Shown here: one piece after another, positions 1-64,000 of the stretch
Numbering within the stretch: position 1 is the first letter of the stretch
Layout of the letters: each line of letters begins with the position of its first letter
Virus record (IMG/VR): IMGVR_UViG_3300042540_001822
Coordinates: 62,001 to 126,000 of that record
DNA: 64,000 bases
Reading direction: 5' to 3' (one strand)
Program-made: the position numbers and the translations under genes
The notes under the pieces: generated by a model
Told to the model about the DNA's origin: nothing
The model's database searches: none
What the model saw: the letters and a program-made list of their open reading frames with translations, nothing else

Positions 1-122
1 ATATAAGTGTTAGGTTGTGTCCAATCAATGGGGGAACCGTCTTTTGTGAGTTTTGAAAAATCACCAGTTGCTGTGATAATTGGATTGGTTCCAAAATTTT
101 CGAATAATTTAATGTGTTTCAT
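1..122 (-). CDS. Partial hypothetical protein with MKHIKLFENF leader (runs off the window)
   Basis: Read by hand: ATG at 122 gives MKHIKLFENFGTNPIITATGDF...; GATATATA motif upstream (139-146, minus); same leader as 177..551. Confidence 0.8.
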   Translation of the reverse strand, partial: MKHIKLFENFGTNPIITATGDFSKLTKDGSPIDWTQPNTY

Positions 123-176
123 TTTTTTGTTTTTTTTTTATATATCTAAATGTGAGGAAGAATTTTTGGTTGGTTT

Positions 177-551
177 CTATTTCAGATTCTTGGCAATAAC
201 TTCCCATTGATTTAAAATCTCTTCCATCATATTTGTGCCATTTTTCAAAATTGCGTAGTAGCATTCTTCATATCTCAGTTCCTCAAGATTCTCCTCCAAT
301 TCACTCACAGATTTAACCAAACCATGTGAAAGATTTTCCAAAAAATTTTCCCAATTTCTTTCAATGGGTGCATTGTTGTAGGATTTCACTTGTTCTAGGG
401 TTTTCTGCCATACAGATTCTTCTGCTTCTTGCAAAGTTAGAAAAGTTCCAACCGGATCTTTCTCACCCCTATATAAATTGTAGTACATAACAAGGAATGG
501 TCCTGAATTAGATGAAGCCCCAAAATTTTCGAATAATTCTACGTGTTTCAT
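177..551 (-). CDS. Hypothetical acidic protein with MKHVELFENF leader (putative head internal protein)
   Basis: ORF track; leader and upstream region near-duplicate those of the gene at 1..122. Confidence 0.75.
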   Translation of the reverse strand: MKHVELFENFGASSNSGPFLVMYYNLYRGEKDPVGTFLTLQEAEESVWQKTLEQVKSYNNAPIERNWENFLENLSHGLVKSVSELEENLEELRYEECYYAILKNGTNMMEEILNQWEVIAKNLK

Positions 552-617
552 TTTTTATTTTTTTTTTATATATCTAAATGTAAGAAAAAATTTTGGAGCA
601 AAAAAACCAAACCCCAC

Positions 618-644
618 AAAAAACCCGGTTTGAAGACCGGGTTC
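618..644. terminator. Intrinsic terminator hairpin (AACCCGGT-ttgaag-ACCGGGTT)
   Basis: Inverted repeat next to an A-run, downstream of 737..1153. Confidence 0.7.
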
Positions 645-736
645 TTAATTTTTGTATTTTAAAGTTTTGTTTTTTAATTTAAGTTCTCGTTAGCACTGCG
701 TATATACGCAAAACGTTATAAGTAATAAAACAAAAA

Positions 737-1153
737 TTATGAGTTTATTATATTAATTAACGATTTCTTACAATTTTCAATAACTTCATTTGAGACATAT
801 TCATCTTTGTATGTTTTTAATTCGTCCAGGTAGAATTTTGATAATTCTTTTAACCCTTCATCCGAAGTTAGAAATCTATAACCGATCCTTCCAAGTTCAT
901 AATCAAAATCATTATCACCCTGATTTATTTTAATAAACTTAATTAAGAAATCTTTATCAAAATTACCTTCATTTGGTTTTACTTTATATCGTTGAACTCC
1001 ACCATATAATCCTTCGTATATGGATTCAAATAAATCATGAATTCCCATCATACCTGTAAAAAAATCAATAATAATATTATTATAATTCATACTTTCTTGT
1101 TTTAGTTGTTCGTTAATAAACTGACTTAGAGTTCTTTTAATATTCTTTTTCAT
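737..1153 (-). CDS. Hypothetical protein, leader ...LSQFINE
   Basis: ORF track; leader ends in FINE. Confidence 0.7.
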   Translation of the reverse strand: MKKNIKRTLSQFINEQLKQESMNYNNIIIDFFTGMMGIHDLFESIYEGLYGGVQRYKVKPNEGNFDKDFLIKFIKINQGDNDFDYELGRIGYRFLTSDEGLKELSKFYLDELKTYKDEYVSNEVIENCKKSLINIINS

Positions 1154-1186
1154 ATTTATTATTTTTATATGTATAGTTTTAATTTT

Positions 1187-1534
1187 TTACCCACCCACTT
1201 TTGAAATAGATGTTTTAGTTGCCCCACATTTAAAACCATCATCAAAAATCAAATTTACCATAGCACTATCATTTTTACCTCGTTCTACCCAAGTTACAGT
1301 TGCTATATCACCAGATAATGCCTTATCATATAACCCATCATGTTGTCCAGCCATATGTATTTCTCTTTTAAAATGTTTGCCTAACGCTTTTTTCATCATT
1401 TTTTCGTAGCTTTCCATTTGATTTTTAATGATTTCAGGATTGACTAAAACCTTATCACCTTTTTTAAAATCAGTAGTTATTTCTTCATTCAAGAATTGTT
1501 GCCAGTTCTTTACTTTGTTTATTTGTTCTCCCAT
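1187..1534 (-). CDS. Hypothetical protein, leader ...WQQFLNE
   Basis: ORF track. Confidence 0.7.
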   Translation of the reverse strand: MGEQINKVKNWQQFLNEEITTDFKKGDKVLVNPEIIKNQMESYEKMMKKALGKHFKREIHMAGQHDGLYDKALSGDIATVTWVERGKNDSAMVNLIFDDGFKCGATKTSISKVGG

Positions 1535-1617
1535 TTTTTGCTATTATTTTTATTTTTTATGTATCTAAATGTAATTAAGAATTTTTGACCAAAAAAATCA
1601 AACCCCATTTTTACAAT

Positions 1618-1935
1618 CTAGAAATCGGAATCCTTGGAAACTGTGTTACCTTCTTTGGTTCCAAAATAATAGGAAAAGATCATAAGAACCAAAGTTCTAA
1701 TTAAATCAAAAAGCTGGTCGCTTTGTTCTGGTGAAAGTAGGGATACTTTCCATGCAATTGTTTTATCCACAATAAACAAAGCAACCAAAGAGGTAAAAAT
1801 AACTAAAATGTATCTTACCAAAATTTCTTTGGTGCTTTTAGCAAACATCCTATAAACAAAAAAGGATGTGCCTAAGATAAATCCTAGAGCCATGAAAATC
1901 CCTAGCATCATAATGGTGGGAGAAGAGGAAAACAT
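1618..1935 (-). CDS. Small membrane protein (3 TM; holin-like)
   Basis: Three hydrophobic segments, ending SYYFG followed by a charged tail. Confidence 0.55.
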   Translation of the reverse strand: MFSSSPTIMMLGIFMALGFILGTSFFVYRMFAKSTKEILVRYILVIFTSLVALFIVDKTIAWKVSLLSPEQSDQLFDLIRTLVLMIFSYYFGTKEGNTVSKDSDF

Positions 1936-1947
1936 GGATTATATATC

Positions 1948-1980
1948 AAAAAAAAAGACCCAAACTTTCGTTTGGGTCTG
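1948..1980 (-). terminator. Intrinsic terminator
   Basis: AGACCCAAAC-tttc-GTTTGGGTCT hairpin with a U-tract on the minus strand. Confidence 0.75.
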
Positions 1981-2003
1981 GCGTCAATTTTAATTCTTTT
2001 TTT

Positions 2004-2270
2004 TTAAATCTGACCTTCTGGCTGGGGAGAATTAAGACCCAACAGATGGCGTGAAGACTCTAATAGATTAAGGTAGGCTTTTTCTCCCATTTCCTCTTTC
2101 AATTGTTTTACAAGTACTTTTAGTAGCATTTGCTTTTGCCACTTGATGTAGGCATCCTCGGAGTTTTTGATTTCTTGATGCACCCCGAGGATCCGATTCC
2201 ACAGATAATTTGAAGTTTCAGACATTTGTTTTTGGTTTGGTGAAACAAGGTTTTGATTTAATGAAGGCAA
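2004..2270 (-). CDS. Hypothetical protein (true start probably MSETSN)
   Basis: ORF track; TACTTTTG box at 2268-2275 overlaps the annotated start. Confidence 0.65.
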   Translation of the reverse strand: MPSLNQNLVSPNQKQMSETSNYLWNRILGVHQEIKNSEDAYIKWQKQMLLKVLVKQLKEEMGEKAYLNLLESSRHLLGLNSPQPEGQI

Positions 2271-2447
2271 AAGTAACCCAAAATGTTTAAAAATGTTTAT
2301 ATTTTGTTTAAAATATTTATTCAGTTAACAATTCAACCTTTTGTTTGTTTAACTTTTTACTTTAAAAGTTAAACAGGATTTGGATTTCCCGGGTCCCTGC
2401 TCGGTTTTGGATACATCCAGCACGGGAATTCAAACTGGACTACCCCA

Positions 2448-2475
2448 CAAAAAAAGTGCTCCCTGAGGAGCACTT
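2448..2475 (-). terminator. Intrinsic terminator
   Basis: AAGTGCTC-cctgag-GAGCACTT hairpin plus A-run. Confidence 0.7.
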
Positions 2476-2545
2476 CCAAAAGTCAATAACCCTTTAGAAA
2501 TAAACTTTTGTAACCTGACTGCCGATGCAACAGTCAGATGTGGGA

Positions 2546-2869
2546 TTACGCCAAAACCTCTTGGGCGTGTGTGGCGTTGGTGTAGAAAGTACGGGTTGAA
2601 CCGTCTTTCCGAACTCTTACCAGCTGTGTGCCAGTAGAATCAGTAGCCTGTAGAAAATCTAAAATGACCTCAGAGCCTGGACGCATACGAGCTGGCTTTT
2701 CTGTGTTCAGTGCTTTGGTTGGGAAAACATTGAGATGATTTTGTGTCGTCAGCTTCAATGTCTTCTGAGCCATTTCAGTTACTTCTTGACTAACGGATTT
2801 TTTGCTCGCAGCTTTTACTGTACGAGCTGGTGATGGGGTGATTGGGGTTTTCGATTTTGCTTTCGGCAT
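2546..2869 (-). CDS. Basic hypothetical protein
   Basis: ORF track; K/A/T/S-rich N-terminus; TATGTTTG box at 2908-2915. Confidence 0.7.
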   Translation of the reverse strand: MPKAKSKTPITPSPARTVKAASKKSVSQEVTEMAQKTLKLTTQNHLNVFPTKALNTEKPARMRPGSEVILDFLQATDSTGTQLVRVRKDGSTRTFYTNATHAQEVLA

Positions 2870-3022
2870 TTGATTTTAGTTTAGGTGAAATGATTTTGAA
2901 AACAGGGCAAACATACGGTGTAAATTAAATAAAAACCCCGTTGTACAAAATTTTGTCGAAAAAAAATTTATAGGATTCAAAACCCCCTCCCGCGCCGGGT
3001 GTATCTTACTAACATAACATCT

Positions 3023-3409
3023 TTAAAGAATACCAGACCTAAAAAAGAAAGGATCCCCTGTTAGAATTCCTTGTGCCAAATTTCGTCTAATAATAAACGA
3101 TCCTTCTTCTAATGTCTTTACTTTCATTGGCGGGTATTCCAAATCATTAACCATTCTCAAAGGCATTACCATAGGCCTTGTTGACAACATGGTTTTTTCC
3201 CAAATATCAGAAATTAAAATTTGAAACCTTTCTTGGAGGTCCAAATTTGTGTCTTGAGATTCCAGTAAAAAGTTTAAACTTCTGATTGGACCGAAGTGTG
3301 AATTAACAAACGAAATAAGTGTTGGGCTTGGAGTTGATGAGATCATATAATTTTTTATTTGATCCAAAGGTAAAAAGAAAATTAAGGAATAAAAAATGAA
3401 ACCCCACAA
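3023..3409 (-). CDS. Hypothetical protein (start probably MISSTP)
   Basis: ORF track. Confidence 0.55.
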   Translation of the reverse strand: MWGFIFYSLIFFLPLDQIKNYMISSTPSPTLISFVNSHFGPIRSLNFLLESQDTNLDLQERFQILISDIWEKTMLSTRPMVMPLRMVNDLEYPPMKVKTLEEGSFIIRRNLAQGILTGDPFFFRSGIL

Positions 3410-3452
3410 AAAGGGCCAGACTTTTGCCTGGCCCTTGGAGGTGGAAGTCTGA

Positions 3453-4043
3453 TTACTTCCGGTTCAAACCAAGTCCTTGAAGAACCATGGTGTTGGTTGG
3501 GCGATTTTCCATGTGGAGAAAAGCCATGTCCAAAACCTCTTCTGACAGGTACCAACCATCAATCACCCTGGAAACAAATCCTGGGGATTTCTTGCAGATG
3601 TCAGAGATTGACTTGATGTCACCTCTCTGCAACCTTTGGTTGACAAAGGCAAGTTTGAAGGTGTACTTGTTGTACCCATTCATCTTTGACTTCTCCTTTG
3701 GCTTCCGGCCCCTTTTTGGGGTAGATGGAGCAATTGGGAAAAGGGTGGCAACTGGAGGTTCTGGAATTTGAACCTTGGGTTTCTCTGCCACCTTAACCAA
3801 TTTTGGTTTGCGAGCAGGCTTGGTGTCGAACTTCTTGATGGAACCTTCAACCTGGGACTTGGTGGATCTTTTGATCCTGCCTTTCAAACCCAGAATCAAT
3901 TTCCGGGAATAAATGGAGGTGAGGGTTCTGCCAAAGAAGTTGGCGATTTCCGCGGAGGAAAATCCTCCTGCGACCATGTTCTTCAGTTGGGTGTCCTGCT
4001 CAGGAGTCCAACGAGAATGATGGGTTTGGGGTCTTTTTGCCAT
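3453..4043 (-). CDS. Two-HTH DNA-binding protein (N-terminal Myb/GcrA-like HTH, C-terminal HTH)
   Basis: RWTPEQDTQLKNMVAGGFSSAEIANFFGRT; C-terminal RGDIKSISDICKKSPGFVSRVI resembles 31428..31631; start moved to MAKRPQ behind TATATTTG at 4086-4093. Confidence 0.65.
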   Translation of the reverse strand: MAKRPQTHHSRWTPEQDTQLKNMVAGGFSSAEIANFFGRTLTSIYSRKLILGLKGRIKRSTKSQVEGSIKKFDTKPARKPKLVKVAEKPKVQIPEPPVATLFPIAPSTPKRGRKPKEKSKMNGYNKYTFKLAFVNQRLQRGDIKSISDICKKSPGFVSRVIDGWYLSEEVLDMAFLHMENRPTNTMVLQGLGLNRK

Positions 4044-4085
4044 ACGTGATGGGTTTAAAGGGTGGAAGAAATAAAATTGACAAGG

Positions 4086-4093
4086 CAAATATA
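4086..4093 (-). promoter_or_regulatory. Bacteroidota-type -7 promoter box TAnnTTTG (representative copy)
   Basis: Also at 2268, 2908, 7717, 9228, 55867, 58894, 61428 (minus) and 20875 (plus), each just upstream of a gene start. Confidence 0.7.
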
Positions 4094-4240
4094 CGATGGT
4101 TTGATTGATAAAAAAAACAAATTTACCAAAAATGCCATTAAAAAATAAAAAAAAATTTATTAATGGACTTAACTTGTTGTAAATGAACAACTTAAGAAAA
4201 CCAGCAAATTAAATTTTTTTTCTGTGCCTACGACAAACAA

Positions 4241-4549
4241 TTATAATAGTTGAATTTCCTTTTTTACATCTAACCAAAATTGGTAGTTACCGAACTCCTC
4301 TTTTAATTTTCCGTTTTCTTCCAAGTAATTCACTATTGGCTCAAATTCAATAGCACTATCTCCAAAAGCTTTTCGCCATTGAGCAACGGTCACCATTTGG
4401 TTATCTTCCATTCCGTCAATTCTAAAAAATCCATAGTGAGCATCTAACCACTTGCCCTCTACAACATGACCACTTAAGTTTGTGAATTTGAATTTAAGTG
4501 AGTTAAATCCTTTTTCTTTAGCATATTCTTGTAGTTCTAAAATTCTCAT
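4241..4549 (-). CDS. Hypothetical protein (start MRILEL)
   Basis: ORF track; the longer upstream extension runs through the repeat element. Confidence 0.7.
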   Translation of the reverse strand: MRILELQEYAKEKGFNSLKFKFTNLSGHVVEGKWLDAHYGFFRIDGMEDNQMVTVAQWRKAFGDSAIEFEPIVNYLEENGKLKEEFGNYQFWLDVKKEIQLL

Positions 4550-4607
4550 TTTAATTGGGTTAGGGGTTGGGCGTGGATGAATGTGCGAGTTATCGGCAAC
4601 CCTACGA

Positions 4608-4868
4608 CTACTCTGTAGCAAGTTTTATAGCATTGACTAAAGGCATTACTCCTTCGCCTCCATTTTGAGAAAGCATAAATTCAGGATAACGACCTTCATC
4701 TGCCAATTTCTTAAATTGTTCTTTTGCCCATTCACAAGCAGCAAGTAATTCATCAGCTACTTTCTTATCTACATACTCGCCTGTTTGGTCATTTGGTTTA
4801 CTTACTTTGTATCCTACAAATAATTGCGGGCTGTAAGTTAATTTTAAAGGTTCTTTACAATTGTTCAT
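4608..4868 (-). CDS. Cassette hypothetical protein
   Basis: Lies between GTTATCGGC (4589) and GCCGATAAC (4910). Confidence 0.7.
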   Translation of the reverse strand: MNNCKEPLKLTYSPQLFVGYKVSKPNDQTGEYVDKKVADELLAACEWAKEQFKKLADEGRYPEFMLSQNGGEGVMPLVNAIKLATE

Positions 4869-5223
4869 TTTATGTTTGTTTTTAAGTTAATAATTCCGAA
4901 AGAAGGGCAGCCGATAACAGCACCTACCAAAAAGGTGGGGGTTGGGGGGTTAGACAAATATGCGAGTTATAAGCAATTATTTTGCCTCAATACCATCCCA
5001 ACAAGACTTACAGCAGTATCCATCAAACTTTTTGTTGTTATGAAAGGTGTGACAGTTACGGCAAAATAACTGTCCGCTTCGCCTTATAACAACAGGTTTG
5101 TGAAATAAACCGCTTTCGATTTGTCCGTAAGTTGGTAGTGATTTGAATGTTCTGTTATTCTTCATATATTTCGTTGTTAAATGTTTACTTCACAAACCTG
5201 CAAACCGTTAGCAGAAATAAAAA

Positions 5224-5379
5224 TTACTCCTGCAATGCTTCCAACTCATATCGTACCAAAGCCATTTCGTCAATTGCTCTGATTTGTTCTTCAATCTTTT
5301 CACGTTCTTTAATCAATCTGATTATTTCTTCGTTGTCTGTTACTTTTGTCCAATCTATCATGTCAGTAATTTTTATCAT
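5224..5379 (-). CDS. Small hypothetical protein MIKITDMIDWTKV...
   Basis: 51-codon ORF read by hand (below the track cutoff). Confidence 0.6.
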   Translation of the reverse strand: MIKITDMIDWTKVTDNEEIIRLIKEREKIEEQIRAIDEMALVRYELEALQE

Positions 5380-5894
5380 TTGTGTTTAATTTTGTATTAG
5401 TGCGCTCTAAACAGAATTTACAATTCCCTTTGTGGGTTAATACTACCAATCAATTTCAATCGAATATTCACCTGCTTCAATTAAACCTCTTTTATAAAGG
5501 TCATTTGCAACAGTATGTATGTCTGGATAAAAATTTCTATCCCACCATAACTTAATACCATAGTCGGTTCTACCAGCAACAGGTTCATTAGGGTCACGTT
5601 CTAACCACTTTTCAAATTTTACACCCATAGTTTTACCATTTATTATTTCAGGTATTTCATCATTCATTTCATCATCACGAGTGTATTCACTTGGTATTGT
5701 AAGATGGAATATTCCCCTTGACCAACAACCATTTTGTTGTTGAAAACTATACGGCTTACCGTAAGTGTCTGAAACTAATTTATTCCAATCACTCACTTCA
5801 ATCATTTTTACATTTTTAATTTTTATCATTTGTGTTTAATTTTGTATTAGTGCGCTCTAAACAGAATTTACAATTCCCTTTGTGGGTTAATACT
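5367..5894. repeat. 78-bp perfect direct repeat (5367-5444 and 5817-5894)
   Basis: Identical taatttttatcatttgtg...gtgggttaatact flanking gene 5443..5829. Confidence 0.9.
5443..5829 (-). CDS. Hypothetical phage protein
   Basis: ORF track. Confidence 0.75.
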   Translation of the reverse strand: MIKIKNVKMIEVSDWNKLVSDTYGKPYSFQQQNGCWSRGIFHLTIPSEYTRDDEMNDEIPEIINGKTMGVKFEKWLERDPNEPVAGRTDYGIKLWWDRNFYPDIHTVANDLYKRGLIEAGEYSIEIDW

Positions 5895-6130
5895 GTTTGG
5901 TTACCCCAATCGCCAAGTAAATACTCGCAACTATCTACCTCTACTATTATTAATGGGTCTTTGTCTTTTCTTACCACAAAGCCGGATGTGTTTACTTCGC
6001 GGCAACCGCAAGAAAGAATAGTCATTAGTAGTGTACTGATAAAGGGGAATGTTGGTTTCATAAGGTGAAATAAGCAATAAGACACAAGATGGCAAGCACA
6101 ACGAATAGTGCCAAAAAAACAGGTAAGCAC
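5816..6130 (-). CDS. Hypothetical (lipo)protein, probable start MKPTFPF
   Basis: Hydrophobic stretch with ILSC lipobox-like motif; VDSCEY...THKGNCKFC. Confidence 0.55.
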   Translation of the reverse strand: MLTCFFGTIRCACHLVSYCLFHLMKPTFPFISTLLMTILSCGCREVNTSGFVVRKDKDPLIIVEVDSCEYLLGDWGNQTVLTHKGNCKFCLERTNTKLNTNDKN

Positions 6131-6216
6131 CCGTATTCTTCAATCATGTGACCGATGGCGTTTAACTGGGATAGAATCATGGGTTTAGGGGTTTGGGGGT
6201 TAGACAAATATGCGAG

Positions 6217-6450
6217 TTATACGCAACCTTGACGAAAAACAATCAACTGACTGCGACATTCTTCATAAAGCCCATAATCATAGTCATCTCCTTTTCTTGA
6301 TTTGTTTAAAAAGAAATCTACTGCGACTATTCCACTTTCAATTGCTAATAATCTATGGGCTTTCATATCACCCACTCCAAATTGTGCTATTAAAAAACTA
6401 TCAATCAATGATTGTGCTATTTCTTTTGCGTGTTCTGTTCTGTTGTACAT
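6217..6450 (-). CDS. Cassette hypothetical protein
   Basis: Its stop codon is supplied by the GTTA core at 6216. Confidence 0.7.
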   Translation of the reverse strand: MYNRTEHAKEIAQSLIDSFLIAQFGVGDMKAHRLLAIESGIVAVDFFLNKSRKGDDYDYGLYEECRSQLIVFRQGCV

Positions 6451-6561
6451 ATTTATTTTGTTTTAAAATTATAATCAAAAAGGCTGCTTATAACAGCAGT
6501 TTGGCAAGATGTGGGGGTTGGGGGAAGGAAAACTGGACAAATAAAGGAGTTACCTGCAAGG

Positions 6562-6936
6562 CTACGAAACTGCATAGACAGACATTCCTATAATAACCAG
6601 AGCGTGTAACAATTGGTCAAATCCAAACACAATCCAATGCCATTTATTAGCAGGTGATTGTAGTGAAGGAAACCAGCCATTCATTCTACCTTTCCAAACA
6701 TCAATTATAAAGTGTGTTACCCATTGGAATATTACTAAGTAAGCCCAATCGTTTGTAAAGCCAATAAACCATCCTAAAACAAGCGACATTAACATAGTGT
6801 GCATTGCAGCGTGAATGAATATTGGAAACAATGGCTTTCCAAGTCGCTTTGCATTAAGCATCCAAGCATTTGATAAATGTGTGTAATCTGCTAAAAAATG
6901 GCAGATAAATAATCCGATTAAAATTTGTGTTTGCAT
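6562..6936 (-). CDS. DUF3307-like membrane protein
   Basis: HFLADY...H...THFIID...GFDQLLH motif pattern. Confidence 0.8.
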   Translation of the reverse strand: MQTQILIGLFICHFLADYTHLSNAWMLNAKRLGKPLFPIFIHAAMHTMLMSLVLGWFIGFTNDWAYLVIFQWVTHFIIDVWKGRMNGWFPSLQSPANKWHWIVFGFDQLLHALVIIGMSVYAVS

Positions 6937-6998
6937 TTGTATTTTAAATTAAATCGTTTAGGGGTTGGACAAATAAACGAGTTAGTGATAATTAAAAA

Positions 6999-7247
6999 TC
7001 ACAAAATTGTACAATTTTCAATTTCATAAACCTTTGGATGTTTTTCTTTTAGTTTATTTATAGCATTTTCATAATTTTCAGCATAAATTAATTCATAACA
7101 AATTGGATATTCGTCACCAATACCTAAACTAAAAGAAAGTAAATAAATATTAACCTTTTGTGAATTTTGTGATTTTTCACTCTCCCTAACATCAGATATA
7201 TTCAATTCCGAGTTTTCTTTAAAACTCTTAATTATGTTCTTTTCCAT
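6999..7247 (-). CDS. Cassette hypothetical protein
   Basis: Reads across the TAAC core (LNISDVRES). Confidence 0.65.
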   Translation of the reverse strand: MEKNIIKSFKENSELNISDVRESEKSQNSQKVNIYLLSFSLGIGDEYPICYELIYAENYENAINKLKEKHPKVYEIENCTIL

Positions 7248-7272
7248 ATTCTATATTTTTTATCATCAACCG

Positions 7273-7680
7273 TTATGAGAAATGTTTTGTCAAAGCATCC
7301 TCTAATATTTGTATAGCTGTTTCTAATCCGCATTCCATCCCTTCTCTCCATTGTCCTTCACTATAATCTAATGGGGGTGATAATTGCCTACTACTTTCAA
7401 GTTGGCTTTGTAAATCTGCCAAAACACTTCTCATAACATCAGGTTGTTGCAATGTGGTTTCGGTGGTATGTGTTACATCTTCCATTTTAAGAAATTTTTC
7501 GTATTTTTCTTCCGTCATTCCGATTGCTTGTCTTTCCCATTCATGTTCACCTTGTTCACCATAAATTTCATATTCAGTCATAGGAGATTTTTTAACATCA
7601 TTGACCATAAAAATAAAAAAAGCAATTCCTATTAAAAGGAGAACAACCAATCCAATAACTGCTAGTAATGTGATATCCAT
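7273..7680 (-). CDS. Membrane-anchored hypothetical protein spanning an attC-like core
   Basis: N-terminal TM; LQQPDVMRS crosses TTCTCATAAC; stop from GTTA at 7272. Confidence 0.7.
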   Translation of the reverse strand: MDITLLAVIGLVVLLLIGIAFFIFMVNDVKKSPMTEYEIYGEQGEHEWERQAIGMTEEKYEKFLKMEDVTHTTETTLQQPDVMRSVLADLQSQLESSRQLSPPLDYSEGQWREGMECGLETAIQILEDALTKHFS

Positions 7681-7825
7681 AAAATTTACTTAGTTTTATT
7701 TTCGTATTTGCGTTTGCAAATATACAAATAAGTTTCGAGATTTCCAAATCTTACCTACAAAAATACATCATATTCCTGGTGTGTGGATGAAGGGAAATTG
7801 GACAAATAAACGAGTTATAGCACAT

Positions 7826-7981
7826 TTAATTATCGCTTAACGACTGGCCGAAAACTATACAAGCTAAACATACAGGAAGATACCATTTCCAATTATCTGT
7901 TTGTGTTATCCAAAGCGATGATAAAATCATCCCACTTGTGATTATTGCAACTGTGTTTAAAAATTTCTTTACTTTTTTCAT
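7826..7981 (-). CDS. Small 2-TM cassette protein MKKVKKFLNTVAII...
   Basis: 51-codon ORF read by hand between cores 7814 and 8006. Confidence 0.55.
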   Translation of the reverse strand: MKKVKKFLNTVAIITSGMILSSLWITQTDNWKWYLPVCLACIVFGQSLSDN

Positions 7982-8066
7982 CGTTTTAAAATTAACGCCT
8001 TATAACAGCAAATTTGGAAAATGTAAAAATTGGTTTCATGGGTTAGGGGTTGGGCGAATGTGCGAG

Positions 8067-8306
8067 TTAGGTGCAAGGCTCTGCCAACCATCCACCACAA
8101 GCAGACCAAACCACCCAACCACCATAAGCAACGTGCATACCGCCAAAAAACTTTGAAACAGATACAGACCAAGTGAAGTAACCTTCTTCAAGTGTTTGTC
8201 CTGTATCAAAATGTTTAAACTTATTACCCAAATGTTTTTTGGCTCGTTCCAAGACAAAAGCCCTGCAACTAACACGGGTTTGGCAAGATTGAGGGGTTGG
8301 TTTCAT
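8067..8306 (-). CDS. Cassette hypothetical protein
   Basis: Starts in the G-rich spacer, crosses the TAAC core, stops at GTTA 8066. Confidence 0.5.
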   Translation of the reverse strand: MKPTPQSCQTRVSCRAFVLERAKKHLGNKFKHFDTGQTLEEGYFTWSVSVSKFFGGMHVAYGGWVVWSACGGWLAEPCT

Positions 8307-8365
8307 GGGTTAGGGGTTGGGGGTTGGGAAGGAAAACTGGACAAATAAACGAGTTATGTGCAATT

Positions 8366-8608
8366 TTAAGACACCCACTTATGACACCTTTTACAAGCGA
8401 TTTCTTTTGGCTCGTTAGTGTCAGGCGTGTATTTCCTATGTCCTACAATTTTGCACCATAAAGGCAAAAAAGTATCTTCAAACATTAGTTTGCGCTGGTG
8501 TTTTATTACAGACCAAAAACGGTCATAGTAATATTTTTTGTTGTCAGGATACTTTCTTGCTAATCGCAGTATCCAAAATAAATCGCAAGTTTCTCTTGAT
8601 GTTGACAT
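8366..8608 (-). CDS. Hypothetical protein with C-terminal CxxxGH...CxxC
   Basis: WCKIVGHRK...CKRCH. Confidence 0.65.
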   Translation of the reverse strand: MSTSRETCDLFWILRLARKYPDNKKYYYDRFWSVIKHQRKLMFEDTFLPLWCKIVGHRKYTPDTNEPKEIACKRCHKWVS

Positions 8609-8691
8609 TTTTTTATTGATTTATGGTTTGGAAAAGTGTGTATTTACCGCATTTTGCAATAATAGTTTTTACTTTAGGCGCGATAAGTTTC

Positions 8692-8973
8692 TTAATTCAA
8701 AATGAATTTAAGAACCAAAATCAAAATTAGAATTAAACCAAACCCAAGAACGCTCACCAAAATTACAATACGTTCTCCCATAGATGATATCCCTTCGAAT
8801 TGGATTTTGCCCTCATCTTGTTTGTATGGAATAAGTTCCTCCCTCATTAATTCCCTCCAAAGTTCGGAATTACACTCTTCATTATCACATAAGAAGAAAA
8901 AACCAAACTCTCCTACATTCACCCTTCTTTGGGCTTGCTCTTGGCACTGACAACAGGTGGATTGTTGTTTCAT
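8692..8973 (-). CDS. Hypothetical Cys-rich protein with C-terminal TM
   Basis: ORF track. Confidence 0.6.
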   Translation of the reverse strand: MKQQSTCCQCQEQAQRRVNVGEFGFFFLCDNEECNSELWRELMREELIPYKQDEGKIQFEGISSMGERIVILVSVLGFGLILILILVLKFILN

Positions 8974-8996
8974 AAGGATATGTGGGTTTAATTGTG

Positions 8997-9069
8997 TGAT
9001 CCCGACTGGACTCGAACCAGTAACCTACTGCTTAGAAGGCAGTTGCTCTATCCATTGAGCTACGGGACC
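8997..9069 (-). tRNA. tRNA-Arg (anticodon TCT)
   Basis: GGTCCCGTAGCTCAATGGATAGAGCAACTGCCTTCTAAGCAGTAGGTTACTGGTTCGAGTCCAGTCGGGATCA folds as a cloverleaf with CTTCTAA loop and GTTCGA T-loop. Confidence 0.95.
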
Positions 9070-9289
9070 TGGATTTATTTTGGATCCATTTTTTCGTATT
9101 CTTTTTTGACCTGTGCCTGAAAATTTTCCACGTTTGCAGAGAATTTACCGTAGGCAGCTCCTGACATGAAAGCAAGAATTCCAAAAAGAATGAAGGTAAT
9201 TAGTAACAGCATAAGTTTGTTTTTTTACAAATATAAGAAAAAAACTAATATGATCGATTTCCAAATCAAAAAAATGCGGTCCTACGACC

Positions 9290-9667
9290 CTACACATCGG
9301 GATTAATTTCAGCCCAAAACAACTTTACAACACTTCCCTTTATTTCTCCATACACACAGTCACTAAATTCGTAGGCTGGCACAAAGGAATTCAAATCTAC
9401 CCAAGCCCAATCAGCATCATGGTTTGGGAATTGGGCCATGTACTGACCCTCTTCGTTTACCATCAATAATTCTCTTTTTTTGTCATCCAAAAAAGTTCCC
9501 CCGGTGTATATGTGTTTTTTCACATCCAAAATTGGTGGTGTTAGCATTTCGGGCTTACAAACATTGTCCTCTAATAAATTGCGGAAAAAAGAAATTGGAT
9601 TCATGTTACTTATACAGCAGAACCAACATTTGATTTCGTTTCCACCTCCTTTAAAACCTCGATCCAA
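9290..9667 (-). CDS. Hypothetical protein (start probably MNPISF)
   Basis: ORF track. Confidence 0.6.
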   Translation of the reverse strand: MDRGFKGGGNEIKCWFCCISNMNPISFFRNLLEDNVCKPEMLTPPILDVKKHIYTGGTFLDDKKRELLMVNEEGQYMAQFPNHDADWAWVDLNSFVPAYEFSDCVYGEIKGSVVKLFWAEINPDV

Positions 9668-9825
9668 TACAGATGCATCACAATCAACTCTGGGTGGATT
9701 TCGGTACAGTTAATTAAGGATTGTATGTTTTTTAAACAATCATTTACTGTTTTTTTACCCAACATCTCTTTTGCCTTCTGGGAGGGAGAAAGTGCAGGCA
9801 AATCAAACAAAACAGATTGGCTCAT
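9610..9825 (-). CDS. Hypothetical protein
   Basis: ORF track; overlaps the sigma factor stop. Confidence 0.6.
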   Translation of the reverse strand: MSQSVLFDLPALSPSQKAKEMLGKKTVNDCLKNIQSLINCTEIHPELIVMHLYWIEVLKEVETKSNVGSAV

Positions 9826-10706
9826 AGACTTGGTTCAAATTGAATTCTTCTTGCTCCGGATTTCATTTTCGTGATCGCCTTACGGTGAATGATCTCTGCC
9901 TTCTGTTTTGAAATTCCAAATTTCAAACCAATTTCTATGTATGTCAATGGGTAATCATATCCCACTCCATGATGTAATGTCACGATGTCTTTTTCTAAAG
10001 GAGTTAAAGAAAGCAACAACTTATTAACCATCTTCTTTTCGTCATCCTTGTTCAACACATCTTCTGGTGTATCTTCACCGGAATCAATTATCTCATACAG
10101 GTTAGAGTCTTCTGCTGTTTCTAGGGGCTTGTCCAAAGAGACAGACACAAAATTTTGGCCTGTCACAAATTTAAAGGTATCAAAGGTTAGATTTTCTCTT
10201 TTGAGTTCTTCCTTCATGTATTCAAATACCTCCATCTCTGTGGCCTCCCTACCAATCCTAGCAAAAAGGTAACATTTCGCATCCTCTGCTTTTTGAACTA
10301 AACGTAATTGATTGGGCGGGATGTACACTGTTCTTTTAAACTTCTGTATGTAAAGAATCATTTCCTTTCGGATATGCCAAACAGCAAAGGAGATAAATCT
10401 AAATCCCTTGGTTGGATCAAATCTATCTGCTGCATCCACCAGCCCCACGTTGCCCACAGCCACCATCTCCTGCTGTGATTCTTCATTACTAGCATACATC
10501 TTGGCAACCGATAACACAAACCTCAAATTTGAGGTAACCAGCTTTTCTCTGGCTTTGGCATTACCATTAAAGGCCTGGGTGGCTATTTCGTATTCCTCAT
10601 CTGGTGACATGATGGGTATTCGGGATACCTCCCTCAAATACACCTGGGTTGAAAACTTCTGGCTGAGAGTAAATGTCTCAACTTTTTTAAATTGTCTCAT
10701 GCCCAT
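9822..10706 (-). CDS. Sigma-70 family RNA polymerase sigma factor (RpoD/RpoS-like, regions 1.2-4)
   Basis: YLREV, AREKLVTSNLRFVLSVAK, GLVDAADRFDPTKGFRFISFAVWHIR, region-4 HTH. Confidence 0.9.
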   Translation of the reverse strand: MGMRQFKKVETFTLSQKFSTQVYLREVSRIPIMSPDEEYEIATQAFNGNAKAREKLVTSNLRFVLSVAKMYASNEESQQEMVAVGNVGLVDAADRFDPTKGFRFISFAVWHIRKEMILYIQKFKRTVYIPPNQLRLVQKAEDAKCYLFARIGREATEMEVFEYMKEELKRENLTFDTFKFVTGQNFVSVSLDKPLETAEDSNLYEIIDSGEDTPEDVLNKDDEKKMVNKLLLSLTPLEKDIVTLHHGVGYDYPLTYIEIGLKFGISKQKAEIIHRKAITKMKSGARRIQFEPSL

Positions 10707-10723
10707 TGAAGTTCATTCAAAAT

Positions 10724-10987
10724 TTAAATTTCGTCATTTGAAAAAGTGGCAATCTTTTGTTTCTGAACCCTTAGTACCGACTTTAGGTTTTTGTGATGAT
10801 TGGAAAGTTTGAGGGCGAGTTGTCCCTGGAAATCAGAATCCTTAGCCACAACCTTCATCCACGAATCCAAAAAGATATCGAGAAATCTGGCCGAGGATTC
10901 CAACTGAATGGGTGTAATACAGGATTTGATTGTTTCCTCTACCTTCACGGCATCAGAGGTCAATCTTGAGAAAATGGGCTGTGACAT
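10724..10987 (-). CDS. Hypothetical protein
   Basis: ORF track. Confidence 0.6.
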   Translation of the reverse strand: MSQPIFSRLTSDAVKVEETIKSCITPIQLESSARFLDIFLDSWMKVVAKDSDFQGQLALKLSNHHKNLKSVLRVQKQKIATFSNDEI

Positions 10988-11203
10988 ATCAAGGGTTTAG
11001 AACCCAAGATTAAGTCAAACGAACCAAACAAAAAAATTTAACTTCTTTTATTTTCCCTGCCCAACGTATTTCTTCTGGTAAAACTTGCTTCTCTTATTAG
11101 AAGAGGTTTTGGTTTTAGCATGAATACCTCTTCTTCTCTTCTTAAAAGAATCCTTGTGGGAGTTTGAACTCGTTTGTGATTTGGTTGCCATTGTGTTTGA
11201 AAT

Positions 11204-11488
11204 TTATTTTTTGCACTCAGATGGTTGAAAACATCCTTGTCCTCCACCCTCAACGTACCCTACCCTGAAATCCACATCATGACCCTGGGTGTAGGGAGAC
11301 TCCTGCCCACATACAACACAAAGGTCATACTCGGGGAAGGGAAGCTCGGGCTGGGACGTCTTAAGGGATCGAACAAATTCGTTCTCTCTGTTTTTCTGGT
11401 TCCAGTATCTTTCCTGGACAATTTCCCCTAGGGCATAGGCATTCGGGGTGGCGAGGATCTCTACCTCTGTGAGTGTGACTGTGATCAT
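11204..11488 (-). CDS. Hypothetical protein with CxxC...GYVEGGGQ
   Basis: ORF track. Confidence 0.6.
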   Translation of the reverse strand: MITVTLTEVEILATPNAYALGEIVQERYWNQKNRENEFVRSLKTSQPELPFPEYDLCVVCGQESPYTQGHDVDFRVGYVEGGGQGCFQPSECKK

Positions 11489-11489
11489 G

Positions 11490-12870
11490 TTCGAATTTTA
11501 GAGGGTGTAAAACATACTATCTTAGCACCATACTATATCTATTGTTTCGATTTTTCGGGTCCACAGAGGACCTGCCCACAGGTACAGGACTTGGTGGGAT
11601 CAGTGACACAGGGGGTTTCGGGATTGGGGGACATCGGGAGGGGCTGGGATCCAAAGAGGGCCGAGCGGACTCTGGCCCATAGCCGCCGGAGTAGAGGGGG
11701 AAGTGGAGGAAAGTGGAACATGGGTATATTTTGTGTTGAGGCGCCGTGCGCGTCGCGTGCACGCGCTGGGCTTGAGTATGTTAGCATCATACTATGTCAA
11801 ACCCCAAAAATTTCACCCGGGCCCGGGGTACGTTTTGTTTGTTTCTGTCTTATCTTTGGATTGTGTTTCTCATATGTGTTTTGCCCGTGTCGGTCTCCGG
11901 ATCGGCACGGGATTTTTGTTTGTCCCAGATTTCCAGGATAATCTCAGCCCAACGAAAACCTTTCGTTATAACACAACATGTTTACTTAGAATGACTTACA
12001 AATCGTAACAACAAAAAAATTTACCGGGCGGGCTGACCCAGATTAACCTCGGACTAACCTCGGCCCATCCGGGGCGGAGTTAAATTGGAAATCCGGGTTA
12101 TCCTCCACAAGCCTCCACTTAACCCCACTTTTTACCACACGGAGGTGCTAGGAAAAAAAATCGAGGTTAGCGGGGATAAATTTGGGGACAACTGGGAGAA
12201 CTTGGTTAACCCCGCCCTACAGGGGTAAAACGAGGCTTTCCCGGACGATCGGGTCTGGACTCATGGCCCTGGGTGGTTTTCAAGGCCTCAGAGGGGCTTC
12301 CACAAGGGGGATTTTTCCGCGAAACCTTGAGGGCAGAGTCCTTTAAAGAATCCCTTTCTTCTTGTCTGTCATGTCTGGGCCAGGAGGGCCAAGGAGTCCT
12401 TTAAAGAATCCGATTCTTCTTTGTGATGTCTGGACCAAGGAGTGTCGGGAAGTCCTTTAAAGAATCCCTTTCTTCTTGTCTGTTATGTCTGGGCCAAGGA
12501 GATCCCTACAGTAACCTTTAGCTACCTATGTGTCTCCTTGTCTTCTTATATGTCTTTGATGTCTGGGCAGAGTCCTTTAAAGAATCCGATTCTTCTTGTC
12601 TTCTTGTATGTCTTTTATGTCTGGGACAGTAGATCTTTCTGAGTACGTGTGTCTTCTCTTGTGTGTTCTCTTTATACTTTGCATGTTCGGGTTAAAACAT
12701 GTTAGATGTGGTGTAGTCCTTCTGTGTCTCCTTGTTCGTCTGTGTGTTCTTTTCTTCATTCTTAAATTGACATTGGATTTTGTTCTTTTTTATTTGGAAG
12801 GGCCGGGGTTCTTTCTGTGTTCCCAATTTTGTCCCCCTCGATTTTTGAGGAACACGTTTGATGCAAATGA
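11490..12870. other. GC-rich non-coding strand-switch region (candidate origin, terminus or packaging region)
   Basis: Genes diverge on either side; no plausible ORFs; palindromes, phased CCAC repeats, iteron-like repeats and a strong T-over-A skew. Confidence 0.55.
12337..12600 (+). repeat. Four copies of AGTCCTTTAAAGAATCC(CT/GA)TTCTTCTT
   Basis: Copies start at 12337, 12395, 12451, 12571; palindromic CTTTAAAG core. Confidence 0.85.
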
Positions 12871-12876
12871 TATATA
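12869..12876 (+). promoter_or_regulatory. Putative late promoter GATATATA (representative copy)
   Basis: Recurs a short distance upstream of most MKH-leader genes, including most LRR-array junctions; analogous to T4 late TATAAATA. Confidence 0.65.
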
Positions 12877-12891
12877 AAAAAAATTGTTTTT

Positions 12892-14322
12892 ATGAAACGC
12901 ATTAAATTATTTGAATCATTTGTTGCCGAAAACTACTCAAAACGTTCTCCTAAATTTAATATGCCTGATTTCTATGTTATGCCTAATGGATTATCCAGAA
13001 ATAAGGTTTATGTTGTCAAGTTGACTTACCAGTGTGAGAATTTAATTTATGCCTTAATGGATTATTCTCAGTTGGAAAAAACATATGAGTTATTGAATCT
13101 AAATCTCGTCTCAGAAAAGATACGATGGTATTCCTGGATGATTTATGAATTCCCGAACAATCCAAATGTCGAAGAGGAATCTAAAAAAGGAGACCCATTA
13201 TACAATCAAAAGGTTCTAACCCAGAAAGGTTGGTCTATCCAAATTATTGCAGAGGCGGAGAGTGACAAGTTTCCCTATTATGTTTTCATTCCAAAAGGCG
13301 ATGAACCCCCATCAATCATGAAAAAATTGAAGGAAATTTCTAAAAATTGTAAATTTTGTGCAGATGAACCAGATATTTCCTCCTTTAGGCCTGGACAGAT
13401 CACATGTGCAATAGGTAGCGAAGATGTTGTTTTCGATCCTGGAATGGGAATGGAATTATCTGATATCATTTATGATGATAGCGGAACTTATGAAAGCCCG
13501 CAAGATATCGATCGCGGGTTTGAACCAAGGGGATTCTACATTAGATTTGATTCTCTAGGAGCATTTTTAGCAGCGCACCATCCTTCTTATCATGAATTTA
13601 ATAGATTCTATAAGTCTAAGTTTGTTGTTGACAATTCGAAAATCTTTGAAATTCTCCAATACAAGCCAGACCTTGTTGGGGTTAGAAATTTAATTCAAGG
13701 AAAGGAAGGTTCCCGGGATTTTCTAGACGATATATTTGCATTCCTTATAGATGAGGATGCCCCTCAAAAGATTGTAAAAGAAATTAGTGATATTTTAAAT
13801 CCGGATGACTATGAACCCCAAACCATGGATTTTTATAGGGCCAAGCTTAATATATACACGAAGAGAATTCTTTCCTGGGATCCTTTAAAAAAATCCGAAA
13901 CTCCAGATTTTAAAGAAGGAAATATTTTTCTAGCACTTCCTGATGATCGATCTCTTGTTGTTTCCATCCTCAATAAACTTCCGAAGGATTATCAAGAAAT
14001 TAAAGAAGGGTTAGATTCCATAGATCCATCCTTTCTTCAAAAAAATATGGATGATTATGGATCTGATTTTTCAACTTTGGATTCATATAAAGAAATGTTA
14101 AAATCTAATATTTATTTTTTTGAAAAAAATTCAATCACAAAACAAAAAATAAATCTCTATGATGGGAAATTACCATCAATAGATGTTCTAATGAATGAAA
14201 CTCATTGTGATTTCTTTTACGGAATATTTAGAAATATAACCGCCGATGAAATTAACAGGATGAGTCCAATCGAACTTTATCTTAATGTATTTTTTCAAGG
14301 AAAAAGCATTTTAGATTTTTAA
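12892..14322 (+). CDS. Hypothetical protein with MKRIKLFESFVAE leader
   Basis: 476-aa ORF. Confidence 0.8.
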   Translation: MKRIKLFESFVAENYSKRSPKFNMPDFYVMPNGLSRNKVYVVKLTYQCENLIYALMDYSQLEKTYELLNLNLVSEKIRWYSWMIYEFPNNPNVEEESKKGDPLYNQKVLTQKGWSIQIIAEAESDKFPYYVFIPKGDEPPSIMKKLKEISKNCKFCADEPDISSFRPGQITCAIGSEDVVFDPGMGMELSDIIYDDSGTYESPQDIDRGFEPRGFYIRFDSLGAFLAAHHPSYHEFNRFYKSKFVVDNSKIFEILQYKPDLVGVRNLIQGKEGSRDFLDDIFAFLIDEDAPQKIVKEISDILNPDDYEPQTMDFYRAKLNIYTKRILSWDPLKKSETPDFKEGNIFLALPDDRSLVVSILNKLPKDYQEIKEGLDSIDPSFLQKNMDDYGSDFSTLDSYKEMLKSNIYFFEKNSITKQKINLYDGKLPSIDVLMNETHCDFFYGIFRNITADEINRMSPIELYLNVFFQGKSILDF

Positions 14323-14428
14323 TTGGGTAAAGCGAGATTTATTTTAATTTTGGGGCCGGGGTTCTTTCGGTGTTCCCAATTTTGTCCCCCTCGACTTCGA
14401 ATGACTGCGGTTGGGAATATATAAGGAC

Positions 14429-15247
14429 ATGAAACACCTCCAATCCTTTTCCCTGTTCGAAGCCCAAACTTCTGTCCTGACCACAGACCAAGAGGCATTT
14501 TTGAATGAATACATCAAAGGAGCATGGTCGGTCAATCCAACAACAGGTCTGGTCGATGTGGAGGGAAATTTTGCTTGTAGTTCCAAAAGGCTGAAGTCTC
14601 TGTCGGGCATCTCGTTCGGACATGTGAGTGGGAATTTCGCCTGTTTCAACAACCAACTGACCTCCCTGAAAGGAGCACCACAGACGGTGGGTGGGGGTTT
14701 CGATTGTTCTTATAACGATCTCACTTCCCTGGAAGGAGCACCACAGACGGTGGGTGGGGATTTCAATTGCTTTTATAATTACAATCTTAAATCCTTGGAA
14801 GGAGCACCTCGGACTGTGGGTGTGAATTTCGATTGTTCTTATAACGATCTCACTTCCCTGGAAGGAGCACCTCAGACGGTGGGTGGGGATTTCAATTGCT
14901 TTTATAATTACAATCTTAAATCCTTGGAAGGAGCACCTCGGACTGTGGGTGTGAATTTCCTTTCTGACAAATTCCAATTAGAAGAAGGCGAATGGAACAT
15001 GCAAGGATGGCTGGAGGTTTTGAACACAGGAACGGAAGAAGCCAAAAAATTGATTTCCACCCTGCCATGGCTACAACCGGACTGGTGGAACTTGGAACTC
15101 CAACGGGATCCCGGTAAAACAGTTCATCTATTGGGGTCTTTATGGAAACATATGCCAAAGGACATGCAATCTGCAATTAAGATTCCCGGGGGATATGAAG
15201 ATGATTTCGAACTGTTTTCTGGATTTAACGAGCTGGGCTTGTTTTAG
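14429..15247 (+). CDS. LRR-like variable-module protein 1 (5 modules)
   Basis: FxCxxNxLTSLEGAPQTV repeats; start moved to MKHLQ; internal 129-bp duplication. Confidence 0.9.
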   Translation: MKHLQSFSLFEAQTSVLTTDQEAFLNEYIKGAWSVNPTTGLVDVEGNFACSSKRLKSLSGISFGHVSGNFACFNNQLTSLKGAPQTVGGGFDCSYNDLTSLEGAPQTVGGDFNCFYNYNLKSLEGAPRTVGVNFDCSYNDLTSLEGAPQTVGGDFNCFYNYNLKSLEGAPRTVGVNFLSDKFQLEEGEWNMQGWLEVLNTGTEEAKKLISTLPWLQPDWWNLELQRDPGKTVHLLGSLWKHMPKDMQSAIKIPGGYEDDFELFSGFNELGLF

Positions 15248-15262
15248 AGGATATATAGGAGA

Positions 15263-15886
15263 ATGAAACACCTCCAATCCTTTTCCCTGTTCGAAGCCCA
15301 AACTTCTTTCCTGACAACCGACCAAAAGGAATTTTTAAATGAATGCACCAAAGGAGCATGGTCGGTCAACCGGCAGACCGGTCTGGTCAATGTGGAGGGG
15401 AATTTTGACTGTAGTTTCAAATCACTAAAGTCTCTGCCTGACATCTCGTTCGGACACGTCAGTGGTCATTACGGCTGTTTCAACAACCAACTGACCTCCC
15501 TCGAGGGAGCACCCCAGACGGTAGGCGGGGGTTTCTACTGTTCCAACAACAAACTGACCTCCCTCGAAGGATCCCCACAGACTGTGGGTGGGGATTTTTG
15601 GTGTGACGAATTCGAATTAGATTCAGGCAAATGGAACATGCAAGGATGGGTGGAAGTTCTGAACACAGGAACACCAGCAGCCCAAAAATTGATTTCCACC
15701 CTTCCATGGATCCAACCGGACTGGTGGAACCTGGAACTCCAACGGGATCCCGGGAAGACGGTTCATCTATTGGCCACTGCATGGAATCACATGCCAAAGG
15801 ACATGCAATCTGGAATTAAGATTCCTCGGGGATATGAAGGTGATTTCGAACTGTTTTCCGGATTTGACGAGCTGGGCTTGTTTTAA
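15263..15886 (+). CDS. LRR-like variable-module protein 2 (2 modules)
   Basis: Paralogue; ends SGFDELGLF. Confidence 0.9.
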   Translation: MKHLQSFSLFEAQTSFLTTDQKEFLNECTKGAWSVNRQTGLVNVEGNFDCSFKSLKSLPDISFGHVSGHYGCFNNQLTSLEGAPQTVGGGFYCSNNKLTSLEGSPQTVGGDFWCDEFELDSGKWNMQGWVEVLNTGTPAAQKLISTLPWIQPDWWNLELQRDPGKTVHLLATAWNHMPKDMQSGIKIPRGYEGDFELFSGFDELGLF

Positions 15887-15903
15887 AGGATATATATAAG
15901 GAC

Positions 15904-16716
15904 ATGAAACACCTCCAGTCCTTCGTACTTTTCGAAGCCCAAACTTCTGTCCTGACACCCCGCCAAAATAAATTTTTGAATGGATGCACCAAAGAAACAT
16001 GGTCGGTCAACCGGCAGACTGGTCTGGTCGATGTGAAGGGAAATTTTGACTGTAGTTTCAAATCACTAAAGTCTCTGCATGGCATCTCGTTCGGAAACGT
16101 CAGTGGTCATTTTGGCTGTATATACAACCAACTGACCTCCCTGAAAGGATCACCCCAGACGGTGGGTGGGAATTTCAACTGTTCCACCAACCGACTGACT
16201 TCTCTAGAAGGAGCACCGCAGAAGGTGGGTGTGAGTTTCGACTGTGGTGTAAACAAATTGACCTCCTTGAAAGGATCACCACAGACGGTGGGTGGGATTT
16301 TCTCCTGTTACAACAACCGACTGACCTCTCTCGAAGGAGCACCTCAGAAGGTTGGCTCGAATTTTTCTTGTACTTTTAACGATCTCACTTCCCTGAAAGG
16401 AGCACCTGAGACGGTGGGTGGGTATTTTACGTGTGACGAATTCAAATTAGATTCGGGTGAATGGAACATGGAAGGATGGGTGGAGGTTTTGAACACAGGA
16501 ACACCAGCAGCCCAAAAATTGATTTCCACCCTTCCATGGCTCCAACCAGACTGGTGGAACTCGGAACTCCAACGGGATCCAGCGAAAACAGTTCATCTAT
16601 TGGGGTCTTCATGGAAACATATGCCAAAGGACATTCAATCTGCAATTAAGATTCCTCGGGGATATGAAGGTGATTTTGAATTGTTTTCTGGATTTGACGA
16701 GCTGGGGTTGTTTTAA
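15904..16716 (+). CDS. LRR-like variable-module protein 3 (5 modules)
   Basis: Paralogue. Confidence 0.9.
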   Translation: MKHLQSFVLFEAQTSVLTPRQNKFLNGCTKETWSVNRQTGLVDVKGNFDCSFKSLKSLHGISFGNVSGHFGCIYNQLTSLKGSPQTVGGNFNCSTNRLTSLEGAPQKVGVSFDCGVNKLTSLKGSPQTVGGIFSCYNNRLTSLEGAPQKVGSNFSCTFNDLTSLKGAPETVGGYFTCDEFKLDSGEWNMEGWVEVLNTGTPAAQKLISTLPWLQPDWWNSELQRDPAKTVHLLGSSWKHMPKDIQSAIKIPRGYEGDFELFSGFDELGLF

Positions 16717-16731
16717 AGGATATATAGAGGG

Positions 16732-17544
16732 ATGAAACACATCCAATCCTTTTCTCTGTTCGAAGCCCAAACTTCTGTCCTGACCACAGACCAAGAGGCA
16801 TTTTTGAATGAATTCACCGACGGGACCTGGTCGGTTAATCCAACAACTGGTTTGGTGGACGTTCAGGGTGATTTTAACTGTTTCGGTCAAGGTCTGAAAT
16901 CACTTCGAAAAATATCTTTCGGTCATGTGAGTGGGTATTTCTCCTTTTCCGACAACCAACTGACCTCCCTGGCAGGGGCACCCCAGACGGTGAGTGGGCA
17001 TTTCTTCTGTTCCCGCAACCAACTGACCTCCCTTAAAGGAGCACCCCAGACGGTGGATGGGCCTTTCTACTGTTACAAAAACAAACTGACCTCCCTCGAA
17101 GGAGCACCTCAGACGGTGTATGGGGATTTCCGGTGTTACAATAACCAACTGACCTCCCTAGAAGGAGCACCACAGACGGTGGGCGGGGATTTCTCTTGCT
17201 ACAACAACCAACTGACCTCCCTGGAAGGAGCACCTCAGACGGTGGGTGGGTATTTTACGTGTGACGAATTCCAATTAGATTCGGGTGAATGGAACATGGA
17301 AGGATGGCTGAGGGTTTTGAAAACAGGAAAAACAAAAGCCAAAAAATTGATTCTCACCCTGCCATGGCTACAACCGGACTGGTGGAACTCGGAACTTCAG
17401 CGGGATCCAGGGAAAACCGTTCATCTATTGGGGTCTTTGTGGAAACATATGCCAAAGGACATGCAATCTGGAATTAAGATTCCTCGGGGATATGAAGGTG
17501 ATTTTGAATTGTTTTCTGGATTTGACGAGCTGGGGTTGTTTTAA
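16732..17544 (+). CDS. LRR-like variable-module protein 4 (5 modules)
   Basis: Paralogue. Confidence 0.9.
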   Translation: MKHIQSFSLFEAQTSVLTTDQEAFLNEFTDGTWSVNPTTGLVDVQGDFNCFGQGLKSLRKISFGHVSGYFSFSDNQLTSLAGAPQTVSGHFFCSRNQLTSLKGAPQTVDGPFYCYKNKLTSLEGAPQTVYGDFRCYNNQLTSLEGAPQTVGGDFSCYNNQLTSLEGAPQTVGGYFTCDEFQLDSGEWNMEGWLRVLKTGKTKAKKLILTLPWLQPDWWNSELQRDPGKTVHLLGSLWKHMPKDMQSGIKIPRGYEGDFELFSGFDELGLF

Positions 17545-17559
17545 AGGATATATAGGAGA

Positions 17560-18384
17560 ATGAAACACCTCCAGTCCTTCGTACTTTTCGAAGCCAAAGC
17601 TGCTCGTCTTCCTTCTGGACTTACTCAAAGTCAAGAAAATTTCTTGAACCGACACACCAGAGGAACATGGTCTGTTAATCCAACGACCGGTCTGGTAGAT
17701 GTTTTTGGGGAATTTTACTGTTTCGGTCAAGGTCTGAAATCACTTCGAAAAATATCTTTCGGTCATGTGAGTGGGAATTTCGACTTTTCTTCCAACAAAC
17801 AAACCTCTCTGAAAGGAGCACCCCAGACGGTTAAACGTCAATTCAATTGTTCTGATAACGAACTGACCTCCCTGGAAGGAGCACCTCAGGAGGTAGGTAG
17901 GAGTTTCTACTGTTACAAAAACAAACTGACTTCCCTAGAAGGATCACCTAAGACTGTAGGCGGTGATTTCGACTGTGCTATCAACCATCTGACTTCCCTT
18001 AAAGGAGCACCACAAACGGTGGATGGTCGTTTCTACTGTGATAGGAACAAATTAACCTCCCTGGAAGGAGCACCTCAGACGGTGGTTGGGAATTTTAAGT
18101 GTGACGAATTCGAATTAGATTCAGGTGAATGGAACATGGAAGGATGGCTGAGGGTTTTGAAAACAGGAAAAACAAAAGCCAGAAAATTGATTTGCACCCT
18201 TCCATGGCTACAACCGAACTGGTGGAACTCTGAACTTCAGCGGGATCCCGGTAAAACAGTTCATCTATTGGGGTCTTTGTGGAAACATATGCCAAAGGAC
18301 ATGCAATCTGGAATTAAGATTCCTCGGGGATATGAAGGTGATTTTGAATTGTTTTCTGGATTTGACGAGCTGGGGCTGTTTTAA
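17560..18384 (+). CDS. LRR-like variable-module protein 5 (5 modules)
   Basis: Paralogue. Confidence 0.9.
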   Translation: MKHLQSFVLFEAKAARLPSGLTQSQENFLNRHTRGTWSVNPTTGLVDVFGEFYCFGQGLKSLRKISFGHVSGNFDFSSNKQTSLKGAPQTVKRQFNCSDNELTSLEGAPQEVGRSFYCYKNKLTSLEGSPKTVGGDFDCAINHLTSLKGAPQTVDGRFYCDRNKLTSLEGAPQTVVGNFKCDEFELDSGEWNMEGWLRVLKTGKTKARKLICTLPWLQPNWWNSELQRDPGKTVHLLGSLWKHMPKDMQSGIKIPRGYEGDFELFSGFDELGLF

Positions 18385-18399
18385 AGGATATATAAGGGC

Positions 18400-19278
18400 A
18401 TGAAATATCTCGTTTCATTTGTCCTTTTCGAAACCGAAAAGACTTCAGGCCTGACACCCGGCCAAGAGGCATTTTTGAATGAATGCTCCAGCAAGACCTG
18501 GTCGGTTAACCGGCAGAATGGTCTGGTCGATGTGCAAGGAGGTTTTACTTGTAGTTTCAAATCCCTAACGTCTCTGCCTGACATCTCGTTCGGAAACGTC
18601 AGTGGTCATTTCATCTGTTCCAACAACCAAATGACCTCCCTTGATGGAGCACCACAGAAGGTGGGTGGGATTTTCTCCTGTGCCGGCAATCAGCTGACCT
18701 CCCTAAAAGGAGCAACCCAGAATGTGGGCGGGAATTTTTGGTGTCACCAAAACCAGCTGACCTCCCTGGAAGGAGCACCCCAGACGGTGAACGGGAATTT
18801 CCACTGTTACTACAACCGACTGACCTCTCTCGAAGGAGCACCCCAGACGGTAAAAAAGAATTTCCACTGTTACAAAAACCAACTGACCTCACTTAAAGGA
18901 GCACCTGAGACGGTGGGTGGGAATTTTGAATGTTCCAACAACAAACTCCAATCCCTGGAAGGAGCACCTCATACGATAAACGGGGGTTTTCGGTGTGACG
19001 AATTCCATTTATATTCAGGCAAATGGAACATGCAAGGATGGGTGGAGGTTTTGAACACAGGAACACCAGCAGCCCAAAAATTGATTTCCACCCTTCCATG
19101 GATCCAACCGGACTGGTGGAACCAGGAACTCCAAAGGGATCCTGGGAAGACGGTTCATCTGTTGTCTACCATGTGGAACCACATGCCAAAGGACATGCAA
19201 TCTGCAATTCAGATCCCTCGGGGATATGAAGGTGATTTTGAATTGTTTACTGGATTTGACGAGCTGGGCTTGTTTTAA
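18400..19278 (+). CDS. LRR-like variable-module protein 6 (6 modules)
   Basis: Paralogue. Confidence 0.9.
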   Translation: MKYLVSFVLFETEKTSGLTPGQEAFLNECSSKTWSVNRQNGLVDVQGGFTCSFKSLTSLPDISFGNVSGHFICSNNQMTSLDGAPQKVGGIFSCAGNQLTSLKGATQNVGGNFWCHQNQLTSLEGAPQTVNGNFHCYYNRLTSLEGAPQTVKKNFHCYKNQLTSLKGAPETVGGNFECSNNKLQSLEGAPHTINGGFRCDEFHLYSGKWNMQGWVEVLNTGTPAAQKLISTLPWIQPDWWNQELQRDPGKTVHLLSTMWNHMPKDMQSAIQIPRGYEGDFELFTGFDELGLF

Positions 19279-19295
19279 AGGATATATATAGGAGA

Positions 19296-20171
19296 ATGAA
19301 ACACATTCAATCCTTTTCCCTGTTCGAAGCCCAAACTTCTGTCCTGACAACCGACCAAGAGGAATTTTTAAATGAATGCACCGACGGGACCTGGTCGGTT
19401 AATCCAACAACAGGTCTGGTAGATGTTAAAGGAGATTTTGATTGTAGTTCCAAAAGGCTGAAGTCTTTGTCGGGCATCTCGTTCGGACATGTCAGTGGGT
19501 ATTTCTTCTGTTCCAACAACCAATTGACCTCCCTGAAAGGAGCACCTCAGACGGTGAGTGGGACTTTCTTCTGTACTGACAACAAACTGACCTCCCTGAA
19601 AGGAGCACCACAGACGGTGGGTGGGAGTTTCTACTGCGGTGAAAACCAATTGACCTCCCTGGAAGGTGCACCCCAGACGGTGAGTGAGGATTTTTGGTGT
19701 CACCAAAACCGACTGACCTCCCTCGAAGGAGCACCCCAGACGGTGGGTGGAAGTTTCAACTGTATGGACAACCGGCTGACCTCCCTGGCGGGAGCACCTC
19801 AGACGGTGGATGTGGATTTCAATTGCTTTCATAACAATCTTAAATCCTTGGAAGGAGCACCTCAGAAGGTGGGTAGGAATTTTAAGTGTAACGGATTCCA
19901 ATTAGATCCAGGCAAATGGAACATGGAAGGATGGCTGGAGGTTCTGAACACAGGAACACCAGCAGCCCAAAAATTGATTCTAACCCTTCCATGGCTACAA
20001 CCGAACTGGTGGAACTCTGAACTTCAGCGGGATCCCGGTAAAACAGTTCATCTATTGGCCACTGTATGGAATGACATGACAAAGAACATGCAATCTGCAA
20101 TTAAGATTCCTAAGGGATATGAAGATGATTTCGAACTGTTTTCTGGATTTGACGAGCTGGGCTTGTTTTAA
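19296..20171 (+). CDS. LRR-like variable-module protein 7 (6 modules)
   Basis: Paralogue. Confidence 0.9.
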   Translation: MKHIQSFSLFEAQTSVLTTDQEEFLNECTDGTWSVNPTTGLVDVKGDFDCSSKRLKSLSGISFGHVSGYFFCSNNQLTSLKGAPQTVSGTFFCTDNKLTSLKGAPQTVGGSFYCGENQLTSLEGAPQTVSEDFWCHQNRLTSLEGAPQTVGGSFNCMDNRLTSLAGAPQTVDVDFNCFHNNLKSLEGAPQKVGRNFKCNGFQLDPGKWNMEGWLEVLNTGTPAAQKLILTLPWLQPNWWNSELQRDPGKTVHLLATVWNDMTKNMQSAIKIPKGYEDDFELFSGFDELGLF

Positions 20172-20186
20172 AGGATATATTAGGAC

Positions 20187-20810
20187 ATGAAACACATCCA
20201 ATCCTTTTCTCTGTTCGAAGCCCAAACTTCTGTCCTGACAACCGACCAAGAGGAATTTTTAAATGAATGCACCGACGGGACCTGGTCGGTCAACCGGCAC
20301 ACTGGTCTGGTCAATGTGCAAGGAGGTTTTGCTTGTAGTTTCAAAAGTCTAACGTCTCTGAATGGCATCTCGTTCGGACACGTCAGTGGTAATTTCTTCT
20401 GTTTCTACAACCATCTGACCTCCCTGGAAGGAGCACCTCAGACGGTGGGTGGGGATTTCTTCTGTGATAAAAACAGATTAACCTCCCTGGAAGGAGCACC
20501 ACAAGAAATAAATGGTCGATTTCTTTGTGATGAATTTGAATTAATCAAGGGTAAATGGAACATTGAAGGATGGGCGGAGGTTCTGAACACGGGAACGGAA
20601 GAAGCCAAAAAATTGATTCTCACCCTTCCGTGGCTCCAACCGGACTGGTGGAACTCGGAACTCCAACGGGATCCAGGGAAGACGGTTCATCTATTGGCCA
20701 CTGTATGGAAGAGCATGCCAAAGGACATGCAATCTGCAATTAAGATCCCTCGGGGATATGAAGGTGATTTCGAATTGTTTTCTGGATTTGACGAGCTGGG
20801 TTTGTTTTAA
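20187..20810 (+). CDS. LRR-like variable-module protein 8 (2 modules)
   Basis: Paralogue. Confidence 0.9.
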   Translation: MKHIQSFSLFEAQTSVLTTDQEEFLNECTDGTWSVNRHTGLVNVQGGFACSFKSLTSLNGISFGHVSGNFFCFYNHLTSLEGAPQTVGGDFFCDKNRLTSLEGAPQEINGRFLCDEFELIKGKWNIEGWAEVLNTGTEEAKKLILTLPWLQPDWWNSELQRDPGKTVHLLATVWKSMPKDMQSAIKIPRGYEGDFELFSGFDELGLF

Positions 20811-20910
20811 AGGATAATCGCAGATCCGGAGTGAATTTTTTTTGGAAAAATTCGAAAGTTTGAGGATTTATATGTAATTTTGGGGTAAACACACTTCAAA
20901 AAAAATTGTA

Positions 20911-21303
20911 ATGAACACACCAGTAAGTTTTGAATTAGCTAAGTTGCTAAAAGAAAAAGGATTTGATGGTAATTACTTTCATTATTGGAATATGGTAAAT
21001 CATAGCGGAGAATGGAAAGTAGATACAAGTATATGGGAATATACTGACAATTATATTGAAGCACCAACCATTGCAGAAGTAGTAATGTGGTTGTATGAGA
21101 AGCATGGGATTTGGATTTATCCATTACCTATAGATGATGATATGAAATTATGGCAAGCAAGAATTATTAAAGGTGAACCATTTAATAAATTAAGCAATAC
21201 CTTAAAAATAATATCTTATGGGGAAATTTCCTACAGAGGTATATATTCACCAACAGAAGCTTATGAAGCTGCTATCAAATACACTTTAAAAAACTTAATC
21301 TAA
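20911..21303 (+). CDS. Phage protein, MNTPVSFELAKLLKEK family
   Basis: Conserved ends shared with 21698..22063. Confidence 0.8.
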   Translation: MNTPVSFELAKLLKEKGFDGNYFHYWNMVNHSGEWKVDTSIWEYTDNYIEAPTIAEVVMWLYEKHGIWIYPLPIDDDMKLWQARIIKGEPFNKLSNTLKIISYGEISYRGIYSPTEAYEAAIKYTLKNLI

Positions 21304-21701
21304 TGTTAGAAAAAGACTTTGTACCTTACGAACCATCCTTAGCACTCAGAGAACTTGGTTTTGACGAGCCTTGTTTTGGGTATTATGAACCTAATAAAGT
21401 GTTTAATTACATAAATTGGGAAATCTTTAAAGATTTTCCATACCTTGCAAAAAATAGTGAATGGCAAGATTTATGTGGGGCACCAACATACTCACAAGCA
21501 TTCAGATGGTTTAGAGATAAGTATAAAATTCATTCAGTTATTAATCTTACTATAATTGGTACTTGGTATTTTGAATTATATGATTTGAATGATAAAAGAA
21601 ATGCTGAGATTAAAACAAATCAAAATGAATTTAAAACACCCGAAGAAGCAGAACTTGCTTGTCTTATCAAACTAATTGAAATTGTAAAAGAAAAGAAATG
21701 A
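21303..21701 (+). CDS. Phage protein, KEFVPYE/APTFSQAFRWFR family
   Basis: Shared with 22060 and 22490. Confidence 0.8.
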   Translation: MLEKDFVPYEPSLALRELGFDEPCFGYYEPNKVFNYINWEIFKDFPYLAKNSEWQDLCGAPTYSQAFRWFRDKYKIHSVINLTIIGTWYFELYDLNDKRNAEIKTNQNEFKTPEEAELACLIKLIEIVKEKK

Positions 21702-22063
21702 ACACACCAGTAAGTTTTGAATTAGCTAAGTTGCTAAAAGAAAAAGAGTTTGAACAAAAAACAAAATCATATAATGAAGATGGTAAACTAGTTACCGTTT
21801 CTTTAACTATAAGAAGATTCAACCCAGAAAAAATTTATTATCCAGCACCAACCATTGCAGAAGTAGTAATGTGGTTGTATGAGAAACATGGGATTTGGAT
21901 TGAGGCAAGCTTAAATCAATTCTCTAAACCTAAAGATTTACACTGGATGTACTCTATAACATTTACACAGAATTGTACTTATTCTCATAGTCCTAAATCA
22001 TATAAATCACCAACAGAAGCATACGAAGCTGCTATTGAATACACTTTAAATAACTTGTTATGA
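21698..22063 (+). CDS. Phage protein, MNTPVSFELAK family
   Basis: Paralogue of 20911. Confidence 0.8.
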   Translation: MNTPVSFELAKLLKEKEFEQKTKSYNEDGKLVTVSLTIRRFNPEKIYYPAPTIAEVVMWLYEKHGIWIEASLNQFSKPKDLHWMYSITFTQNCTYSHSPKSYKSPTEAYEAAIEYTLNNLL

Positions 22064-22497
22064 ACTCCTTAGAAAAAGAATTTGTCCCTTATGAACAAGC
22101 CTTAGCACTTAAAGAACTTGGGTTTGATGAACCTTGTTTAATGAGGATATGGTGGCTCAATAGTGTTCATAAAGACACAATAATACCTTTTGAACCACAT
22201 ATTTCTATAAATGGTAGAGATATTAACTTTGAATATTCTTTACCAAAGAAACACCCTTCAACAGAATTTGTTGCATTAGAATTACAAGTACCAACATTCT
22301 CACAAGCATTCAGATGGTTTAGAAAAAACCATAAATTAGGTGCAATTGTTAGTCAGTTTGGCTATGGTATAGAAGATGAGTATGGACAAATTATTTACAA
22401 CATTGATGATGACGAAAAACCATTATGCTATGAAGAAGCAGAACTTGCTTGTTTAATCAAACTAATTGGAATTGTAAAAGAAAAGAAAAATGGATAA
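22060..22497 (+). CDS. Phage protein, KEFVPYE family
   Basis: Paralogue. Confidence 0.8.
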   Translation: MNSLEKEFVPYEQALALKELGFDEPCLMRIWWLNSVHKDTIIPFEPHISINGRDINFEYSLPKKHPSTEFVALELQVPTFSQAFRWFRKNHKLGAIVSQFGYGIEDEYGQIIYNIDDDEKPLCYEEAELACLIKLIGIVKEKKNG

Positions 22498-22882
22498 AGA
22501 ATTTGTACTCTACGAACAAGCCTTAGCACTCAGAGAACTTGGGTTTGATGAACCTTGTATTTGTGGTTATTCAAAAAGTAATGAAAAACTTGAAATTTAT
22601 TCTAGATTTTTAGTTACAAAAGATAGTTTTACTGTTGATGCACCAACATTCTCACAAGCATTCAGATGGTTTAGAGAGAAGCATAATCTAAGAGAGTTTA
22701 TTGGATTTAGACCAAATGTTAAAAAGTTTGCTTTCCACATCTATGATATGTCATTATCAGGTATGGAGTATGTTAAACAAAGAACAATGGAAGAATTTAA
22801 TAAAGACCCTAAAGTTGGAACCTACGAAGAAGCTGAACTTGGTTGTTTAATCAAACTAATTGAAATTGTGAAAAACAAATAG
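22490..22882 (+). CDS. Phage protein, KEFVPYE family
   Basis: Paralogue. Confidence 0.8.
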   Translation: MDKEFVLYEQALALRELGFDEPCICGYSKSNEKLEIYSRFLVTKDSFTVDAPTFSQAFRWFREKHNLREFIGFRPNVKKFAFHIYDMSLSGMEYVKQRTMEEFNKDPKVGTYEEAELGCLIKLIEIVKNK

Positions 22883-22883
22883 A

Positions 22884-23525
22884 ATGAAAAACATACACGT
22901 ATTGCCAACAGACAAACCAAGTAGGTTAGGACAAGTATATGAAAAGTTATCTTTTTTTAAAGATAGAACTTGGGATAATACTGAAAATTGGAGGTGTAAA
23001 AACATCTACATCACTAATGATGAAGAAATTAAAGAAGGAGATTGGTTTTATGATTTAGGTACCAAGTATATTAAGATTAAACAATCTTGGGAAAATTCAC
23101 ATTTAGATTTTAATGGTAAAAAAATAATCCTAACAACAGACCAAGATTTAATCAAAGATGGTGTACAAGCTATTGACGATGAATTTTTAGAGTGGTTTGT
23201 TAAGAATCCAAGTTGTGAGAGTGTTCATGTATATAATCAAACTCAGGTTGGTTATCAATATGATGGATATCATTATATTCTACCAGAATATAATCAAGAA
23301 ACACTTGAAGAAGCTGCTGAAAATTATGTTAGAAATGAGCCAGATGCTACTCTGAAACTAATTAGTAAGTATTCTTTTAAAGATGGTACTAAATGGCAAG
23401 CAGAAACAATGTATAGTGAGGAAGAAGTATTCAATCTATGTCGTGAGTTTGCAATATTTGTACAGCGTAACGGGCCGAGTTATAAGAAACAACAAGAATG
23501 GTTTGAACAATTTAAAAAGAAATAA
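22884..23525 (+). CDS. Phage protein (MKNIHVLPTDKPS / ETLEEAA / YSEEEV modules)
   Basis: ORF track. Confidence 0.8.
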   Translation: MKNIHVLPTDKPSRLGQVYEKLSFFKDRTWDNTENWRCKNIYITNDEEIKEGDWFYDLGTKYIKIKQSWENSHLDFNGKKIILTTDQDLIKDGVQAIDDEFLEWFVKNPSCESVHVYNQTQVGYQYDGYHYILPEYNQETLEEAAENYVRNEPDATLKLISKYSFKDGTKWQAETMYSEEEVFNLCREFAIFVQRNGPSYKKQQEWFEQFKKK

Positions 23526-23528
23526 GAT

Positions 23529-23870
23529 ATGAATAACAATTTAGAATTTGAAAATGAAGACCCATCTCCTGATAGTATAGAAGACAATCATCCAAGAACT
23601 AATTATGGAGAAGGTTATGGTGGTAAAGAAACACTTGAAGAAGTTGCCCATGAAATGCTTGTTGATTATGGAATTAAGTCAATAGGTCAAAGTATAGGAG
23701 TTTTCTCAGTTAAAAAACTTATGGTGAATATGGCTAAATGGCAAGCTGAAAGAAGGTATAGTGAGGAAGAAGTATTCAATCTATGTCGTGAGTTTGCAAT
23801 ATTTGTACAGCGTAACGGGCCGAGTTATAAGAAACAACAAGAGTGGTTTGAACAATTTAAAAAGAAATAA
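23529..23870 (+). CDS. Phage protein sharing its C-terminal module with 22884..23525
   Basis: About 118-bp duplication, 23411-23528 vs 23756-23873. Confidence 0.8.
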   Translation: MNNNLEFENEDPSPDSIEDNHPRTNYGEGYGGKETLEEVAHEMLVDYGIKSIGQSIGVFSVKKLMVNMAKWQAERRYSEEEVFNLCREFAIFVQRNGPSYKKQQEWFEQFKKK

Positions 23871-23871
23871 G

Positions 23872-24576
23872 ATGATACACAAACTAATCCACACGCCCAA
23901 TTACCTGTTGGTGGTTGATGATTCAGAGATTAAAAAAGGGGATAAATCACTTCTAAATATAGAAGGATTTGTACCAATGATATTAACTAATCATGAACCT
24001 ATTGAAGAGGGATATGAAGGTAAAAAAATCATCGCCCACCTACCACTCAACAACTCACCAATTCTTGAAGGAGTGGATTTGTTAGCACCGTTGGAGACAG
24101 AAGATTTTAATCCTACTGGTGAATATACTAAAGAGTACATGTCTTCTTTGATGTTTGATGGCAAATCATTTGTATCGGATGTTCTGTTAGCAACAAGAGT
24201 AGGTTACAACAAAGCCAAAAAGAAGTACAAGTACACATTGAAGGATATAAATATTATGGTAAACAATTGCGTTACATTTGCTATATCAAACACACACCTA
24301 TCAGTAGGTGAGTATGCAACGAAATTCAAAGATTTCTATGATAAGTGCATCCAATCACTCAACCTTTCCGAATTACCTACTTCTTTTGAGTGTGAGATTG
24401 AGCATTTTTATATGTCAAACAAAGAGTTTTACAAAGATGCAGGTTGGGTTAAGTGTGATGAGGCTCAATATAAAAGCATCAAAGAAGAAATACCTACCTG
24501 TCCTTTGAAAAAATTACATAAGGAAACCACAACACCTGAAGGTCATACCCAATGGGTAGGCAAATACATGTACTAA
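23872..24576 (+). CDS. Phage hypothetical protein (MIHKLIHT...)
   Basis: Start moved to the ATG after the previous stop. Confidence 0.75.
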   Translation: MIHKLIHTPNYLLVVDDSEIKKGDKSLLNIEGFVPMILTNHEPIEEGYEGKKIIAHLPLNNSPILEGVDLLAPLETEDFNPTGEYTKEYMSSLMFDGKSFVSDVLLATRVGYNKAKKKYKYTLKDINIMVNNCVTFAISNTHLSVGEYATKFKDFYDKCIQSLNLSELPTSFECEIEHFYMSNKEFYKDAGWVKCDEAQYKSIKEEIPTCPLKKLHKETTTPEGHTQWVGKYMY

Positions 24577-24740
24577 ACAACCCAACCAATAAAAATATAC
24601 ACAGAAGAATTGGATTGGGATAGAATCCATAGAAGAATCAAAACAAAAAATGTTTTTACTTGCTAAACCAAAAGAACTTTTTAATTTTTATGATAAGCCA
24701 GGAAAAACTTTGGATTGGCTTTAAGAGATAAAATCTGCAC

Positions 24741-25319
24741 TCAAATTTGATTTTGAATGGCTTTTCTCATCTGATTCAGATTGGTGGGCTCTATTCTGTA
24801 TTTGAAAAATTTGATGTTGTTGTATTGCGGAAATTCTTTTTTAAATTCGGGGGTTATATCTAACACTTCCCTTATTTTCACTCCAAACTTATTCACATTT
24901 TTTTTCATGATGGAATCGTAAATGTTTGGACGTCTGAAGTCTCCTTGGTATTCCAATTTTGAGCCTATCACAATTGAAACAATTCTTTCGTTTCCCGGAT
25001 ATTCTTGTAACCATTCCTTCACAACACCCACTAAGTTAGACATAACCTCGAGCATGTTGTTCTTGTTTGTCATTTCTACTGAAATTTCATCTTCCACAAT
25101 CCTACCAAAATCTATTTTGAGTGCAGAATCCCCCTGGGAATTGGAAATGATCTGAATGACTACCTGATAGGGATCATCTCCAATTTGGAAATCGTAGAAA
25201 AAAGTTTTTCCGGTTTTTCCCCCGTCTATGGGACGAGTCAATGATGATTTTTTTATTTGGTGGGGTGTCTTTATTCTGTCCCCTATTTCATTCAGTTTAA
25301 ATTCTGTAAAAGATTTCAT
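24741..25319 (-). CDS. Hypothetical protein with MKSFTEFKLNE leader
   Basis: ORF track. Confidence 0.75.
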   Translation of the reverse strand: MKSFTEFKLNEIGDRIKTPHQIKKSSLTRPIDGGKTGKTFFYDFQIGDDPYQVVIQIISNSQGDSALKIDFGRIVEDEISVEMTNKNNMLEVMSNLVGVVKEWLQEYPGNERIVSIVIGSKLEYQGDFRRPNIYDSIMKKNVNKFGVKIREVLDITPEFKKEFPQYNNIKFFKYRIEPTNLNQMRKAIQNQI

Positions 25320-25528
25320 TCGTTTGTTTTTACCTAGGTGAACAAAATTTTCCTTCGGTTGATTTTTTTTCTGTATATGTATCCTCTAAATCCCAGAAGT
25401 TGTCATGGTGTAAAACAAATTGAAATGCGGAATGTTCCCCTTTATTTGGCAGGCCGGGGTTCTTGGAGATCCGACGATTTTAACCCCCATTGTTAAGAAG
25501 TGTCAGTTGTTCCTCTGATATATAGGAC

Positions 25529-26410
25529 ATGAAACATCTGATTCCATTTAGGATCTACGAATCCCAGACGACTTCAGGTCTTACGGAGGGACAGAAGGAA
25601 TTCTTGAACAAATACACACGAGGAACCTGGTCCGTCAATCCAACAACAGGTTTGGTGGATATAGATGGGTATTTTGATTGTTCAGGTAGTAAAATTAAAA
25701 ACTTTATGGGAATTCAATTTGGTGAAGTGACACGATCTTTTGATTGCGAGTCTAACCTTTTAACTTCTTTGGAAGGATCGCCCAGGTTCGTGCGTGGTAC
25801 TTTTAGATGTAACAATAACTCTATCACCTCTTTGGAAGGATCTCCCCAAACTGTAGGGGGGGATTTCCTTTGCAGCAAAAACTCACTTTCTTCGATTAAA
25901 GGAGCTCCAAGAAAAGTTGGTGAGGATTTTTGGTGCAATGATAATGATATAGAAACACTAGAGGGTGGTCCAGATATTGTTGGTAAAGATTTTGAATGCG
26001 AAAATAACCATCTGAGCTCTCTTAAGGGATCACCAAAAACGATTCCGGGAGATTTTTATTGTTATGGAAACCCTTTATTAATTTCTCTCGAAGGAGCACC
26101 ACAGACTATAGATGGGATTTTCTTCCACGACAAAATAAAAATGAAAAAAGGAGAATGGAACATGCGAGGATGGGTGGAGGTTCTGAACACAGGATCAGAA
26201 AAAGACAAAAAATTGATTCTCACCCTGCCATGGCTCCAATCGGACTGGTGGAACTTGGAACTCCAAAGAGATCCTGGGAAGACGGTTCATCTATTGGCCA
26301 ATGTATGGAATCTTATTCCAAAGAACATGCAATCTGCAATTAAGATTCCTAAAGGATATGAAGATGATTTCGAACTGTTTTCCGGATTTAACGAGCTGGG
26401 TTTGTTTTAA
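25529..26410 (+). CDS. LRR-like variable-module protein 9 (6 modules)
   Basis: Paralogue with more divergent modules. Confidence 0.9.
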   Translation: MKHLIPFRIYESQTTSGLTEGQKEFLNKYTRGTWSVNPTTGLVDIDGYFDCSGSKIKNFMGIQFGEVTRSFDCESNLLTSLEGSPRFVRGTFRCNNNSITSLEGSPQTVGGDFLCSKNSLSSIKGAPRKVGEDFWCNDNDIETLEGGPDIVGKDFECENNHLSSLKGSPKTIPGDFYCYGNPLLISLEGAPQTIDGIFFHDKIKMKKGEWNMRGWVEVLNTGSEKDKKLILTLPWLQSDWWNLELQRDPGKTVHLLANVWNLIPKNMQSAIKIPKGYEDDFELFSGFNELGLF

Positions 26411-26424
26411 AGGATATATAGAAC

Positions 26425-26997
26425 ATGAAACACCTGAAATTATTCGAAAATTTCACGAAAGATGATTTGGATAATTTGATTTCGGGATTTGAGGAACTCG
26501 GAATTAACAAAAAGAAATTTCTCAGAATTAAATTTGTTGGTATTTACGTAACTGAATCTGATAGAACAAATGAAGCTGATTTCAGATTTCATAATGATAG
26601 AATTTTGAGGATCCCAATTTCGGAATTTGAAAAAGAAGATTTAGAACCCGGCAAAGAATCTTTTTCGAAAACCCTCCAAGATTCGGTTTTATATGCCATC
26701 AGAAATGGTGAAGCCGAAGTAAATCCAGATTGTGTGGGTGAATTATATATTGGCGAAACTTTTGATCCTAGTACCTTAATCTCCGTCGCCGAAAAAACAC
26801 AAACCCTGGATGGATTTTGGGATCTTGTCACCCAATATTTATATGATGTTGGAACTGATATCATTTATGACCATTTCAGTAATGAAGGTATAATGGAAGA
26901 ATTCGCTGATTTTTTCTTTGACGAATGCAAGAATTTAAAGCCAAAATTTTGGATAGAAAAAGAAGGTGAAAAATGGGGGGAAATCAGTAAAATATAA
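26425..26997 (+). CDS. Acidic protein with N-terminal LISGFEELG motif
   Basis: MKHLKLFENF...DLDNLISGFEELGI. Confidence 0.8.
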   Translation: MKHLKLFENFTKDDLDNLISGFEELGINKKKFLRIKFVGIYVTESDRTNEADFRFHNDRILRIPISEFEKEDLEPGKESFSKTLQDSVLYAIRNGEAEVNPDCVGELYIGETFDPSTLISVAEKTQTLDGFWDLVTQYLYDVGTDIIYDHFSNEGIMEEFADFFFDECKNLKPKFWIEKEGEKWGEISKI

Positions 26998-27001
26998 AGA
27001 C

Positions 27002-27754
27002 ATGAAACATCTTCTCCCATTTAGGATATACGAATCCCAGACGACTTCAGGTCTGACCGAGGAACAGCAGGAATTCTTGAACAAATACACCGAAGGAACC
27101 TGGTCTGTCAATCCAACAACAGGTTTGGTGGACGTTCAGGGTGATTTTAACTGTAGTTCCGAAAGACTGAAGTCTCTGCTGGACATCCATTTCGGACATG
27201 TGGTTGGGAATTTCAACTGTTACGACAACCGACTGACCTCGCTGGCGGGAGCACCCCAGACGGTGGGTGGGAATTTCAACTGTTACAACAACAAACTGAC
27301 CTCCCTGGAAGGATCACCTCAGACGGTGGGTGGGGATTTCAATTGCTTTTTTAACGATCTTAAATCCTTGGAAGGAGCACCTCAGACGGTGGGCGGGAAT
27401 TTCGATTTCTCTCCTAACGATCTTAAATCCTTGGAAGGAGCACCCTATACGATAAATGGGATTTTTATTTCTGACGAATTCAAATTAGATGCTGGCAAAT
27501 GGAACATGGCAGGATGGCTGAAGGTTCTCAACACAGGAACAGAAGAAGCCAAAAAATTGATTCTCACCCTGCCATGGCTCCAACCGGACTGGTGGAACTT
27601 GGAACTCCAACGGGATCCAGGCAAAACAGTCCATCTGTTGGGGTCTTTATGGAACCACTTGCCAAAGAACATTCAATCTGCAATCAAGATTCCTAAGGGA
27701 TATGAAGATCAGATGGATCTGTTTTCTGGATTCGACGAGCTGGGTTTGTTTTAG
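27002..27754 (+). CDS. LRR-like variable-module protein 10 (4 modules)
   Basis: Start moved to MKHLLPF. Confidence 0.9.
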   Translation: MKHLLPFRIYESQTTSGLTEEQQEFLNKYTEGTWSVNPTTGLVDVQGDFNCSSERLKSLLDIHFGHVVGNFNCYDNRLTSLAGAPQTVGGNFNCYNNKLTSLEGSPQTVGGDFNCFFNDLKSLEGAPQTVGGNFDFSPNDLKSLEGAPYTINGIFISDEFKLDAGKWNMAGWLKVLNTGTEEAKKLILTLPWLQPDWWNLELQRDPGKTVHLLGSLWNHLPKNIQSAIKIPKGYEDQMDLFSGFDELGLF

Positions 27755-27769
27755 AGGATACATAAGGAC

Positions 27770-28963
27770 ATGAAACACATTCAATCCTTTTCCCTGTTCG
27801 AAGCTCGGAAGACTTCAGGCCTGACCCAAAAGCAAAAGACTTTCTTGACCAAATACACAATGGGCAGCTGGACATATAATCCGGCCACTGGGATGGTAGA
27901 TGTGGAGGGAAATTTTGACTGTAGTTTCAAATTCATAAAGTCTCTGCCTGGCATCTCGTTCGGACATGTGAGTGGGAATTTTGATTGTTCCGGCAATCAG
28001 CTGACCTCCCTGGCAGGAGCACCCCAGACGGTGGATGGGGGTTTCTTCTGTTCCAGCAACCAACTGACCTCCCTGGAAGGAGCACCTCAGACGGTGGATG
28101 GGACTTTCAACTGTTCCAACAACAAGCTGACCTCCCTGGAAGGAGCACCTCAGACGGTTGGCGGGGATTTTTCCTGTACTTATAACAATCTCACTTCCCT
28201 GGAAGGAGTACCTCAGACGGTAGGAGGTGATTTCTACTGTTATCACAACCAACTGACCTCCCTGGCAGGAGCACCACAGACGGTGGATGGGGATTTCTAC
28301 TGTGAAAACAACCAGCTGACCTCCCTGGAAGGAGCACCCCAGACGGTGAACGGGAATTTCCACTGTTTCTACAACCGGCTGTCCTCCCTGGAAGGAGCAC
28401 CCCAGACGTTGGATGGGGATTTCGAATGTGGATTTAACCAACTGACCTCTCTGGCAGGAGCTCCCCAGACGTTGGATGGGGATTTCGGATGTGATAACAA
28501 CCGACTGACCTCCCTAGAAGGAGCTCCCCAGACGTTGGATGGGAATTTCAAATGTGATAACAACCGACTGACCTCCCTAAAAGGAGCACCCCAGACGGTG
28601 GGTGGGTATTTCATGTGTTTCTACAACCCGCTGTCCTCCCTGAAAGGATCACCCCAGACGGTGGTTGGGAATTTTTGGTGTGACGAATTCGATTTAGATC
28701 CAGGCAAATGGAACATGGAAGGATGGCTGGAGGTTCTGGACACTAGATCAGAAGAAGCCAAAAAATTGATTCTCACCCTTCTATGGCTCCAACCGGACTG
28801 GTGGAACCAGGAACTCCAAAGGGATCCAGGGAAAACAGTTCATCTATTGGCCACTGTATGGAAACATATGCCAAAGGACATGCAATCTGCAATTAAGATT
28901 CCTAAGGGATATGAAGATGATTTCGAACTGTTTACTGGATTTGACGAGCTGGACTTGTTTTGA
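27770..28963 (+). CDS. LRR-like variable-module protein 11 (11 modules)
   Basis: Longest paralogue; ends TGFDELDLF. Confidence 0.9.
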   Translation: MKHIQSFSLFEARKTSGLTQKQKTFLTKYTMGSWTYNPATGMVDVEGNFDCSFKFIKSLPGISFGHVSGNFDCSGNQLTSLAGAPQTVDGGFFCSSNQLTSLEGAPQTVDGTFNCSNNKLTSLEGAPQTVGGDFSCTYNNLTSLEGVPQTVGGDFYCYHNQLTSLAGAPQTVDGDFYCENNQLTSLEGAPQTVNGNFHCFYNRLSSLEGAPQTLDGDFECGFNQLTSLAGAPQTLDGDFGCDNNRLTSLEGAPQTLDGNFKCDNNRLTSLKGAPQTVGGYFMCFYNPLSSLKGSPQTVVGNFWCDEFDLDPGKWNMEGWLEVLDTRSEEAKKLILTLLWLQPDWWNQELQRDPGKTVHLLATVWKHMPKDMQSAIKIPKGYEDDFELFTGFDELDLF

Positions 28964-29071
28964 TTAATGCCCAGATAGAAAATTATTATTGGATAGAAGC
29001 AAAAAGTTATTTTGCTGAGAAGATATATAAATTTATTTGCTAAAATAAAAAAAAATTAAACACAAACAAAT

Positions 29072-29728
29072 ATGCCATTGATTTCTTGGAATTCTTTTTG
29101 TTCTAGTAATATCGAATATTTAAATGAATCCGATGAATTAGAAACATTAATTGGGGGTTTTGAAGATTTGGGTTTTTCCGAAAAAAGATGGTCCTGGTCT
29201 GAAATTGAATCCGCCTGGCATAAAATTATGTGGGAAGGAATTTTTAATTTTGATGTTAACCACACCATATCAAGATTAAATTGCACATTGGCAGGCAATA
29301 ATTTAAGGGTTGAAGTCTACAAACCATTTTCTGTAACTATCAATCAAAAAGTTTTCATCAAATACTTTACCTCTAATTTACAAAAAATTCCTTCTTCTGG
29401 AAAACGAATTGAAAGTTTCACCTTAAACCAAATTTTAGAAACTTTAGATAAAATGGCAAGGGGGTTTTCCATACAATACGGACAAATTGAAGAAATTTTT
29501 GTTCATCTATTGGATGAATTGCGCCAGGATGAAAAAAACCCCAATCTTTGGTTGAAACTTAAGGTAGATTTGGACCCCGAAACGGATCAGGCGGGAAACT
29601 CTAATTTCCGATTATCTTTGTCAGAAATGAAAGTAGATCCTAATTGGGACCAGGTGGCGGATATAATGTGTGATCCAAGAATGCTTAAAGAATTTAAACG
29701 CAATTTGTATGAAAAAGCGGGAATCTAA
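29072..29728 (+). CDS. Protein with LIGGFEDLG motif and WSWSEI repeat
   Basis: Related to 29709 and 30359. Confidence 0.75.
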   Translation: MPLISWNSFCSSNIEYLNESDELETLIGGFEDLGFSEKRWSWSEIESAWHKIMWEGIFNFDVNHTISRLNCTLAGNNLRVEVYKPFSVTINQKVFIKYFTSNLQKIPSSGKRIESFTLNQILETLDKMARGFSIQYGQIEEIFVHLLDELRQDEKNPNLWLKLKVDLDPETDQAGNSNFRLSLSEMKVDPNWDQVADIMCDPRMLKEFKRNLYEKAGI

Positions 29729-30362
29729 AATTAGGTCGTTCTCTTCCTTTCGAGAATCTGAGGATTTTGACGATGTTTTATTCGGATTCGAGGAACTTGG
29801 TTTATCAGAAAAAACCTACTCTTGGTCACAGATTTTGGAAGTTTGGGGTAATTTACGTTGGCTAAAAACAATTGTGGAAATAAGTATCCAAAAGCGGGCA
29901 GCACAAAATCGAAAACAATTGTCTGTAAAATTTGACGAACGTCAGATAAAACTAGAAATTGAATTTGAAGGAAGATTCGAGGTAGAAATTGATGTGGATT
30001 TTTTATCAGAAGAATTAGAAAATTCATTGGCTGTTCTTCCCGTTGATAAGACAACTGGATCTGAACCTAGATTTACGGAAAACCACATAATCGAAACTTT
30101 GTCTCATTCCGACCTGGAAGAACAGATTCAAGATGCAATTAATGATAGACAGCAAAAAGAAAATTCAAACTGGTGGGTTGAAATATATAATTACAAAACA
30201 GGAGATCCGGAGAATGATGTTATACATAATGGACCGGCGGAAATTGATTTTCATTTAGAAGCTGAATTGGCTGTAAAAAAAACAGAGTTTAATGAGATTA
30301 TGATGTCCGAAAAAATGGTAAAATGGCTCAAAAAAACACTTGAAAAATCAACATATACATGA
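29709..30362 (+). CDS. Protein with VLFGFEELG motif
   Basis: Start moved to MKKRES. Confidence 0.75.
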   Translation: MKKRESKIRSFSSFRESEDFDDVLFGFEELGLSEKTYSWSQILEVWGNLRWLKTIVEISIQKRAAQNRKQLSVKFDERQIKLEIEFEGRFEVEIDVDFLSEELENSLAVLPVDKTTGSEPRFTENHIIETLSHSDLEEQIQDAINDRQQKENSNWWVEIYNYKTGDPENDVIHNGPAEIDFHLEAELAVKKTEFNEIMMSEKMVKWLKKTLEKSTYT

Positions 30363-30970
30363 AAACATTTTTTTCCTTTCTAGAATCTGAAGATCTTAAC
30401 AACCTAGAGGACCTTTTGTCCGGATTTGAAGATCTGGGTTTACAAGATAGAAAATGGGATGAGGACCAAATTAGAGAATGTTTGGAGGAATTAAACTGGG
30501 ATGATTGTCTGACTTTCTTTGTAGAAGATTTTTTTATAGACTGGAGAGGACCGAATGTGAAAACCAAGACCAATTTAAACGGTTCAGAATTTTCAATTAA
30601 ACCAGATATCGAATGTAAAATTGGGGCTCATTTAGATGTTAAGAAATTATCAGAAACCTTAGCAGAAAAATTACAAAAAAAACCTAAAACCACCCAAAAT
30701 AAAAATTTGTTCACGATGGAAGAAATTCTCAAAGGCTTCAATTTTGTTAAATGGGGAAACATATGGTCAGATTTTATGGATGATATAAGTGACAATTATA
30801 AATCTTGGGTTAAAATCAAAATGCAAGTTGAGGTTGAAGATTTTGCTAGCAATTATCCAATAAACATCGAAACTAGAATTTTGTTTGACGACTCGGACCA
30901 AGCCCCTTTCAAAATGAAAGACTGGGACCACATTAATCGAGTTATTCAGAAAATTTTTATAGTTAACTAA
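30359..30970 (+). CDS. Protein with LLSGFEDLG motif
   Basis: MKTFFSFLE leader. Confidence 0.75.
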   Translation: MKTFFSFLESEDLNNLEDLLSGFEDLGLQDRKWDEDQIRECLEELNWDDCLTFFVEDFFIDWRGPNVKTKTNLNGSEFSIKPDIECKIGAHLDVKKLSETLAEKLQKKPKTTQNKNLFTMEEILKGFNFVKWGNIWSDFMDDISDNYKSWVKIKMQVEVEDFASNYPINIETRILFDDSDQAPFKMKDWDHINRVIQKIFIVN

Positions 30971-30993
30971 ATGAAAATTGATATTAATCATCT

Positions 30994-31329
30994 ATGAAAC
31001 ATCTAGCGAATTTTTTACTTTTCGAGAAGGTTATACTTCAGGGTGATAATATGAAGGAAAGAGCCGAAATTCTAAGAAAAATTATTCGAGGAAAATTAGA
31101 ACCAGATGATGTTATCAACAAAGACAAATTTGATTACAAGAAGTGGTCACAAACAATCAAAGAACTTAAGGCAATTTATTTAAGAAAAAAATTTACAATT
31201 ACGGATTCTCTAAATTTGCTTTATGTCGAACCTTCTTACCTTCCTGCCTATATAAAATTTGAAAAACCTAAACTGAAGGAAAAAAAGAAATCACCCGAAA
31301 AAGAAAAGGAAAAAACTAAGACAAAGTAG
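30994..31329 (+). CDS. Basic hypothetical protein with MKHLANFLLFE leader
   Basis: ORF track. Confidence 0.7.
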   Translation: MKHLANFLLFEKVILQGDNMKERAEILRKIIRGKLEPDDVINKDKFDYKKWSQTIKELKAIYLRKKFTITDSLNLLYVEPSYLPAYIKFEKPKLKEKKKSPEKEKEKTKTK

Positions 31330-31427
31330 TAAAACTTCCCAATTTAGGTAAATTTTAAGTTTTTTTCCAAGAATGTGTGAAACTTAAAATTCTCTCCATC
31401 ATAGAAAAGGTGTTTAAACTCAATTTT

Positions 31428-31631
31428 ATGTCAAACACAACCAAAAAACCCCAAGTGTCCTACCAGGACAAAATGAACGTCATCCACAGCAAAAGCAGAA
31501 GGGGTGATCAAAAAAGAATTTCCGAGATGACCGGTTATTCTGCCTCTTATGTGTCTGAAGTTTTGTCGGCTCGGTACAACAACGATGAAATCGTTAACTG
31601 CGCCTACAAAATTATGAGACCCCGGAAGTAA
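31428..31631 (+). CDS. Small HTH DNA-binding protein
   Basis: GDQKRISEMTGYSASYVSEVL. Confidence 0.7.
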   Translation: MSNTTKKPQVSYQDKMNVIHSKSRRGDQKRISEMTGYSASYVSEVLSARYNNDEIVNCAYKIMRPRK

Positions 31632-31645
31632 TTTTCTTCCAACTT

Positions 31646-31675
31646 CAAGCCCCACTTCGGTGGGGCTTTTTTTTT
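31646..31675 (+). terminator. Intrinsic terminator
   Basis: AAGCCCCAC-ttcg-GTGGGGCTT followed by a T-run. Confidence 0.85.
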
Positions 31676-31689
31676 AAATTTAAATCCAA

Positions 31690-32295
31690 ATGGAAATAAT
31701 TATCAAAAAAGACAGACCCAATTATTTTAAATCTCATCTTAAAAAATTAAAGACGGGAAGGGGGGTAATTTTACAAGCAGGGGAAGGAAAATCTGCCAAA
31801 GAAATTTTGTCTTGCTGGCCAGGTACAGTATTCTTGGTAGACTCGTGGTCTGATTCACAAGATATTGAAATAAGAGTACCGGGGATGGCGGGAGAAACAG
31901 TTTTGCTTCGGGCCTTGGACAGAATTAAGTTGTATGGAGATCGAGCTATTTTGATCAGGACCAGCACCGAAAAAGCGGGCAATTTATTTGGTCCAGAAAG
32001 TCTTGATTTTGTTTTTTTACAGGACATTACAACCTATGAAGAGGTCAAAAGCACAATCAAAGAGTGGATTCCTAAAATCAAACCAGGAGGTGTGATTGGC
32101 GGATTTGGATTTTTAAATTCTAATTTACAAAATTCCGGAAAAGAAAATGGTAACAATCAAATGATTTGGAACGAAGATGGGGTATTTTTGGGTTACTTTG
32201 GTGTTAACCGTGCAGTTAGAGAAACTGTAGGTTTTAGATTTGATGTAAGCGTAACCTCGGAAGAGGTAGGATCATGGTTTGTTACTCTTGAGTAG
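31690..32295 (+). CDS. Class I SAM-dependent methyltransferase-like (Methyltransf_24-like, degenerate)
   Basis: FLVDSW...SLDFVFL...WIPKIKPGGVIGG...FGVNRAV. Confidence 0.6.
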   Translation: MEIIIKKDRPNYFKSHLKKLKTGRGVILQAGEGKSAKEILSCWPGTVFLVDSWSDSQDIEIRVPGMAGETVLLRALDRIKLYGDRAILIRTSTEKAGNLFGPESLDFVFLQDITTYEEVKSTIKEWIPKIKPGGVIGGFGFLNSNLQNSGKENGNNQMIWNEDGVFLGYFGVNRAVRETVGFRFDVSVTSEEVGSWFVTLE

Positions 32296-32578
32296 GAGGT
32301 TCTTCACCCCTATTTCCATTTAATTTTTTTTCCTTTTGAATCTCCGTGAGTATGTAACCAGAAATGGCGAACTCAATCCCAGCCCAAATAGCTATATCTG
32401 AAGAAGTGGCCTCGGAGTGATTTTCAAGCAGCCAATAAACCATTCCCCATTGCCCGATGATAAAGGCTATGGAAGATTCTAGCCTTTTTTTGGAAAAAAA
32501 AGAAGATTGAGAGGTATAAATACCTAAAAGTTCTTTACCTAGCCAATATAGCCGATCTTTCCAAAATTCAATTTTCAT
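32282..32578 (-). CDS. Small 2-TM membrane protein (holin-like)
   Basis: Two hydrophobic segments after SSFFSKKRLES. Confidence 0.5.
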   Translation of the reverse strand: MKIEFWKDRLYWLGKELLGIYTSQSSFFSKKRLESSIAFIIGQWGMVYWLLENHSEATSSDIAIWAGIEFAISGYILTEIQKEKKLNGNRGEEPPTQE

Positions 32579-32633
32579 GGTTCAATTTTTTGATATATAT
32601 ATTTTTGGTGATTGAAAATGTATAATCTAATTT

Positions 32634-33458
32634 ATGAAACGTATCCTTCCATTTGTACTTTTCGAATCCAAAGCTGTTCGTCTTCTTTGTGGTCCCACCA
32701 AGAAGCAGGAGGAATTCTTAAATCGTTACACACGAGGAACCTGGTCTGTTAATCCATCAACTGGTTTGGTGGACGTTCAGGGTGATTTTGATTGTTTCGA
32801 TCTACGTCTGAAATCCTTTCGAGGAATCTCGTTCGGACATGTCAGTGGGTATTTCGGCTGTTCCGGCAACCAGCTGACCTCCCTGGAAGGAGCACCCCAG
32901 ACGGTGGGTGGGGGTTTCCACTGTTCCAACAACCGATTGACCTCCCTGAAAGGAGCACCCCTGACGGTGAACGGGGATTTCCTCTGTTACAACAACCAGC
33001 TGACCTCGCTGGCGGGAGCACCACAGACGGTGGGTGGGTTTTTTAAGTGTTACGACAACCAGCTGACCTCTCTTAAAGGAGCACCTCAGACGGTGGGTGA
33101 TGCTTTCTCCTGTTACGACAACCAGCTGACCTCCCTCGAAGGAGCACCTCAGACGGTGGGTGGGAAATTCTATTGTGATTTATTCGAAATACAAAAAGGC
33201 AAATGGAACATGGAAGGATGGGCGGAGGTTCTGAACACAGGAACACCAGCAGCCCAAAAATTGATTCTCACCCTCCCATGGCTAGGACCGGACTGGTGGA
33301 ACCAGGAACTCCAACGGGATCCAGCGAAAACAGTTCATCTATTGGCCACTGTATGGAACCACATGCCAAAGGACATGCAATCTGCAATCAAGATTCCTAA
33401 GGGATATGAGAATCAGTTGGATCTGTTTTCTGGATTCGACGAGCTGGGCTTGTTTTGA
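32634..33458 (+). CDS. LRR-like variable-module protein 12 (5 modules)
   Basis: Paralogue; ends QLDLFSGFDELGLF. Confidence 0.9.
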   Translation: MKRILPFVLFESKAVRLLCGPTKKQEEFLNRYTRGTWSVNPSTGLVDVQGDFDCFDLRLKSFRGISFGHVSGYFGCSGNQLTSLEGAPQTVGGGFHCSNNRLTSLKGAPLTVNGDFLCYNNQLTSLAGAPQTVGGFFKCYDNQLTSLKGAPQTVGDAFSCYDNQLTSLEGAPQTVGGKFYCDLFEIQKGKWNMEGWAEVLNTGTPAAQKLILTLPWLGPDWWNQELQRDPAKTVHLLATVWNHMPKDMQSAIKIPKGYENQLDLFSGFDELGLF

Positions 33459-33467
33459 TAATAAAAA

Positions 33468-34118
33468 ATGGAATCAGAAAAAAAAATTGAATTTGTTAAA
33501 TGGTTCTTGGGAACCTTTGTTCTGGTGATTATTACTACTTTTATTTCTTTTTACTTTCAGAATAGAGAACAATCTTTAAAAGAAGTTACTTTCTACGATA
33601 AATATGCCACGGAGCTTATCGTATTAAACCCAGATATTGCCAAAAGAAGACTTCTATCTCAATATTTTGCCCACGTAACACCAAACGCCCAAGTTAGGGC
33701 ACAATGGATGTCCTATTACAAAGTCGTAAACGAAGAATGGCTAAATTCTACCGGTCAACTAGCACCACCCCCACAATCATCCATCCCTTTAGATTCTTCT
33801 GCCACATTTTTCAGTGAGCATCAAGAACAAGAAAAAAAAGATGATCCTTTAGATTTCGTACTGCCTGGAACCAAATTTCAATCTGCTTCCGATTTGGAAA
33901 GGTTAGGCTGGGAATCTCTGCTTGATGGCAAATATGAAGATGCTCTCTTTTATTTTAGAAGGTGCGAGGACATATATCCAGGTTTCCATTCTATTTGGGA
34001 GACAATAAAATTTTTGGAATCTAACCCAAATTACGAAGTTTCAAGTATGAAAACTGATTTAAAAAAATACACATGGAAACTTCCGGCAGATTTAAAACGA
34101 AGAGTTGAATCTCTTTAA
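33468..34118 (+). CDS. Membrane-anchored protein with a C-terminal TPR-like helix pair
   Basis: N-terminal TM; GWESLLDGKYEDALFYFRRCEDIYP. Confidence 0.6.
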   Translation: MESEKKIEFVKWFLGTFVLVIITTFISFYFQNREQSLKEVTFYDKYATELIVLNPDIAKRRLLSQYFAHVTPNAQVRAQWMSYYKVVNEEWLNSTGQLAPPPQSSIPLDSSATFFSEHQEQEKKDDPLDFVLPGTKFQSASDLERLGWESLLDGKYEDALFYFRRCEDIYPGFHSIWETIKFLESNPNYEVSSMKTDLKKYTWKLPADLKRRVESL

Positions 34119-34145
34119 ATAAATGTTGAAATGGATATATAAAAA

Positions 34146-36077
34146 ATGCAATTTAATCTACAGAAATTTTCTGATTTCGTTTGGCAAAGAATTTTGGAGG
34201 AAGACGATAATCCGGTTTCACCTCAAACCACTCCCAATCCGTTTAGTTCACATTGGCTTGACCGAACTGCATTACCAGGAGACCCGGAATACGGGAAAAA
34301 AAAGTCTAGAATAGTTCCATTCGAAGAGGATATAAACCCGGAGGGATTTGTTCTAAAACAAAATCTTTTAAATTCCAATGGAATTATAATTGATAGTCTG
34401 ACTTTAAATAATGTCTTAACGGGATCAGTGTTAGATTTTGAAGAATTGAGAAAAATTCTATCCCGTATTTTTTATAAAATTGCCAGAAGTTCCAAAATCA
34501 AAAATTTTTTAATCCAAACTGAAAATATTTCAGGTTTAAAGTCCAATTGGATCATGTTTTTGGGAAAAGTTTGTTTGAAAAATTCATCCTTAACAGATGA
34601 AAAATTATTTTTAGATTTCAGATGGGTTAAGGCTGTGGAGGAAAAAACCGGAGGTTCAATGTGGGGAGGAGGAAAAGGAATTGATCCTGGAGCAATGACG
34701 ATTTTGTTTTATTCTATAGGATCTAATTCAGATCCAATCTACAATCGTTATATTCAGAAAAACGCTGCTTTAGGTGAGATTGCCAACCAAGCAGGACAGA
34801 GAATTGTCAGAGTGCCAAGTGCTTCCGAAATTAAATCGGTTCAACTACTCTATCCTTTAGGTAAAGATTTCACCTTCGAAATTGACCTCCAGGAAAATTT
34901 ATTTCAAATTCTGAATTCAATACAAACACAAATTCATTCTGCACAGGAGGAATTCCCAGTGGTAGATCAAAAACAAGAAAAAATTGATTTTGTACCTCAA
35001 AAAATATTCAATCTTTTCCAAGAAAATGCCATTTGGTTTTTAGATGGGGATTTGGTTTTTAACAACGAGAAAATTTTAGATATTTTTGATGCCATAGATG
35101 ATGGAAGATTTTTAATCTGGGATTCAAATCAGAAGACTTATTCTAGTCCAACCTATATTTTTACCGATGAAATGTTGGTGAAAACAAGAAAAAGACTGGA
35201 AAATTTTTTCTCCCATTTCTATGAACAATTTGAAAAACAAAAGTACTCTAGAGTTAGTTTGCAAAATCTTAACACACAAAATTTTAAAAATGCTTTTGAA
35301 GATATCAAGTTGTGCTTTGATAACTTTAAATTTAAAAAAGGAATGGATTTTAAAAAATTAAATTCCAAAATGAGACAAGAAATTGAAAAGACGACAGAAA
35401 ACAAAAAAAACCGTGTTTCTGATTTTTCTAATTTTTTGGCAGAAAGGGAAAAAATTTCCGCCAGGAAGAAAAATCCATGTTGGTCTGGTTACAAAAAGGT
35501 GGGAATGAAAACCAAAAATGGCAAATCCGTGCCCAACTGTGTTCCTGTAAACAAATCTAAGAATATTTTAGGAGAAAATGAGAATATAGATGACATAATT
35601 TCTGGGTTCGAAGATCTTGGAATTAATAAAAAACTCAAGGTTTGGTTTATAGACTGGGAGTCTCATGTAGATGGTTGTAGTCGATATCTATTGTGTGTTG
35701 AAGGCTACACCAGACCGGAAGCCATTTTGAAAATTGCAGAAACTTTGAGTGTAGAAGATGGGGTAGATCAGGAAGATTGGAAAAATTTTTTAAATCTCGT
35801 GGAAGAAGATAAAGATGGAATTTGGGGAGAATTGGTTCAACTAGTTCAGGAGTCGAATTACAGAGAGGAAGAAGAAACCCTTTTGTCTGTTAATGTCATG
35901 GATCACCCTAAACCCTCAGCTTTAGAACTTGAGCCTAGATCGCTCACTCTTTATAATGATTTCAATTCTTTTACAAAAAATGCAGAATTGGTTCTAGAGG
36001 CTGACAGAAATTTGAAATCTTGGTATGGAATAAATTTGGACTCAATTGAAAAATTAGAATCAGACCATTGGATATAA
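34146..36077 (+). CDS. Multi-module (possibly processed) protein with internal IISGFEDLG module
   Basis: Internal DFSNFLAE, PCWSGYKKVGMKTKNGKSVPNCVP, then a C-terminal domain homologous to the next three genes. Confidence 0.75.
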   Translation: MQFNLQKFSDFVWQRILEEDDNPVSPQTTPNPFSSHWLDRTALPGDPEYGKKKSRIVPFEEDINPEGFVLKQNLLNSNGIIIDSLTLNNVLTGSVLDFEELRKILSRIFYKIARSSKIKNFLIQTENISGLKSNWIMFLGKVCLKNSSLTDEKLFLDFRWVKAVEEKTGGSMWGGGKGIDPGAMTILFYSIGSNSDPIYNRYIQKNAALGEIANQAGQRIVRVPSASEIKSVQLLYPLGKDFTFEIDLQENLFQILNSIQTQIHSAQEEFPVVDQKQEKIDFVPQKIFNLFQENAIWFLDGDLVFNNEKILDIFDAIDDGRFLIWDSNQKTYSSPTYIFTDEMLVKTRKRLENFFSHFYEQFEKQKYSRVSLQNLNTQNFKNAFEDIKLCFDNFKFKKGMDFKKLNSKMRQEIEKTTENKKNRVSDFSNFLAEREKISARKKNPCWSGYKKVGMKTKNGKSVPNCVPVNKSKNILGENENIDDIISGFEDLGINKKLKVWFIDWESHVDGCSRYLLCVEGYTRPEAILKIAETLSVEDGVDQEDWKNFLNLVEEDKDGIWGELVQLVQESNYREEEETLLSVNVMDHPKPSALELEPRSLTLYNDFNSFTKNAELVLEADRNLKSWYGINLDSIEKLESDHWI

Positions 36078-36090
36078 AATAAGAAAATGT

Positions 36091-36600
36091 ATGGCACTTA
36101 AAAATTTTTTAGATTTTTTTCTGACCGAAAACTCAGAGGAAGAAATTAATTCTTTAATTTCTGGATTTGAGGATTTGGGCATAAATGAAAAGCCCAAGGT
36201 TTGGTTCTTCTCGGCTGATTCCAGAGCGGATGGTTTCATAGAAGAATTGTTGGTTGTAGAGGCTACAACTGAAATAGAAGCAATTAAGATGGTCTTAAAA
36301 CATTCTTTAATTAATTATGAAGAGGAAGAAGATGGTTCTATCTCCACTGAAGACGGCGACCCAATAAAAGATTTAGAAGACCTCGCAACAGCTTGTGAAG
36401 ATTATTACAGCGATGTAAATTATTCATTTTCTTTCATAGACCAAATTACACACCCATTCCCGAGCCGATATCAACCAGGCACAACTGAGTATTCAATTTA
36501 TAGACAATATCACGAGGGTTTAAGTAATGCTTTTAAGGAGATAAATAAAACCAACGCCGAATTAAAGAGAAAATATGGCATTGGATTGGAAGATTTATAA
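36091..36600 (+). CDS. Acidic LISGFEDLGINEKPKVWF family protein
   Basis: Tandem paralogue. Confidence 0.8.
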   Translation: MALKNFLDFFLTENSEEEINSLISGFEDLGINEKPKVWFFSADSRADGFIEELLVVEATTEIEAIKMVLKHSLINYEEEEDGSISTEDGDPIKDLEDLATACEDYYSDVNYSFSFIDQITHPFPSRYQPGTTEYSIYRQYHEGLSNAFKEINKTNAELKRKYGIGLEDL

Positions 36601-36619
36601 GGGATAAATAAAATTTAAA

Positions 36620-37120
36620 ATGGCACTCAAAAAATTTTTTGAATTTTCAATTTCTGAAACAGAAGAAGATCCCGAATCTTTAATTTCTGGATTTGAGGAT
36701 TTGGGCATAAATGAAAAGCCCAAGGTTTGGTTTTTCATTTTAGATTGGTACGATCACAATTTTACTGGAGATATAGATAATGAGATTCCGGATTATTCAT
36801 ATTTAATTGTTATAGAGGCAAATTCACAAAAAGAAGCCATGGATTTTTTAAGTGAATATAGTCAGTCAGAATTTAAGGAAGAAATTCTCAACAGAGAAAA
36901 TTGGAATCAATTTCTTAAAGAATTCAATCAAACTGCTTTGGAGGAAGCACATCCTATCGGATGTAAGTTACATCTTTTAAAAGAAATTTTCCACCCTTAT
37001 TCATCTAAATTTCAACCTGGTTTTGAATTATTTGCCCTTGATAAAGGGAACAACAAAATACTGAACCAAGAATTAATTCAAAAATATGGAGTGGGAACAG
37101 AAGACCTTCGTATTTATTAA
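36620..37120 (+). CDS. Acidic LISGFEDLGINEKPKVWF family protein
   Basis: Tandem paralogue. Confidence 0.8.
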   Translation: MALKKFFEFSISETEEDPESLISGFEDLGINEKPKVWFFILDWYDHNFTGDIDNEIPDYSYLIVIEANSQKEAMDFLSEYSQSEFKEEILNRENWNQFLKEFNQTALEEAHPIGCKLHLLKEIFHPYSSKFQPGFELFALDKGNNKILNQELIQKYGVGTEDLRIY

Positions 37121-37134
37121 AAAAATAAAAAATT

Positions 37135-37638
37135 ATGAAATTACAAAATTTTTCGAATTTTTCCCCCCAAAAAAAAGATGACTATGATATTGATTCTTTG
37201 ATTTCTGGATTTGAGGATTTGGGCATAAATGAAAAGCCCAAGGTTTGGTTTTTTGATTACTCTTGTTTTGGAGATGGAACTCACCAAAGAAACATTCTCG
37301 CCATACAGGCAATTTCCGAAATGGACGCCAAAAGAATGATGATGGAATATTTTAAAGCTGGAAGACCATCGAATTTTTCCCAAAAGTTGGGAAGCGATAA
37401 AGGCTGGGAAAATTTTCTAGAATTTATTTTAGAAAAAGCCAATCCTGCTCTTGGAATGGAAGTAATCGATTTAGTAAAAGAAATTCCATTTCCTAACCCT
37501 TCTCGATTCAAAGAGGGAATTAATAATTTGGTTTTATATTGGTCTGAAAATCAAGCAATTGATTGTTTTCATGCTATGAATGACGTAGAAGAATATCTTA
37601 GAAAAAAATATAATATTGGATTGGAAGATTTTTCCTAA
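37135..37638 (+). CDS. Acidic LISGFEDLGINEKPKVWF family protein
   Basis: Tandem paralogue. Confidence 0.8.
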   Translation: MKLQNFSNFSPQKKDDYDIDSLISGFEDLGINEKPKVWFFDYSCFGDGTHQRNILAIQAISEMDAKRMMMEYFKAGRPSNFSQKLGSDKGWENFLEFILEKANPALGMEVIDLVKEIPFPNPSRFKEGINNLVLYWSENQAIDCFHAMNDVEEYLRKKYNIGLEDFS

Positions 37639-37662
37639 GATCACCGAAAATTTGAATTCATT

Positions 37663-38061
37663 TCAGGTTGGATCGTGTGTGGATAATTTCCATTTCCACC
37701 CTTCAATCATCAATGAAGCAGTGGCATAATTCGTGGCTAGTGGCACATTGTAAACATTGCAAACTCTTAGAAGCATATTTACGTCCACAATGTGAGGATG
37801 AACAGCCAAGGGGTCGATAAAAAACACGACCCCATCCACATGTCCGTCTGCTATCATGGCGGCGATTTGGGCGTCACCCCCCATAGGTCCAGACTTCTTT
37901 TTCTCTACCCGAATCCCAGCATGTTCGATGTGTGTACCTGTGGTACCGGTGGCCACGATGTTGTGGAGGCAAAAGAAATCCATTCTTTTCATGATGAAAG
38001 CAACTATGTCAGCTTTTTTCCCATCATGTGCAATAACTGCTATGTTTAGCGGTTTGTTCAT
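37663..38061 (-). CDS. mgsA: Methylglyoxal synthase
   Basis: IAHDGKK, ATGTTG, SGPMGGDAQI, FFIDPL..PH.VD, PLATN.ATA. Confidence 0.93.
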   Translation of the reverse strand: MNKPLNIAVIAHDGKKADIVAFIMKRMDFFCLHNIVATGTTGTHIEHAGIRVEKKKSGPMGGDAQIAAMIADGHVDGVVFFIDPLAVHPHIVDVNMLLRVCNVYNVPLATNYATASLMIEGWKWKLSTHDPT

Positions 38062-39083
38062 AATTTTCTAAATTCTGGCTTCAAAATTTTCCAAATAGAA
38101 TGGGTAATGTCCTTTCCGTCAAGAAGACTAAAAAGCAAATTGGGATGTCTAAATCTGGTGGCCTGTTCCGCATAGGACTTCCGGTCGGAGGGATTAATTT
38201 TTCCAAGAATTTCTTGATGATAAGAAACATAGTCTTTTCGAATGTTGTCAAACCTAAGTGTTAAATCACCAGCTACCTCTTGGACCTTCCGATAAAATTC
38301 ATCAGGTACATCCACAAGTAAATTAGTGAAATCCCCACCGGAAGCCAAAACCTCCCAGATGGCTGTCGTGGAGAGATTGGTCATGATTTTATGTAATCGC
38401 AAATATTCCTCTCCTTTGATTTTCATCCTATCTCCATTCGAAAAACGGATCACAAAACCCTCTGCCTTATCGGAAATTTTCCCTTTTAAAGTGGAATAAT
38501 CTAAAATCCCATCGTATCTGGGAGTTATATCACAAACAATATATTTGGAAGTTAGATTTAAAATTTCGTAAGACATCTCTAATCCATCGTGGGTCCTAAA
38601 TGCTCCCAAAAGGGTGAGTTTATCTTCGTTACCGTAATCTACTACAATCCGGTTCCAAGGAGCAGTTAATTCAAATAAATAGGTATACTCGTCATCAAGA
38701 GTTGAAGTGTCAAGAGCATCAAGCAGTTTTTGTCCAGCAACGGCCTGATCTGAGGTGAAAGAACCTCTAGAGGAGACGAACCAACGGTCCCACACGAAAA
38801 ATGCAATTATCAGGGATCCGTCTATCTTTTCAAACACTTCGAAATCAGGAGTTGGGTTATGTTTGCCTTCCTCCAAATTAAAGAATTTACGGAAGGGCCT
38901 GGCACAGATTGTACCATCATCTGTCCAGGTAACCAATCCCCGGCAACTCAAAGTTACCTCGTCCCAAAGGGATTCGTATTGGACCTTTTCAGTGTAATTC
39001 CAAATTTCAAGGGGATACACTGGATGTTTCTGATGGTACAATAGACCTTGCTGGGCGTATTGACGTAAAGTTTGAAGTTCCAT
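38058..39083 (-). CDS. T4 Rnl1-like RNA ligase
   Basis: CRGL, RPFRKFFN, EKIDGSLI (motif I), SSRGSF, NRIVVDY, EGFV, KIK. Confidence 0.85.
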   Translation of the reverse strand: MELQTLRQYAQQGLLYHQKHPVYPLEIWNYTEKVQYESLWDEVTLSCRGLVTWTDDGTICARPFRKFFNLEEGKHNPTPDFEVFEKIDGSLIIAFFVWDRWFVSSRGSFTSDQAVAGQKLLDALDTSTLDDEYTYLFELTAPWNRIVVDYGNEDKLTLLGAFRTHDGLEMSYEILNLTSKYIVCDITPRYDGILDYSTLKGKISDKAEGFVIRFSNGDRMKIKGEEYLRLHKIMTNLSTTAIWEVLASGGDFTNLLVDVPDEFYRKVQEVAGDLTLRFDNIRKDYVSYHQEILGKINPSDRKSYAEQATRFRHPNLLFSLLDGKDITHSIWKILKPEFRKL

Positions 39084-39160
39084 ACCATATTTTAGTGTAA
39101 AAATACGAAAATTTTCTTGGAAAAATCTCCCAAAAAAATAATTTTAAGCTATTTTATAAT

Positions 39161-39940
39161 TTAATCCTTGAAATTATAAATTTTACTGTACCTAATTTTA
39201 GGGTTAGACCTTATAGCTCTTGCCTTCTCATATTCTGTAGACTCTTCCATCCATGGGAGTTTTAAATAATCGGTTGATTTCCAAATTTGACTGTCTATTT
39301 TTTCCTCTATGTAATAATAAGAAGCGATCGACATTCTTGGTTTTTTACCCTTAAAGGGGAAGGGCTGCCCATGGAAATTGTCCCGAGTATCAAATATTAC
39401 CCAGGAATTAAATTGATTAAGTAGTTTGGTAACTTTTCCATCCTTCCAAAATTCTAATGATCCGTTGTTGAATTCCTGATCCTCGTCAGTCAAATATCCG
39501 ATAACATTAATGCACCTCAAAAGCTGTTTTGTATTTGAATATGAATCTGGTAAAACGTTGAAGTCTTTATGGATAGAAAGATATCCACCATGTTTAGTTT
39601 TATGCAAACCACCTCCCCATCTTTTTTCATCAACTTTAAGATTTTCTAGTCCTGTTATTTTTTGTATAAAACTTACAAATTCATCGGAATGAATATAAAT
39701 AAACAATCTTTTCAAATTTTCTGGCATTTTATCCAAATTGTTTAATGTATATTTTTCAAACTCGAAATAGGGATCAGAGTACTTAAAAAAATCTTCATCC
39801 GATAAATCTAAAAATTCTTTTTCACAAATTTTGATAAAATCAGAATCAAAAAGGTCTTGTAATACAACGTGATTAGGGGAATTTTCTATGTAATTTTTTT
39901 TTAATTCTTCCAGATTCAAATTTTGATTTAAAAATTTCAT
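39161..39940 (-). CDS. 2OG-Fe(II) oxygenase (prolyl-4-hydroxylase-like)
   Basis: GGGLH...IHKDFN (HxD)...FHG...RMSIA. Confidence 0.85.
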   Translation of the reverse strand: MKFLNQNLNLEELKKNYIENSPNHVVLQDLFDSDFIKICEKEFLDLSDEDFFKYSDPYFEFEKYTLNNLDKMPENLKRLFIYIHSDEFVSFIQKITGLENLKVDEKRWGGGLHKTKHGGYLSIHKDFNVLPDSYSNTKQLLRCINVIGYLTDEDQEFNNGSLEFWKDGKVTKLLNQFNSWVIFDTRDNFHGQPFPFKGKKPRMSIASYYYIEEKIDSQIWKSTDYLKLPWMEESTEYEKARAIRSNPKIRYSKIYNFKD

Positions 39941-40010
39941 TTTTTTTAACGATTATATTTAATCCAAACTTTTATGTTTCAAAACTGTTTTCATCATGAT
40001 ATATAAATCT

Positions 40011-41201
40011 ATGGAAAATAGAATTTTAAATTTTTCTGATTTCATCTTGGAATCAACAATTAACAGGCCAAATTACTGGGAGGTCAATTACCCTGATAAA
40101 TGGAAGGCTTTGCAAGATCTTGGGTTTGTGGATGTAACCACAGATAGAATGAAGAAAAATGGAAATAACATCATCATAAAAAACGACAATTTACCTCTTT
40201 ACCCCGCCGGAATTTACTATCAAGATTCGGGATATTTAAGAAACGTTGCTGCAAAAAATGGATTTATTACCAGAGACATGAATTGGGTTCAAGCAGCAGA
40301 TTACTTGATTGATAAATTTAGCAAATTAAAACAAATTATTCCTTCAGGCGTTCCCCCAAAAGTTTTCATTTCAATTTTAGAAAAATTAGAAAGATCGATT
40401 GTATCAAAATCGTCAGGAAAAAAAGTAATATTTGATCCATCTTCTAAAGAAGTTACTGTAAAAAGTACATTTGTACTTCATGTGGATGAAATTCCAGAAT
40501 TTATATCTTTGGGTTACAAATTAGGTCATGTGGATTCATTCAAATTGAAAGGAGATTTGACCCGTTATCCAGAAATAACTAAAGCACAATGCGATTTAAT
40601 TTTTCCATCTGAATGTAATGAATTGGAGGTTTTGGGTGTGAAATTTTCATCGGATTGTCAAAATGTTCCTATTTTTCCACCCGCAAGAACTTCGATAAAT
40701 GTAAATATAGAGGGAATTAAAAATTTAAAATGCTTAAGTCCAGATCAACCACAAAAGATTGAAAGTTTAAAGGTTATAAGTGACCTTGAATCTCTGTATG
40801 GATTATACATCATTCAATGTGAAAAAGTAAATTTAAGAGTAAAAAAAAATACAGGACCTCGACCTTGGGAAAATAAACTCACTGGATTGACATTCCCAGA
40901 CAGCTCTAACGATCCTTATTATTCTGGCGTCAAAACTACGGGCTGGGACATTGAAAATTGGGTAAAAGTTCTCCGAGAAGGAAATGAAGAGCAAAAAAAA
41001 CTGATGATAACACTTCCGATGCTAGATTCAAACTTTTGGAATGAACGGATGGAAGAAAATCCAGGTGAAACAATCCACATTTTGGCCCCGATTTGGAATG
41101 ATCCAGGATTTACAGAAATAAACAAGGGAATTAAAATTCCTCCCGGATATGAAGACCAATTAGATTTGTTTTCTGGATTTTCGGAACTGGGATTGTTCTA
41201 G
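40011..41201 (+). CDS. Divergent member sharing the LRR-family C-terminal domain
   Basis: WVKVLREGNEEQKKLMITLP...PGETIHIL...GYEDQLDLFSGFSELGLF; start after GATATATA at 39998. Confidence 0.8.
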   Translation: MENRILNFSDFILESTINRPNYWEVNYPDKWKALQDLGFVDVTTDRMKKNGNNIIIKNDNLPLYPAGIYYQDSGYLRNVAAKNGFITRDMNWVQAADYLIDKFSKLKQIIPSGVPPKVFISILEKLERSIVSKSSGKKVIFDPSSKEVTVKSTFVLHVDEIPEFISLGYKLGHVDSFKLKGDLTRYPEITKAQCDLIFPSECNELEVLGVKFSSDCQNVPIFPPARTSINVNIEGIKNLKCLSPDQPQKIESLKVISDLESLYGLYIIQCEKVNLRVKKNTGPRPWENKLTGLTFPDSSNDPYYSGVKTTGWDIENWVKVLREGNEEQKKLMITLPMLDSNFWNERMEENPGETIHILAPIWNDPGFTEINKGIKIPPGYEDQLDLFSGFSELGLF

Positions 41202-41215
41202 AAATTTAAATCAAA

Positions 41216-41986
41216 ATGAAACATTTATTTCCCTTTCCTCTGTTTGAATCCCGCAAACCTCCTTTAACCAAAGAACAGATTCAATTTTTGGAATTTCACA
41301 CTACCGGAACATGTAATTATAATTTTTCCTCCGGGAAAATAGACGTGGATGGGGTTTTTAGTTTAGAAGAAGATCAAGATTCTCTGATGGGATTGGAATT
41401 TGGAGTGGTCGAAGGAGGTTTCTCAATAAATGCAAATTTTCAAAATTTGAAAGGATTTCCAGAGGTAGTCGATGGTTTATTTTTTCTCCAATCAGATTTA
41501 ATTTCAGATCTCACCGGATCACCACAGTTTATAGAAAATTGTATGATACACAGCAAAAGCTTAAAATCTTTAAAGGGGGGTCCCAGAGAAGTAGGATCTA
41601 TGAGTCTCACCATTGAATTTCCATCTATTCAAAACTTACAAGGGGCTCCTGAAATTGTCAAAGAAAAGTTTAGATTAAGAATTTCGGGGTTCAAAAGTGG
41701 ATCCCCCATGGTGATAGTGTTTCTGCCTTTTACCTGGAACTTAGAGGGAAAGATTGAAATGTTAAAATTACAAAAGGGGGAAGAAAAAAATTTACTTTCT
41801 ACTTTAATTTCTGTGGAGGATGTTAAAAAATCTTTTAAAGAAAGACCATCACAAACTTTATATGACCTCGTAGAAGTGTGGAATTTACCCGGATTTTCAG
41901 AGATAAAAAAACAAATTCAAATCCCAGCAAATTTTAGGGACCAATTTGATTTAATGACAGGATTTAATGAACTAGGATTATTTTAG
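41216..41986 (+). CDS. Divergent LRR-like paralogue (about 4 degenerate modules)
   Basis: LKGFP/LTGSP/LKGGP/LQGAP; ends TGFNELGLF. Confidence 0.8.
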   Translation: MKHLFPFPLFESRKPPLTKEQIQFLEFHTTGTCNYNFSSGKIDVDGVFSLEEDQDSLMGLEFGVVEGGFSINANFQNLKGFPEVVDGLFFLQSDLISDLTGSPQFIENCMIHSKSLKSLKGGPREVGSMSLTIEFPSIQNLQGAPEIVKEKFRLRISGFKSGSPMVIVFLPFTWNLEGKIEMLKLQKGEEKNLLSTLISVEDVKKSFKERPSQTLYDLVEVWNLPGFSEIKKQIQIPANFRDQFDLMTGFNELGLF

Positions 41987-42132
41987 TTTTTAATATTTAG
42001 AATTTTTAATTATTATTTTCCATTTTTAAATATTTTTGTTACCAAATAAGAAAAAAATCATTATTTTTAAGGTAAAATCTCATTTGATCCATTTTAACCG
42101 AAATCTTTTACGGTTTTTGAAATAAAATAAAC

Positions 42133-42801
42133 ATGATTGAATTTCCCGGAAAATCACAGGTTTCTAAGTTAAATCTTTGGTTTCAACTTATTGCCGATTT
42201 CATTAGATATAAAATCGTTTATTCGGTAGAAGAATTTTTGTTTTTATTTAAAAATTACCTTCGAAACATTTGGATTTTTCGAAAAGCACTTGCTAGCCAC
42301 GTTTGTTGGGATTCTGGGTCAATTTTATACTTCTTAGAATTGGGGATAGACGATATTAGAAAAAATATTCAGGAAAAAGGAAAAGAGATCTCTATTTCTA
42401 GGAATAAAAAAATCCAAAAAATGGACAGAGCTGTCCAAATTCTTTCAAATATTAGGGAAGACAAATATTTTCTTTTGGCTGAAAATGAATTGGGCAAAAT
42501 CCACACAGGAAAAACGTGGTTCGAGCCGTATCTTCCAAATTCAGAAGAAGAGAAACAATGTGAAGGTTCGGAATCAGAGTTTCCTTTGTATGAAATGAAA
42601 GATGACCTTTCCGAAGAACAAAAGGCACACAATTCTAAAATTTTTAGCAGATCCCATGAACTAGAAAAGCTGGAATGGGAAGAATTATTTCAGATTCTGC
42701 AGGGGAAAGACAATTTAGAAAATTTGGAGACTTCAGAAGAATCAGATGATCCCTGGGGAAAAGCATACGACGGTTCGGGTTTAAAATCTTGGTGGGATTA
42801 A
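42133..42801 (+). CDS. Phage hypothetical protein (C-terminal WWD)
   Basis: ORF track. Confidence 0.7.
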   Translation: MIEFPGKSQVSKLNLWFQLIADFIRYKIVYSVEEFLFLFKNYLRNIWIFRKALASHVCWDSGSILYFLELGIDDIRKNIQEKGKEISISRNKKIQKMDRAVQILSNIREDKYFLLAENELGKIHTGKTWFEPYLPNSEEEKQCEGSESEFPLYEMKDDLSEEQKAHNSKIFSRSHELEKLEWEELFQILQGKDNLENLETSEESDDPWGKAYDGSGLKSWWD

Positions 42802-42838
42802 AAAATTTATCTTTTCATACAAAATTCAATTTTCAATT

Positions 42839-43057
42839 ATGACTAATTCATACGTTATCATCAAAAATTACAAAACTCCAGCTGGTACAACAGTTCCTGT
42901 TATCATGTTAGATTCTCAAGGAGAAGTTTTGGAATTCTCCTCTGAAACTGAAGCAGAAACTATGAGACAGATGTTTCAGAAAAATTCAGATTCTGGTTAT
43001 AGATTTTCTCTCCGTGAAATCAAAGGTCACTTTCCACCTTCAACATTGAACTCATGA
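42839..43057 (+). CDS. Hypothetical protein
   Basis: ORF track. Confidence 0.65.
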   Translation: MTNSYVIIKNYKTPAGTTVPVIMLDSQGEVLEFSSETEAETMRQMFQKNSDSGYRFSLREIKGHFPPSTLNS

Positions 43058-43251
43058 GCAAAAGAGATCCTTTACTAGCCAAATTGAGAACTCCGGTTCA
43101 CATTGATTTTATTGCCACATATATTCTTAAGGAATCTAGGGATAAAACCAGAGAAATTTTACAGGAATATATTGATGCAGGAATAGTGGGGGAGAGCCCT
43201 TTGGCCAAAGATTATTTTGGGGTCATAAATCCCCAATCGGCGAATAAATAA
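43054..43251 (+). CDS. Small winged-helix-like hypothetical protein
   Basis: ORF track; coupled start/stop. Confidence 0.55.
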   Translation: MSKRDPLLAKLRTPVHIDFIATYILKESRDKTREILQEYIDAGIVGESPLAKDYFGVINPQSANK

Positions 43252-43312
43252 TTTATTTTTCTTGGAACAAATCTTGAGTTTGTAAATTAAACTCAAGATA
43301 AATTTGTTTTTT

Positions 43313-44587
43313 ATGAGCAATAAAAATCCTAGAATTTTTGTGCAAATTGCATCCTATAGAGATCCTCAGTTGGTGAATACTATAGAGGACATGATCAAAA
43401 ATTCTAAATTTCCGAAAAATTTGGTTATTGGATTGTGTAGACAATATCACCCCGAGGATGGGTTCGACAATGTGGATAAGTTCAGGAAAGACAAAAGATT
43501 CAGAATTATTGATGTTCCTTATTCTGAAAGTAAAGGTGTTTGCTGGGCGAGAAACCAAGTCCAACAGAAATACTCTGGTGAAGAATTTACCCTTCAAATT
43601 GATTCACACATGAGATTTGCTCCTGATTGGGATGAAACACTTGTAGGAATGGTAAAACAGTTGCAGGAAGAAGGCTATGAAAAACCCTTGCTCACTTCTT
43701 ATGTTTCTTCTTTCGATCCAGAAAATGATCCAGCCGCTAGGGTACAAGAACCATGGAGAATGTCATTTGACCGTTTTATTCCAGAGGGTGCAGTTTTCTT
43801 TTTGCCTGAAACAATTCCAAACTGGCGCAATCTGACATCTCCGGTTCCTTCAAGATTTTACTCTGCGCATTTTGCCTTCACTTTAGGACAATTTTCAACC
43901 GAGGTCCAACATAATCCAAACTATTATTTCCACGGGGAGGAAATTTCGATTGCTGTTCGTGCCTTCACCTGGGGGTATGATTTATTTCATCCACATAAAG
44001 TTGTTATTTGGCACGAATATACTCGAAAAGGAAGGACAAAACAGTGGGACGACGACAAAGAATGGGTCAAAAAAAACAATGTCTCTCATCTAACAAACAG
44101 AAAATTGTTTGGGATGGACGGAGAGATTCGAGAAGGACACGATGGACCTTATGGTTTTGGTTCTATCAGAACTCTTCAACAATACGAAGAATATGCGGGT
44201 CTCCTGTTTGAAAAGAGAGCGGTACAACAGGAAACATTGGACAAATATTATCCACCTAATCCCGGGATCAACATGTTCGAAGGAAATGAAGAAGCATGGA
44301 AAAATTCATTCTCACAAATCTTCAAGCACTGTATTGATATTAATTATAATCAAGTCACAGAAACGGACTATGATTTTTGGGTTGTTGCTTTCCACGATGA
44401 AACAGACAAGACACTTTTTCGAAAAGATGCAGATAAGAATGAGATAAATAGAATGAAAAATGATCCAGATGGTTACTGTAAGGTGTGGAGAGAATTCAAC
44501 ACGACCACAAAACCTAAATACTGGGTCGTTTGGCCACACTCTGAATCCAAAGGATGGTGTGAAAGAATAACCGGAAATTTACCATAA
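43313..44587 (+). CDS. GlcNAc-transferase, GT60/Gnt1-like (GlcNAc family)
   Basis: IFVQIASYRD, GVCWAR, LQIDSHMRF, GEE, WHEY match the Dictyostelium Gnt1-type signature. Confidence 0.85.
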   Translation: MSNKNPRIFVQIASYRDPQLVNTIEDMIKNSKFPKNLVIGLCRQYHPEDGFDNVDKFRKDKRFRIIDVPYSESKGVCWARNQVQQKYSGEEFTLQIDSHMRFAPDWDETLVGMVKQLQEEGYEKPLLTSYVSSFDPENDPAARVQEPWRMSFDRFIPEGAVFFLPETIPNWRNLTSPVPSRFYSAHFAFTLGQFSTEVQHNPNYYFHGEEISIAVRAFTWGYDLFHPHKVVIWHEYTRKGRTKQWDDDKEWVKKNNVSHLTNRKLFGMDGEIREGHDGPYGFGSIRTLQQYEEYAGLLFEKRAVQQETLDKYYPPNPGINMFEGNEEAWKNSFSQIFKHCIDINYNQVTETDYDFWVVAFHDETDKTLFRKDADKNEINRMKNDPDGYCKVWREFNTTTKPKYWVVWPHSESKGWCERITGNLP

Positions 44588-44590
44588 AAA

Positions 44591-45892
44591 ATGAAAATAG
44601 TAACTTGTCAATTTTACACCAACAATATTCCATATAGAGAATTTTCAAAAGAAATAAATGAAAATTATTCAAAAGAGAATGGGTATATTTATTATGCTGA
44701 AAATAACAATGAAAAAATAATAGATAAATTAGAAGGAAGGTCAATTACTTGGTACAAGCCTCATTTATTACAAGAAATGATGATGAAGTACCCAACATGT
44801 GATTATATTCTATATTTAGATATTGATGCGGTTTTTATAAATAAAGAAAGAAAAATTCAGGAATTTATAACAAATGATTTTTCAATACTAATGTCTTCTG
44901 ACCATGGTCCTTCAATAGTAAATGCGGGTGTAATTTTATTGAAGAATAATAAATTCAATTATGAATTAATGTCTAAATGGTGGGAATTAGGAGAAGAATT
45001 CCCCGAGTATAAAACAGGTCTTTGGCATGACCAAACTTGTTTAAAGTTTTTGTATGAAAGACTTGAAGATAAATCTATTTTTAAAATTATTGAAAACAAC
45101 GATATAAATTCAAGAATTTATAATAAAGATAAATTTATTTTTCACGCTTTTAGTTACGGTCATTTACCTAACAGATCTTTAGACTTGGTTTATAATGATA
45201 TTTTTAACAAAGAAGAATCAGGAAAAGAAACTTTAAGCCAGATTTCAAAAAAATTTCCAACAGATAAAGATTTCACTCATAATTATTTTGATGCCGTATA
45301 TGAACCACATTTCTCCAAAATAAGAGAGAACGTAAAAAAATTTTGTGAAATAGGTGTTGGTGGTTTTTGGGGTGAAGTAGGATGGGTTCCCGGAAACTCT
45401 TTAAGAGTATGGGAAGAATATTTTCCTAATGCTAACATACTTGGTTTAGATCTTAATGATTATGATTTGGTAAGTGAGAATAGAATTACTGTTGATTATA
45501 TTGACCAATCTAAAAAAGAACTTGTGGACGAATATGCGGAAAAATTATACGATTATGATATAATTTTAGATGATGGTTCACATAATATTCATGACCAACA
45601 AATTACTTTTGCATCTTTTTTTAAATCATTAAAAAAAGGTGGAATATTTGTTATTGAAGATTTACATAGTAGTATTGAAGTAAAAATACCTGAAAAAAGA
45701 ACAGTTTGGGGTTGGGGCGACCCAACAAAAATTACAACATTAGAAATGTTAGAAAGCTTTAAACAAACAGGTAAAATTATTTCTGATTACTTAAGTGATG
45801 AAGAAAAGTATTATTTAGAAGATAATATTAGTTCCGTAGAAATTTTTACTAACTCACCTACAAGTATAACATCAATAATAATAAAAAAATAA
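44591..45892 (+). CDS. GT34-like glycosyltransferase fused to a class I methyltransferase
   Basis: WYKP...YLDIDA...NAGV...HDQ; then TDK...HNY, EIGV, DIILDDGSH, GGIFVIEDL. Confidence 0.8.
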   Translation: MKIVTCQFYTNNIPYREFSKEINENYSKENGYIYYAENNNEKIIDKLEGRSITWYKPHLLQEMMMKYPTCDYILYLDIDAVFINKERKIQEFITNDFSILMSSDHGPSIVNAGVILLKNNKFNYELMSKWWELGEEFPEYKTGLWHDQTCLKFLYERLEDKSIFKIIENNDINSRIYNKDKFIFHAFSYGHLPNRSLDLVYNDIFNKEESGKETLSQISKKFPTDKDFTHNYFDAVYEPHFSKIRENVKKFCEIGVGGFWGEVGWVPGNSLRVWEEYFPNANILGLDLNDYDLVSENRITVDYIDQSKKELVDEYAEKLYDYDIILDDGSHNIHDQQITFASFFKSLKKGGIFVIEDLHSSIEVKIPEKRTVWGWGDPTKITTLEMLESFKQTGKIISDYLSDEEKYYLEDNISSVEIFTNSPTSITSIIIKK

Positions 45893-45992
45893 TTATGTTA
45901 GAAATTTATAGAACTAGACCAGATTGGATTATAAGGGCTATTGTAACAAAAGATCCTTCAAGAATAGTTAAAGTTAAACCCGAATAATTCCA

Positions 45993-47027
45993 ATGGACAA
46001 TTTCAATACAAATCAAATTTCAACGGATGTTGAAAATTCAATTCAGAATTCAGAGGAAATAAAAATAATCGTTGTTTATCACACCTATTTGGTCAATCAA
46101 TGGAGGATTCAAGTTGAAGAACAGTTAAAAAGATTATATGATTCTGGATTATATGATGCAGCAGATAAAATTTGTGTTACTTCCGATTTAGGAGAAACCA
46201 CAAGAGAAGAGGCAATAGAATTTTTCTCTGCATTTCCAAAATTAGAAATTGAATTATCGGATCAAAATTATGGAGAATATTTAGCGATTAGAAAAGTAAG
46301 AGAACTATCCTTCCTCCATAAAAATGCTAAAATTTTGAACTTTCATACTAAAGGGATTTTCAACAATTGGATAACTTTTAATGGAAAAGAAAAATCTGAA
46401 AGAAAAATTAAAAATTCAAAAGCATGGAGATATTGCATGGAATATTTCACCATAGACAGATGGAGAGAGTGTGTTGAATTACTTGAAACTTGGGACAATG
46501 TTGGGGTCACGTGCAACGGAGGATGGTATTGGGGTAATTTCTGGTGGAGTTCATTCAAACACATCAGTAAAACAATAGAACCCCATCACTCCACCAGATG
46601 GACAAATGAAGCCTGGCTTAATTGTGAAATTCCAGACTCTAAAAACTTCGAGTTCTGGCATTTTGAAATTGATCCATTCCAATCCGAATTAAGGCCAGAA
46701 TTTTACATGGGGGGATTTGAGAAATACAAACAAGATAGACTAATAGTTAAATCTGCTTTATGGGGATCATGTCCTTTTGAAATAGACGAAGGTTATTCTG
46801 GTTACAAATTCGGAATTACTGAAGATGTAACAGAAAAAGTACAGGCTTCAATCGATCAAAACGGTGGAACGAAAATAGATTTCACAGTAGGGTTTAATTT
46901 TTTTAATACTGACCCTATTTTCGGTTATAGGAAATGTTTAGATGTTGAATTATATCCAGAAACAAATCCAAATTTAATTATTAGATTAGGACAAAGAGAA
47001 GGACACCTATTTAAATTCTCTTTTTAA
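45993..47027 (+). CDS. Putative glycosyltransferase-like protein
   Basis: FHTKG...WR..MEYF...GNFWW...R...EAW pattern; located in the glycosylation cluster. Confidence 0.55.
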   Translation: MDNFNTNQISTDVENSIQNSEEIKIIVVYHTYLVNQWRIQVEEQLKRLYDSGLYDAADKICVTSDLGETTREEAIEFFSAFPKLEIELSDQNYGEYLAIRKVRELSFLHKNAKILNFHTKGIFNNWITFNGKEKSERKIKNSKAWRYCMEYFTIDRWRECVELLETWDNVGVTCNGGWYWGNFWWSSFKHISKTIEPHHSTRWTNEAWLNCEIPDSKNFEFWHFEIDPFQSELRPEFYMGGFEKYKQDRLIVKSALWGSCPFEIDEGYSGYKFGITEDVTEKVQASIDQNGGTKIDFTVGFNFFNTDPIFGYRKCLDVELYPETNPNLIIRLGQREGHLFKFSF

Positions 47028-47057
47028 AATTTCTTTTGTGATTATCTACAAAATTAT

Positions 47058-48740
47058 ATGAAAAACAACTTTACAATTGTTACAGGATTATGGGATTTGA
47101 AAAGAGGAGATTTGGAAGGTTGGGCTAAAAGAGATTTCTCCTATTATAAATCTAAATTTTTTGAGTTACTCGAAACAGATGTGCCCATGGTCATTTGGAT
47201 TTCTGATGACCTAAGAACCGAGGTAGAGGAGGTGAGACAAGGGAAACCCACATCGATTCAAATTAAAAATTTGGAGGATTTTAAAACTTGGAATCCTTTT
47301 TTCCATCAAATACAAGAAATTAGAAATCGACCTTCTTGGCAAAATTTTGCAGGTTGGCTTCCAGAGTCACCACAGGCCGCTTTAGAATTTTATAATCCGA
47401 TGATGTTTGCCAAAATGTTCATGGTTAACGACTCTGCTATTTTAAATCCATTTAACACAGATTATTTCTTTTGGGTAGATGGGGGTTTAACCAACACGGT
47501 TCCTAAAGGATATTTTACAAAAGATGATGTTTTAAAAAATCTACCTAGATTTGTGATAAAACACAACGATAAATTTATTCAAATTTCTTATCCTTATACA
47601 GCAAACGAAGAAATACATGGATTTGAAAGGAAAGCCATGGCATCTTATTGTGGGGTTGACTATGTGAATTATGTTTGTCGTGGTGGGTTTTTTGGAGGTT
47701 CTAAGGAAAGAATACACGAGATCAATTCTCTGTATTATTCGATCATGTCTAAAACTTTACACGCCGGTTACATGGGAGCTGATGAGTGTTTGTTTACCAT
47801 CCTATCACACCAATATCCAGAGTTGACCCATCGTTTTGAGATAGAGGGAAACGGATTGGTGTGGCCTTTTTTTGAAGAACTTAAACATTACTCAGAGGAA
47901 AAGATAAAACTTGATTCGTCTTTTTTGAATCCTGAAAACTGTGGCTTATATGTAATTGGATTCAATAGTCCAAGTCAGTTTCAAACCTTAATTCAATCAA
48001 TGATGGATTATGATCCAGATTTCATCCGAAAGCCCATCAAAATTCTTTTGAATAATTCCACTGATTCCAGCACTACTCCAGAGTATGAAAAATTGTGTTT
48101 AGATTATGGATTCTCCCACGTGAAGATGGATAATCTAGGAATTTGTGGGGGTAGACAGTGGATAGCAGAAGATGCGGCAGAAAGAGAATTTGATTTTTAT
48201 TTTTTCTTTGAGGATGACATGTTTTTCTATCCAAAAGAGGGGGAAAGGTGTAGAAATGGGTTTAACCGTTTTGTGTCTGGATTGTATCAAAAATCTTTAG
48301 AAATTATCAAAGAAAACAATTTTGATTTTCTGAAGTTGAATTATTCCGAATTCTTTGGCGATAACGGTACCCAGTGGTCGTGGTATAATGTACCCCAGAA
48401 CATCAGAGAGAAATTTTTCCCAGAAAAACCTAATTTACCTAAAATAGGACAAGATCCCAATGCTCCTAAGACCGAATACAAAAATATTAGATCTCATAAA
48501 GGAATTCCTTATGTAAACGGTGATATCTATTATTGCAATTGGCCTCAAATTGTAAGTAAGACAGGAAACCAAAAGATGTTTTTAAACACAAAGTGGGCGA
48601 GGCCATACGAGCAAACTTGGATGTCCTATATGTTCCAAGAAATGAAAGATGGAAATCTGTACGCCGGTCTTTTACTTCTAACCCCCACTGAACACAACAG
48701 GTTCGAACACTACGACGGCAAGTTAAGGAAAGAAAGTTAG
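47058..48740 (+). CDS. HtrL/YibB-like glycosyltransferase fused to a second GT-A domain
   Basis: TIVTGLWD, NPFNTDYFFWVDGG, GGFFGG; second domain has FFEDD. Confidence 0.75.
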   Translation: MKNNFTIVTGLWDLKRGDLEGWAKRDFSYYKSKFFELLETDVPMVIWISDDLRTEVEEVRQGKPTSIQIKNLEDFKTWNPFFHQIQEIRNRPSWQNFAGWLPESPQAALEFYNPMMFAKMFMVNDSAILNPFNTDYFFWVDGGLTNTVPKGYFTKDDVLKNLPRFVIKHNDKFIQISYPYTANEEIHGFERKAMASYCGVDYVNYVCRGGFFGGSKERIHEINSLYYSIMSKTLHAGYMGADECLFTILSHQYPELTHRFEIEGNGLVWPFFEELKHYSEEKIKLDSSFLNPENCGLYVIGFNSPSQFQTLIQSMMDYDPDFIRKPIKILLNNSTDSSTTPEYEKLCLDYGFSHVKMDNLGICGGRQWIAEDAAEREFDFYFFFEDDMFFYPKEGERCRNGFNRFVSGLYQKSLEIIKENNFDFLKLNYSEFFGDNGTQWSWYNVPQNIREKFFPEKPNLPKIGQDPNAPKTEYKNIRSHKGIPYVNGDIYYCNWPQIVSKTGNQKMFLNTKWARPYEQTWMSYMFQEMKDGNLYAGLLLLTPTEHNRFEHYDGKLRKES

Positions 48741-48802
48741 ATTTTCATAATTCTTAATTTTAATTTAACATAATTTAACAATTCCGAAAATACATACACG
48801 GA

Positions 48803-49516
48803 ATGAAAACTCTTGTTATTTCCGACGTCCATATTGGATCCAAAGGTTGCTCCTCTGAGGAACTTCTTTATTTGTTGAAAGATCAGTCATTCCACCGTTA
48901 TATTTTGGTTGGTGATATTATCGATGGTTGGCTCTTCAAAAAATACAAAAGATTTACCTACGATCACGCTCGTTTAATTCGAAGATTTTTAAAACTCTCA
49001 AAAACAAAAGAAATCATTTGGATCGCCGGAAATCACGATGAATTTCTCAGAAAATATTTGCCTATGGAGTTGGGGAATATTAGAATTGTAGACGAATGGA
49101 TTGAATCTGGAATTTGGTTCTGTCACGGAGACAAATATGATGGAGTGGTTAAAATGAGGTGGCTTGCCCAATTGGGGGGATTGGGATATGATTTGGCAAT
49201 TGTCATTGATAGAACATTGAAAAAAATGGGATTCAAAAGATCTCTGTCTAAGTATTTAAAGGATAATGTCAAGGCGGCAGTTAAATTTATGACAGACTTT
49301 GAGAAAGAGATGGCGAGACAGGCCGAAAAAAGAGGTTGTCACACCGTGGTGTGTGGACACATACATAATCCAGAATTGAAGGAAATTGGCAAAATCAGAT
49401 ATATTAACACAGGGGATTGGATCGAAAACAACTCCTATCTGATTTTGAATAAAAATTATTGTTCCCTTTACTCCCATGGAAGAGAAATTGACAATTGTTA
49501 TTCCCTGCAAAAATGA
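48803..49516 (+). CDS. LpxH-like metallophosphoesterase (UDP-2,3-diacylglucosamine hydrolase family)
   Basis: SDVHIG, GDIID, GNHD, HGD, GHIH, NTGDW. Confidence 0.85.
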   Translation: MKTLVISDVHIGSKGCSSEELLYLLKDQSFHRYILVGDIIDGWLFKKYKRFTYDHARLIRRFLKLSKTKEIIWIAGNHDEFLRKYLPMELGNIRIVDEWIESGIWFCHGDKYDGVVKMRWLAQLGGLGYDLAIVIDRTLKKMGFKRSLSKYLKDNVKAAVKFMTDFEKEMARQAEKRGCHTVVCGHIHNPELKEIGKIRYINTGDWIENNSYLILNKNYCSLYSHGREIDNCYSLQK

Positions 49517-50183
49517 GGAAAAGTACATTTTTGCCACCCTGGAAAGTTTGGCCAGACAAAATATAGGATCCACCCAAATTTATCTGGCGGATGCTAATTC
49601 TACAGATTTAACTGTTTCTCGGGCCAAGATGGCTTCATTTCTTTTCAATTTGAATTTGAAAATCATTCCTGGTGGTAAGGTTGCAGAGGGTAGAAACACC
49701 GGAGCTTCAATGGCAAAAACCCCGTACGTTTTATTCCTTGATGCCGACGTTACTTTCACTCCACAAATGAATTTGAATTCTTGTGTTCAAAAAATGGACG
49801 GAAAAATCAAATTGATGTCTACAACTCCAGTTTCAAGAACAGAGGGAGATTGGAAGGCTGAAATTTTGTTTTGTCTCAACCGGTGGTGTACGATCTTGAT
49901 AAGTCAAAAAGAACCGTTCTCTGTGGGTTCTTTTACCCTAGTAGAATTAGAATCTTTTTGGTCAAAGGGTGGTTTTGATATAGAGGTAAAACACACAGAA
50001 GATTGGCTTTTTTCCCGTCAATTCGAACCCGGAGAGTTTTGCCTTATTCCAAATTTAATTACCCAGGATTCAAGACGTTTTAAAAGATTTGGTTACCTTA
50101 GAATGGCCAATCTCGTGATTCGAAATTGGAAGAATCGAAAGAACAGAGAACATTTTTTAAAGGAAGCAGGGTACTGGATTTGA
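49476..50183 (+). CDS. Glycosyltransferase family 2
   Basis: IVIPCKNEE, DANSTD, GRNTGA, FLDAD, TED. Confidence 0.88.
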   Translation: MEEKLTIVIPCKNEEKYIFATLESLARQNIGSTQIYLADANSTDLTVSRAKMASFLFNLNLKIIPGGKVAEGRNTGASMAKTPYVLFLDADVTFTPQMNLNSCVQKMDGKIKLMSTTPVSRTEGDWKAEILFCLNRWCTILISQKEPFSVGSFTLVELESFWSKGGFDIEVKHTEDWLFSRQFEPGEFCLIPNLITQDSRRFKRFGYLRMANLVIRNWKNRKNREHFLKEAGYWI

Positions 50184-50195
50184 GATATATAAAAA

Positions 50196-50822
50196 ATGAA
50201 ACATCTGATTCCATTTAGGATCTACGAATCCCAGAAGGCTTCAGGACTTACTCGAAGTCAAGAGGAATTCTTGAACAAATACACCGAAGAAACATGGTCT
50301 GTTAATCCATCGACCGGTCTGGTGGATGTTCAAGGGGATTTTTTTTGTTACGATCGAGGCCTGAAATCCCTGTCAGGCATATCGTTCGGACATGTGAGTG
50401 GGGATTTCTACTGTGGTAAAAACAAATTGGCCTCCCTAGAAGGATCACCCCAGACGGTGGGTGGGGGTTTCTATTGTCAGGGAAACGACCTGACCTCCCT
50501 GGAAGGAGCACCACAAGAAATAAATGGTCGATTTCTTTGTGATGAATTTGAATTAATCAAGGGTAAATGGAACATGCGAGGATGGCTGGAGGTTCTGAAC
50601 ACAGGAACTCCAGAAGACAAAAAATTGATTTCCACCCTTCCGTGGCTCCAACTGGACTGGTGGAACTTGGAACTCCAACGGGATCCAGGGAAAACAGTTC
50701 ATCTGTTGTCCACCATGTGGAATGACATGCCAAAGGACATGCAATCTGCAATCAAGATTCCTAAAGGATATGAAGGTGATTTTGAATTGTTTTCTGGATT
50801 TGACGAGCTGGGGTTGTTTTAA
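50196..50822 (+). CDS. LRR-like variable-module protein 13 (2 modules)
   Basis: Paralogue. Confidence 0.9.
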   Translation: MKHLIPFRIYESQKASGLTRSQEEFLNKYTEETWSVNPSTGLVDVQGDFFCYDRGLKSLSGISFGHVSGDFYCGKNKLASLEGSPQTVGGGFYCQGNDLTSLEGAPQEINGRFLCDEFELIKGKWNMRGWLEVLNTGTPEDKKLISTLPWLQLDWWNLELQRDPGKTVHLLSTMWNDMPKDMQSAIKIPKGYEGDFELFSGFDELGLF

Positions 50823-50836
50823 AGGATATATAAAAA

Positions 50837-51589
50837 ATGAAACATCTGATTCCATTTAGGATCTACGAAGCACAGACTACTTCAGGTCTTACGAAGAGAC
50901 AGGTTAAATTCTTAAACAAATACACAACTGGAGCCTGGTCTGTTAATCCAACGACAGGTTTGGTGGATGTTCAAGGGAATTTTTTTTGTTATTATCAATA
51001 TCTGAAATCCCTGTCAGGCATATCTTTCGGTCATGTAAATGGGAATTTCAACTGTAACACCAACCAACTGACTTCTCTGGAAGGAGCACCAAATACGGTG
51101 AGTGAAAATTTCGTTTGTTTCAACAACCGGCTGACCTCCCTGGAAGGAGCACCTCAGACGGTGGGTAATTATTTCGATTGTTCCCTCAACCAACTCCAGA
51201 CCCTGGAAGGAGCACCTCAAAGAGTGGGTGATAGTTTCGATTGTTCCAGAAACGAACTCCGATCCCTGGTAGGAGCACCTCATACGATAAACGGGGATTT
51301 TCTTTGTGACGAATTCAAATTAGATCCAGGCAAATGGAACATGGAAGGATGGCTGGAGGTTCTGAACACAGGAACTCCACAAGCCAAAAAATTGATTCTC
51401 ACCCTCCCATGGCTCCAACCGGACTGGTGGAACTTGGAACTCCAAAGGGATCCAGGTAAAACAGTTCATCTTTTGGGGTCTGCATGGAACCATATGCCAA
51501 AGGAAATGCAATCTGCAATCAAGATTCCTAAAGGATATGAAGGTGATTTCGAATTGTTTTCTGGATTCGATGAGTTGGGCTTGTTTTAG
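50837..51589 (+). CDS. LRR-like variable-module protein 14 (4 modules)
   Basis: Paralogue. Confidence 0.9.
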   Translation: MKHLIPFRIYEAQTTSGLTKRQVKFLNKYTTGAWSVNPTTGLVDVQGNFFCYYQYLKSLSGISFGHVNGNFNCNTNQLTSLEGAPNTVSENFVCFNNRLTSLEGAPQTVGNYFDCSLNQLQTLEGAPQRVGDSFDCSRNELRSLVGAPHTINGDFLCDEFKLDPGKWNMEGWLEVLNTGTPQAKKLILTLPWLQPDWWNLELQRDPGKTVHLLGSAWNHMPKEMQSAIKIPKGYEGDFELFSGFDELGLF

Positions 51590-51603
51590 AGGATATATAA
51601 ACC

Positions 51604-52335
51604 ATGAAACACATACTACCCTTTAAGATCTACGAATCACAATCAATGTCTTCTAGTTTAACACCACAGCAGGAAACTCTCTTGAATTTTTGTACAAAAA
51701 AAGGAAAATGGAGCGTGAATCCAACAACAGGTTTGGTGGACATTAATGGTGATTTCAAGTTGGCCTCAGATATGTTTATCCAAAATGATCAACTTCACAT
51801 TAAACCAACAAAAAGTTTTTTAGGAATCAGATTTGGAAATGTCGATGGGAAATTTGATTGTGTCGGCAATGAACTCCGATCCTTGGAAGGATCACCGCAG
51901 AAGGTTGGTGGAGAATTTTGGTGTTACAGAAACAATCTACAATCCTTGAAAGGAGGACCACGAACGGTTGGTGGAGGTTATGCATGTCAATTCAACGAAC
52001 TCCAATCCTTGGAAGGAGCACCACTGGAGGTTGGTGGTTTGGGATTTCAGTGTGATGAATTCAAATTAGATAAGGACAGTTGGAACTTACGGGGTTGGAT
52101 AGAGGTTTTAGAAACAGGAACCAAAAAGGCAAAGGATCTGATCAAGACCCTGCCCTATCTCCAACCGGACTGGTGGAACTTGGAACTCCAACGGGAACCT
52201 GGAAAGATCGTTCACCTGCTGGCACAGGCGTGGAAACACATGTCTGAGGACTTCAAATCTAAAATTGAGATTCCCGAGGGATATGAGAATGACTTTGGTT
52301 TCTTTTCTGAATTTGATGAGCTGGGGTTGTTTTGA
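51604..52335 (+). CDS. LRR-like variable-module protein 15 (3 modules)
   Basis: Paralogue; ends SEFDELGLF. Confidence 0.88.
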   Translation: MKHILPFKIYESQSMSSSLTPQQETLLNFCTKKGKWSVNPTTGLVDINGDFKLASDMFIQNDQLHIKPTKSFLGIRFGNVDGKFDCVGNELRSLEGSPQKVGGEFWCYRNNLQSLKGGPRTVGGGYACQFNELQSLEGAPLEVGGLGFQCDEFKLDKDSWNLRGWIEVLETGTKKAKDLIKTLPYLQPDWWNLELQREPGKIVHLLAQAWKHMSEDFKSKIEIPEGYENDFGFFSEFDELGLF

Positions 52336-52346
52336 GATATATATAA

Positions 52347-52745
52347 ATGTTAAAATATAATTTAATATTCATGAAATCTTCCAACCTTTATACAGCTTAC
52401 TTGGATTTTATCAACGAAGCTGCCAAACCAGAAGAAAGTTTTGAGCAATTTTGCAAAAATAGACTGGCAGGAGCCACTAAAATTACAGAAATGGCAAAGA
52501 AAAAAGGAGGTGATGCTCTATTGACTTTCCATCATTTCGAAGTTAAACTTCCAATTTATTCTAAAGCTTCAACAGGTAAATTTAAATTGAGCGAGGCCAC
52601 CACCAAATTAGATTCATTAGTTTCCAAACTAAATCAATCTCTCTCCACCACTGGCGAAATTAAAATGACTCAGGTCCAGTTTCAAAAATTGGTGGGTTTG
52701 ATTGAGGTTTGGGGAGAATTGATAATCAGATTCAAACAAAAATAA
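52347..52745 (+). CDS. Hypothetical protein with ...YLDFINE leader
   Basis: ORF track. Confidence 0.7.
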   Translation: MLKYNLIFMKSSNLYTAYLDFINEAAKPEESFEQFCKNRLAGATKITEMAKKKGGDALLTFHHFEVKLPIYSKASTGKFKLSEATTKLDSLVSKLNQSLSTTGEIKMTQVQFQKLVGLIEVWGELIIRFKQK

Positions 52746-52749
52746 AATC

Positions 52750-53250
52750 ATGGGAAAACACATTCGAGGATTAAATGAATTCGATGATTTTTCGGATCTA
52801 GATTCACTTATAGGGGGATTCGAGGAGCTAGGAATTACCAGCGTTTATGGGTGGGCTTTTCAGTGGGACAGCACGACCGAAGTTCCATTGGTTGAAATTG
52901 TAATTTCTTCTACTGCTAAGGAAGCTCTAGATATTTACTCCAAATATGGTTGGTTTTCGGAAGATGTTAGTTATATGATGGAATCCAGCAAACAAATAAA
53001 AACCATCTCGGACGTTTTCGACAATTTGGTTAAACAAAAAGTTATTTTTAACTCCAAAATCATATATGATCTTCGTCCTAAACAGGATTTGCAAATTAAA
53101 ACTGCTTATATAAAAACTCAAAGGAATAATCCATTTGAAATCACGGAAGTATTAAACACATATTTTACCAACGCGGAGGAAGTTTACAGAAAAACTTTCA
53201 TGCACCGAGGTTCTGCAGGTTTTGCAGGTGGACCTTTGATTAATATTTAA
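52750..53250 (+). CDS. Protein with N-terminal LIGGFEELG motif
   Basis: MGKHIRGLNEFDDFSDLDSLIGGFEELGI. Confidence 0.75.
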   Translation: MGKHIRGLNEFDDFSDLDSLIGGFEELGITSVYGWAFQWDSTTEVPLVEIVISSTAKEALDIYSKYGWFSEDVSYMMESSKQIKTISDVFDNLVKQKVIFNSKIIYDLRPKQDLQIKTAYIKTQRNNPFEITEVLNTYFTNAEEVYRKTFMHRGSAGFAGGPLINI

Positions 53251-53255
53251 AAGAT

Positions 53256-53861
53256 TTAGTTCTTTTTTGCTTTTGCCTTCTTTGCCTGCTGATAAAGACT
53301 CTTATCGTGCATTTTTGTTGTTTTTCCACCGGTGATAAAAGAATTCACTCTTGCGTGTGCCCACTGGTCAGGTGTTGTTCCTGGACGATGTCCAACTTTC
53401 CAGGCCGCCTTTCCGCGTTTAAAAACTTGCTTCAAGATTCCAAGAGGAAATCCACTTTTTTCTGCTTTCTTTTTTAAAGCTTTATGAGCGGGGGAACCAG
53501 GAGAGCTAACTGAACCGGCTGCAGATCCCTCGTCCAGCGAATCCCAATCTTCACCAGATTCTTCTAGTTCAAGAAAAACTTCATATGCAGCTTCTTCAAT
53601 TTCTGATCCGAATTCTTCATATACAATTAAATTAGATTCGTATGAAACCTCTTCGCTTTCACCAAACATTTCCTTGTATTTTTTCGTGTATTTGCTTTTC
53701 TTAGTCTCAACTTTTTTACCTTTACCTGCCTTCCTACTTTTATAATCGGCATCCCAAGGACCATATGCGGAGGAATCTGAGTCCGGCTTGTCCTTATGTT
53801 TTTGGATTTCTCTCTTCATCACTTTTGGATTTTTACTCAGATACTGTTTCGGAATTTTCAT
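53256..53861 (-). CDS. Basic phage protein, DUF5824-like
   Basis: ALKKKAEKSG...RGKAAWKVGHRPGTTPDQWAHARVNSF. Confidence 0.6.
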   Translation of the reverse strand: MKIPKQYLSKNPKVMKREIQKHKDKPDSDSSAYGPWDADYKSRKAGKGKKVETKKSKYTKKYKEMFGESEEVSYESNLIVYEEFGSEIEEAAYEVFLELEESGEDWDSLDEGSAAGSVSSPGSPAHKALKKKAEKSGFPLGILKQVFKRGKAAWKVGHRPGTTPDQWAHARVNSFITGGKTTKMHDKSLYQQAKKAKAKKN

Positions 53862-54303
53862 GAATATTATTATTTTGATTTAATTCTTCAACACAAAAAA
53901 TCTCTTCTGTGTTAAAATTTTGGGGAATACTGGGTTCTTTTTCTTTCATCTTTCTGGCCACAGTTAATTTCTCATAGATTGTTTGAATTTCTTCGTAGGT
54001 AAGGTTGCTTTTCTTCGAGTTGATATCAACTGTACAGGATACGACGTTTCCTTCTATATATCCTTGGTCAGAATCAATCCGATCAAAAGATCTTGAAAAT
54101 TGTCCTTCCTCTTCGAATCTACGCCCTGTGTAATAGCAGGTTGGATGGGAAAGTAATTCTTTAACTGTTTGAAAGCTGAGATCGAAATGCAGACCTCGGT
54201 CCTGTGCGCTCTGAAAGATTTTTAACATCTTTCGGGCAACTTCTAAATCGGTAATGTGGGAGGATCTGTGATGTTTGTGGGTTGGTTTTCTTTTTCCTTT
54301 CAT
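53833..54303 (-). CDS. HNH-like endonuclease-fold protein
   Basis: CYYTG...SFDRIDSDQGYIEGNVVSC...N..K. Confidence 0.65.
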   Translation of the reverse strand: MKGKRKPTHKHHRSSHITDLEVARKMLKIFQSAQDRGLHFDLSFQTVKELLSHPTCYYTGRRFEEEGQFSRSFDRIDSDQGYIEGNVVSCTVDINSKKSNLTYEEIQTIYEKLTVARKMKEKEPSIPQNFNTEEIFCVEELNQNNNIHENSETVSE

Positions 54304-54320
54304 GGTTGAAGTTTGTTCTC

Positions 54321-55538
54321 CTATATATCAGGAAAGAGAACACTTCTGATTCGCGGGATTGATCCCCAGCAAGTTGTATAGGGCGGGGTTAGAAAATCAC
54401 GTCTCATCTGCCAATCTTGGGATGTCGGTTCATTAACCTTCCTAGACTGGATGGTATCACGCCACATTTCGATTTGCTCCTGCCCAGATGTTGTCAAATC
54501 GCCCAAATAAACTCCTCCCTTTCGGTATTTAATTTTGGAATCAAACCCACCAATAAGCAACTGCTGAACAGAAGCCCAAATTTGATCATCATTGTTGGTT
54601 CTGGATAGAAATTTGTGGGAAAAACTTTTGGAATAGTAAAAATTATCTTTGTGTGGGTCGTTTGCAAGAAAAAGAACAACATATCCGGCGGACAAACCTT
54701 CAGATTTCAATTTTGTCACCACACTTTTCGTGTACAGTTCAATGGCCTTTTGCACCTCGTCAAAATTGCGGGTTCCTCTTCCAAATGTACGTGAAGTGGA
54801 AATATTTTTTCTTCGTTTGAATTTTGTCTCTACATCGTGGCATCTCATCCCAAGAAGTTCCTTGTGAGTTCGAAGTCCCACCACGGTCATATTTTTTTTC
54901 ACCCACTCCGGTGACAAAGACATAAAATCATGAACACTAGAGCATCCAACCTGATTCAATTTGATTTCGCTTTGCCTACCTATTCCCCATATATCAGAGA
55001 GAGCAATTTGGCGACCCTGTTTTTGAAAAAATTCACCGGAATCTTTCATGAAATAAATTCCGGAGGAGTCTTTGGCCATTTTGTTGGCCACCTTGGCCAA
55101 AGTCTTGGTGGAAGCTACACCAATAGAAATGGGAATTCCCGTCCAACGTAAAACCTGGGATCTGACGTGGGTTAAAAAATTTTCCATCTCAGAAGGATCC
55201 ACGTGATCTAAATTCATGAATACCTCATCGATAGAATAAATCTCAATGTGTGGTATAAAAGTTCGGATTGCTTCAACCACTCTCTCTGACATGTCTGCAT
55301 ACAAAGTGTAGTTGGAGGACAGAAGAACAACTCCTTCTTTTTGAATAAGATCTCTAATTTTAAAAACCTTCTGTCCCATCTTGATGCCTAATTTTTTGGC
55401 CTCCGGTGATCTAGCAATAGCGCTTCCATCATTGTTGCTGAGAACCAATACAGGTTTTCCTCTCAAAGAAGGATTAAAGACTCTTTCACAGGAAACGTAA
55501 AAGTTATTACAGTCCGCAAGTCCAATCCAACGGGTCAT
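54321..55538 (-). CDS. umuC: Y-family DNA polymerase V subunit
   Basis: DCNNFYVSCE, LSNNDG, SSNYTLY, YSIDE, TKTLAKVAN, WQMRR..LTPPYTT.W. Confidence 0.92.
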   Translation of the reverse strand: MTRWIGLADCNNFYVSCERVFNPSLRGKPVLVLSNNDGSAIARSPEAKKLGIKMGQKVFKIRDLIQKEGVVLLSSNYTLYADMSERVVEAIRTFIPHIEIYSIDEVFMNLDHVDPSEMENFLTHVRSQVLRWTGIPISIGVASTKTLAKVANKMAKDSSGIYFMKDSGEFFQKQGRQIALSDIWGIGRQSEIKLNQVGCSSVHDFMSLSPEWVKKNMTVVGLRTHKELLGMRCHDVETKFKRRKNISTSRTFGRGTRNFDEVQKAIELYTKSVVTKLKSEGLSAGYVVLFLANDPHKDNFYYSKSFSHKFLSRTNNDDQIWASVQQLLIGGFDSKIKYRKGGVYLGDLTTSGQEQIEMWRDTIQSRKVNEPTSQDWQMRRDFLTPPYTTCWGSIPRIRSVLFPDI

Positions 55539-55849
55539 GTTCTTTTAGTTCTTGTGATTACACCCCAATGTTCTTCTGGATTTCCCTCTCCAAATCGGTA
55601 TAAAACAAAGTGTCCCAATTCTGTTACCCCCACGCACATCTGACCTTCTTTTGGTTCTACCTTTCTATTCACCTCTATAATGTCTCCAGTTGTGAACTGG
55701 CCATAGCTAATTCCTCCGCCAACCCTAAAGAAGAAGGTGAAGTAAGGGTCTGGACCTAGAGGATAGAAATAGAGCCTATCTTGAACGTAATCTGTTGCGG
55801 GAGAAGAAAATCCAGTAGTTTTGGTTTTAACTTGGGCGAAAGATTCCAT
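55535..55849 (-). CDS. Degenerate UmuD-like protein
   Basis: GFSSPATDY and GDIIEVNR; coupled to umuC; catalytic Ser/Lys motifs not evident. Confidence 0.7.
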   Translation of the reverse strand: MESFAQVKTKTTGFSSPATDYVQDRLYFYPLGPDPYFTFFFRVGGGISYGQFTTGDIIEVNRKVEPKEGQMCVGVTELGHFVLYRFGEGNPEEHWGVITRTKRT

Positions 55850-55972
55850 CTGGTACAGAACAGCCTCAAATATAATATATACTCCTTGTTATCCATAATA
55901 TTTTTCACTTTTAGCTTTGATATATAAAAAAATAACTCAAAACCTCCTATTGACTTCCAAAAAATTAAATCT

Positions 55973-57199
55973 ATGCAGAATTTAATCTCCTATTCTTCTT
56001 TTGTTACTCAAAATGGATTGCTAGAATCTGAACAAATCAACGAGGAAATTATCGACCCAAATAAAATTCTGGCCGGACAAATTATAAAATTACCAAACGG
56101 AGAAACACACACGGTTCAGAAGGGAGAAACTCTTTCATCAATAGCTAAAAAATATGGAACTTCAGTTTCAGAGTTAGTGAAATCCAATTCACAATCTAAA
56201 TCAAATAAGCCAGAAAAATCCGATTCTAAAAGTGGTTCGAAGGGTAATTTAGATCCAGATAAAATCTTGGTTGGACAAATTATAAAATTACCGAATGGAA
56301 AAACACACACGGTTCAGAAGGGAGAGACTCTTTCGGGCATAGCTAAAAAATATGGAACCACCGTCCAGGAATTAATGGGCTCAGAATCAAATAAAAAAAG
56401 CGGTGAAAAAATTTCACCCAAATCTTCACCAGGTAATACCTCGTCAATCAAGACTTTTATAAGTTCAAAAGTTGCTCCTGAATTTAAATCTAAAATTGAT
56501 TCTGGAAAAATAGATTCTTCTGCTTCTAAAAAACTTATGCAAGTTAAAACCACAAAATGTGCCGATTTTGTTAACAAATTCACAGACACGGTAAGTTATG
56601 TAGGAGATGCCTGGATGGCTAAGGCTAATGAAGATATTGGTCCGTTTGTTTATAATGTTTTTGACAAATTGACCAAGACAGAACAAGATGATGCCATTAA
56701 AATGTGGCAAGAAATTCACGATCGCTCTCCTCGCTATTCTATAACTGATATTTTTAAAAAAGAAAAAATAAAATGGGAAGATTCTGGACCTCTTGCTGAT
56801 GAAATAAAATCATTTATTCAAAAATTAATTGCCAAAGATCCTTTGAACTCTGGAACTTTGAAATTAGATGATATTGTTGGAATTTATTTTCCTCCTTCCA
56901 GTCATCATGAAGAGGCTTTTTATGAAGGAGGGAAAAATTGGTTTACTGATAAGAATGGAAAGAAAGGGGAAGGAAATATTCCAGGTAAAACAATTAGGAC
57001 TGGTGAAGGATGGGGTATGAACACACACCTTGGCATAGTTGGAGCTATCAAAAACGGTAAACCGATTATTTTCCACAATATTCCTGCAAGCAAAACAGAA
57101 GGGCAAGTTTGGGCAGATCCAGTCGATAAAATTCAGGGTGGAGGCAAGATAGTGTGGGCTAGGAGACCTAAAACAGCAGGCAATCCTTTAGAAATTTAA
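55973..57199 (+). CDS. Double-LysM protein with putative C-terminal peptidase/amidase domain
   Basis: HTVQKGETLS.IAKKYGT.V.EL twice; CADFV...THLGIV suggests a Cys/His pair. Confidence 0.75.
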   Translation: MQNLISYSSFVTQNGLLESEQINEEIIDPNKILAGQIIKLPNGETHTVQKGETLSSIAKKYGTSVSELVKSNSQSKSNKPEKSDSKSGSKGNLDPDKILVGQIIKLPNGKTHTVQKGETLSGIAKKYGTTVQELMGSESNKKSGEKISPKSSPGNTSSIKTFISSKVAPEFKSKIDSGKIDSSASKKLMQVKTTKCADFVNKFTDTVSYVGDAWMAKANEDIGPFVYNVFDKLTKTEQDDAIKMWQEIHDRSPRYSITDIFKKEKIKWEDSGPLADEIKSFIQKLIAKDPLNSGTLKLDDIVGIYFPPSSHHEEAFYEGGKNWFTDKNGKKGEGNIPGKTIRTGEGWGMNTHLGIVGAIKNGKPIIFHNIPASKTEGQVWADPVDKIQGGGKIVWARRPKTAGNPLEI

Positions 57200-57207
57200 A
57201 AATATTT

Positions 57208-58155
57208 ATGCAACACTTGACAAATTTTTCCAGGTTTACTTTTTTACTGGAAAATTCATCTGGAAAAGAAAAAGAAAATTCAGTAAACTCCTCTTACGAG
57301 AAAAGATTCTCTTGTATTCCAAAAAAAGTTTTACCTTTTGTGGTAAGTGTGGCAAAAGATGTGGAAGGTTTCAAACAAAAATTGGGCGTAGATCTTCCAA
57401 ACTTAATTTTATTAACTAAAGCCACGGTTGGAATTATGGGAAGAGAAACACAATTTGGGAATTATTCAGAGATTACTGATATAGCTTCAGAATTTGCCCG
57501 TGAGGAGTTGGATTTAGGGCCTGTTATGGATTGGGGATTAAAAACTTTCTCTACAAAAACAGGTAAAAAAGTAACTCAAAGTTTGGGGATGGGACAAATA
57601 ACTCCAGAATTTTGGTCACGGTACAATTTAGAAAAAAAAATCGGTTTGTATGACGAATCTTTCGATGCTGAAAGTCAAGGACTAGCTGTTTTATATGGTT
57701 TAGCAGACAGATATAAATTGGGTTTACAAAAAGGTCTTAAGAAACAACCTTCCGTTAATCCTGTGTTACAAAAATATGGTTTAATTACTGGAATTAAAGG
57801 CACCGGAAATAATGCTTTAGACTTAGCCATCCTCGGACACAACATGGGAGAAAAAATTATGACTTTGTGGTGCAAAACCGATCATCCTTTGTATGCAGCA
57901 CCCAAAGAAGCAGGCCCAAAGTATAGTCCATTCCAAAACAAGGAAAGTTTTAATCCGAAAGGTAAATTACTTGCTAAGATTCAGGACCCTAGCCTGAAAA
58001 AATTTCCAGGAGAATTAACAGTCAAATTGAATGAGGTTATCCCGAATTTTTTCCCTAATTTGAAGGGCCCAGGTCATACCGCAATAGGTTACGTGGAGAA
58101 AGTTGCCAAGTATATGAAAAAGTTTTCTTGTTTAGACAGTTTAGGCACTAAATAA
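57208..58155 (+). CDS. Putative lysozyme/SLT-fold protein with leader
   Basis: IMGRETQFG...SLGMGQI...HN...YVEKV. Confidence 0.5.
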   Translation: MQHLTNFSRFTFLLENSSGKEKENSVNSSYEKRFSCIPKKVLPFVVSVAKDVEGFKQKLGVDLPNLILLTKATVGIMGRETQFGNYSEITDIASEFAREELDLGPVMDWGLKTFSTKTGKKVTQSLGMGQITPEFWSRYNLEKKIGLYDESFDAESQGLAVLYGLADRYKLGLQKGLKKQPSVNPVLQKYGLITGIKGTGNNALDLAILGHNMGEKIMTLWCKTDHPLYAAPKEAGPKYSPFQNKESFNPKGKLLAKIQDPSLKKFPGELTVKLNEVIPNFFPNLKGPGHTAIGYVEKVAKYMKKFSCLDSLGTK

Positions 58156-58879
58156 AATCTCCAACAATAAAAACTGTAGGAGTAGGAACATTGCCAATTT
58201 TCCTTTGTATATCTCCGATAATTTGATATTCGTAAGTATTTAATCCATCCCTAACTCCAACTTCGATAGAAGCACCGCCGTCAAACATCATAGCGTTAAC
58301 AAGACCTAAATCACGGGCTACATGATAAAATTCTTTTACTGTGCAAGCCGTGAGTCCGATGGTGTGAACCACACAAAAATTACCTTTGGAATCTTTACCC
58401 ACAATTAATCGTGGAAGTTTTTTTCTGGCCCATCTCTGATTGAAAATTCTAGAACAAGGGTTTCCATTAACAATAATCGGAGTATGTGTCTGGGCGGAGT
58501 ATAAAACTTTGTTTGGTCTTCTGCCAAAGTAAAGCCTTGGGTTCTTTCCGTTAGAAGTAAAATAAGCACCACCAGGTCTTTTTTTGGTGTAATTTTTGCC
58601 GTCTATTTTGACCTCCCCGATTGGAGTTCCATTTTTGGTAAAATAGTTTGCATTGATCCAGATATCGTGAGATTCGTGGTTTTTATTGACAACCCCAAAT
58701 TTGGCCGAGTTTTTATTGATCCGGATAAAATTAACATGGCTTCGGGTCAAACCATGATTTCCAATTTTGATTTTTTTAATTTCAACTTTTTGGGTTGTGA
58801 AATCTCGCCCCCAGATGTATTGATAACAGGAAAAAAAAGCTATCAATATCAGAACAAGAAAAAATATTCTGCGTTTCAT
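58148..58879 (-). CDS. Phosphodiester glycosidase (NAGPA) family protein
   Basis: INANYF, PRLIVG, AMMFDGGAS; N-terminal signal. Confidence 0.75.
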   Translation of the reverse strand: MKRRIFFLVLILIAFFSCYQYIWGRDFTTQKVEIKKIKIGNHGLTRSHVNFIRINKNSAKFGVVNKNHESHDIWINANYFTKNGTPIGEVKIDGKNYTKKRPGGAYFTSNGKNPRLYFGRRPNKVLYSAQTHTPIIVNGNPCSRIFNQRWARKKLPRLIVGKDSKGNFCVVHTIGLTACTVKEFYHVARDLGLVNAMMFDGGASIEVGVRDGLNTYEYQIIGDIQRKIGNVPTPTVFIVGDFI

Positions 58880-58915
58880 AAATTTAATTTTAACAAATAT
58901 ACGACAGAAACTCCA

Positions 58916-58947
58916 CAAAAAACCCTCCGAAAAATTGGAGGGTTTTA
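58916..58947 (-). terminator. Intrinsic terminator
   Basis: AAAACCCTCC...GGAGGGTTTT hairpin downstream of the endolysin. Confidence 0.7.
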
Positions 58948-58950
58948 AAA

Positions 58951-59805
58951 TTAACCAAAAAGTAATTTGTGAAATTTGTTGAACTCTGACCATCTATGGT
59001 CAAGCCCGATCCTACCTCCATTGATCTTCTCAGTAACCACAGTTAAGACCTCTTTTGTGGCACCTTTGTCGCAGAATCCCCAAATTTTATTTTTGTGAAA
59101 GAAAAAAGCGGCAGAGGTCAGTGGATATTTGGTGGCGACCAACTCTGGATTGGCCAAAATATCATCTTCAACCATTTTGTCGAACTCCGAATAGTTTGAT
59201 TTTCCAGTAAGCTGGATATAACCACGACCAGCATATTTCCATCCATCTCCAGATGCTTCATCGCCATTTCCCATTCTGGAAGAATAAACTTTATTAGCAA
59301 TTTTCTGTGGATTTTTGGCGTAAGATTCGTTCAAATTACCAGGAAAATATTTTGGAAAAATTTGTTTTAATCTTTCGGCAGAATAATTTAAATTTTCTTT
59401 GACCGATTTGAACCCTCCGGATTCATGAGAAGTTTGAGAAAGAAAGTGTGCCAATCTCAAATTGGATGTAATTCCGAATTTAGCTCCAAATTCCGATATT
59501 TCGGACAAAATTTTATCCGGAACATGCCCTTTGAGTTTTTCTAAAGATAGATCCAGTGTTTCCGCGGGCTTTGAGACAGGTTCGGATGTTTTTTCTGAGG
59601 CTGAACTAACTGGGGTTGGTGAGGGTCCAAACAATTTTGACCAGGTTCCATTACCAACTATTCCATCAGCAGTCAAACCGTTGGCTGCTTGCCACGCTTT
59701 TACTTTTGCTTCAGTACCTGGGCCGAAGTGACCATCTGCTGCCAGGCCTAATTTTGTTTGGAGTTTTTTTACATCTTCTCCTTTAGATCCGACTTTAAGT
59801 AACAT
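58951..59805 (-). CDS. Endolysin: PG-binding domain plus GH19 catalytic domain
   Basis: LKVGSKGEDVKKLQ...ADGIVG; HFLSQTSHESGGF..ENLNYS; GRGYIQLTGK.NY; INGG. Confidence 0.9.
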   Translation of the reverse strand: MLLKVGSKGEDVKKLQTKLGLAADGHFGPGTEAKVKAWQAANGLTADGIVGNGTWSKLFGPSPTPVSSASEKTSEPVSKPAETLDLSLEKLKGHVPDKILSEISEFGAKFGITSNLRLAHFLSQTSHESGGFKSVKENLNYSAERLKQIFPKYFPGNLNESYAKNPQKIANKVYSSRMGNGDEASGDGWKYAGRGYIQLTGKSNYSEFDKMVEDDILANPELVATKYPLTSAAFFFHKNKIWGFCDKGATKEVLTVVTEKINGGRIGLDHRWSEFNKFHKLLFG

Positions 59806-59874
59806 AAGATAAATTTTTTTCTGTATATATTCCAAGTCACTTCTTAAGATATATACTTAAAAGCAACACACGGT

Positions 59875-60384
59875 ATGGCCTACAGAATCGTTCTTAGACA
59901 AGACACTGCCTCTAATTGGCAACAAAACAATCCAACCCTCCTGAGCGGAGAATTGGGTTTCGAAACAAACACCAATCAGCTCAAGATTGGTAATGGAACT
60001 TCTTCCTGGAACGATCTAGGTTATTTTCCCTATTCTGGCTTAGATGGAAATTTCAATCTCACTTCAGGCCAGTTTTGGACATCGACTTTTGGTGGAGCAA
60101 CTGCGGGAATAGATTGGAACAATTCCAACGTTCAAAAATTAACTTTAACTTCTAATACCACCTTTTCCTTTTCAAATGGAGAAGATGGGGGCCAGTACGT
60201 GCTGATGTTAAAACAGGGAGCGAGTGGAGGATATGAAGTGACTTGGCCAGGATCGGTCAGCTGGCCGGGTGGATCTGGCCCGACTGGTCCGGTAATGACC
60301 TCTATTGCAGATCGATATGACGTATACAGATTTATTCACACCGACGGAAAATATTTCGGTACCGCCGATCAGAATTATTTGTAA
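59875..60384 (+). CDS. Tail-fibre-like protein (Mtd/hyaluronidase N-terminal-type domain)
   Basis: LRQDTASNWQQNNPTLLSGELGFETNTNQLKIGNG..W..L.Y. Confidence 0.75.
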   Translation: MAYRIVLRQDTASNWQQNNPTLLSGELGFETNTNQLKIGNGTSSWNDLGYFPYSGLDGNFNLTSGQFWTSTFGGATAGIDWNNSNVQKLTLTSNTTFSFSNGEDGGQYVLMLKQGASGGYEVTWPGSVSWPGGSGPTGPVMTSIADRYDVYRFIHTDGKYFGTADQNYL

Positions 60385-60394
60385 AAAGAAAGGT

Positions 60395-60580
60395 TTACTT
60401 TTTTGCCTTTTCCGGGGAAACTCTCTTTGAGAAGAACGCAATCTGAGAACATGATGTCATTTGTAAAATCCCAAGAAAAAGGGTAATCCCTGCCCATAGA
60501 CGAGGAAAAAATACGAGACAAAAGATCCAAATTACTAAACCAAAAATAAAGAGATGTAAATTTTCCTTAAAATTTTTCAT
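60395..60580 (-). CDS. Small 2-TM protein
   Basis: ORF track. Confidence 0.55.
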   Translation of the reverse strand: MKNFKENLHLFIFGLVIWIFCLVFFPRLWAGITLFLGILQMTSCSQIAFFSKRVSPEKAKK

Positions 60581-60764
60581 GTTTGCTTTCCATATATTTT
60601 TGGGCTGCTCTACCCATCCATTGGAGGGGATCCTCTAATTTAGGTTCATACATGGAATAGCCGGAGTTTCTTGGAGTTCTAGGATCTTTGCTGCCCGTCT
60701 CGGCCAAATTCAGTCTCTCCAATTTGGAGGCAATCTGTTTTAAATATTCTGGATTTGAATACAT
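60567..60764 (-). CDS. Hypothetical protein
   Basis: ORF track; GATATATA upstream. Confidence 0.6.
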   Translation of the reverse strand: MYSNPEYLKQIASKLERLNLAETGSKDPRTPRNSGYSMYEPKLEDPLQWMGRAAQKYMESKHEKF

Positions 60765-60808
60765 AGGCCTTGAGTTGGCTTATATATCTTTTCCGAAATT
60801 TATTTTTT

Positions 60809-61114
60809 CTACCCCAGACCTTGGGTTTTGACCAACGAGATCATCTGATCCAGGGTTCTGAAGACCATCATCTCCGGATCCTCTTCGTCTCGAATTCCAA
60901 AAAGCATATCTCCTGATTCTGATTTTCCAACTCCCAAAGTTCCGAGACCTTCGCAGATCAAAGGATAAAATTCATTCGGCTGAAGTTTTGACCAAATTTC
61001 TTCGTAGTCAAAATCATGCCATCCAAAATCGAAAGCTTCCTGGTACTGTTTGCTAAATTCTGCCATTTGGTTAATTTTGTGTTTGTGATATGGATTGACT
61101 GGAAATTTGGTCAA
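60809..61114 (-). CDS. Hypothetical protein
   Basis: ORF track. Confidence 0.6.
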   Translation of the reverse strand: MTKFPVNPYHKHKINQMAEFSKQYQEAFDFGWHDFDYEEIWSKLQPNEFYPLICEGLGTLGVGKSESGDMLFGIRDEEDPEMMVFRTLDQMISLVKTQGLG

Positions 61115-61125
61115 TCCCCTGAATG

Positions 61126-61410
61126 TTAATTAAATTTCTGTCGTTTTTCACGATTGGAATCAATCAAGAATTTGATTATTGTTGCTAAATCTGTGGCAGA
61201 CTCAGTTCTTTTTACCCATTCTGTATAACTCCAGGAATTGTCTTGTGAATCTAAAATAGTGCCCTTCCCTTGAAGCCACTGAACGAATTCTCCTAAAGTG
61301 GGTCTCCATACTATCAATCCCCATTGGTCAAAAATCTCAAGTTCATTGTTTTTGTTTCTTTGAATCCCCAGATTGCAGCCCTCATTATTAATAAGACATT
61401 CTTTTTTCAT
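61126..61410 (-). CDS. Hypothetical protein
   Basis: ORF track; TATATTTG box at 61428. Confidence 0.65.
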   Translation of the reverse strand: MKKECLINNEGCNLGIQRNKNNELEIFDQWGLIVWRPTLGEFVQWLQGKGTILDSQDNSWSYTEWVKRTESATDLATIIKFLIDSNREKRQKFN

Positions 61411-61498
61411 ATGAAATAAATTTTCTTCAAATATACGGGAAAAAATTCATTTGTTTCCCATGTTTTTGAAATTTCATGAAATGAGATTGGGAAAAAAT

Positions 61499-61735
61499 TT
61501 AGGATATAATTTTTATCTCATGGTCTGTCTCAATTACAACTCTTGCACCACAAGAAATCAAGGGTTTGATTTCAGTTCCAGAACCGCAATAGGTAATCTT
61601 ACTCGGTCCTAAAATCTCAACCTCATTACAGTAGGTATTTTTTCTACCTTGTTTAACTGTAATGACTGGTAAATCCGTTCCTTTTGTTTTGTTGGAACGA
61701 ATGTGATGTTGGTTGACGTGGATTTTAGTTTTCAA
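61499..61735 (-). CDS. Conserved phage hypothetical protein (IHVNQH...SCGARV)
   Basis: Motif pattern. Confidence 0.7.
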   Translation of the reverse strand: MKTKIHVNQHHIRSNKTKGTDLPVITVKQGRKNTYCNEVEILGPSKITYCGSGTEIKPLISCGARVVIETDHEIKIIS

Positions 61736-61747
61736 AATTCAAGAGAT

Positions 61748-61981
61748 TTAATTGTTGGTTGTTATTGATAGTTTATATTTTAGTGTTCTGTCAGTCATAT
61801 TCATAATACCGAATACCACTGATTCACCCTCAGGATTAACCATGGCAGGTGTTATCATATAACCTTCTATATTATTTAATGTTTGTTTAATTTCTCTAAC
61901 TAAACCATCAGGAATTGTCGTTTCAATTTCTGATTTTTCAAATGTTTCTGGGTTGTGGTATTCTGATTTGTAATTTTCCAT
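61748..61981 (-). CDS. Hypothetical protein
   Basis: ORF track. Confidence 0.6.
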   Translation of the reverse strand: MENYKSEYHNPETFEKSEIETTIPDGLVREIKQTLNNIEGYMITPAMVNPEGESVVFGIMNMTDRTLKYKLSITTNN

Positions 61982-61995
61982 AATTTTATATTTTC

Positions 61996-63126
61996 TTAAT
62001 TAGATAACGGCATTTTTATGCTTGGGTGGGATTGATAATTCTCCAATTTCCAGAAATCTGGTTTAAATTGTTCGATCTTTTGAGAAAATGGTATATCCAG
62101 ATCCATCAAATAATGGTACTCGTCTTTCCCTAACATTTGTGGTAAAGAATAAGGCTTTCTTGTTAGCTGATCTTTAACCCCATCTATTTGATTCAAGTAA
62201 ATGTGACAGTCTCCCATATTTGAAATGAGTTCATATGGTACCATACCAACCTCTTTAGCTATAATTGTTAATAATAGCCCATAAGATGCCAAATTAAAAG
62301 GGGTCCCTAGTGGAACATCTTGACTTCTGGCATTGCACATTAAAGAGATTGCTCTGGTTGGGATATTAGATTTAGAAAGTTCAATGTGTATTTCATGCTC
62401 GTTCATGTTTTCTGAATTTGAAGTGCAGTCAAAAAACTCTTCAAAGTAACTTAATCGTTCTTTAACGCTCAACTCTCTTGTATAAACTTGAAATCCATAA
62501 TGACAAGGTGGAAGAGTCATCGAATCCAATTCACCTACATTCCAAGCTGAAACCATCAATCGTCTTGAGTCTGGGTTTGTTTTGAGTTCGTTGATTAGGT
62601 TTTGGATTTGGTCTATTTTATTGTTTGGCCAAAATAAAGGTAGTTTATTTGGTCCAAAGTCATCTTGCCAACTTCTCCACTGCTTACCATAGATTGGACC
62701 TAAATCACCCCACTTCTTAGCAAACTCATCATCTGTTTTAATTTTGTTGATAAATTCTTCTTTTGGATAAATTAGTTGTTTTTCTAATATCTGTATTGAT
62801 ATCTCACTTCTGTCACCCTCAGTCCTGATAGCATGTTTATGTTTCTTTACATATGCTTTGTAACAATCACCATCCCAAATATGACAATCATTATCAACAA
62901 GGTATTTAATATTTGTTTCTCCTCTTAAAAACCAAAGTAACTCAGTTACAATTGACTTCCAATGCATTTTTTTGGTTGTGAGTAATGGAAACCCCTCACT
63001 CATTTTATGACGGATTTGTCTACCAAATACTGAAATAGTACCAGTACCCGTTCTATCTTTCTTTTCCACTCCATTATCTAATATATCTTGGAGTAGTGAT
63101 TGATATTGTTTGTCTAAATTATTCAT
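61996..63126 (-). CDS. thyA: Thymidylate synthase
   Basis: DRTGTGT, FPLLTTKK, ELLWFL, DLGPIYGKQWR, SRR, LPPCH, RSQD..LG.PFN, HIY. Confidence 0.97.
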   Translation of the reverse strand: MNNLDKQYQSLLQDILDNGVEKKDRTGTGTISVFGRQIRHKMSEGFPLLTTKKMHWKSIVTELLWFLRGETNIKYLVDNDCHIWDGDCYKAYVKKHKHAIRTEGDRSEISIQILEKQLIYPKEEFINKIKTDDEFAKKWGDLGPIYGKQWRSWQDDFGPNKLPLFWPNNKIDQIQNLINELKTNPDSRRLMVSAWNVGELDSMTLPPCHYGFQVYTRELSVKERLSYFEEFFDCTSNSENMNEHEIHIELSKSNIPTRAISLMCNARSQDVPLGTPFNLASYGLLLTIIAKEVGMVPYELISNMGDCHIYLNQIDGVKDQLTRKPYSLPQMLGKDEYHYLMDLDIPFSQKIEQFKPDFWKLENYQSHPSIKMPLSN

Positions 63127-63418
63127 CTGTCAATTCTTTAACGTATTCTTTTACAATGTAATCAGGTGCTGGTAAAATATCAAGTCGGTGTGCTATTTCT
63201 GTCAAACCAAATTCTTCATCTACCATCAATTCTTCTCTTAATGAATCTGCATCTTTCTTTGTTGGTTTATCCCAATACCCAACAAAGTGAAGTATGTTTA
63301 TCATATCACCTTCTTGGGTTGGATCAATAACTATCAATCCGTATTTAATGTCTTTTAGGTCTGGATCTTTATTCATAATCTTTGTTAAAGGAGGTATTGG
63401 TTTATCTAAATTATTCAT
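63119..63418 (-). CDS. Hypothetical protein
   Basis: ORF track; first residues MNNLDK are identical to those of thyA. Confidence 0.65.
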   Translation of the reverse strand: MNNLDKPIPPLTKIMNKDPDLKDIKYGLIVIDPTQEGDMINILHFVGYWDKPTKKDADSLREELMVDEEFGLTEIAHRLDILPAPDYIVKEYVKELTDE

Positions 63419-63420
63419 CT

Positions 63421-63639
63421 TTACCTAAATTTTTTTAATCTCTCTACAATATTATTATTGATCCCAGTACAAAAATCACGTTCAAATATATTCATTAGTG
63501 CTTGTTCAGCATCAACACCGCATTCATTTGTTGCCAATGCTATACATTCATCATCTGTCTTATTGTGCCAGAATGATAAATGTTTCAAAAACCAAGCACC
63601 GTCTTCTATTATTATTTTTCTTGGTCCTTCGTTATTCAT
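63421..63639 (-). CDS. Hypothetical protein
   Basis: ORF track. Confidence 0.6.
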   Translation of the reverse strand: MNNEGPRKIIIEDGAWFLKHLSFWHNKTDDECIALATNECGVDAEQALMNIFERDFCTGINNNIVERLKKFR

Positions 63640-63817
63640 AATGTTCTAATTGTTGTTCGTTAAAAATGTGTAATAATCCATATTCATCCATTTCGGCTAC
63701 TAATCTAATTTCACCTTTTATTGTTGTGAATACGGATACAATTGTGCAAGGAAATTTATATCCTTTCGGTTTCCACGCTTTGTCTCCTACTTTAAATTTT
63801 GTGTTATTCATTTTCAT
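63632..63817 (-). CDS. Small SH3-fold protein resembling R67/DfrB dihydrofolate reductase
   Basis: FKVGDKAWKPKG...IV...T...E...GLLHIFNEQQLE aligns by eye to R67 FG.GDRVRKKSG...VQIYPVAALE. Confidence 0.45.
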   Translation of the reverse strand: MKMNNTKFKVGDKAWKPKGYKFPCTIVSVFTTIKGEIRLVAEMDEYGLLHIFNEQQLEHYE

Positions 63818-64000
63818 ATTTGTTAATTGTATCTTCCATCTGGTGGAACATTTGTTTAATTCTCATCCCAAGTTCATATGGGTCGGCGTACTTAACCCCT
63901 TCTAGTGTTATTGTTTGGTTGGCTTTGAACCATTGTGGTATTTTAGACCATTTCTCTTGACCCCAAAGTCCTTTATATTTTTTATACCCCACATCATGCA

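Follow-up and report, generated by a model that had tools for sequence, protein, structure and literature searches.

We conclude that a multigene family of small, soluble leucine-rich-repeat (LRR) proteins in a jumbo phage probably evolves through homologous recombination among its members. The window, i.e. the whole stretch of 64,000 nucleotides that was analysed, is part of a 219-kb record of an uncultivated jumbo phage from a freshwater lake. Exchange between LRR paralogues had been proposed in the initial annotation of this DNA, and patches and modules shared between the genes, formal tests, a mosaic of the genes g2, g8 and g13 and two related phages all agree with it, whereas a conserved core in every module, which was part of the same proposal, was not borne out, and the proposed combinatorial assembly showed no sign of a programmed process. 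The evolutionary mode is known, as in plant resistance-gene clusters, but the setting is new and in phages it has barely been described.

The LRR gene family

The canonical family comprises 15 members in the window and 17 in the whole genome, in addition to five divergent members in the genome. The gene numbering of the initial annotation corresponds to the 15 family genes of the window and is retained here (Table 1). The copies are located in head-to-tail arrays with spacers of 14–17 nt (start-to-stop distance 15–18 nt), and also occur dispersed on both strands. The encoded proteins are 207–397 aa long, and every family member is a complete gene with its own start context, an open frame and whole modules. 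No structural genes were identified among the large ORFs of the record, the completeness of which is estimated at 88%.

The GC3 values of the core members are 0.47–0.54 as compared to 0.32 for the genome, whereas the divergent members are genome-like (0.27–0.28 for the pair in the window). This pair contains the family C-domain and a GF(S/N)ELGLF end, with canonical modules that are degenerate or absent; it is 93% conserved in the related phage L074 and is thereby more stable than the canonical arrays. The foreign-looking GC3 of the core members is a hint that some of the family was acquired recently, and some mosaics may then stem from phage-to-phage exchange instead of exchange within one genome. 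As a separate observation, the composition of LRR arrays at 22 other phage loci is mismatched to that of their flanks, in both directions.

Table 1. LRR family genes in the window
Gene	Modules	Position	Strand	Remarks
g1	5	14429..15247	+	ATG set by homology; listed ORF begins at TTG 14411
g2	2	15263..15886	+	backbone relative of g8 (first ~300 nt 93% identical)
g3	5	15904..16716	+	
g4	5	16732..17544	+	chimera
g5	5	17560..18384	+	
g6	6	18400..19278	+	
g7	6	19296..20171	+	
g8	2	20187..20810	+	backbone g2-like, AT-rich patch of g13/g17 type
g9	6	25529..26410	+	N-domain divergent, GC3 0.36
g10	4	27002..27754	+	
g11	11	27770..28963	+	
g12	5	32634..33458	+	
g13	2	50196..50822	+	
g14	4	50837..51589	+	
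g15	3	51604..52335	+	outlying; C-domain nt identity about 70%
Two divergent members (401 and 256 aa)		39996..41986	+	

Protein architecture and variable positions

In each protein, a disordered leader of about 14 residues and an N-terminal cap are followed by 2–11 modules, each 21 residues long; the C-domain, of about 85 residues, is helical and constant. The module consensus, LTSLEGAPQTVGGDFxCxxNx, is of the cysteine-ladder LRR type, and 83 in-register units of 21–22 residues were counted. The AlphaFold model (pLDDT 92) displayed disorder in residues 1–14, then an LRR solenoid with two short strands in each unit and finally the helical C-domain. The best matches among solved structures were the LRR domains of IpaH, SspH1, YopM, GPIb and internalins, and the top AFDB matches were also LRR proteins. 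The family belongs to the LRR superfamily, the hallmark of which is tandem units of 20–30 residues with an LxxLxLxxN-type core that build a curved solenoid and a parallel beta-sheet.

The Pfam model LRR_4 was only marginal (28.2 in g11 versus a cut-off of 27, and 20.2, below the cut-off, in g12), and no Pfam model matched the N- or C-domain. A fold search with the C-domain returned no structural match to anything, the PADLOC-DB profiles for anti-phage defence and counter-defence did not match g4, g8 or g11, and no signal peptide was seen in the N-terminal sequence. Two assignments were rejected. The internalin J family (NCBIfam NF033187) scored only 77 and 27 bits, far below its cut-off of 1700, only the repeat class being similar, and type III effectors of the IpaH/SspH kind matched structurally in the LRR part alone (TM 0.25–0.38), with no fold match for the C-domain.

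The module positions 14, 16, 18, 19 and 21 are hypervariable, in contrast to the other module positions and the two end domains, which are conserved. The entropy was 2.8–3.7 bits at these five positions versus at most 2 bits elsewhere, and pN/pS was 0.97 versus 0.34 for the rest, a difference that fits positive selection and lack of constraint equally well because the hypervariable codons are saturated. On the beta-strand, positions 14, 16 and 18 take turns with the buried residues F and C, and at least three of the five variable positions are on the LRR beta face, which is the canonical binding face.

Identical tracts and mosaics between paralogues

The stretches of identical DNA reported in the initial annotation were all recovered. 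The DNA for GAPQEINGRFLCDEFELIKGKWN is identical in g8 (20493–20561) and g13 (50505–50573), within a maximal tract of 83 nt on the + strand (20481–20563 = 50493–50575). These two genes are elsewhere 79% identical, and a column permutation gave p≤5e-5 for the tract, which spans the last module and the beginning of the C-domain of g8. Its variable part has 28% GC, as compared to 48% in the remaining g8. Over about 300 nt, g8 is 93% g2-like; in the 83-nt tract that comes next, it matches g13 at 100% and g2 at only 50–70%. As an internal control, g2 and g8 are 84% identical overall, with a longest identical run of just 28 nt. Genes g2, g8 and g13 form a clean three-gene mosaic, in which g8 is a g2-like gene with a g13-type patch.

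Genes g6 (18751–18807) and g11 (28310–28366) use the same DNA to encode NQLTSLEGAPQTVNGNFHC, with a maximal tract of 58 nt between module 3 of g6 (18751–18808) and module 6 of g11. In g4 and g5, the DNA for CFGQGLKSLRKISFGHVSG is identical over 59 nt (16877–16935 = 17717–17775) and WLRVLKTGKTKA lies within an identical 58-nt tract (17284–17341 = 18124–18181). A third common tract of 117 nt (17419–17535 = 18259–18375) is the longest between paralogues of this genome. The two genes differ in their modules and in about the first 140 nt: the 5' end of g4 matches g1 and g8 (58- and 53-nt tracts), and the match to g5 starts at nt 145. Other identical tracts are found between g5 and g7 (76 nt) and between the N-domains of g7 and g8 (80 nt, 19320–19399 = 20211–20290). 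Exchange was originally suggested over distances of up to 30 kb and reaches even further, in that g16, located 98–116 kb off on the opposite strand, shares tracts of 52–67 nt with g2, g9 and g12, the one with g12 (98 kb) being a 67-nt C-domain tract. The donor and the recipient of every listed tract are both present in this genome.

Module duplications and the conserved core

The tandem duplication described earlier in g1 was verified. Its two 129-nt copies (14702–14830 and 14831–14959) differ by a single mismatch at 14743, a synonymous A/T change (CCA/CCT), and TRF gave a period of 129 with 2.3 copies and 94% matches. The duplicated unit corresponds to two modules (21 + 22 codons). A second recent two-module duplication, of 126 nt, was found in g16, and super-repeats of period 126 in g3, g6 and g7. 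The two fresh two-module tandem duplications show unequal exchange.

Six near-identical module pairs (at least 58 of 63 nt) were observed, as compared to 0.02 expected from a codon-column shuffle. The g6/g11 pair is the sole one between genes; the others are within-gene duplications. Transfer of whole modules between genes is thus suggested by this one pair and by the mosaic of a related phage, and most of the similarity between modules could be due to shared descent. The 23-nt core, which had been described as present in every module, is exact in only 11 and has at most three mismatches in 51 of the 71 modules in the window. It is plausible that the core serves as a crossover anchor; the tracts always end at the first variable site beside a conserved block, so that the true junction is not readable from the sequence.

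Tests for recombination

In the PHI test, none of 1000 permutations was as low as the observed value for the N-domain or for the N- and C-domains together (p<0.001), and the C-domain alone was not significant (p=0.14). Identical runs of polymorphic sites were significant at p<0.01 for 26 of the 105 pairs in the N-domain and 12 of 105 in the C-domain, where about one was expected, although these site-permutation results are inflated because local conservation breaks the assumption of equal rates along the sequence. In AU tests, the C-domain clade g3+g4+g5 was rejected by the N-domain data (p=0.0002), and the N-domain clades were disfavoured by the C-domain data (p=0.019 and, borderline, 0.051). 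The C-domain tree is a star, with nucleotide identities of 81–96% across the copies. Long tracts, conflicting trees and changes in number, as produced by gene conversion and unequal crossing-over between paralogues, were all observed.

Related phages

The related phage L076 is 96% identical to the window in the flanks of the array, with g3 on one side and 20811–21117 on the other. Between these flanks, L076 has two mosaic genes where the window has the five genes g4–g8. Its g3 orthologue, although 96% identical, has within the C-domain a g1-type patch of 73 nt. In the second L076 gene, nt 1–33 agree with g6 and a stretch of 188 nt with g5, both at 100%, and further matches are to g11 (33 and 66 nt), g5 (69 nt) and, in the C-domain, g8 and g12. 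This gene is a mosaic of g6-, g5- and g11-type segments. The L076 locus was recovered in four independent assemblies from two pipelines, which agree at 99.5–100%. The phages L074 and L075, which are 100% identical to each other, have a single gene in place of g10 and g11, with five modules in L074. The N-domain of g11 clusters with genes from L003, a different phage lineage, and the C-domain of these genes is not the same.

Alternative explanations

The genome is a metagenome assembly, and an assembler that jumps among near-identical paralogues may create chimeras from short reads. Within the arrays, Logan contigs (k=31) are interrupted every 150–450 nt and fork towards paralogues, with loose ends at 16726 and 19288. 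The junction of the g1 duplication is covered by a 56-nt unitig alone (14801–14856, 30 + 26 nt), and no contig from another run has at least 31 nt on both sides. L001, whose sequence equals that of the window, may be its source record. We nevertheless consider such chimeras very unlikely as the source of the mosaics: a contig of another sample is 100% identical over 16414–17699 (the end of g3, the whole of g4 and the start of g5), a 6.9-kb contig of a third sample has the same g4–g8 gene lengths, and Logan contigs from lake runs of several studies match at 99–100%. The within-genome tracts of at most 117 nt are shorter than typical reads and the assembly words of k=141, frames are open and modules whole throughout the family, and the assemblies of L076 and the identity of L074 and L075 point in the same direction. 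Duplication and divergence without exchange is quite improbable as well. Strong purifying selection or slow mutation would explain why the C-domain is conserved in all copies, with no significant PHI signal, and why many pairs have their conserved blocks in common positions, but hypervariable codons as well as synonymous sites fall within the identical tracts, and the partners change by segment, from g2 to g13 in g8 and from g1/g8 to g5 in g4. Moreover, tests on polymorphic sites only are still strongly positive, the N- and C-domain trees are in conflict, and run lengths differ at similar overall identity (28 nt for g2/g8, 83 nt for g8/g13).

The "combinatorial assembly" of the initial annotation, taken as a programmed process, left no sign in the data. 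A diversity-generating retroelement, or copy-choice from donor cassettes as in lamprey VLRs, would suit the few, sharply defined variable positions flanked by short conserved cores, but is extremely improbable. The RVT_1 profile did not match the 219-kb record, while the positive controls were detected, and the family was rejected as a retroelement target. Variation extends beyond adenine-templated codons, and all copies are complete genes, with no incomplete gene accompanied by silent cassettes. Logan contigs from seven runs, 99–100% identical to the reference, contained no alternative joints with a shorter side of at least 30 nt, the exception being a joint of 31 nt, with extra letters inserted, that occurred in run X10 only. 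The mosaic pattern is evolutionary. A possible, though less likely, account is that exchange takes place mainly between co-infecting related phage genomes, with a minor role for intragenomic gene conversion. It is favoured by L076, with similar flanks but other gene content and 100% segments of g5, g6 and g11, by the grouping of the g11 N-domain with L003 genes, and by composition, both in the core members and in the LRR arrays of the 22 other loci. However, the tandem duplications and the AT-rich 83-nt patch in the GC-rich g8 are most simply intragenomic, and this genome contains both donor and recipient of every listed tract. The two routes are not mutually exclusive; exchange may occur inside a single genome or among relatives that infect together, and the data fit either.

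Proposed mechanism and role

In recombination between the family copies, patches of about 30–190 nt are copied from paralogue to paralogue, giving rise to mosaics. Misaligned exchange between modules adds or removes modules, as in the two fresh duplications, and misaligned exchange between adjacent genes alters gene number among related phages. If modules with a variable face are shuffled on a scaffold that stays constant, the phage would gain a repertoire of binding specificities, for which the constant C-domain may serve as a shared end for docking or effector action. Our best guess is that the repertoire consists of binding proteins against variable host targets. The proteins have no signal peptide, and most likely they either bind variable host proteins intracellularly, for takeover or counter-defence, or travel in the virion.

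Comparison with known systems

Plant LRR resistance genes form clusters of tandem paralogues, in which unequal crossing-over alters repeat and gene numbers and short-tract conversion makes mosaics. Their variability, both in NLR genes and in receptor-like ones (Cf-4/9, RPP8, Pi2/9), is concentrated at the residues marked x in the beta-strand motif xLxLxx. Examples of such clusters are given in PMC6771003 and PMC3492116. The phage family resembles them in its tandem paralogues, number changes, mosaics and variable beta-strand positions. Unlike the plant proteins, those of the phage are only 207–397 aa long, without NB-ARC, kinase or membrane part, and combine a 21-residue cysteine-ladder repeat with a constant helical C-domain of no known fold. 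The phage is also haploid, so that paralogues or co-infecting genomes exchange, not alleles.

Lamprey VLRs recombine LRR modules via short stretches of identity, which creates many binding surfaces on a fixed frame. They are put together somatically in a programmed process that depends on a deaminase, and for which the starting material is silent cassettes and a germline gene that is incomplete, whereas the phage copies are all complete genes with evolutionary mosaics. InlJ has a 21-residue unit with a conserved cysteine in place of a core hydrophobic residue. The phage repeat has this InlJ-like cysteine and a length within the 20–22 residues of bacterial short LRRs (IpaH, SspH1, YopM), but the phage proteins have no signal peptide, wall anchor, NEL ligase domain or secretion signal, and their N- and C-domains are unrelated.

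Arrays of small polymorphic genes with a common short N-terminal leader are also a feature of the T4-type hyperplastic regions and internal-protein locus, and conserved upstream DNA motifs could mediate shuffling. The leader motif of the LRR family, M-K-H-L/I-x-x-F-x-x-F/Y-E, is disordered in the model and may be comparable to the T4 capsid-targeting sequence. The Peptidase_S77 and Gp23 profiles (T4 prohead protease and major capsid protein) had no match in the record, and none in the controls either, and Peptidase_S78 was absent from the record. We know of no LRR proteins in the T4-type loci.

The DUF7941 paralogues of chimalliviruses combine a constant module with binding domains that vary and in some cases are of the LRR or beta-helix type; their proposed role is host recognition, and virion association has been detected by mass spectrometry (Goslar preprint, 10.64898/2026.04.21.720040). 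Their constant module is unrelated and N-terminal. Both are nevertheless families of jumbo-phage paralogues, in which a constant module is joined to a variable binding part.

Members and predicted fold of the LRR family

The canonical LRR family comprises 17 genes, of which 15 (g1-g15) are located in the window and two (g16 and g17) elsewhere in the whole record (G000), with five divergent members at other sites. The canonical genes contain 83 modules of 21 residues, ranging from 2 to 11 per gene, with the consensus LTSLEGAPQTVGGDFxCxxNx. Entropy was 2.8-3.7 bits at module positions 14, 16, 18, 19 and 21, as compared to at most 2 bits at every other position. The AlphaFold model (pLDDT 92) displayed a disordered segment at residues 1-14 and two short strands per unit, at "TV" and "FxC". 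In this model the buried F and C lie between positions 14, 16 and 18, which thus point outward from the canonical LRR beta face. The closest solved folds were the short bacterial LRRs IpaH, SspH1 and YopM, and also GPIb and the internalins. The NCBIfam match to InlJ, likewise a 21-residue cysteine-ladder LRR, was far below threshold.

The C-domain of about 85 residues is helical and gave a confident fold when predicted alone (pLDDT 91). It matched no known structure (Foldseek E>2; VIA Z<=5.6, representing generic helical repeats), and an Atlas feature search returned nothing beyond its own family. Pfam contains no model for either the N- or the C-domain, and the family has no characterised member.

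Two further features of the modules were observed. Long antisense ORFs (177-212 aa) extend across the repeats, but were rejected as genes, because the repeated module has no stops in its reverse frames and yields them as a by-product. A perfect Shine-Dalgarno-like hexamer, AAGGAG, is present in the module core, with an in-frame GTG (Val codon) about 11 nt later. Synonymous sites are strongly conserved in the core Gly and Ala codons GGA GCA (pS 0.07 and 0.16, as compared to 0.4-0.7 in the neighbours). Internal initiation or pausing would be conceivable.

Identical tracts and recombination between paralogues

The initial annotation proposed module swapping and gene conversion between the LRR paralogues, based on a tandem duplication in g1 and on stretches shared between other genes. 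These were recovered as an exact duplication except for a single synonymous mismatch at 14743 in g1, an 83-nt identical tract in g8 and g13, 58 identical nt in g6 and g11, and common tracts of 59, 58 and 117 nt in g4 and g5, which differ between the tracts. For g8/g13 and g4/g5, the runs were significant by column permutation of the pairwise alignments (p<=5e-5). The longest identical run between g2 and g8 is just 28 nt at an overall identity of 84%, showing that high identity alone is insufficient for such tracts. Gene g16 shares tracts of 52-67 nt with g2, g9 and g12, which are 98-116 kb away on the opposite strand.

Nucleotide identities among the 15 core members were 81-96% in the C-domain and 50-89% in the N-domain, and the nearest partners differed from one domain to the other. 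The PHI test was significant for the N-domain and for N and C combined (0/1000 permutations). It was not significant for the C-domain alone (p=0.14), for which recombination was therefore judged by run-length and tree tests. A GENECONV-style test restricted to polymorphic sites yielded p<0.01 for 26 of 105 pairs in the N-domain and 12 of 105 in the C-domain, with about one expected. The N-domain tree contained a supported clade of g2, g3, g6 and g8, whereas the C-domain tree was star-like and placed g3 with g4 and g5. In AU tests, the C-domain clade g3+g4+g5 was rejected by the N-domain data (p=0.0002), and two N-domain groupings were disfavoured by the C-domain data (p=0.051 and 0.019). Taken together with the g8 mosaic and the mosaics in related phages described below, the PHI test, the run-length test and the tree conflict support recombination between paralogues and extend it beyond the cases originally listed. 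The evolutionary mechanism is classical.

Positive selection is not claimed, since per-column pN/pS over all modules was saturated at the variable positions and the dN/dS of positional counterparts (0.72 for variable codons versus 0.23-0.29 elsewhere) was contaminated, two of the three "counterparts" being mosaics.

The g8 mosaic and the gain and loss of modules

Gene g8 is the clearest single case of exchange. Its first ~300 nt are 93% identical to g2 and merely ~60% identical to g13, while the next 83 nt are 100% identical to g13 and the identity to g2 drops to 50-70%. The variable part of the patch has a GC content of 28% in a gene of 48%, and the variant end-module recurs in the low-GC members g13 and g17, which suggests that a donor of the g13/g17 type contributed the patch to g8.

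Modules have also been duplicated within genes. In addition to the two-module duplication of 129 nt in g1, g16 contains a perfect two-module tandem duplication of 126 nt, with identity over 129 nt, and TRF detected super-repeats of period 126 in g3, g6 and g7. Together with its neighbour g17, which carries the end module of the g8/g13 type, g16 forms a second, inverted mini-array at a distance of 70-116 kb from the others. Near-identical module pairs (>=58/63 nt) numbered 6, as compared to 0.02 expected from a codon-column shuffle, and pairs of >=54/63 nt numbered 82, as compared to 2.8. The four top pairs represent the two within-gene duplications, and the only near-identical pair between genes is g6 module 3 and g11 module 6. 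The remaining excess of similar pairs could reflect ordinary shared descent.

LRR loci in related phages

Two contig families from other metagenomes were compared with the window. One flank of the first (L076) matches g3 and the other matches window 20811-21117, both at 96% identity, and they enclose two LRR genes as compared to five (g4-g8) in the source phage. In the second of these genes, nt 1-33 are identical to g6, and a 221-nt segment has a single mismatch to g5 (188 nt exact). The gene also contains g11-identical stretches of 33 and 66 nt, another g5-identical stretch of 69 nt and, in the C-domain, tracts of 75 and 84 nt matching g8 and g12. The first gene is the g3 orthologue with a 73-nt g1-type patch in the C-domain. 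This locus was recovered in four assemblies from different samples and two pipelines, at 99.5-100% identity.

In the second family (L074 and L075, 100% identical to each other), the flanks of L074 are 86-93% identical to the window, and one 5-module gene occupies the place of g10 (4 modules) and g11 (11 modules). The two divergent members in the window are 93% conserved in L074, so that the fluidity of the family lies in its canonical arrays.

Tests for assembly artefacts and programmed assembly, and the proposed crossover anchor

Mosaics of this kind could arise as assembly chimeras. The structure was compared across samples. A contig from a different sample (L002) is 100% identical over 16414-17699, a 6.9-kb contig from a third sample has unchanged lengths for g4-g8, and a 231-kb contig (L001), which may be the source record itself, is identical over 20.8 kb. 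Logan contigs from seven public runs matched at 99-100%, and 0-1 differences were present in the runs with the best coverage of the sequence; the comparison used k=31 fragments, and the contigs are interrupted within the repeats and fork into paralogues. Alternative joints ("skips") mostly have 20-21 nt on the shorter side, matching paralogues, and one joint in run X10 ("goes back 239") has a 31-nt side and 16 inserted letters in that single run; we treated these joints as cross-mapping. A single 56-nt unitig extends across the g1 duplication junction, by 30 nt on one side and 26 nt on the other; this is consistent with the duplication, but shorter than the >=31 nt per side required of a bridge. 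There was no sign of programmed assembly: no reverse transcriptase was found in the 219-kb record, every copy is complete with its own start context, and a single structure is present in the read data.

A conserved core in every module had been put forward as the crossover anchor. Of the 71 modules in the window, 51 contained the 23-nt core within 3 mismatches and 11 contained it exactly; it is thus not common to every module. Identity on the 23-nt scale is at the low end of the lengths used by homologous recombination, and the near-identity flanking the core is often longer than the core. Since a tract necessarily ends where the first variable site follows a conserved block, the junctions are not placeable from sequence alone. 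A role of the core as crossover anchor would be a reasonable interpretation.

The wider family and its base composition

A word-based protein search identified at least 7,258 relatives at E<=1e-5 (90%-identity clusters), all unnamed or "hypothetical". The N-domain alone accounted for 384 clusters at 50% identity and was nearly always located at the protein N-terminus. In IMG/VR we found at least 70 loci, most of them on contigs of 50-410 kb. Tandem arrays were present in many phage contigs of 100-400 kb, with up to 14 genes in 15 kb (locus L035). Cultured carriers include the Vibrio phages VB_VaC_SRILMA, VB_VaC_TDDLMA and phiKT1024, in which the genes are annotated as hypothetical. The leader, N-cap and module type are alike in the arrays of other phages, and the C-terminal domains are lineage-specific. 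In the N-domain tree most copies group with others of their own phage lineage, with some subfamilies in common (g11 with locus L003; the g9/g10/g13-15/g17 group with locus L008), a pattern that fits birth-and-death evolution with lineage-specific expansion. The literature searched contained no description of phage LRR multigene arrays, nor of the present setting, jumbo phages whose LRR gene arrays form a very large family without annotation.

The exchanging core members have a GC3 of 0.47-0.54, as compared to 0.22-0.37 for the divergent members, g9 and g17, and 0.32 for other genes. They use the codons CTG, ACG and TCC, which are rare elsewhere in the genome, whereas GC3 is genome-like in the divergent members. 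GC-biased gene conversion was considered for the high GC3 of the core members, but is not a general explanation, since arrays were richer in GC3 than their flanks at only 5 of 22 loci in other phages. The values are better explained by a founder effect or by import from a relative of higher GC. More probably, the core clade had a GC-richer origin and then expanded, so that exchange between phages may be a source of mosaics.

Features of the source phage

The source is a large uncultivated freshwater phage. The linear IMG/VR record is 219,475 bp long (completeness estimate 88%), and the 64-kb window spans its bases 62,001-126,000; GC content is 36%. The sequence occurs in public lake-water and freshwater metagenome runs of 2016-2025, which come from many studies. 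The genes of the record include a ribonucleotide reductase, topoisomerase II, helicase, DNA polymerase pieces, an Mre11-like exonuclease and a weakly matching RecA-like ATPase; the gene table of L001, the identical contig, also lists a sigma-70-like factor. No structural genes were recognised among the large ORFs. DNA searches of phage collections with the array and neighbouring genes gave no matches, and the 476-aa gene upstream of the first array had no relatives in IMG/VR; synteny was therefore taken from metagenome contigs.

The glycosyltransferases have their nearest relatives in the Xanthomonas/Stenotrophomonas jumbo phages XacN1 and Xoo-sp13. Their cluster in the window contains a GlcNAc-type transferase (45-49% identical to the enzymes of jumbo phages XacN1, Xoo-sp13 and CM1), a fusion of a GMA12/MNN10-like transferase with a methyltransferase, and an HtrL/YibB-like protein. 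Two further ORFs, recognised by eye only, are metallophosphoesterase-like and family-2-transferase-like. The cluster suggests that DNA or a surface polymer is modified. The lysin and the adjoining glycosidase are probably a lysis module. A Y-family polymerase is encoded 2 kb from the g13-g15 array, next to a 156-aa ORF without a Pfam match; it may possibly contribute to mutation in recombinational repair.

Coordinates of features in the window and in the whole record (G000)
Feature	Position	Strand	Remark
g1 tandem duplication	window 14702-14830 / 14831-14959		
g8/g13 identical tract	window 20481-20563 = 50493-50575		
g6/g11 identical tract	window 18751-18808 = 28310-28367		
g16 and g17	G000 191,972-193,809	-	
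g16	G000 192859-193809	-	outside window
Divergent members	window 39996-41986		two genes
Module core (example)	window 17212-17250		
Antisense ORFs	window 14339-14977, 19368-19901, 27815-28441	-	
56-nt tandem repeat	window 12337-12501		2.9 copies, 81% matches; non-coding, 5' of the 476-aa gene
tRNA-Arg(TCT)	window 8996-9069	-	
Glycosyltransferase-like cluster	window 43304-50183		
UmuC-like error-prone DNA polymerase	window 54321-55538	-	Pfam IMS, IMS_C, DUF4113
LysM-domain protein	window 55973-57199		
Peptidoglycan-binding, chitinase-class-I-like lysin next to NAGPA-like phosphodiester glycosidase	window 58148-59835	-	probable lysis module
SGF-type motif (examples)	window 26425-26997, 29072-30970, 36091-37638, 52750-53250		also C-terminal end of every LRR gene
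(G/A)ATATATA motif (examples)	window 12892, 26425, 34146, 39996		
(G/A)ATATATA motif (examples)	G000 6696, 19779, 62551	-	

Terminal motifs and possible function

The motif [GSE]-F-[E/D...]-[E/D]-L-G-[L/I], typically LISGFEDLGI or LFSGFDELGLF, was found in 35 ORFs of the record, as compared to 0.16 expected in shuffled proteins. The LRR family proteins carry it at their very C-terminus, and it is also found in about 16 unrelated small proteins, mostly at residues ~21-45 and in two cases deeper, at 131 and 487. The motif is confined to the source phage and its close relatives (L074-L079) and absent from the other 70 loci. A reading of the C-terminal ELGLF as a beta-clamp motif was rejected, as the motif lacks the terminal F in the other proteins. 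At the 5' end, the DNA motif (G/A)ATATATA is located 4-20 nt upstream of the ATG in every arrayed LRR gene and in about 15 other genes. Many of the proteins encoded behind it begin with M-K-H/R-L/I-x-x-F-x-x-F/Y-E, a peptide that is disordered in the model. The spacing between GGAG-like bases and the ATG, 0-1 nt, is shorter than in a normal Shine-Dalgarno site. The motif and leader possibly represent a phage promoter for near-leaderless mRNAs, or a targeting or cleavage leader.

The LRR proteins have no signal peptide, and g4, g8 and g11 gave no match to a defence-system profile. Their anatomy supports a fixed scaffold that presents a variable face, with a constant end differing between phage lineages, which is the design of an adaptor or receptor. 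We tentatively regard the family as a repertoire of proteins that bind variable host targets, at slightly less than even chances, and make no choice among roles in intracellular takeover or counter-defence, as injected virion proteins or as virion-surface adhesins. A more specific and rather improbable reading is that the arrays are a germline repertoire of "phage receptors". Dozens of LRR binders would then share an N-terminal leader and a lineage-specific C-terminal SGF-D/E-E-LG-L/I tag. The same tag and a similar leader are present on the ~16 small proteins, and the tags would direct all of these proteins, the LRR binders included, to one common destination, for example by capsid packaging, proteolytic cleavage of the leader and co-injection with the DNA. 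At that destination, various defence proteins of the host would be neutralised by the LRR faces.

If the LRR proteins bind host targets, they would constitute a major unexplored layer of phage-host specificity in lakes, and would naturally supply binding scaffolds that are compact and recombinable. Should they be ordinary structural decorations, the arrays still clearly illustrate how a phage genome undergoes concerted, birth-and-death evolution. The immune receptors of plants and jawless vertebrates characteristically diversify their LRR binding surfaces by module shuffling, and this evolutionary mode is seen here in a virus of bacteria. Were the "phage receptor" reading true, module shuffling would be the phage-side counterpart of the diversification of host immune receptors.

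Follow-up and report, generated by a model that had tools for sequence, protein, structure and literature searches.

The window analysed here, a 64-kb stretch of DNA contained in a 219,475-bp virus record, carries three small paralogous genes in tandem on the + strand, A (36091..36600; 169 aa), B (36620..37120; 166 aa) and C (37135..37638; 167 aa). All three predicted proteins are strongly acidic (pI 4.3, 4.5 and 4.8, respectively), and that of gene A consists of a leader (residues 1-22), a tag block and an alpha/beta body. A 643-aa ORF on the same strand (34146..36077) contains a fourth paralogue: its last ~160 residues, comprising tag and body, form a fusion with an unrelated N-terminal part and a Cys-motif linker that precede them, and its tag, encoded within the segment 35598..35648, stands at residue 486. 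Translation table 11 was used throughout, and the ORF statistics gave no sign of stop-codon reassignment.

A 50-bp block begins ~66 bp into each of the three ORFs and occurs on the + strand without a single mismatch at 36157..36206 in gene A, 36683..36732 in gene B and 37201..37250 in gene C. No copy is expected by chance, as judged from 100 dinucleotide-preserving shuffles, and no further copies at three or fewer mismatches were found in the window. The direct repeats are regularly spaced, at 518-559 bp. Exact pairwise identity extends to 56 bp between A and B (36151-36206) and 53 bp between B and C (36683-36735) but only 50 bp between A and C, and the longest strings shared elsewhere in the three genes measure 11-17 bp. 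A 27-nt repeat (89%) links the conserved 3' end of gene A (36570..36596, + strand, encoding K-YGIGLEDL) to 37605-37631 in gene C.

We computed pS, pN, dS and dN as Nei-Gojobori counts on codon alignments. Among the three genes, the 17 block codons gave pS of 0-0.10, the sole difference being a TTC/TTT codon just beyond the 50 bp, whereas the bodies were saturated (pS 0.67-0.73) with dN of 0.76-0.89. The sequence-only reading had proposed that the 50 bp are identical at three positions, synonymous sites included, between weakly similar flanks. The exact matches and the block pS bear out the first part, and identities of 19-28% (protein) and 40-47% (DNA) outside the block the second; with synonymous divergence near zero in the block and saturated in the bodies, the identity is not gene-wide. 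The same reading had the block covering exactly the SGFEDLG tag, and in this it was mistaken: the block product is I-SGFEDLG-INEKPKVW, that is, the 7-residue tag and nine further residues.

Codon usage of the tag and selection on the block

The virus record contains 25 instances of the motif SGFx[DE]LG. Sixteen of them close the members of an LRR-like family at the extreme C-terminus; the other nine are internal to a longer ORF or found in small proteins, ~20-30 residues after the N-terminus. Outside the three tandem genes, every copy uses other synonymous codons. The tag segment of the 643-aa ORF illustrates this well: it encodes a near-identical peptide (ISGFEDLGINKKLKVWF; pN 0.07 against the three genes) and differs from them at 10 of 51 bases, with pS of 0.71-0.81. 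Because other copies of the tag use different codons, constraint on the peptide alone is insufficient to explain the identity of the DNA. It follows from the same codon differences that the tag peptide is under purifying selection genome-wide and that the nucleotide identity is a separate and local phenomenon.

Selection could instead act on the nucleotide sequence itself, with the block serving as a translational signal, as the binding site of a nuclease or regulator, or as a hairpin in the RNA. Within it, TTGGGC and GCCCAA stand 11 nt apart as a small inverted repeat that gives a 6-bp hairpin, and the 86-nt context of the gene B copy folds better than its shuffles (z -3.7), but the same 86-nt windows gave z of -0.8 for gene A and -0.1 for gene C, and the bare block -0.1. 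The B/C-type block is, moreover, little changed across relatives: for pooled pairs of B and C orthologues, pS was ~0.13 in the block and ~0.21 in the bodies, values that rest on ~10 synonymous sites per copy and on nonindependent pairs. They suggest no strong constraint at the nucleotide level, while a weak one is possible. The hairpin itself is not kept: it is absent, and other codons are used, in the gene A orthologues, the 643-aa gene and the five other genes with an N-terminal tag, and natural variants break the stem without compensation (GGGA in gene B of locus L008 and CTGGGC in L005). Rfam gave no match to the block at E≤1, and promoter-like and terminator-like sites were as frequent as in shuffles, with none inside the block. 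We thus regard selection on the nucleotide sequence as an improbable cause of the identity, although it fares better than the other alternatives considered below.

Replacement of the gene A block

A word-index protein search identified 48 relatives, all of them metagenome proteins. For comparison we used 30 related loci, of which L001-L008 were found by protein identity and L018-L040 by a metagenome scan (L020 being the same as L005). They come from lake and freshwater samples, and the locus itself is present in 20 runs from 19 studies. The phage GenBank collection contained neither a DNA nor a protein match to the locus, and neither gene A nor the family alignment retrieved relatives in scans of IMG/VR, where the scanned set may omit the record's own and near entries. 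Genes A, B and C had no match in Pfam or PHROGs. The protein family is confined to this phage lineage, as judged from a profile search that yielded, among 1.84 billion representative proteins, only 15 clusters, all belonging to the same family except for one that is probably a chance match to a repeat protein.

Gene A orthologues typically carry a block unlike that of the window. In nine of 11 orthologue clusters the tag is followed by IND-PPQ or IND-PPE, and only the clusters of the window and of locus L003 show INEKPK, the residues found in B and C. At the DNA level, the A-type and B/C-type blocks differ at 14-15 of 51 bases (L001, L002, L004-L006 and L019-L023). The window's gene A differs from the B/C type at a single base of the 51, in a retained A-type TTC codon directly after the block. 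The signal is sharpest in the comparison with gene A of L001, where dS was 0.05 in the body and pS 0.73 in the block. In a maximum-likelihood tree of the bodies, the window's gene A is nested (98/98 support) exclusively among carriers of INDPPQ or INDPPE. Body and block are thus phylogenetically discordant, the body grouping with its orthologues and the block being equal to those of B and C in its own genome.

Because the body tree nests gene A among INDPPQ-type carriers, the INEKPK state of the window's gene A is best read as derived, its block having apparently been overwritten with the type of its neighbours; the polarity follows from parsimony over metagenome contigs. The copies in B and C (36683..36732 and 37201..37250) are of the likely donor type, the copy in gene A (36157..36206) is of B/C type and converted in the window's lineage, and the fourth tag segment, in the 643-aa ORF, is unconverted. 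The converted tract in gene A covers at least 38 bp, from a TCT codon to an AAG codon, and at most ~50 bp as judged from the alignment. Gene A of L003 is a half-converted chimera, with A-type TCG GGG at the 5' end and B/C-type sequence from GAT TTG on, so that the left end of its tract is unlike that of the window. The features by which gene conversion is recognised were all found: a tract identical at synonymous sites, saturated flanks, phylogenetic discordance and mosaic tract ends. The transfer probably ran from B or C to A.

The timing differs among the copies. The event in gene A would have occurred after the split from phages similar to L001 and L019 and around the split from L003. The B/C-type block shows 0-5 differences across all lineages sampled, and since the blocks of B and C are alike in every one of them, their homogenisation is probably older or recurrent; only the gene A event appears recent. 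The proposal of the sequence-only reading that the tag was copied by recent conversion therefore stands for gene A, where the block is derived, but not for B and C.

These orthologues also bear on whether the three genes could stem from a very recent triplication, after which the bodies diverged fast under positive selection and left the block as an unchanged remnant. The bodies are indeed highly variable between relatives, dN between the paralogues reaches 0.76-0.89, and the proteins are small, acidic and lineage-restricted, as the products of arms-race genes often are. Positive selection on the protein cannot, however, saturate the synonymous sites of the bodies (pS 0.67-0.73). Relatives have separate orthologues of all three genes, and the different block of the gene A orthologues argues against an unchanged remnant. 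A recent triplication is accordingly very unlikely.

Recombination junctions at the block

Several of the related loci are natural recombinants with junctions at or inside the block. The window and L003 are 95-100% identical in 60-bp bins over ~3.4 kb, except at 36211..36540 (+ strand), where identity falls to 44-68%. The replaced segment is a 330-bp cassette holding the variable body of gene A; its left junction lies at the 3' edge of the block and its right junction (~36540) in the region coding for the conserved C-terminal helix, upstream of the conserved 3' end of the gene. In Logan contigs of run X7, the flanks of the window-type gene A body are present and part of that body is missing. 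A second recombinant is seen in L008, where the leader of A is fused to the body of a further gene, B', and followed by B and C. The junction is at the 5' edge of the block. L023 contains four small genes, A, B', B and C, and the L008 fusion has the form expected of a crossover between direct repeats, which would have produced a deletion. In the third, L004, the body of B stands behind a leader and upstream region that match those of the same genome's C gene at 100% identity, and the leader swap took place between block bases 19 and 27. The three recombinants uphold the alternative offered by the sequence-only reading, in which the block anchors recombination that swaps downstream domains.

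Because the recombinants have three different junction positions and the conversion tracts have varying ends, we infer that the exchange is homologous rather than site-specific, driven by sequence similarity and not targeted by an enzyme. A dedicated site-specific or retro-element system, such as an integron-like or shufflon-like element or a DGR, moving units of 0.52 kb could likewise account for the regular spacing of the direct repeats (518-559 bp) and for the gain and loss of whole units between relatives (L023 vs. L008). The junctions, however, fall at the 5' edge, in the interior (bases 19-27) and at the 3' edge of the block and share no fixed crossover point, and the differences between bodies are not confined to adenines. 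Searches of the 219-kb record for reverse transcriptase (PF00078), tyrosine recombinase (PF00589) and serine recombinase (PF00239) found none, whereas among 14 control genomes the same searches detected the three enzymes in 3, 14 and 12, respectively. With this combination of evidence, a dedicated system has very little to recommend it. A RecA-family search of the record gave one subthreshold, helicase-like match, and no phage recombinase was identified.

An assembly artefact, with the repeat collapsed or mis-threaded, is hardly credible: De Bruijn unitigs do break at the block, but reads are longer than the block, the independent JGI contig L018 has an arrangement identical to the window, the B and C blocks recur in the independent assemblies L001, L003 and L019, Logan unitigs from the independent runs X6 and X9 join the leader of A to the first 24 bases of the block and the last 30 bases of the block to the body of A, and repeat-only unitigs have ~2-4 times the flanking depth in runs X6, X7 and X9. 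The one raw-read run, X21, showed zero coverage of the locus at ~3% sampling.

The block thus very probably encodes a conserved N-terminal peptide module of a large freshwater phage, its DNA being copied between tandem paralogues and used as a crossover point. In the mechanism that we propose, purifying selection on the peptide would keep the segment similar between paralogues and between co-infecting relatives, and a segment so conserved would offer ordinary homologous recombination a substrate. Short-tract gene conversion may then homogenise the segment down to its synonymous sites; gene A of the window's lineage would have received at least 38 and up to ~50 bp from B or C. Crossovers within the segment would join leaders and bodies anew and delete or duplicate units, and they could also exchange diverged body cassettes between near-identical genomes. 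The variability of the bodies is likely to be selectively favoured.

The tagged proteins and comparison with known systems

The small proteins appear to combine a conserved leader with divergent bodies. In 35 sequences, M1, F6, F9 and I23-I31 show little or no variation, and the bodies are 20-39% identical. The N-terminal motif spans ~30 aa and consists of MxLKxFxxF, an acidic run and LISGFEDLGI. An AF2 model of one of the small proteins, based on an alignment of 35 rows, predicted an alpha/beta body with confidence (pLDDT ~90-96), while residues 1-30, covering leader and tag, were modelled as two low-confidence helices (pLDDT 51-63). Fold searches with this model gave no convincing match, the best hits having a Foldseek E value of 0.07 and a VIA Z of 3.9, and the ESM Atlas contained nothing above 0.78. 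In the LRR-like family, 16 ORFs end in SGFx[DE]LG and two more in a TGF variant. Their products have 2-7 repeats of 21 aa each, in a fold whose nearest counterparts are the short LRRs of IpaH, YopM and SspH. In the model of an LRR protein, the tag forms a terminal helix, with pLDDT of ~82 falling to 63, that follows a conserved helical domain.

Two other identities for the tag were considered and dropped. Reading the C-terminal ...QLDLFSGF... as a beta-clamp-binding or PIP-like motif fails as the Q is present in only 4 of the 16 copies and the N-terminal version lacks the motif, and a double-glycine export leader does not fit a motif that is also C-terminal. The tag is most likely a flexible amphipathic-helix motif for docking or addressing, which, judging from the models and from analogy, may bring variable payloads to one common partner or place. 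Within the libraries searched, neither the motif nor its occurrence at opposite ends of two unrelated families has been described. If it is an addressing signal, the motif would provide a handle on the phage's variable set of effectors and on their common partner.

More tentatively, and with considerable doubt, the tag could be a portable address label on more than 25 payloads, for example for delivery in the capsid, and a portable recombination site at the same time, the two roles together making an evolvable system of effector cassettes. Were this true, payloads could be exchanged between genes and between co-infecting phages. The payloads in such a system would be of two types, small acidic alpha/beta proteins with the tag at the N-terminus and IpaH/YopM-like LRR proteins with the tag at the C-terminus.

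The genes share several properties with those of the internal proteins (IPs) of T-even phages, whose capsid targeting sequence (CTS) in T4 offers the nearest functional analogy for the tag. Like A, B and C, the IP genes are small, diverse and often tandem and have in common only a short conserved N-terminal leader, and a leader of this kind on otherwise divergent small proteins, as known from the T4 CTS, is what we found here. Repoila and colleagues are said to have proposed that the conserved leader DNA mediates shuffling at the polymorphic ip loci. The T4 prohead protease cleaves at the end of the leader following the rule L/I-x-E. Upstream of the tag, L-T-E is present in A and I-S-E in B, and C and the other members have no equivalent. 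A search for gp23 (PF07068) gave no match in the 219-kb record, nor in any of the 14 control genomes, and no structural genes were seen in the record, which is itself a fragment. PMC3012670, citing Repoila et al. 1994, describes the IPs as highly diverse defence proteins in which only the CTS is conserved. Unlike the T4 CTS, the motif found here is of a different sequence, longer (~30 aa) and also C-terminal in another family.

The terminal placement of the tag on unrelated proteins invites a comparison with encapsulins, whose unrelated cargo proteins are addressed to one shell by a short cargo-loading peptide that is flexibly linked to either terminus. The T-even adhesins offer a parallel at the level of recombination. 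According to the accounts of Tetart et al. 1998 given in PMC3012670 and PMC3157838, recombination between the His boxes of gp37 and between the glycine-rich motifs of gp38 swaps variable segments. Both there and at the block, short conserved coding motifs are associated with variable parts that are swapped by recombination. In gp37 and gp38 the motifs are internal to a single gene and belong to its structural core, whereas the block encodes a terminal tag of separate tandem genes and the unit exchanged is a whole domain. The PeSLs of T4-type phages are short conserved sequences that flank variable genes in hyperplastic regions and allow modular shuffling between close relatives (PMC2839356, PMC4122927). 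A PeSL is an intergenic early promoter with a stem-loop terminator, whereas the block forms part of coding sequences inside genes and contains neither a promoter nor a terminator signal.

The pattern is the same as in the concerted evolution of multigene families, where a tract identical at synonymous sites is found in diverged paralogues, the donor comes from the same array and the tract ends are mosaic. Nothing essential differs from the general case; the tract stands out for its unusual shortness and for falling on a linear peptide motif. Both short-tract conversion and the shuffling of phage genes at conserved motifs are thus already familiar, and the locus is a new and well-documented case of them. 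Lake metagenomes from many studies have preserved the donors together with a chimera caught midway and recombinants of three kinds, so that the locus documents with unusual clarity how, in nature, a short peptide motif kept by purifying selection may seed both micro-conversion and domain shuffling.

LRR-like multigene family and its array junctions

The C-terminal SGFx[DE]LG ending was found on 16 copies of an LRR-like multigene family across the window and the rest of the virus record, and its TGF variant on 2 more ORFs of the same family. Copies lie at 14429-20810, 25529-27754, 32634-33458, 39996-41201 and 50196-51589 of the window, and further ones at 11837-12517, 19794-20984 and 192859-193809 of the record. 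An LRR-like unit of 21 aa, GAPQTVGGxFxCxxNxLTSLE, occurs 2-7 times in each copy. The copies also share a conserved helical C-terminal domain of ~85 aa, and the proteins terminate in IKIPxGYExxFELFSGFDELGLF. The AF2 model of a family protein was confident (pLDDT 90.6), and the folds closest to it were the short LRRs of IpaH, YopM and SspH.

The junctions between array members differ very little from one another, from the stop codon through the intergenic spacer to the start of the following gene (for example at 15240-15270, 16710-16740 and 20165-20195), and read ...TTGTTTTAAAGGATATATA, then 3-6 nt, then ATGAAACA. The near-identity also takes in the tag codons 5' of the stop, and the junction segment is probably a further unit of conversion or shuffling.

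Small-gene array and neighbouring loci

The array of small tagged genes varies from 3 to 4 copies across genomes because some relatives hold a fifth paralogue, B' (535-1010 of L023 and 1370-1909 of L008, both lake-metagenome loci), the body of which is 52% identical to that of B. The small proteins A, B and C all end in YG[IV]G[LT]ED[LF] (36570-36596, 37090-37117 and 37605-37631, respectively), a C-terminus similar to the core GFEDL of their N-terminal tag. This end was modelled at high confidence within the fold, whereas the N-terminal tag was not.

The internal tag of the 643-aa ORF is directly preceded by a Cys motif, NPCWSGYKKVGMKTKNGKSVPNCVP (35440-35560, residues ~433-470). This motif matches several PHROGs without known function and was found again in proteins P0051 and P0027.

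On the minus strand at 38058-39083, the window has an intact T4-type RNA ligase gene, which we compared with positions 3146-4086 of L003, a lake-metagenome locus nearly identical to the window here. L003 shares only the 3' third of the gene, with identity ending near 38380, and has a different ORF of 182 aa beyond it.

Gene content of the 219-kb record

The record (219 kb) carries genes of replication and nucleotide metabolism, which encode a split family-B polymerase, RNR, topoisomerase, helicase, primase, an SbcCD-like exonuclease, two RNA ligases, ThyA and a UmuC-like protein. The standard code fits, the longest ORFs are at most 822 aa, and no structural genes were recognised in these 219 kb. 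The record probably covers only part of a larger genome; a contig with the protein cluster of gene A (P0002) measures 231,759 bp. The thymidylate synthase ORF (61996-63126, minus strand) is 375 aa long and was aligned to positions 31-307 of a 335-position profile, and thus appears to carry an insertion.

N-terminus shared across families

Throughout the record, an MK[HR][LI]xxFxx[FY]E-like N-terminus opens ~40 ORFs (for example at 12892, 15263, 26425 and 30994 of the window). These ORFs belong to several families, and some have the SGF tag whereas others lack it. The N-terminal residues are disordered in the LRR model (pLDDT < 50). The shared start could represent either a second linear signal or a common 5' cassette, and it looks loosely like the pattern of the T4 capsid targeting sequence.
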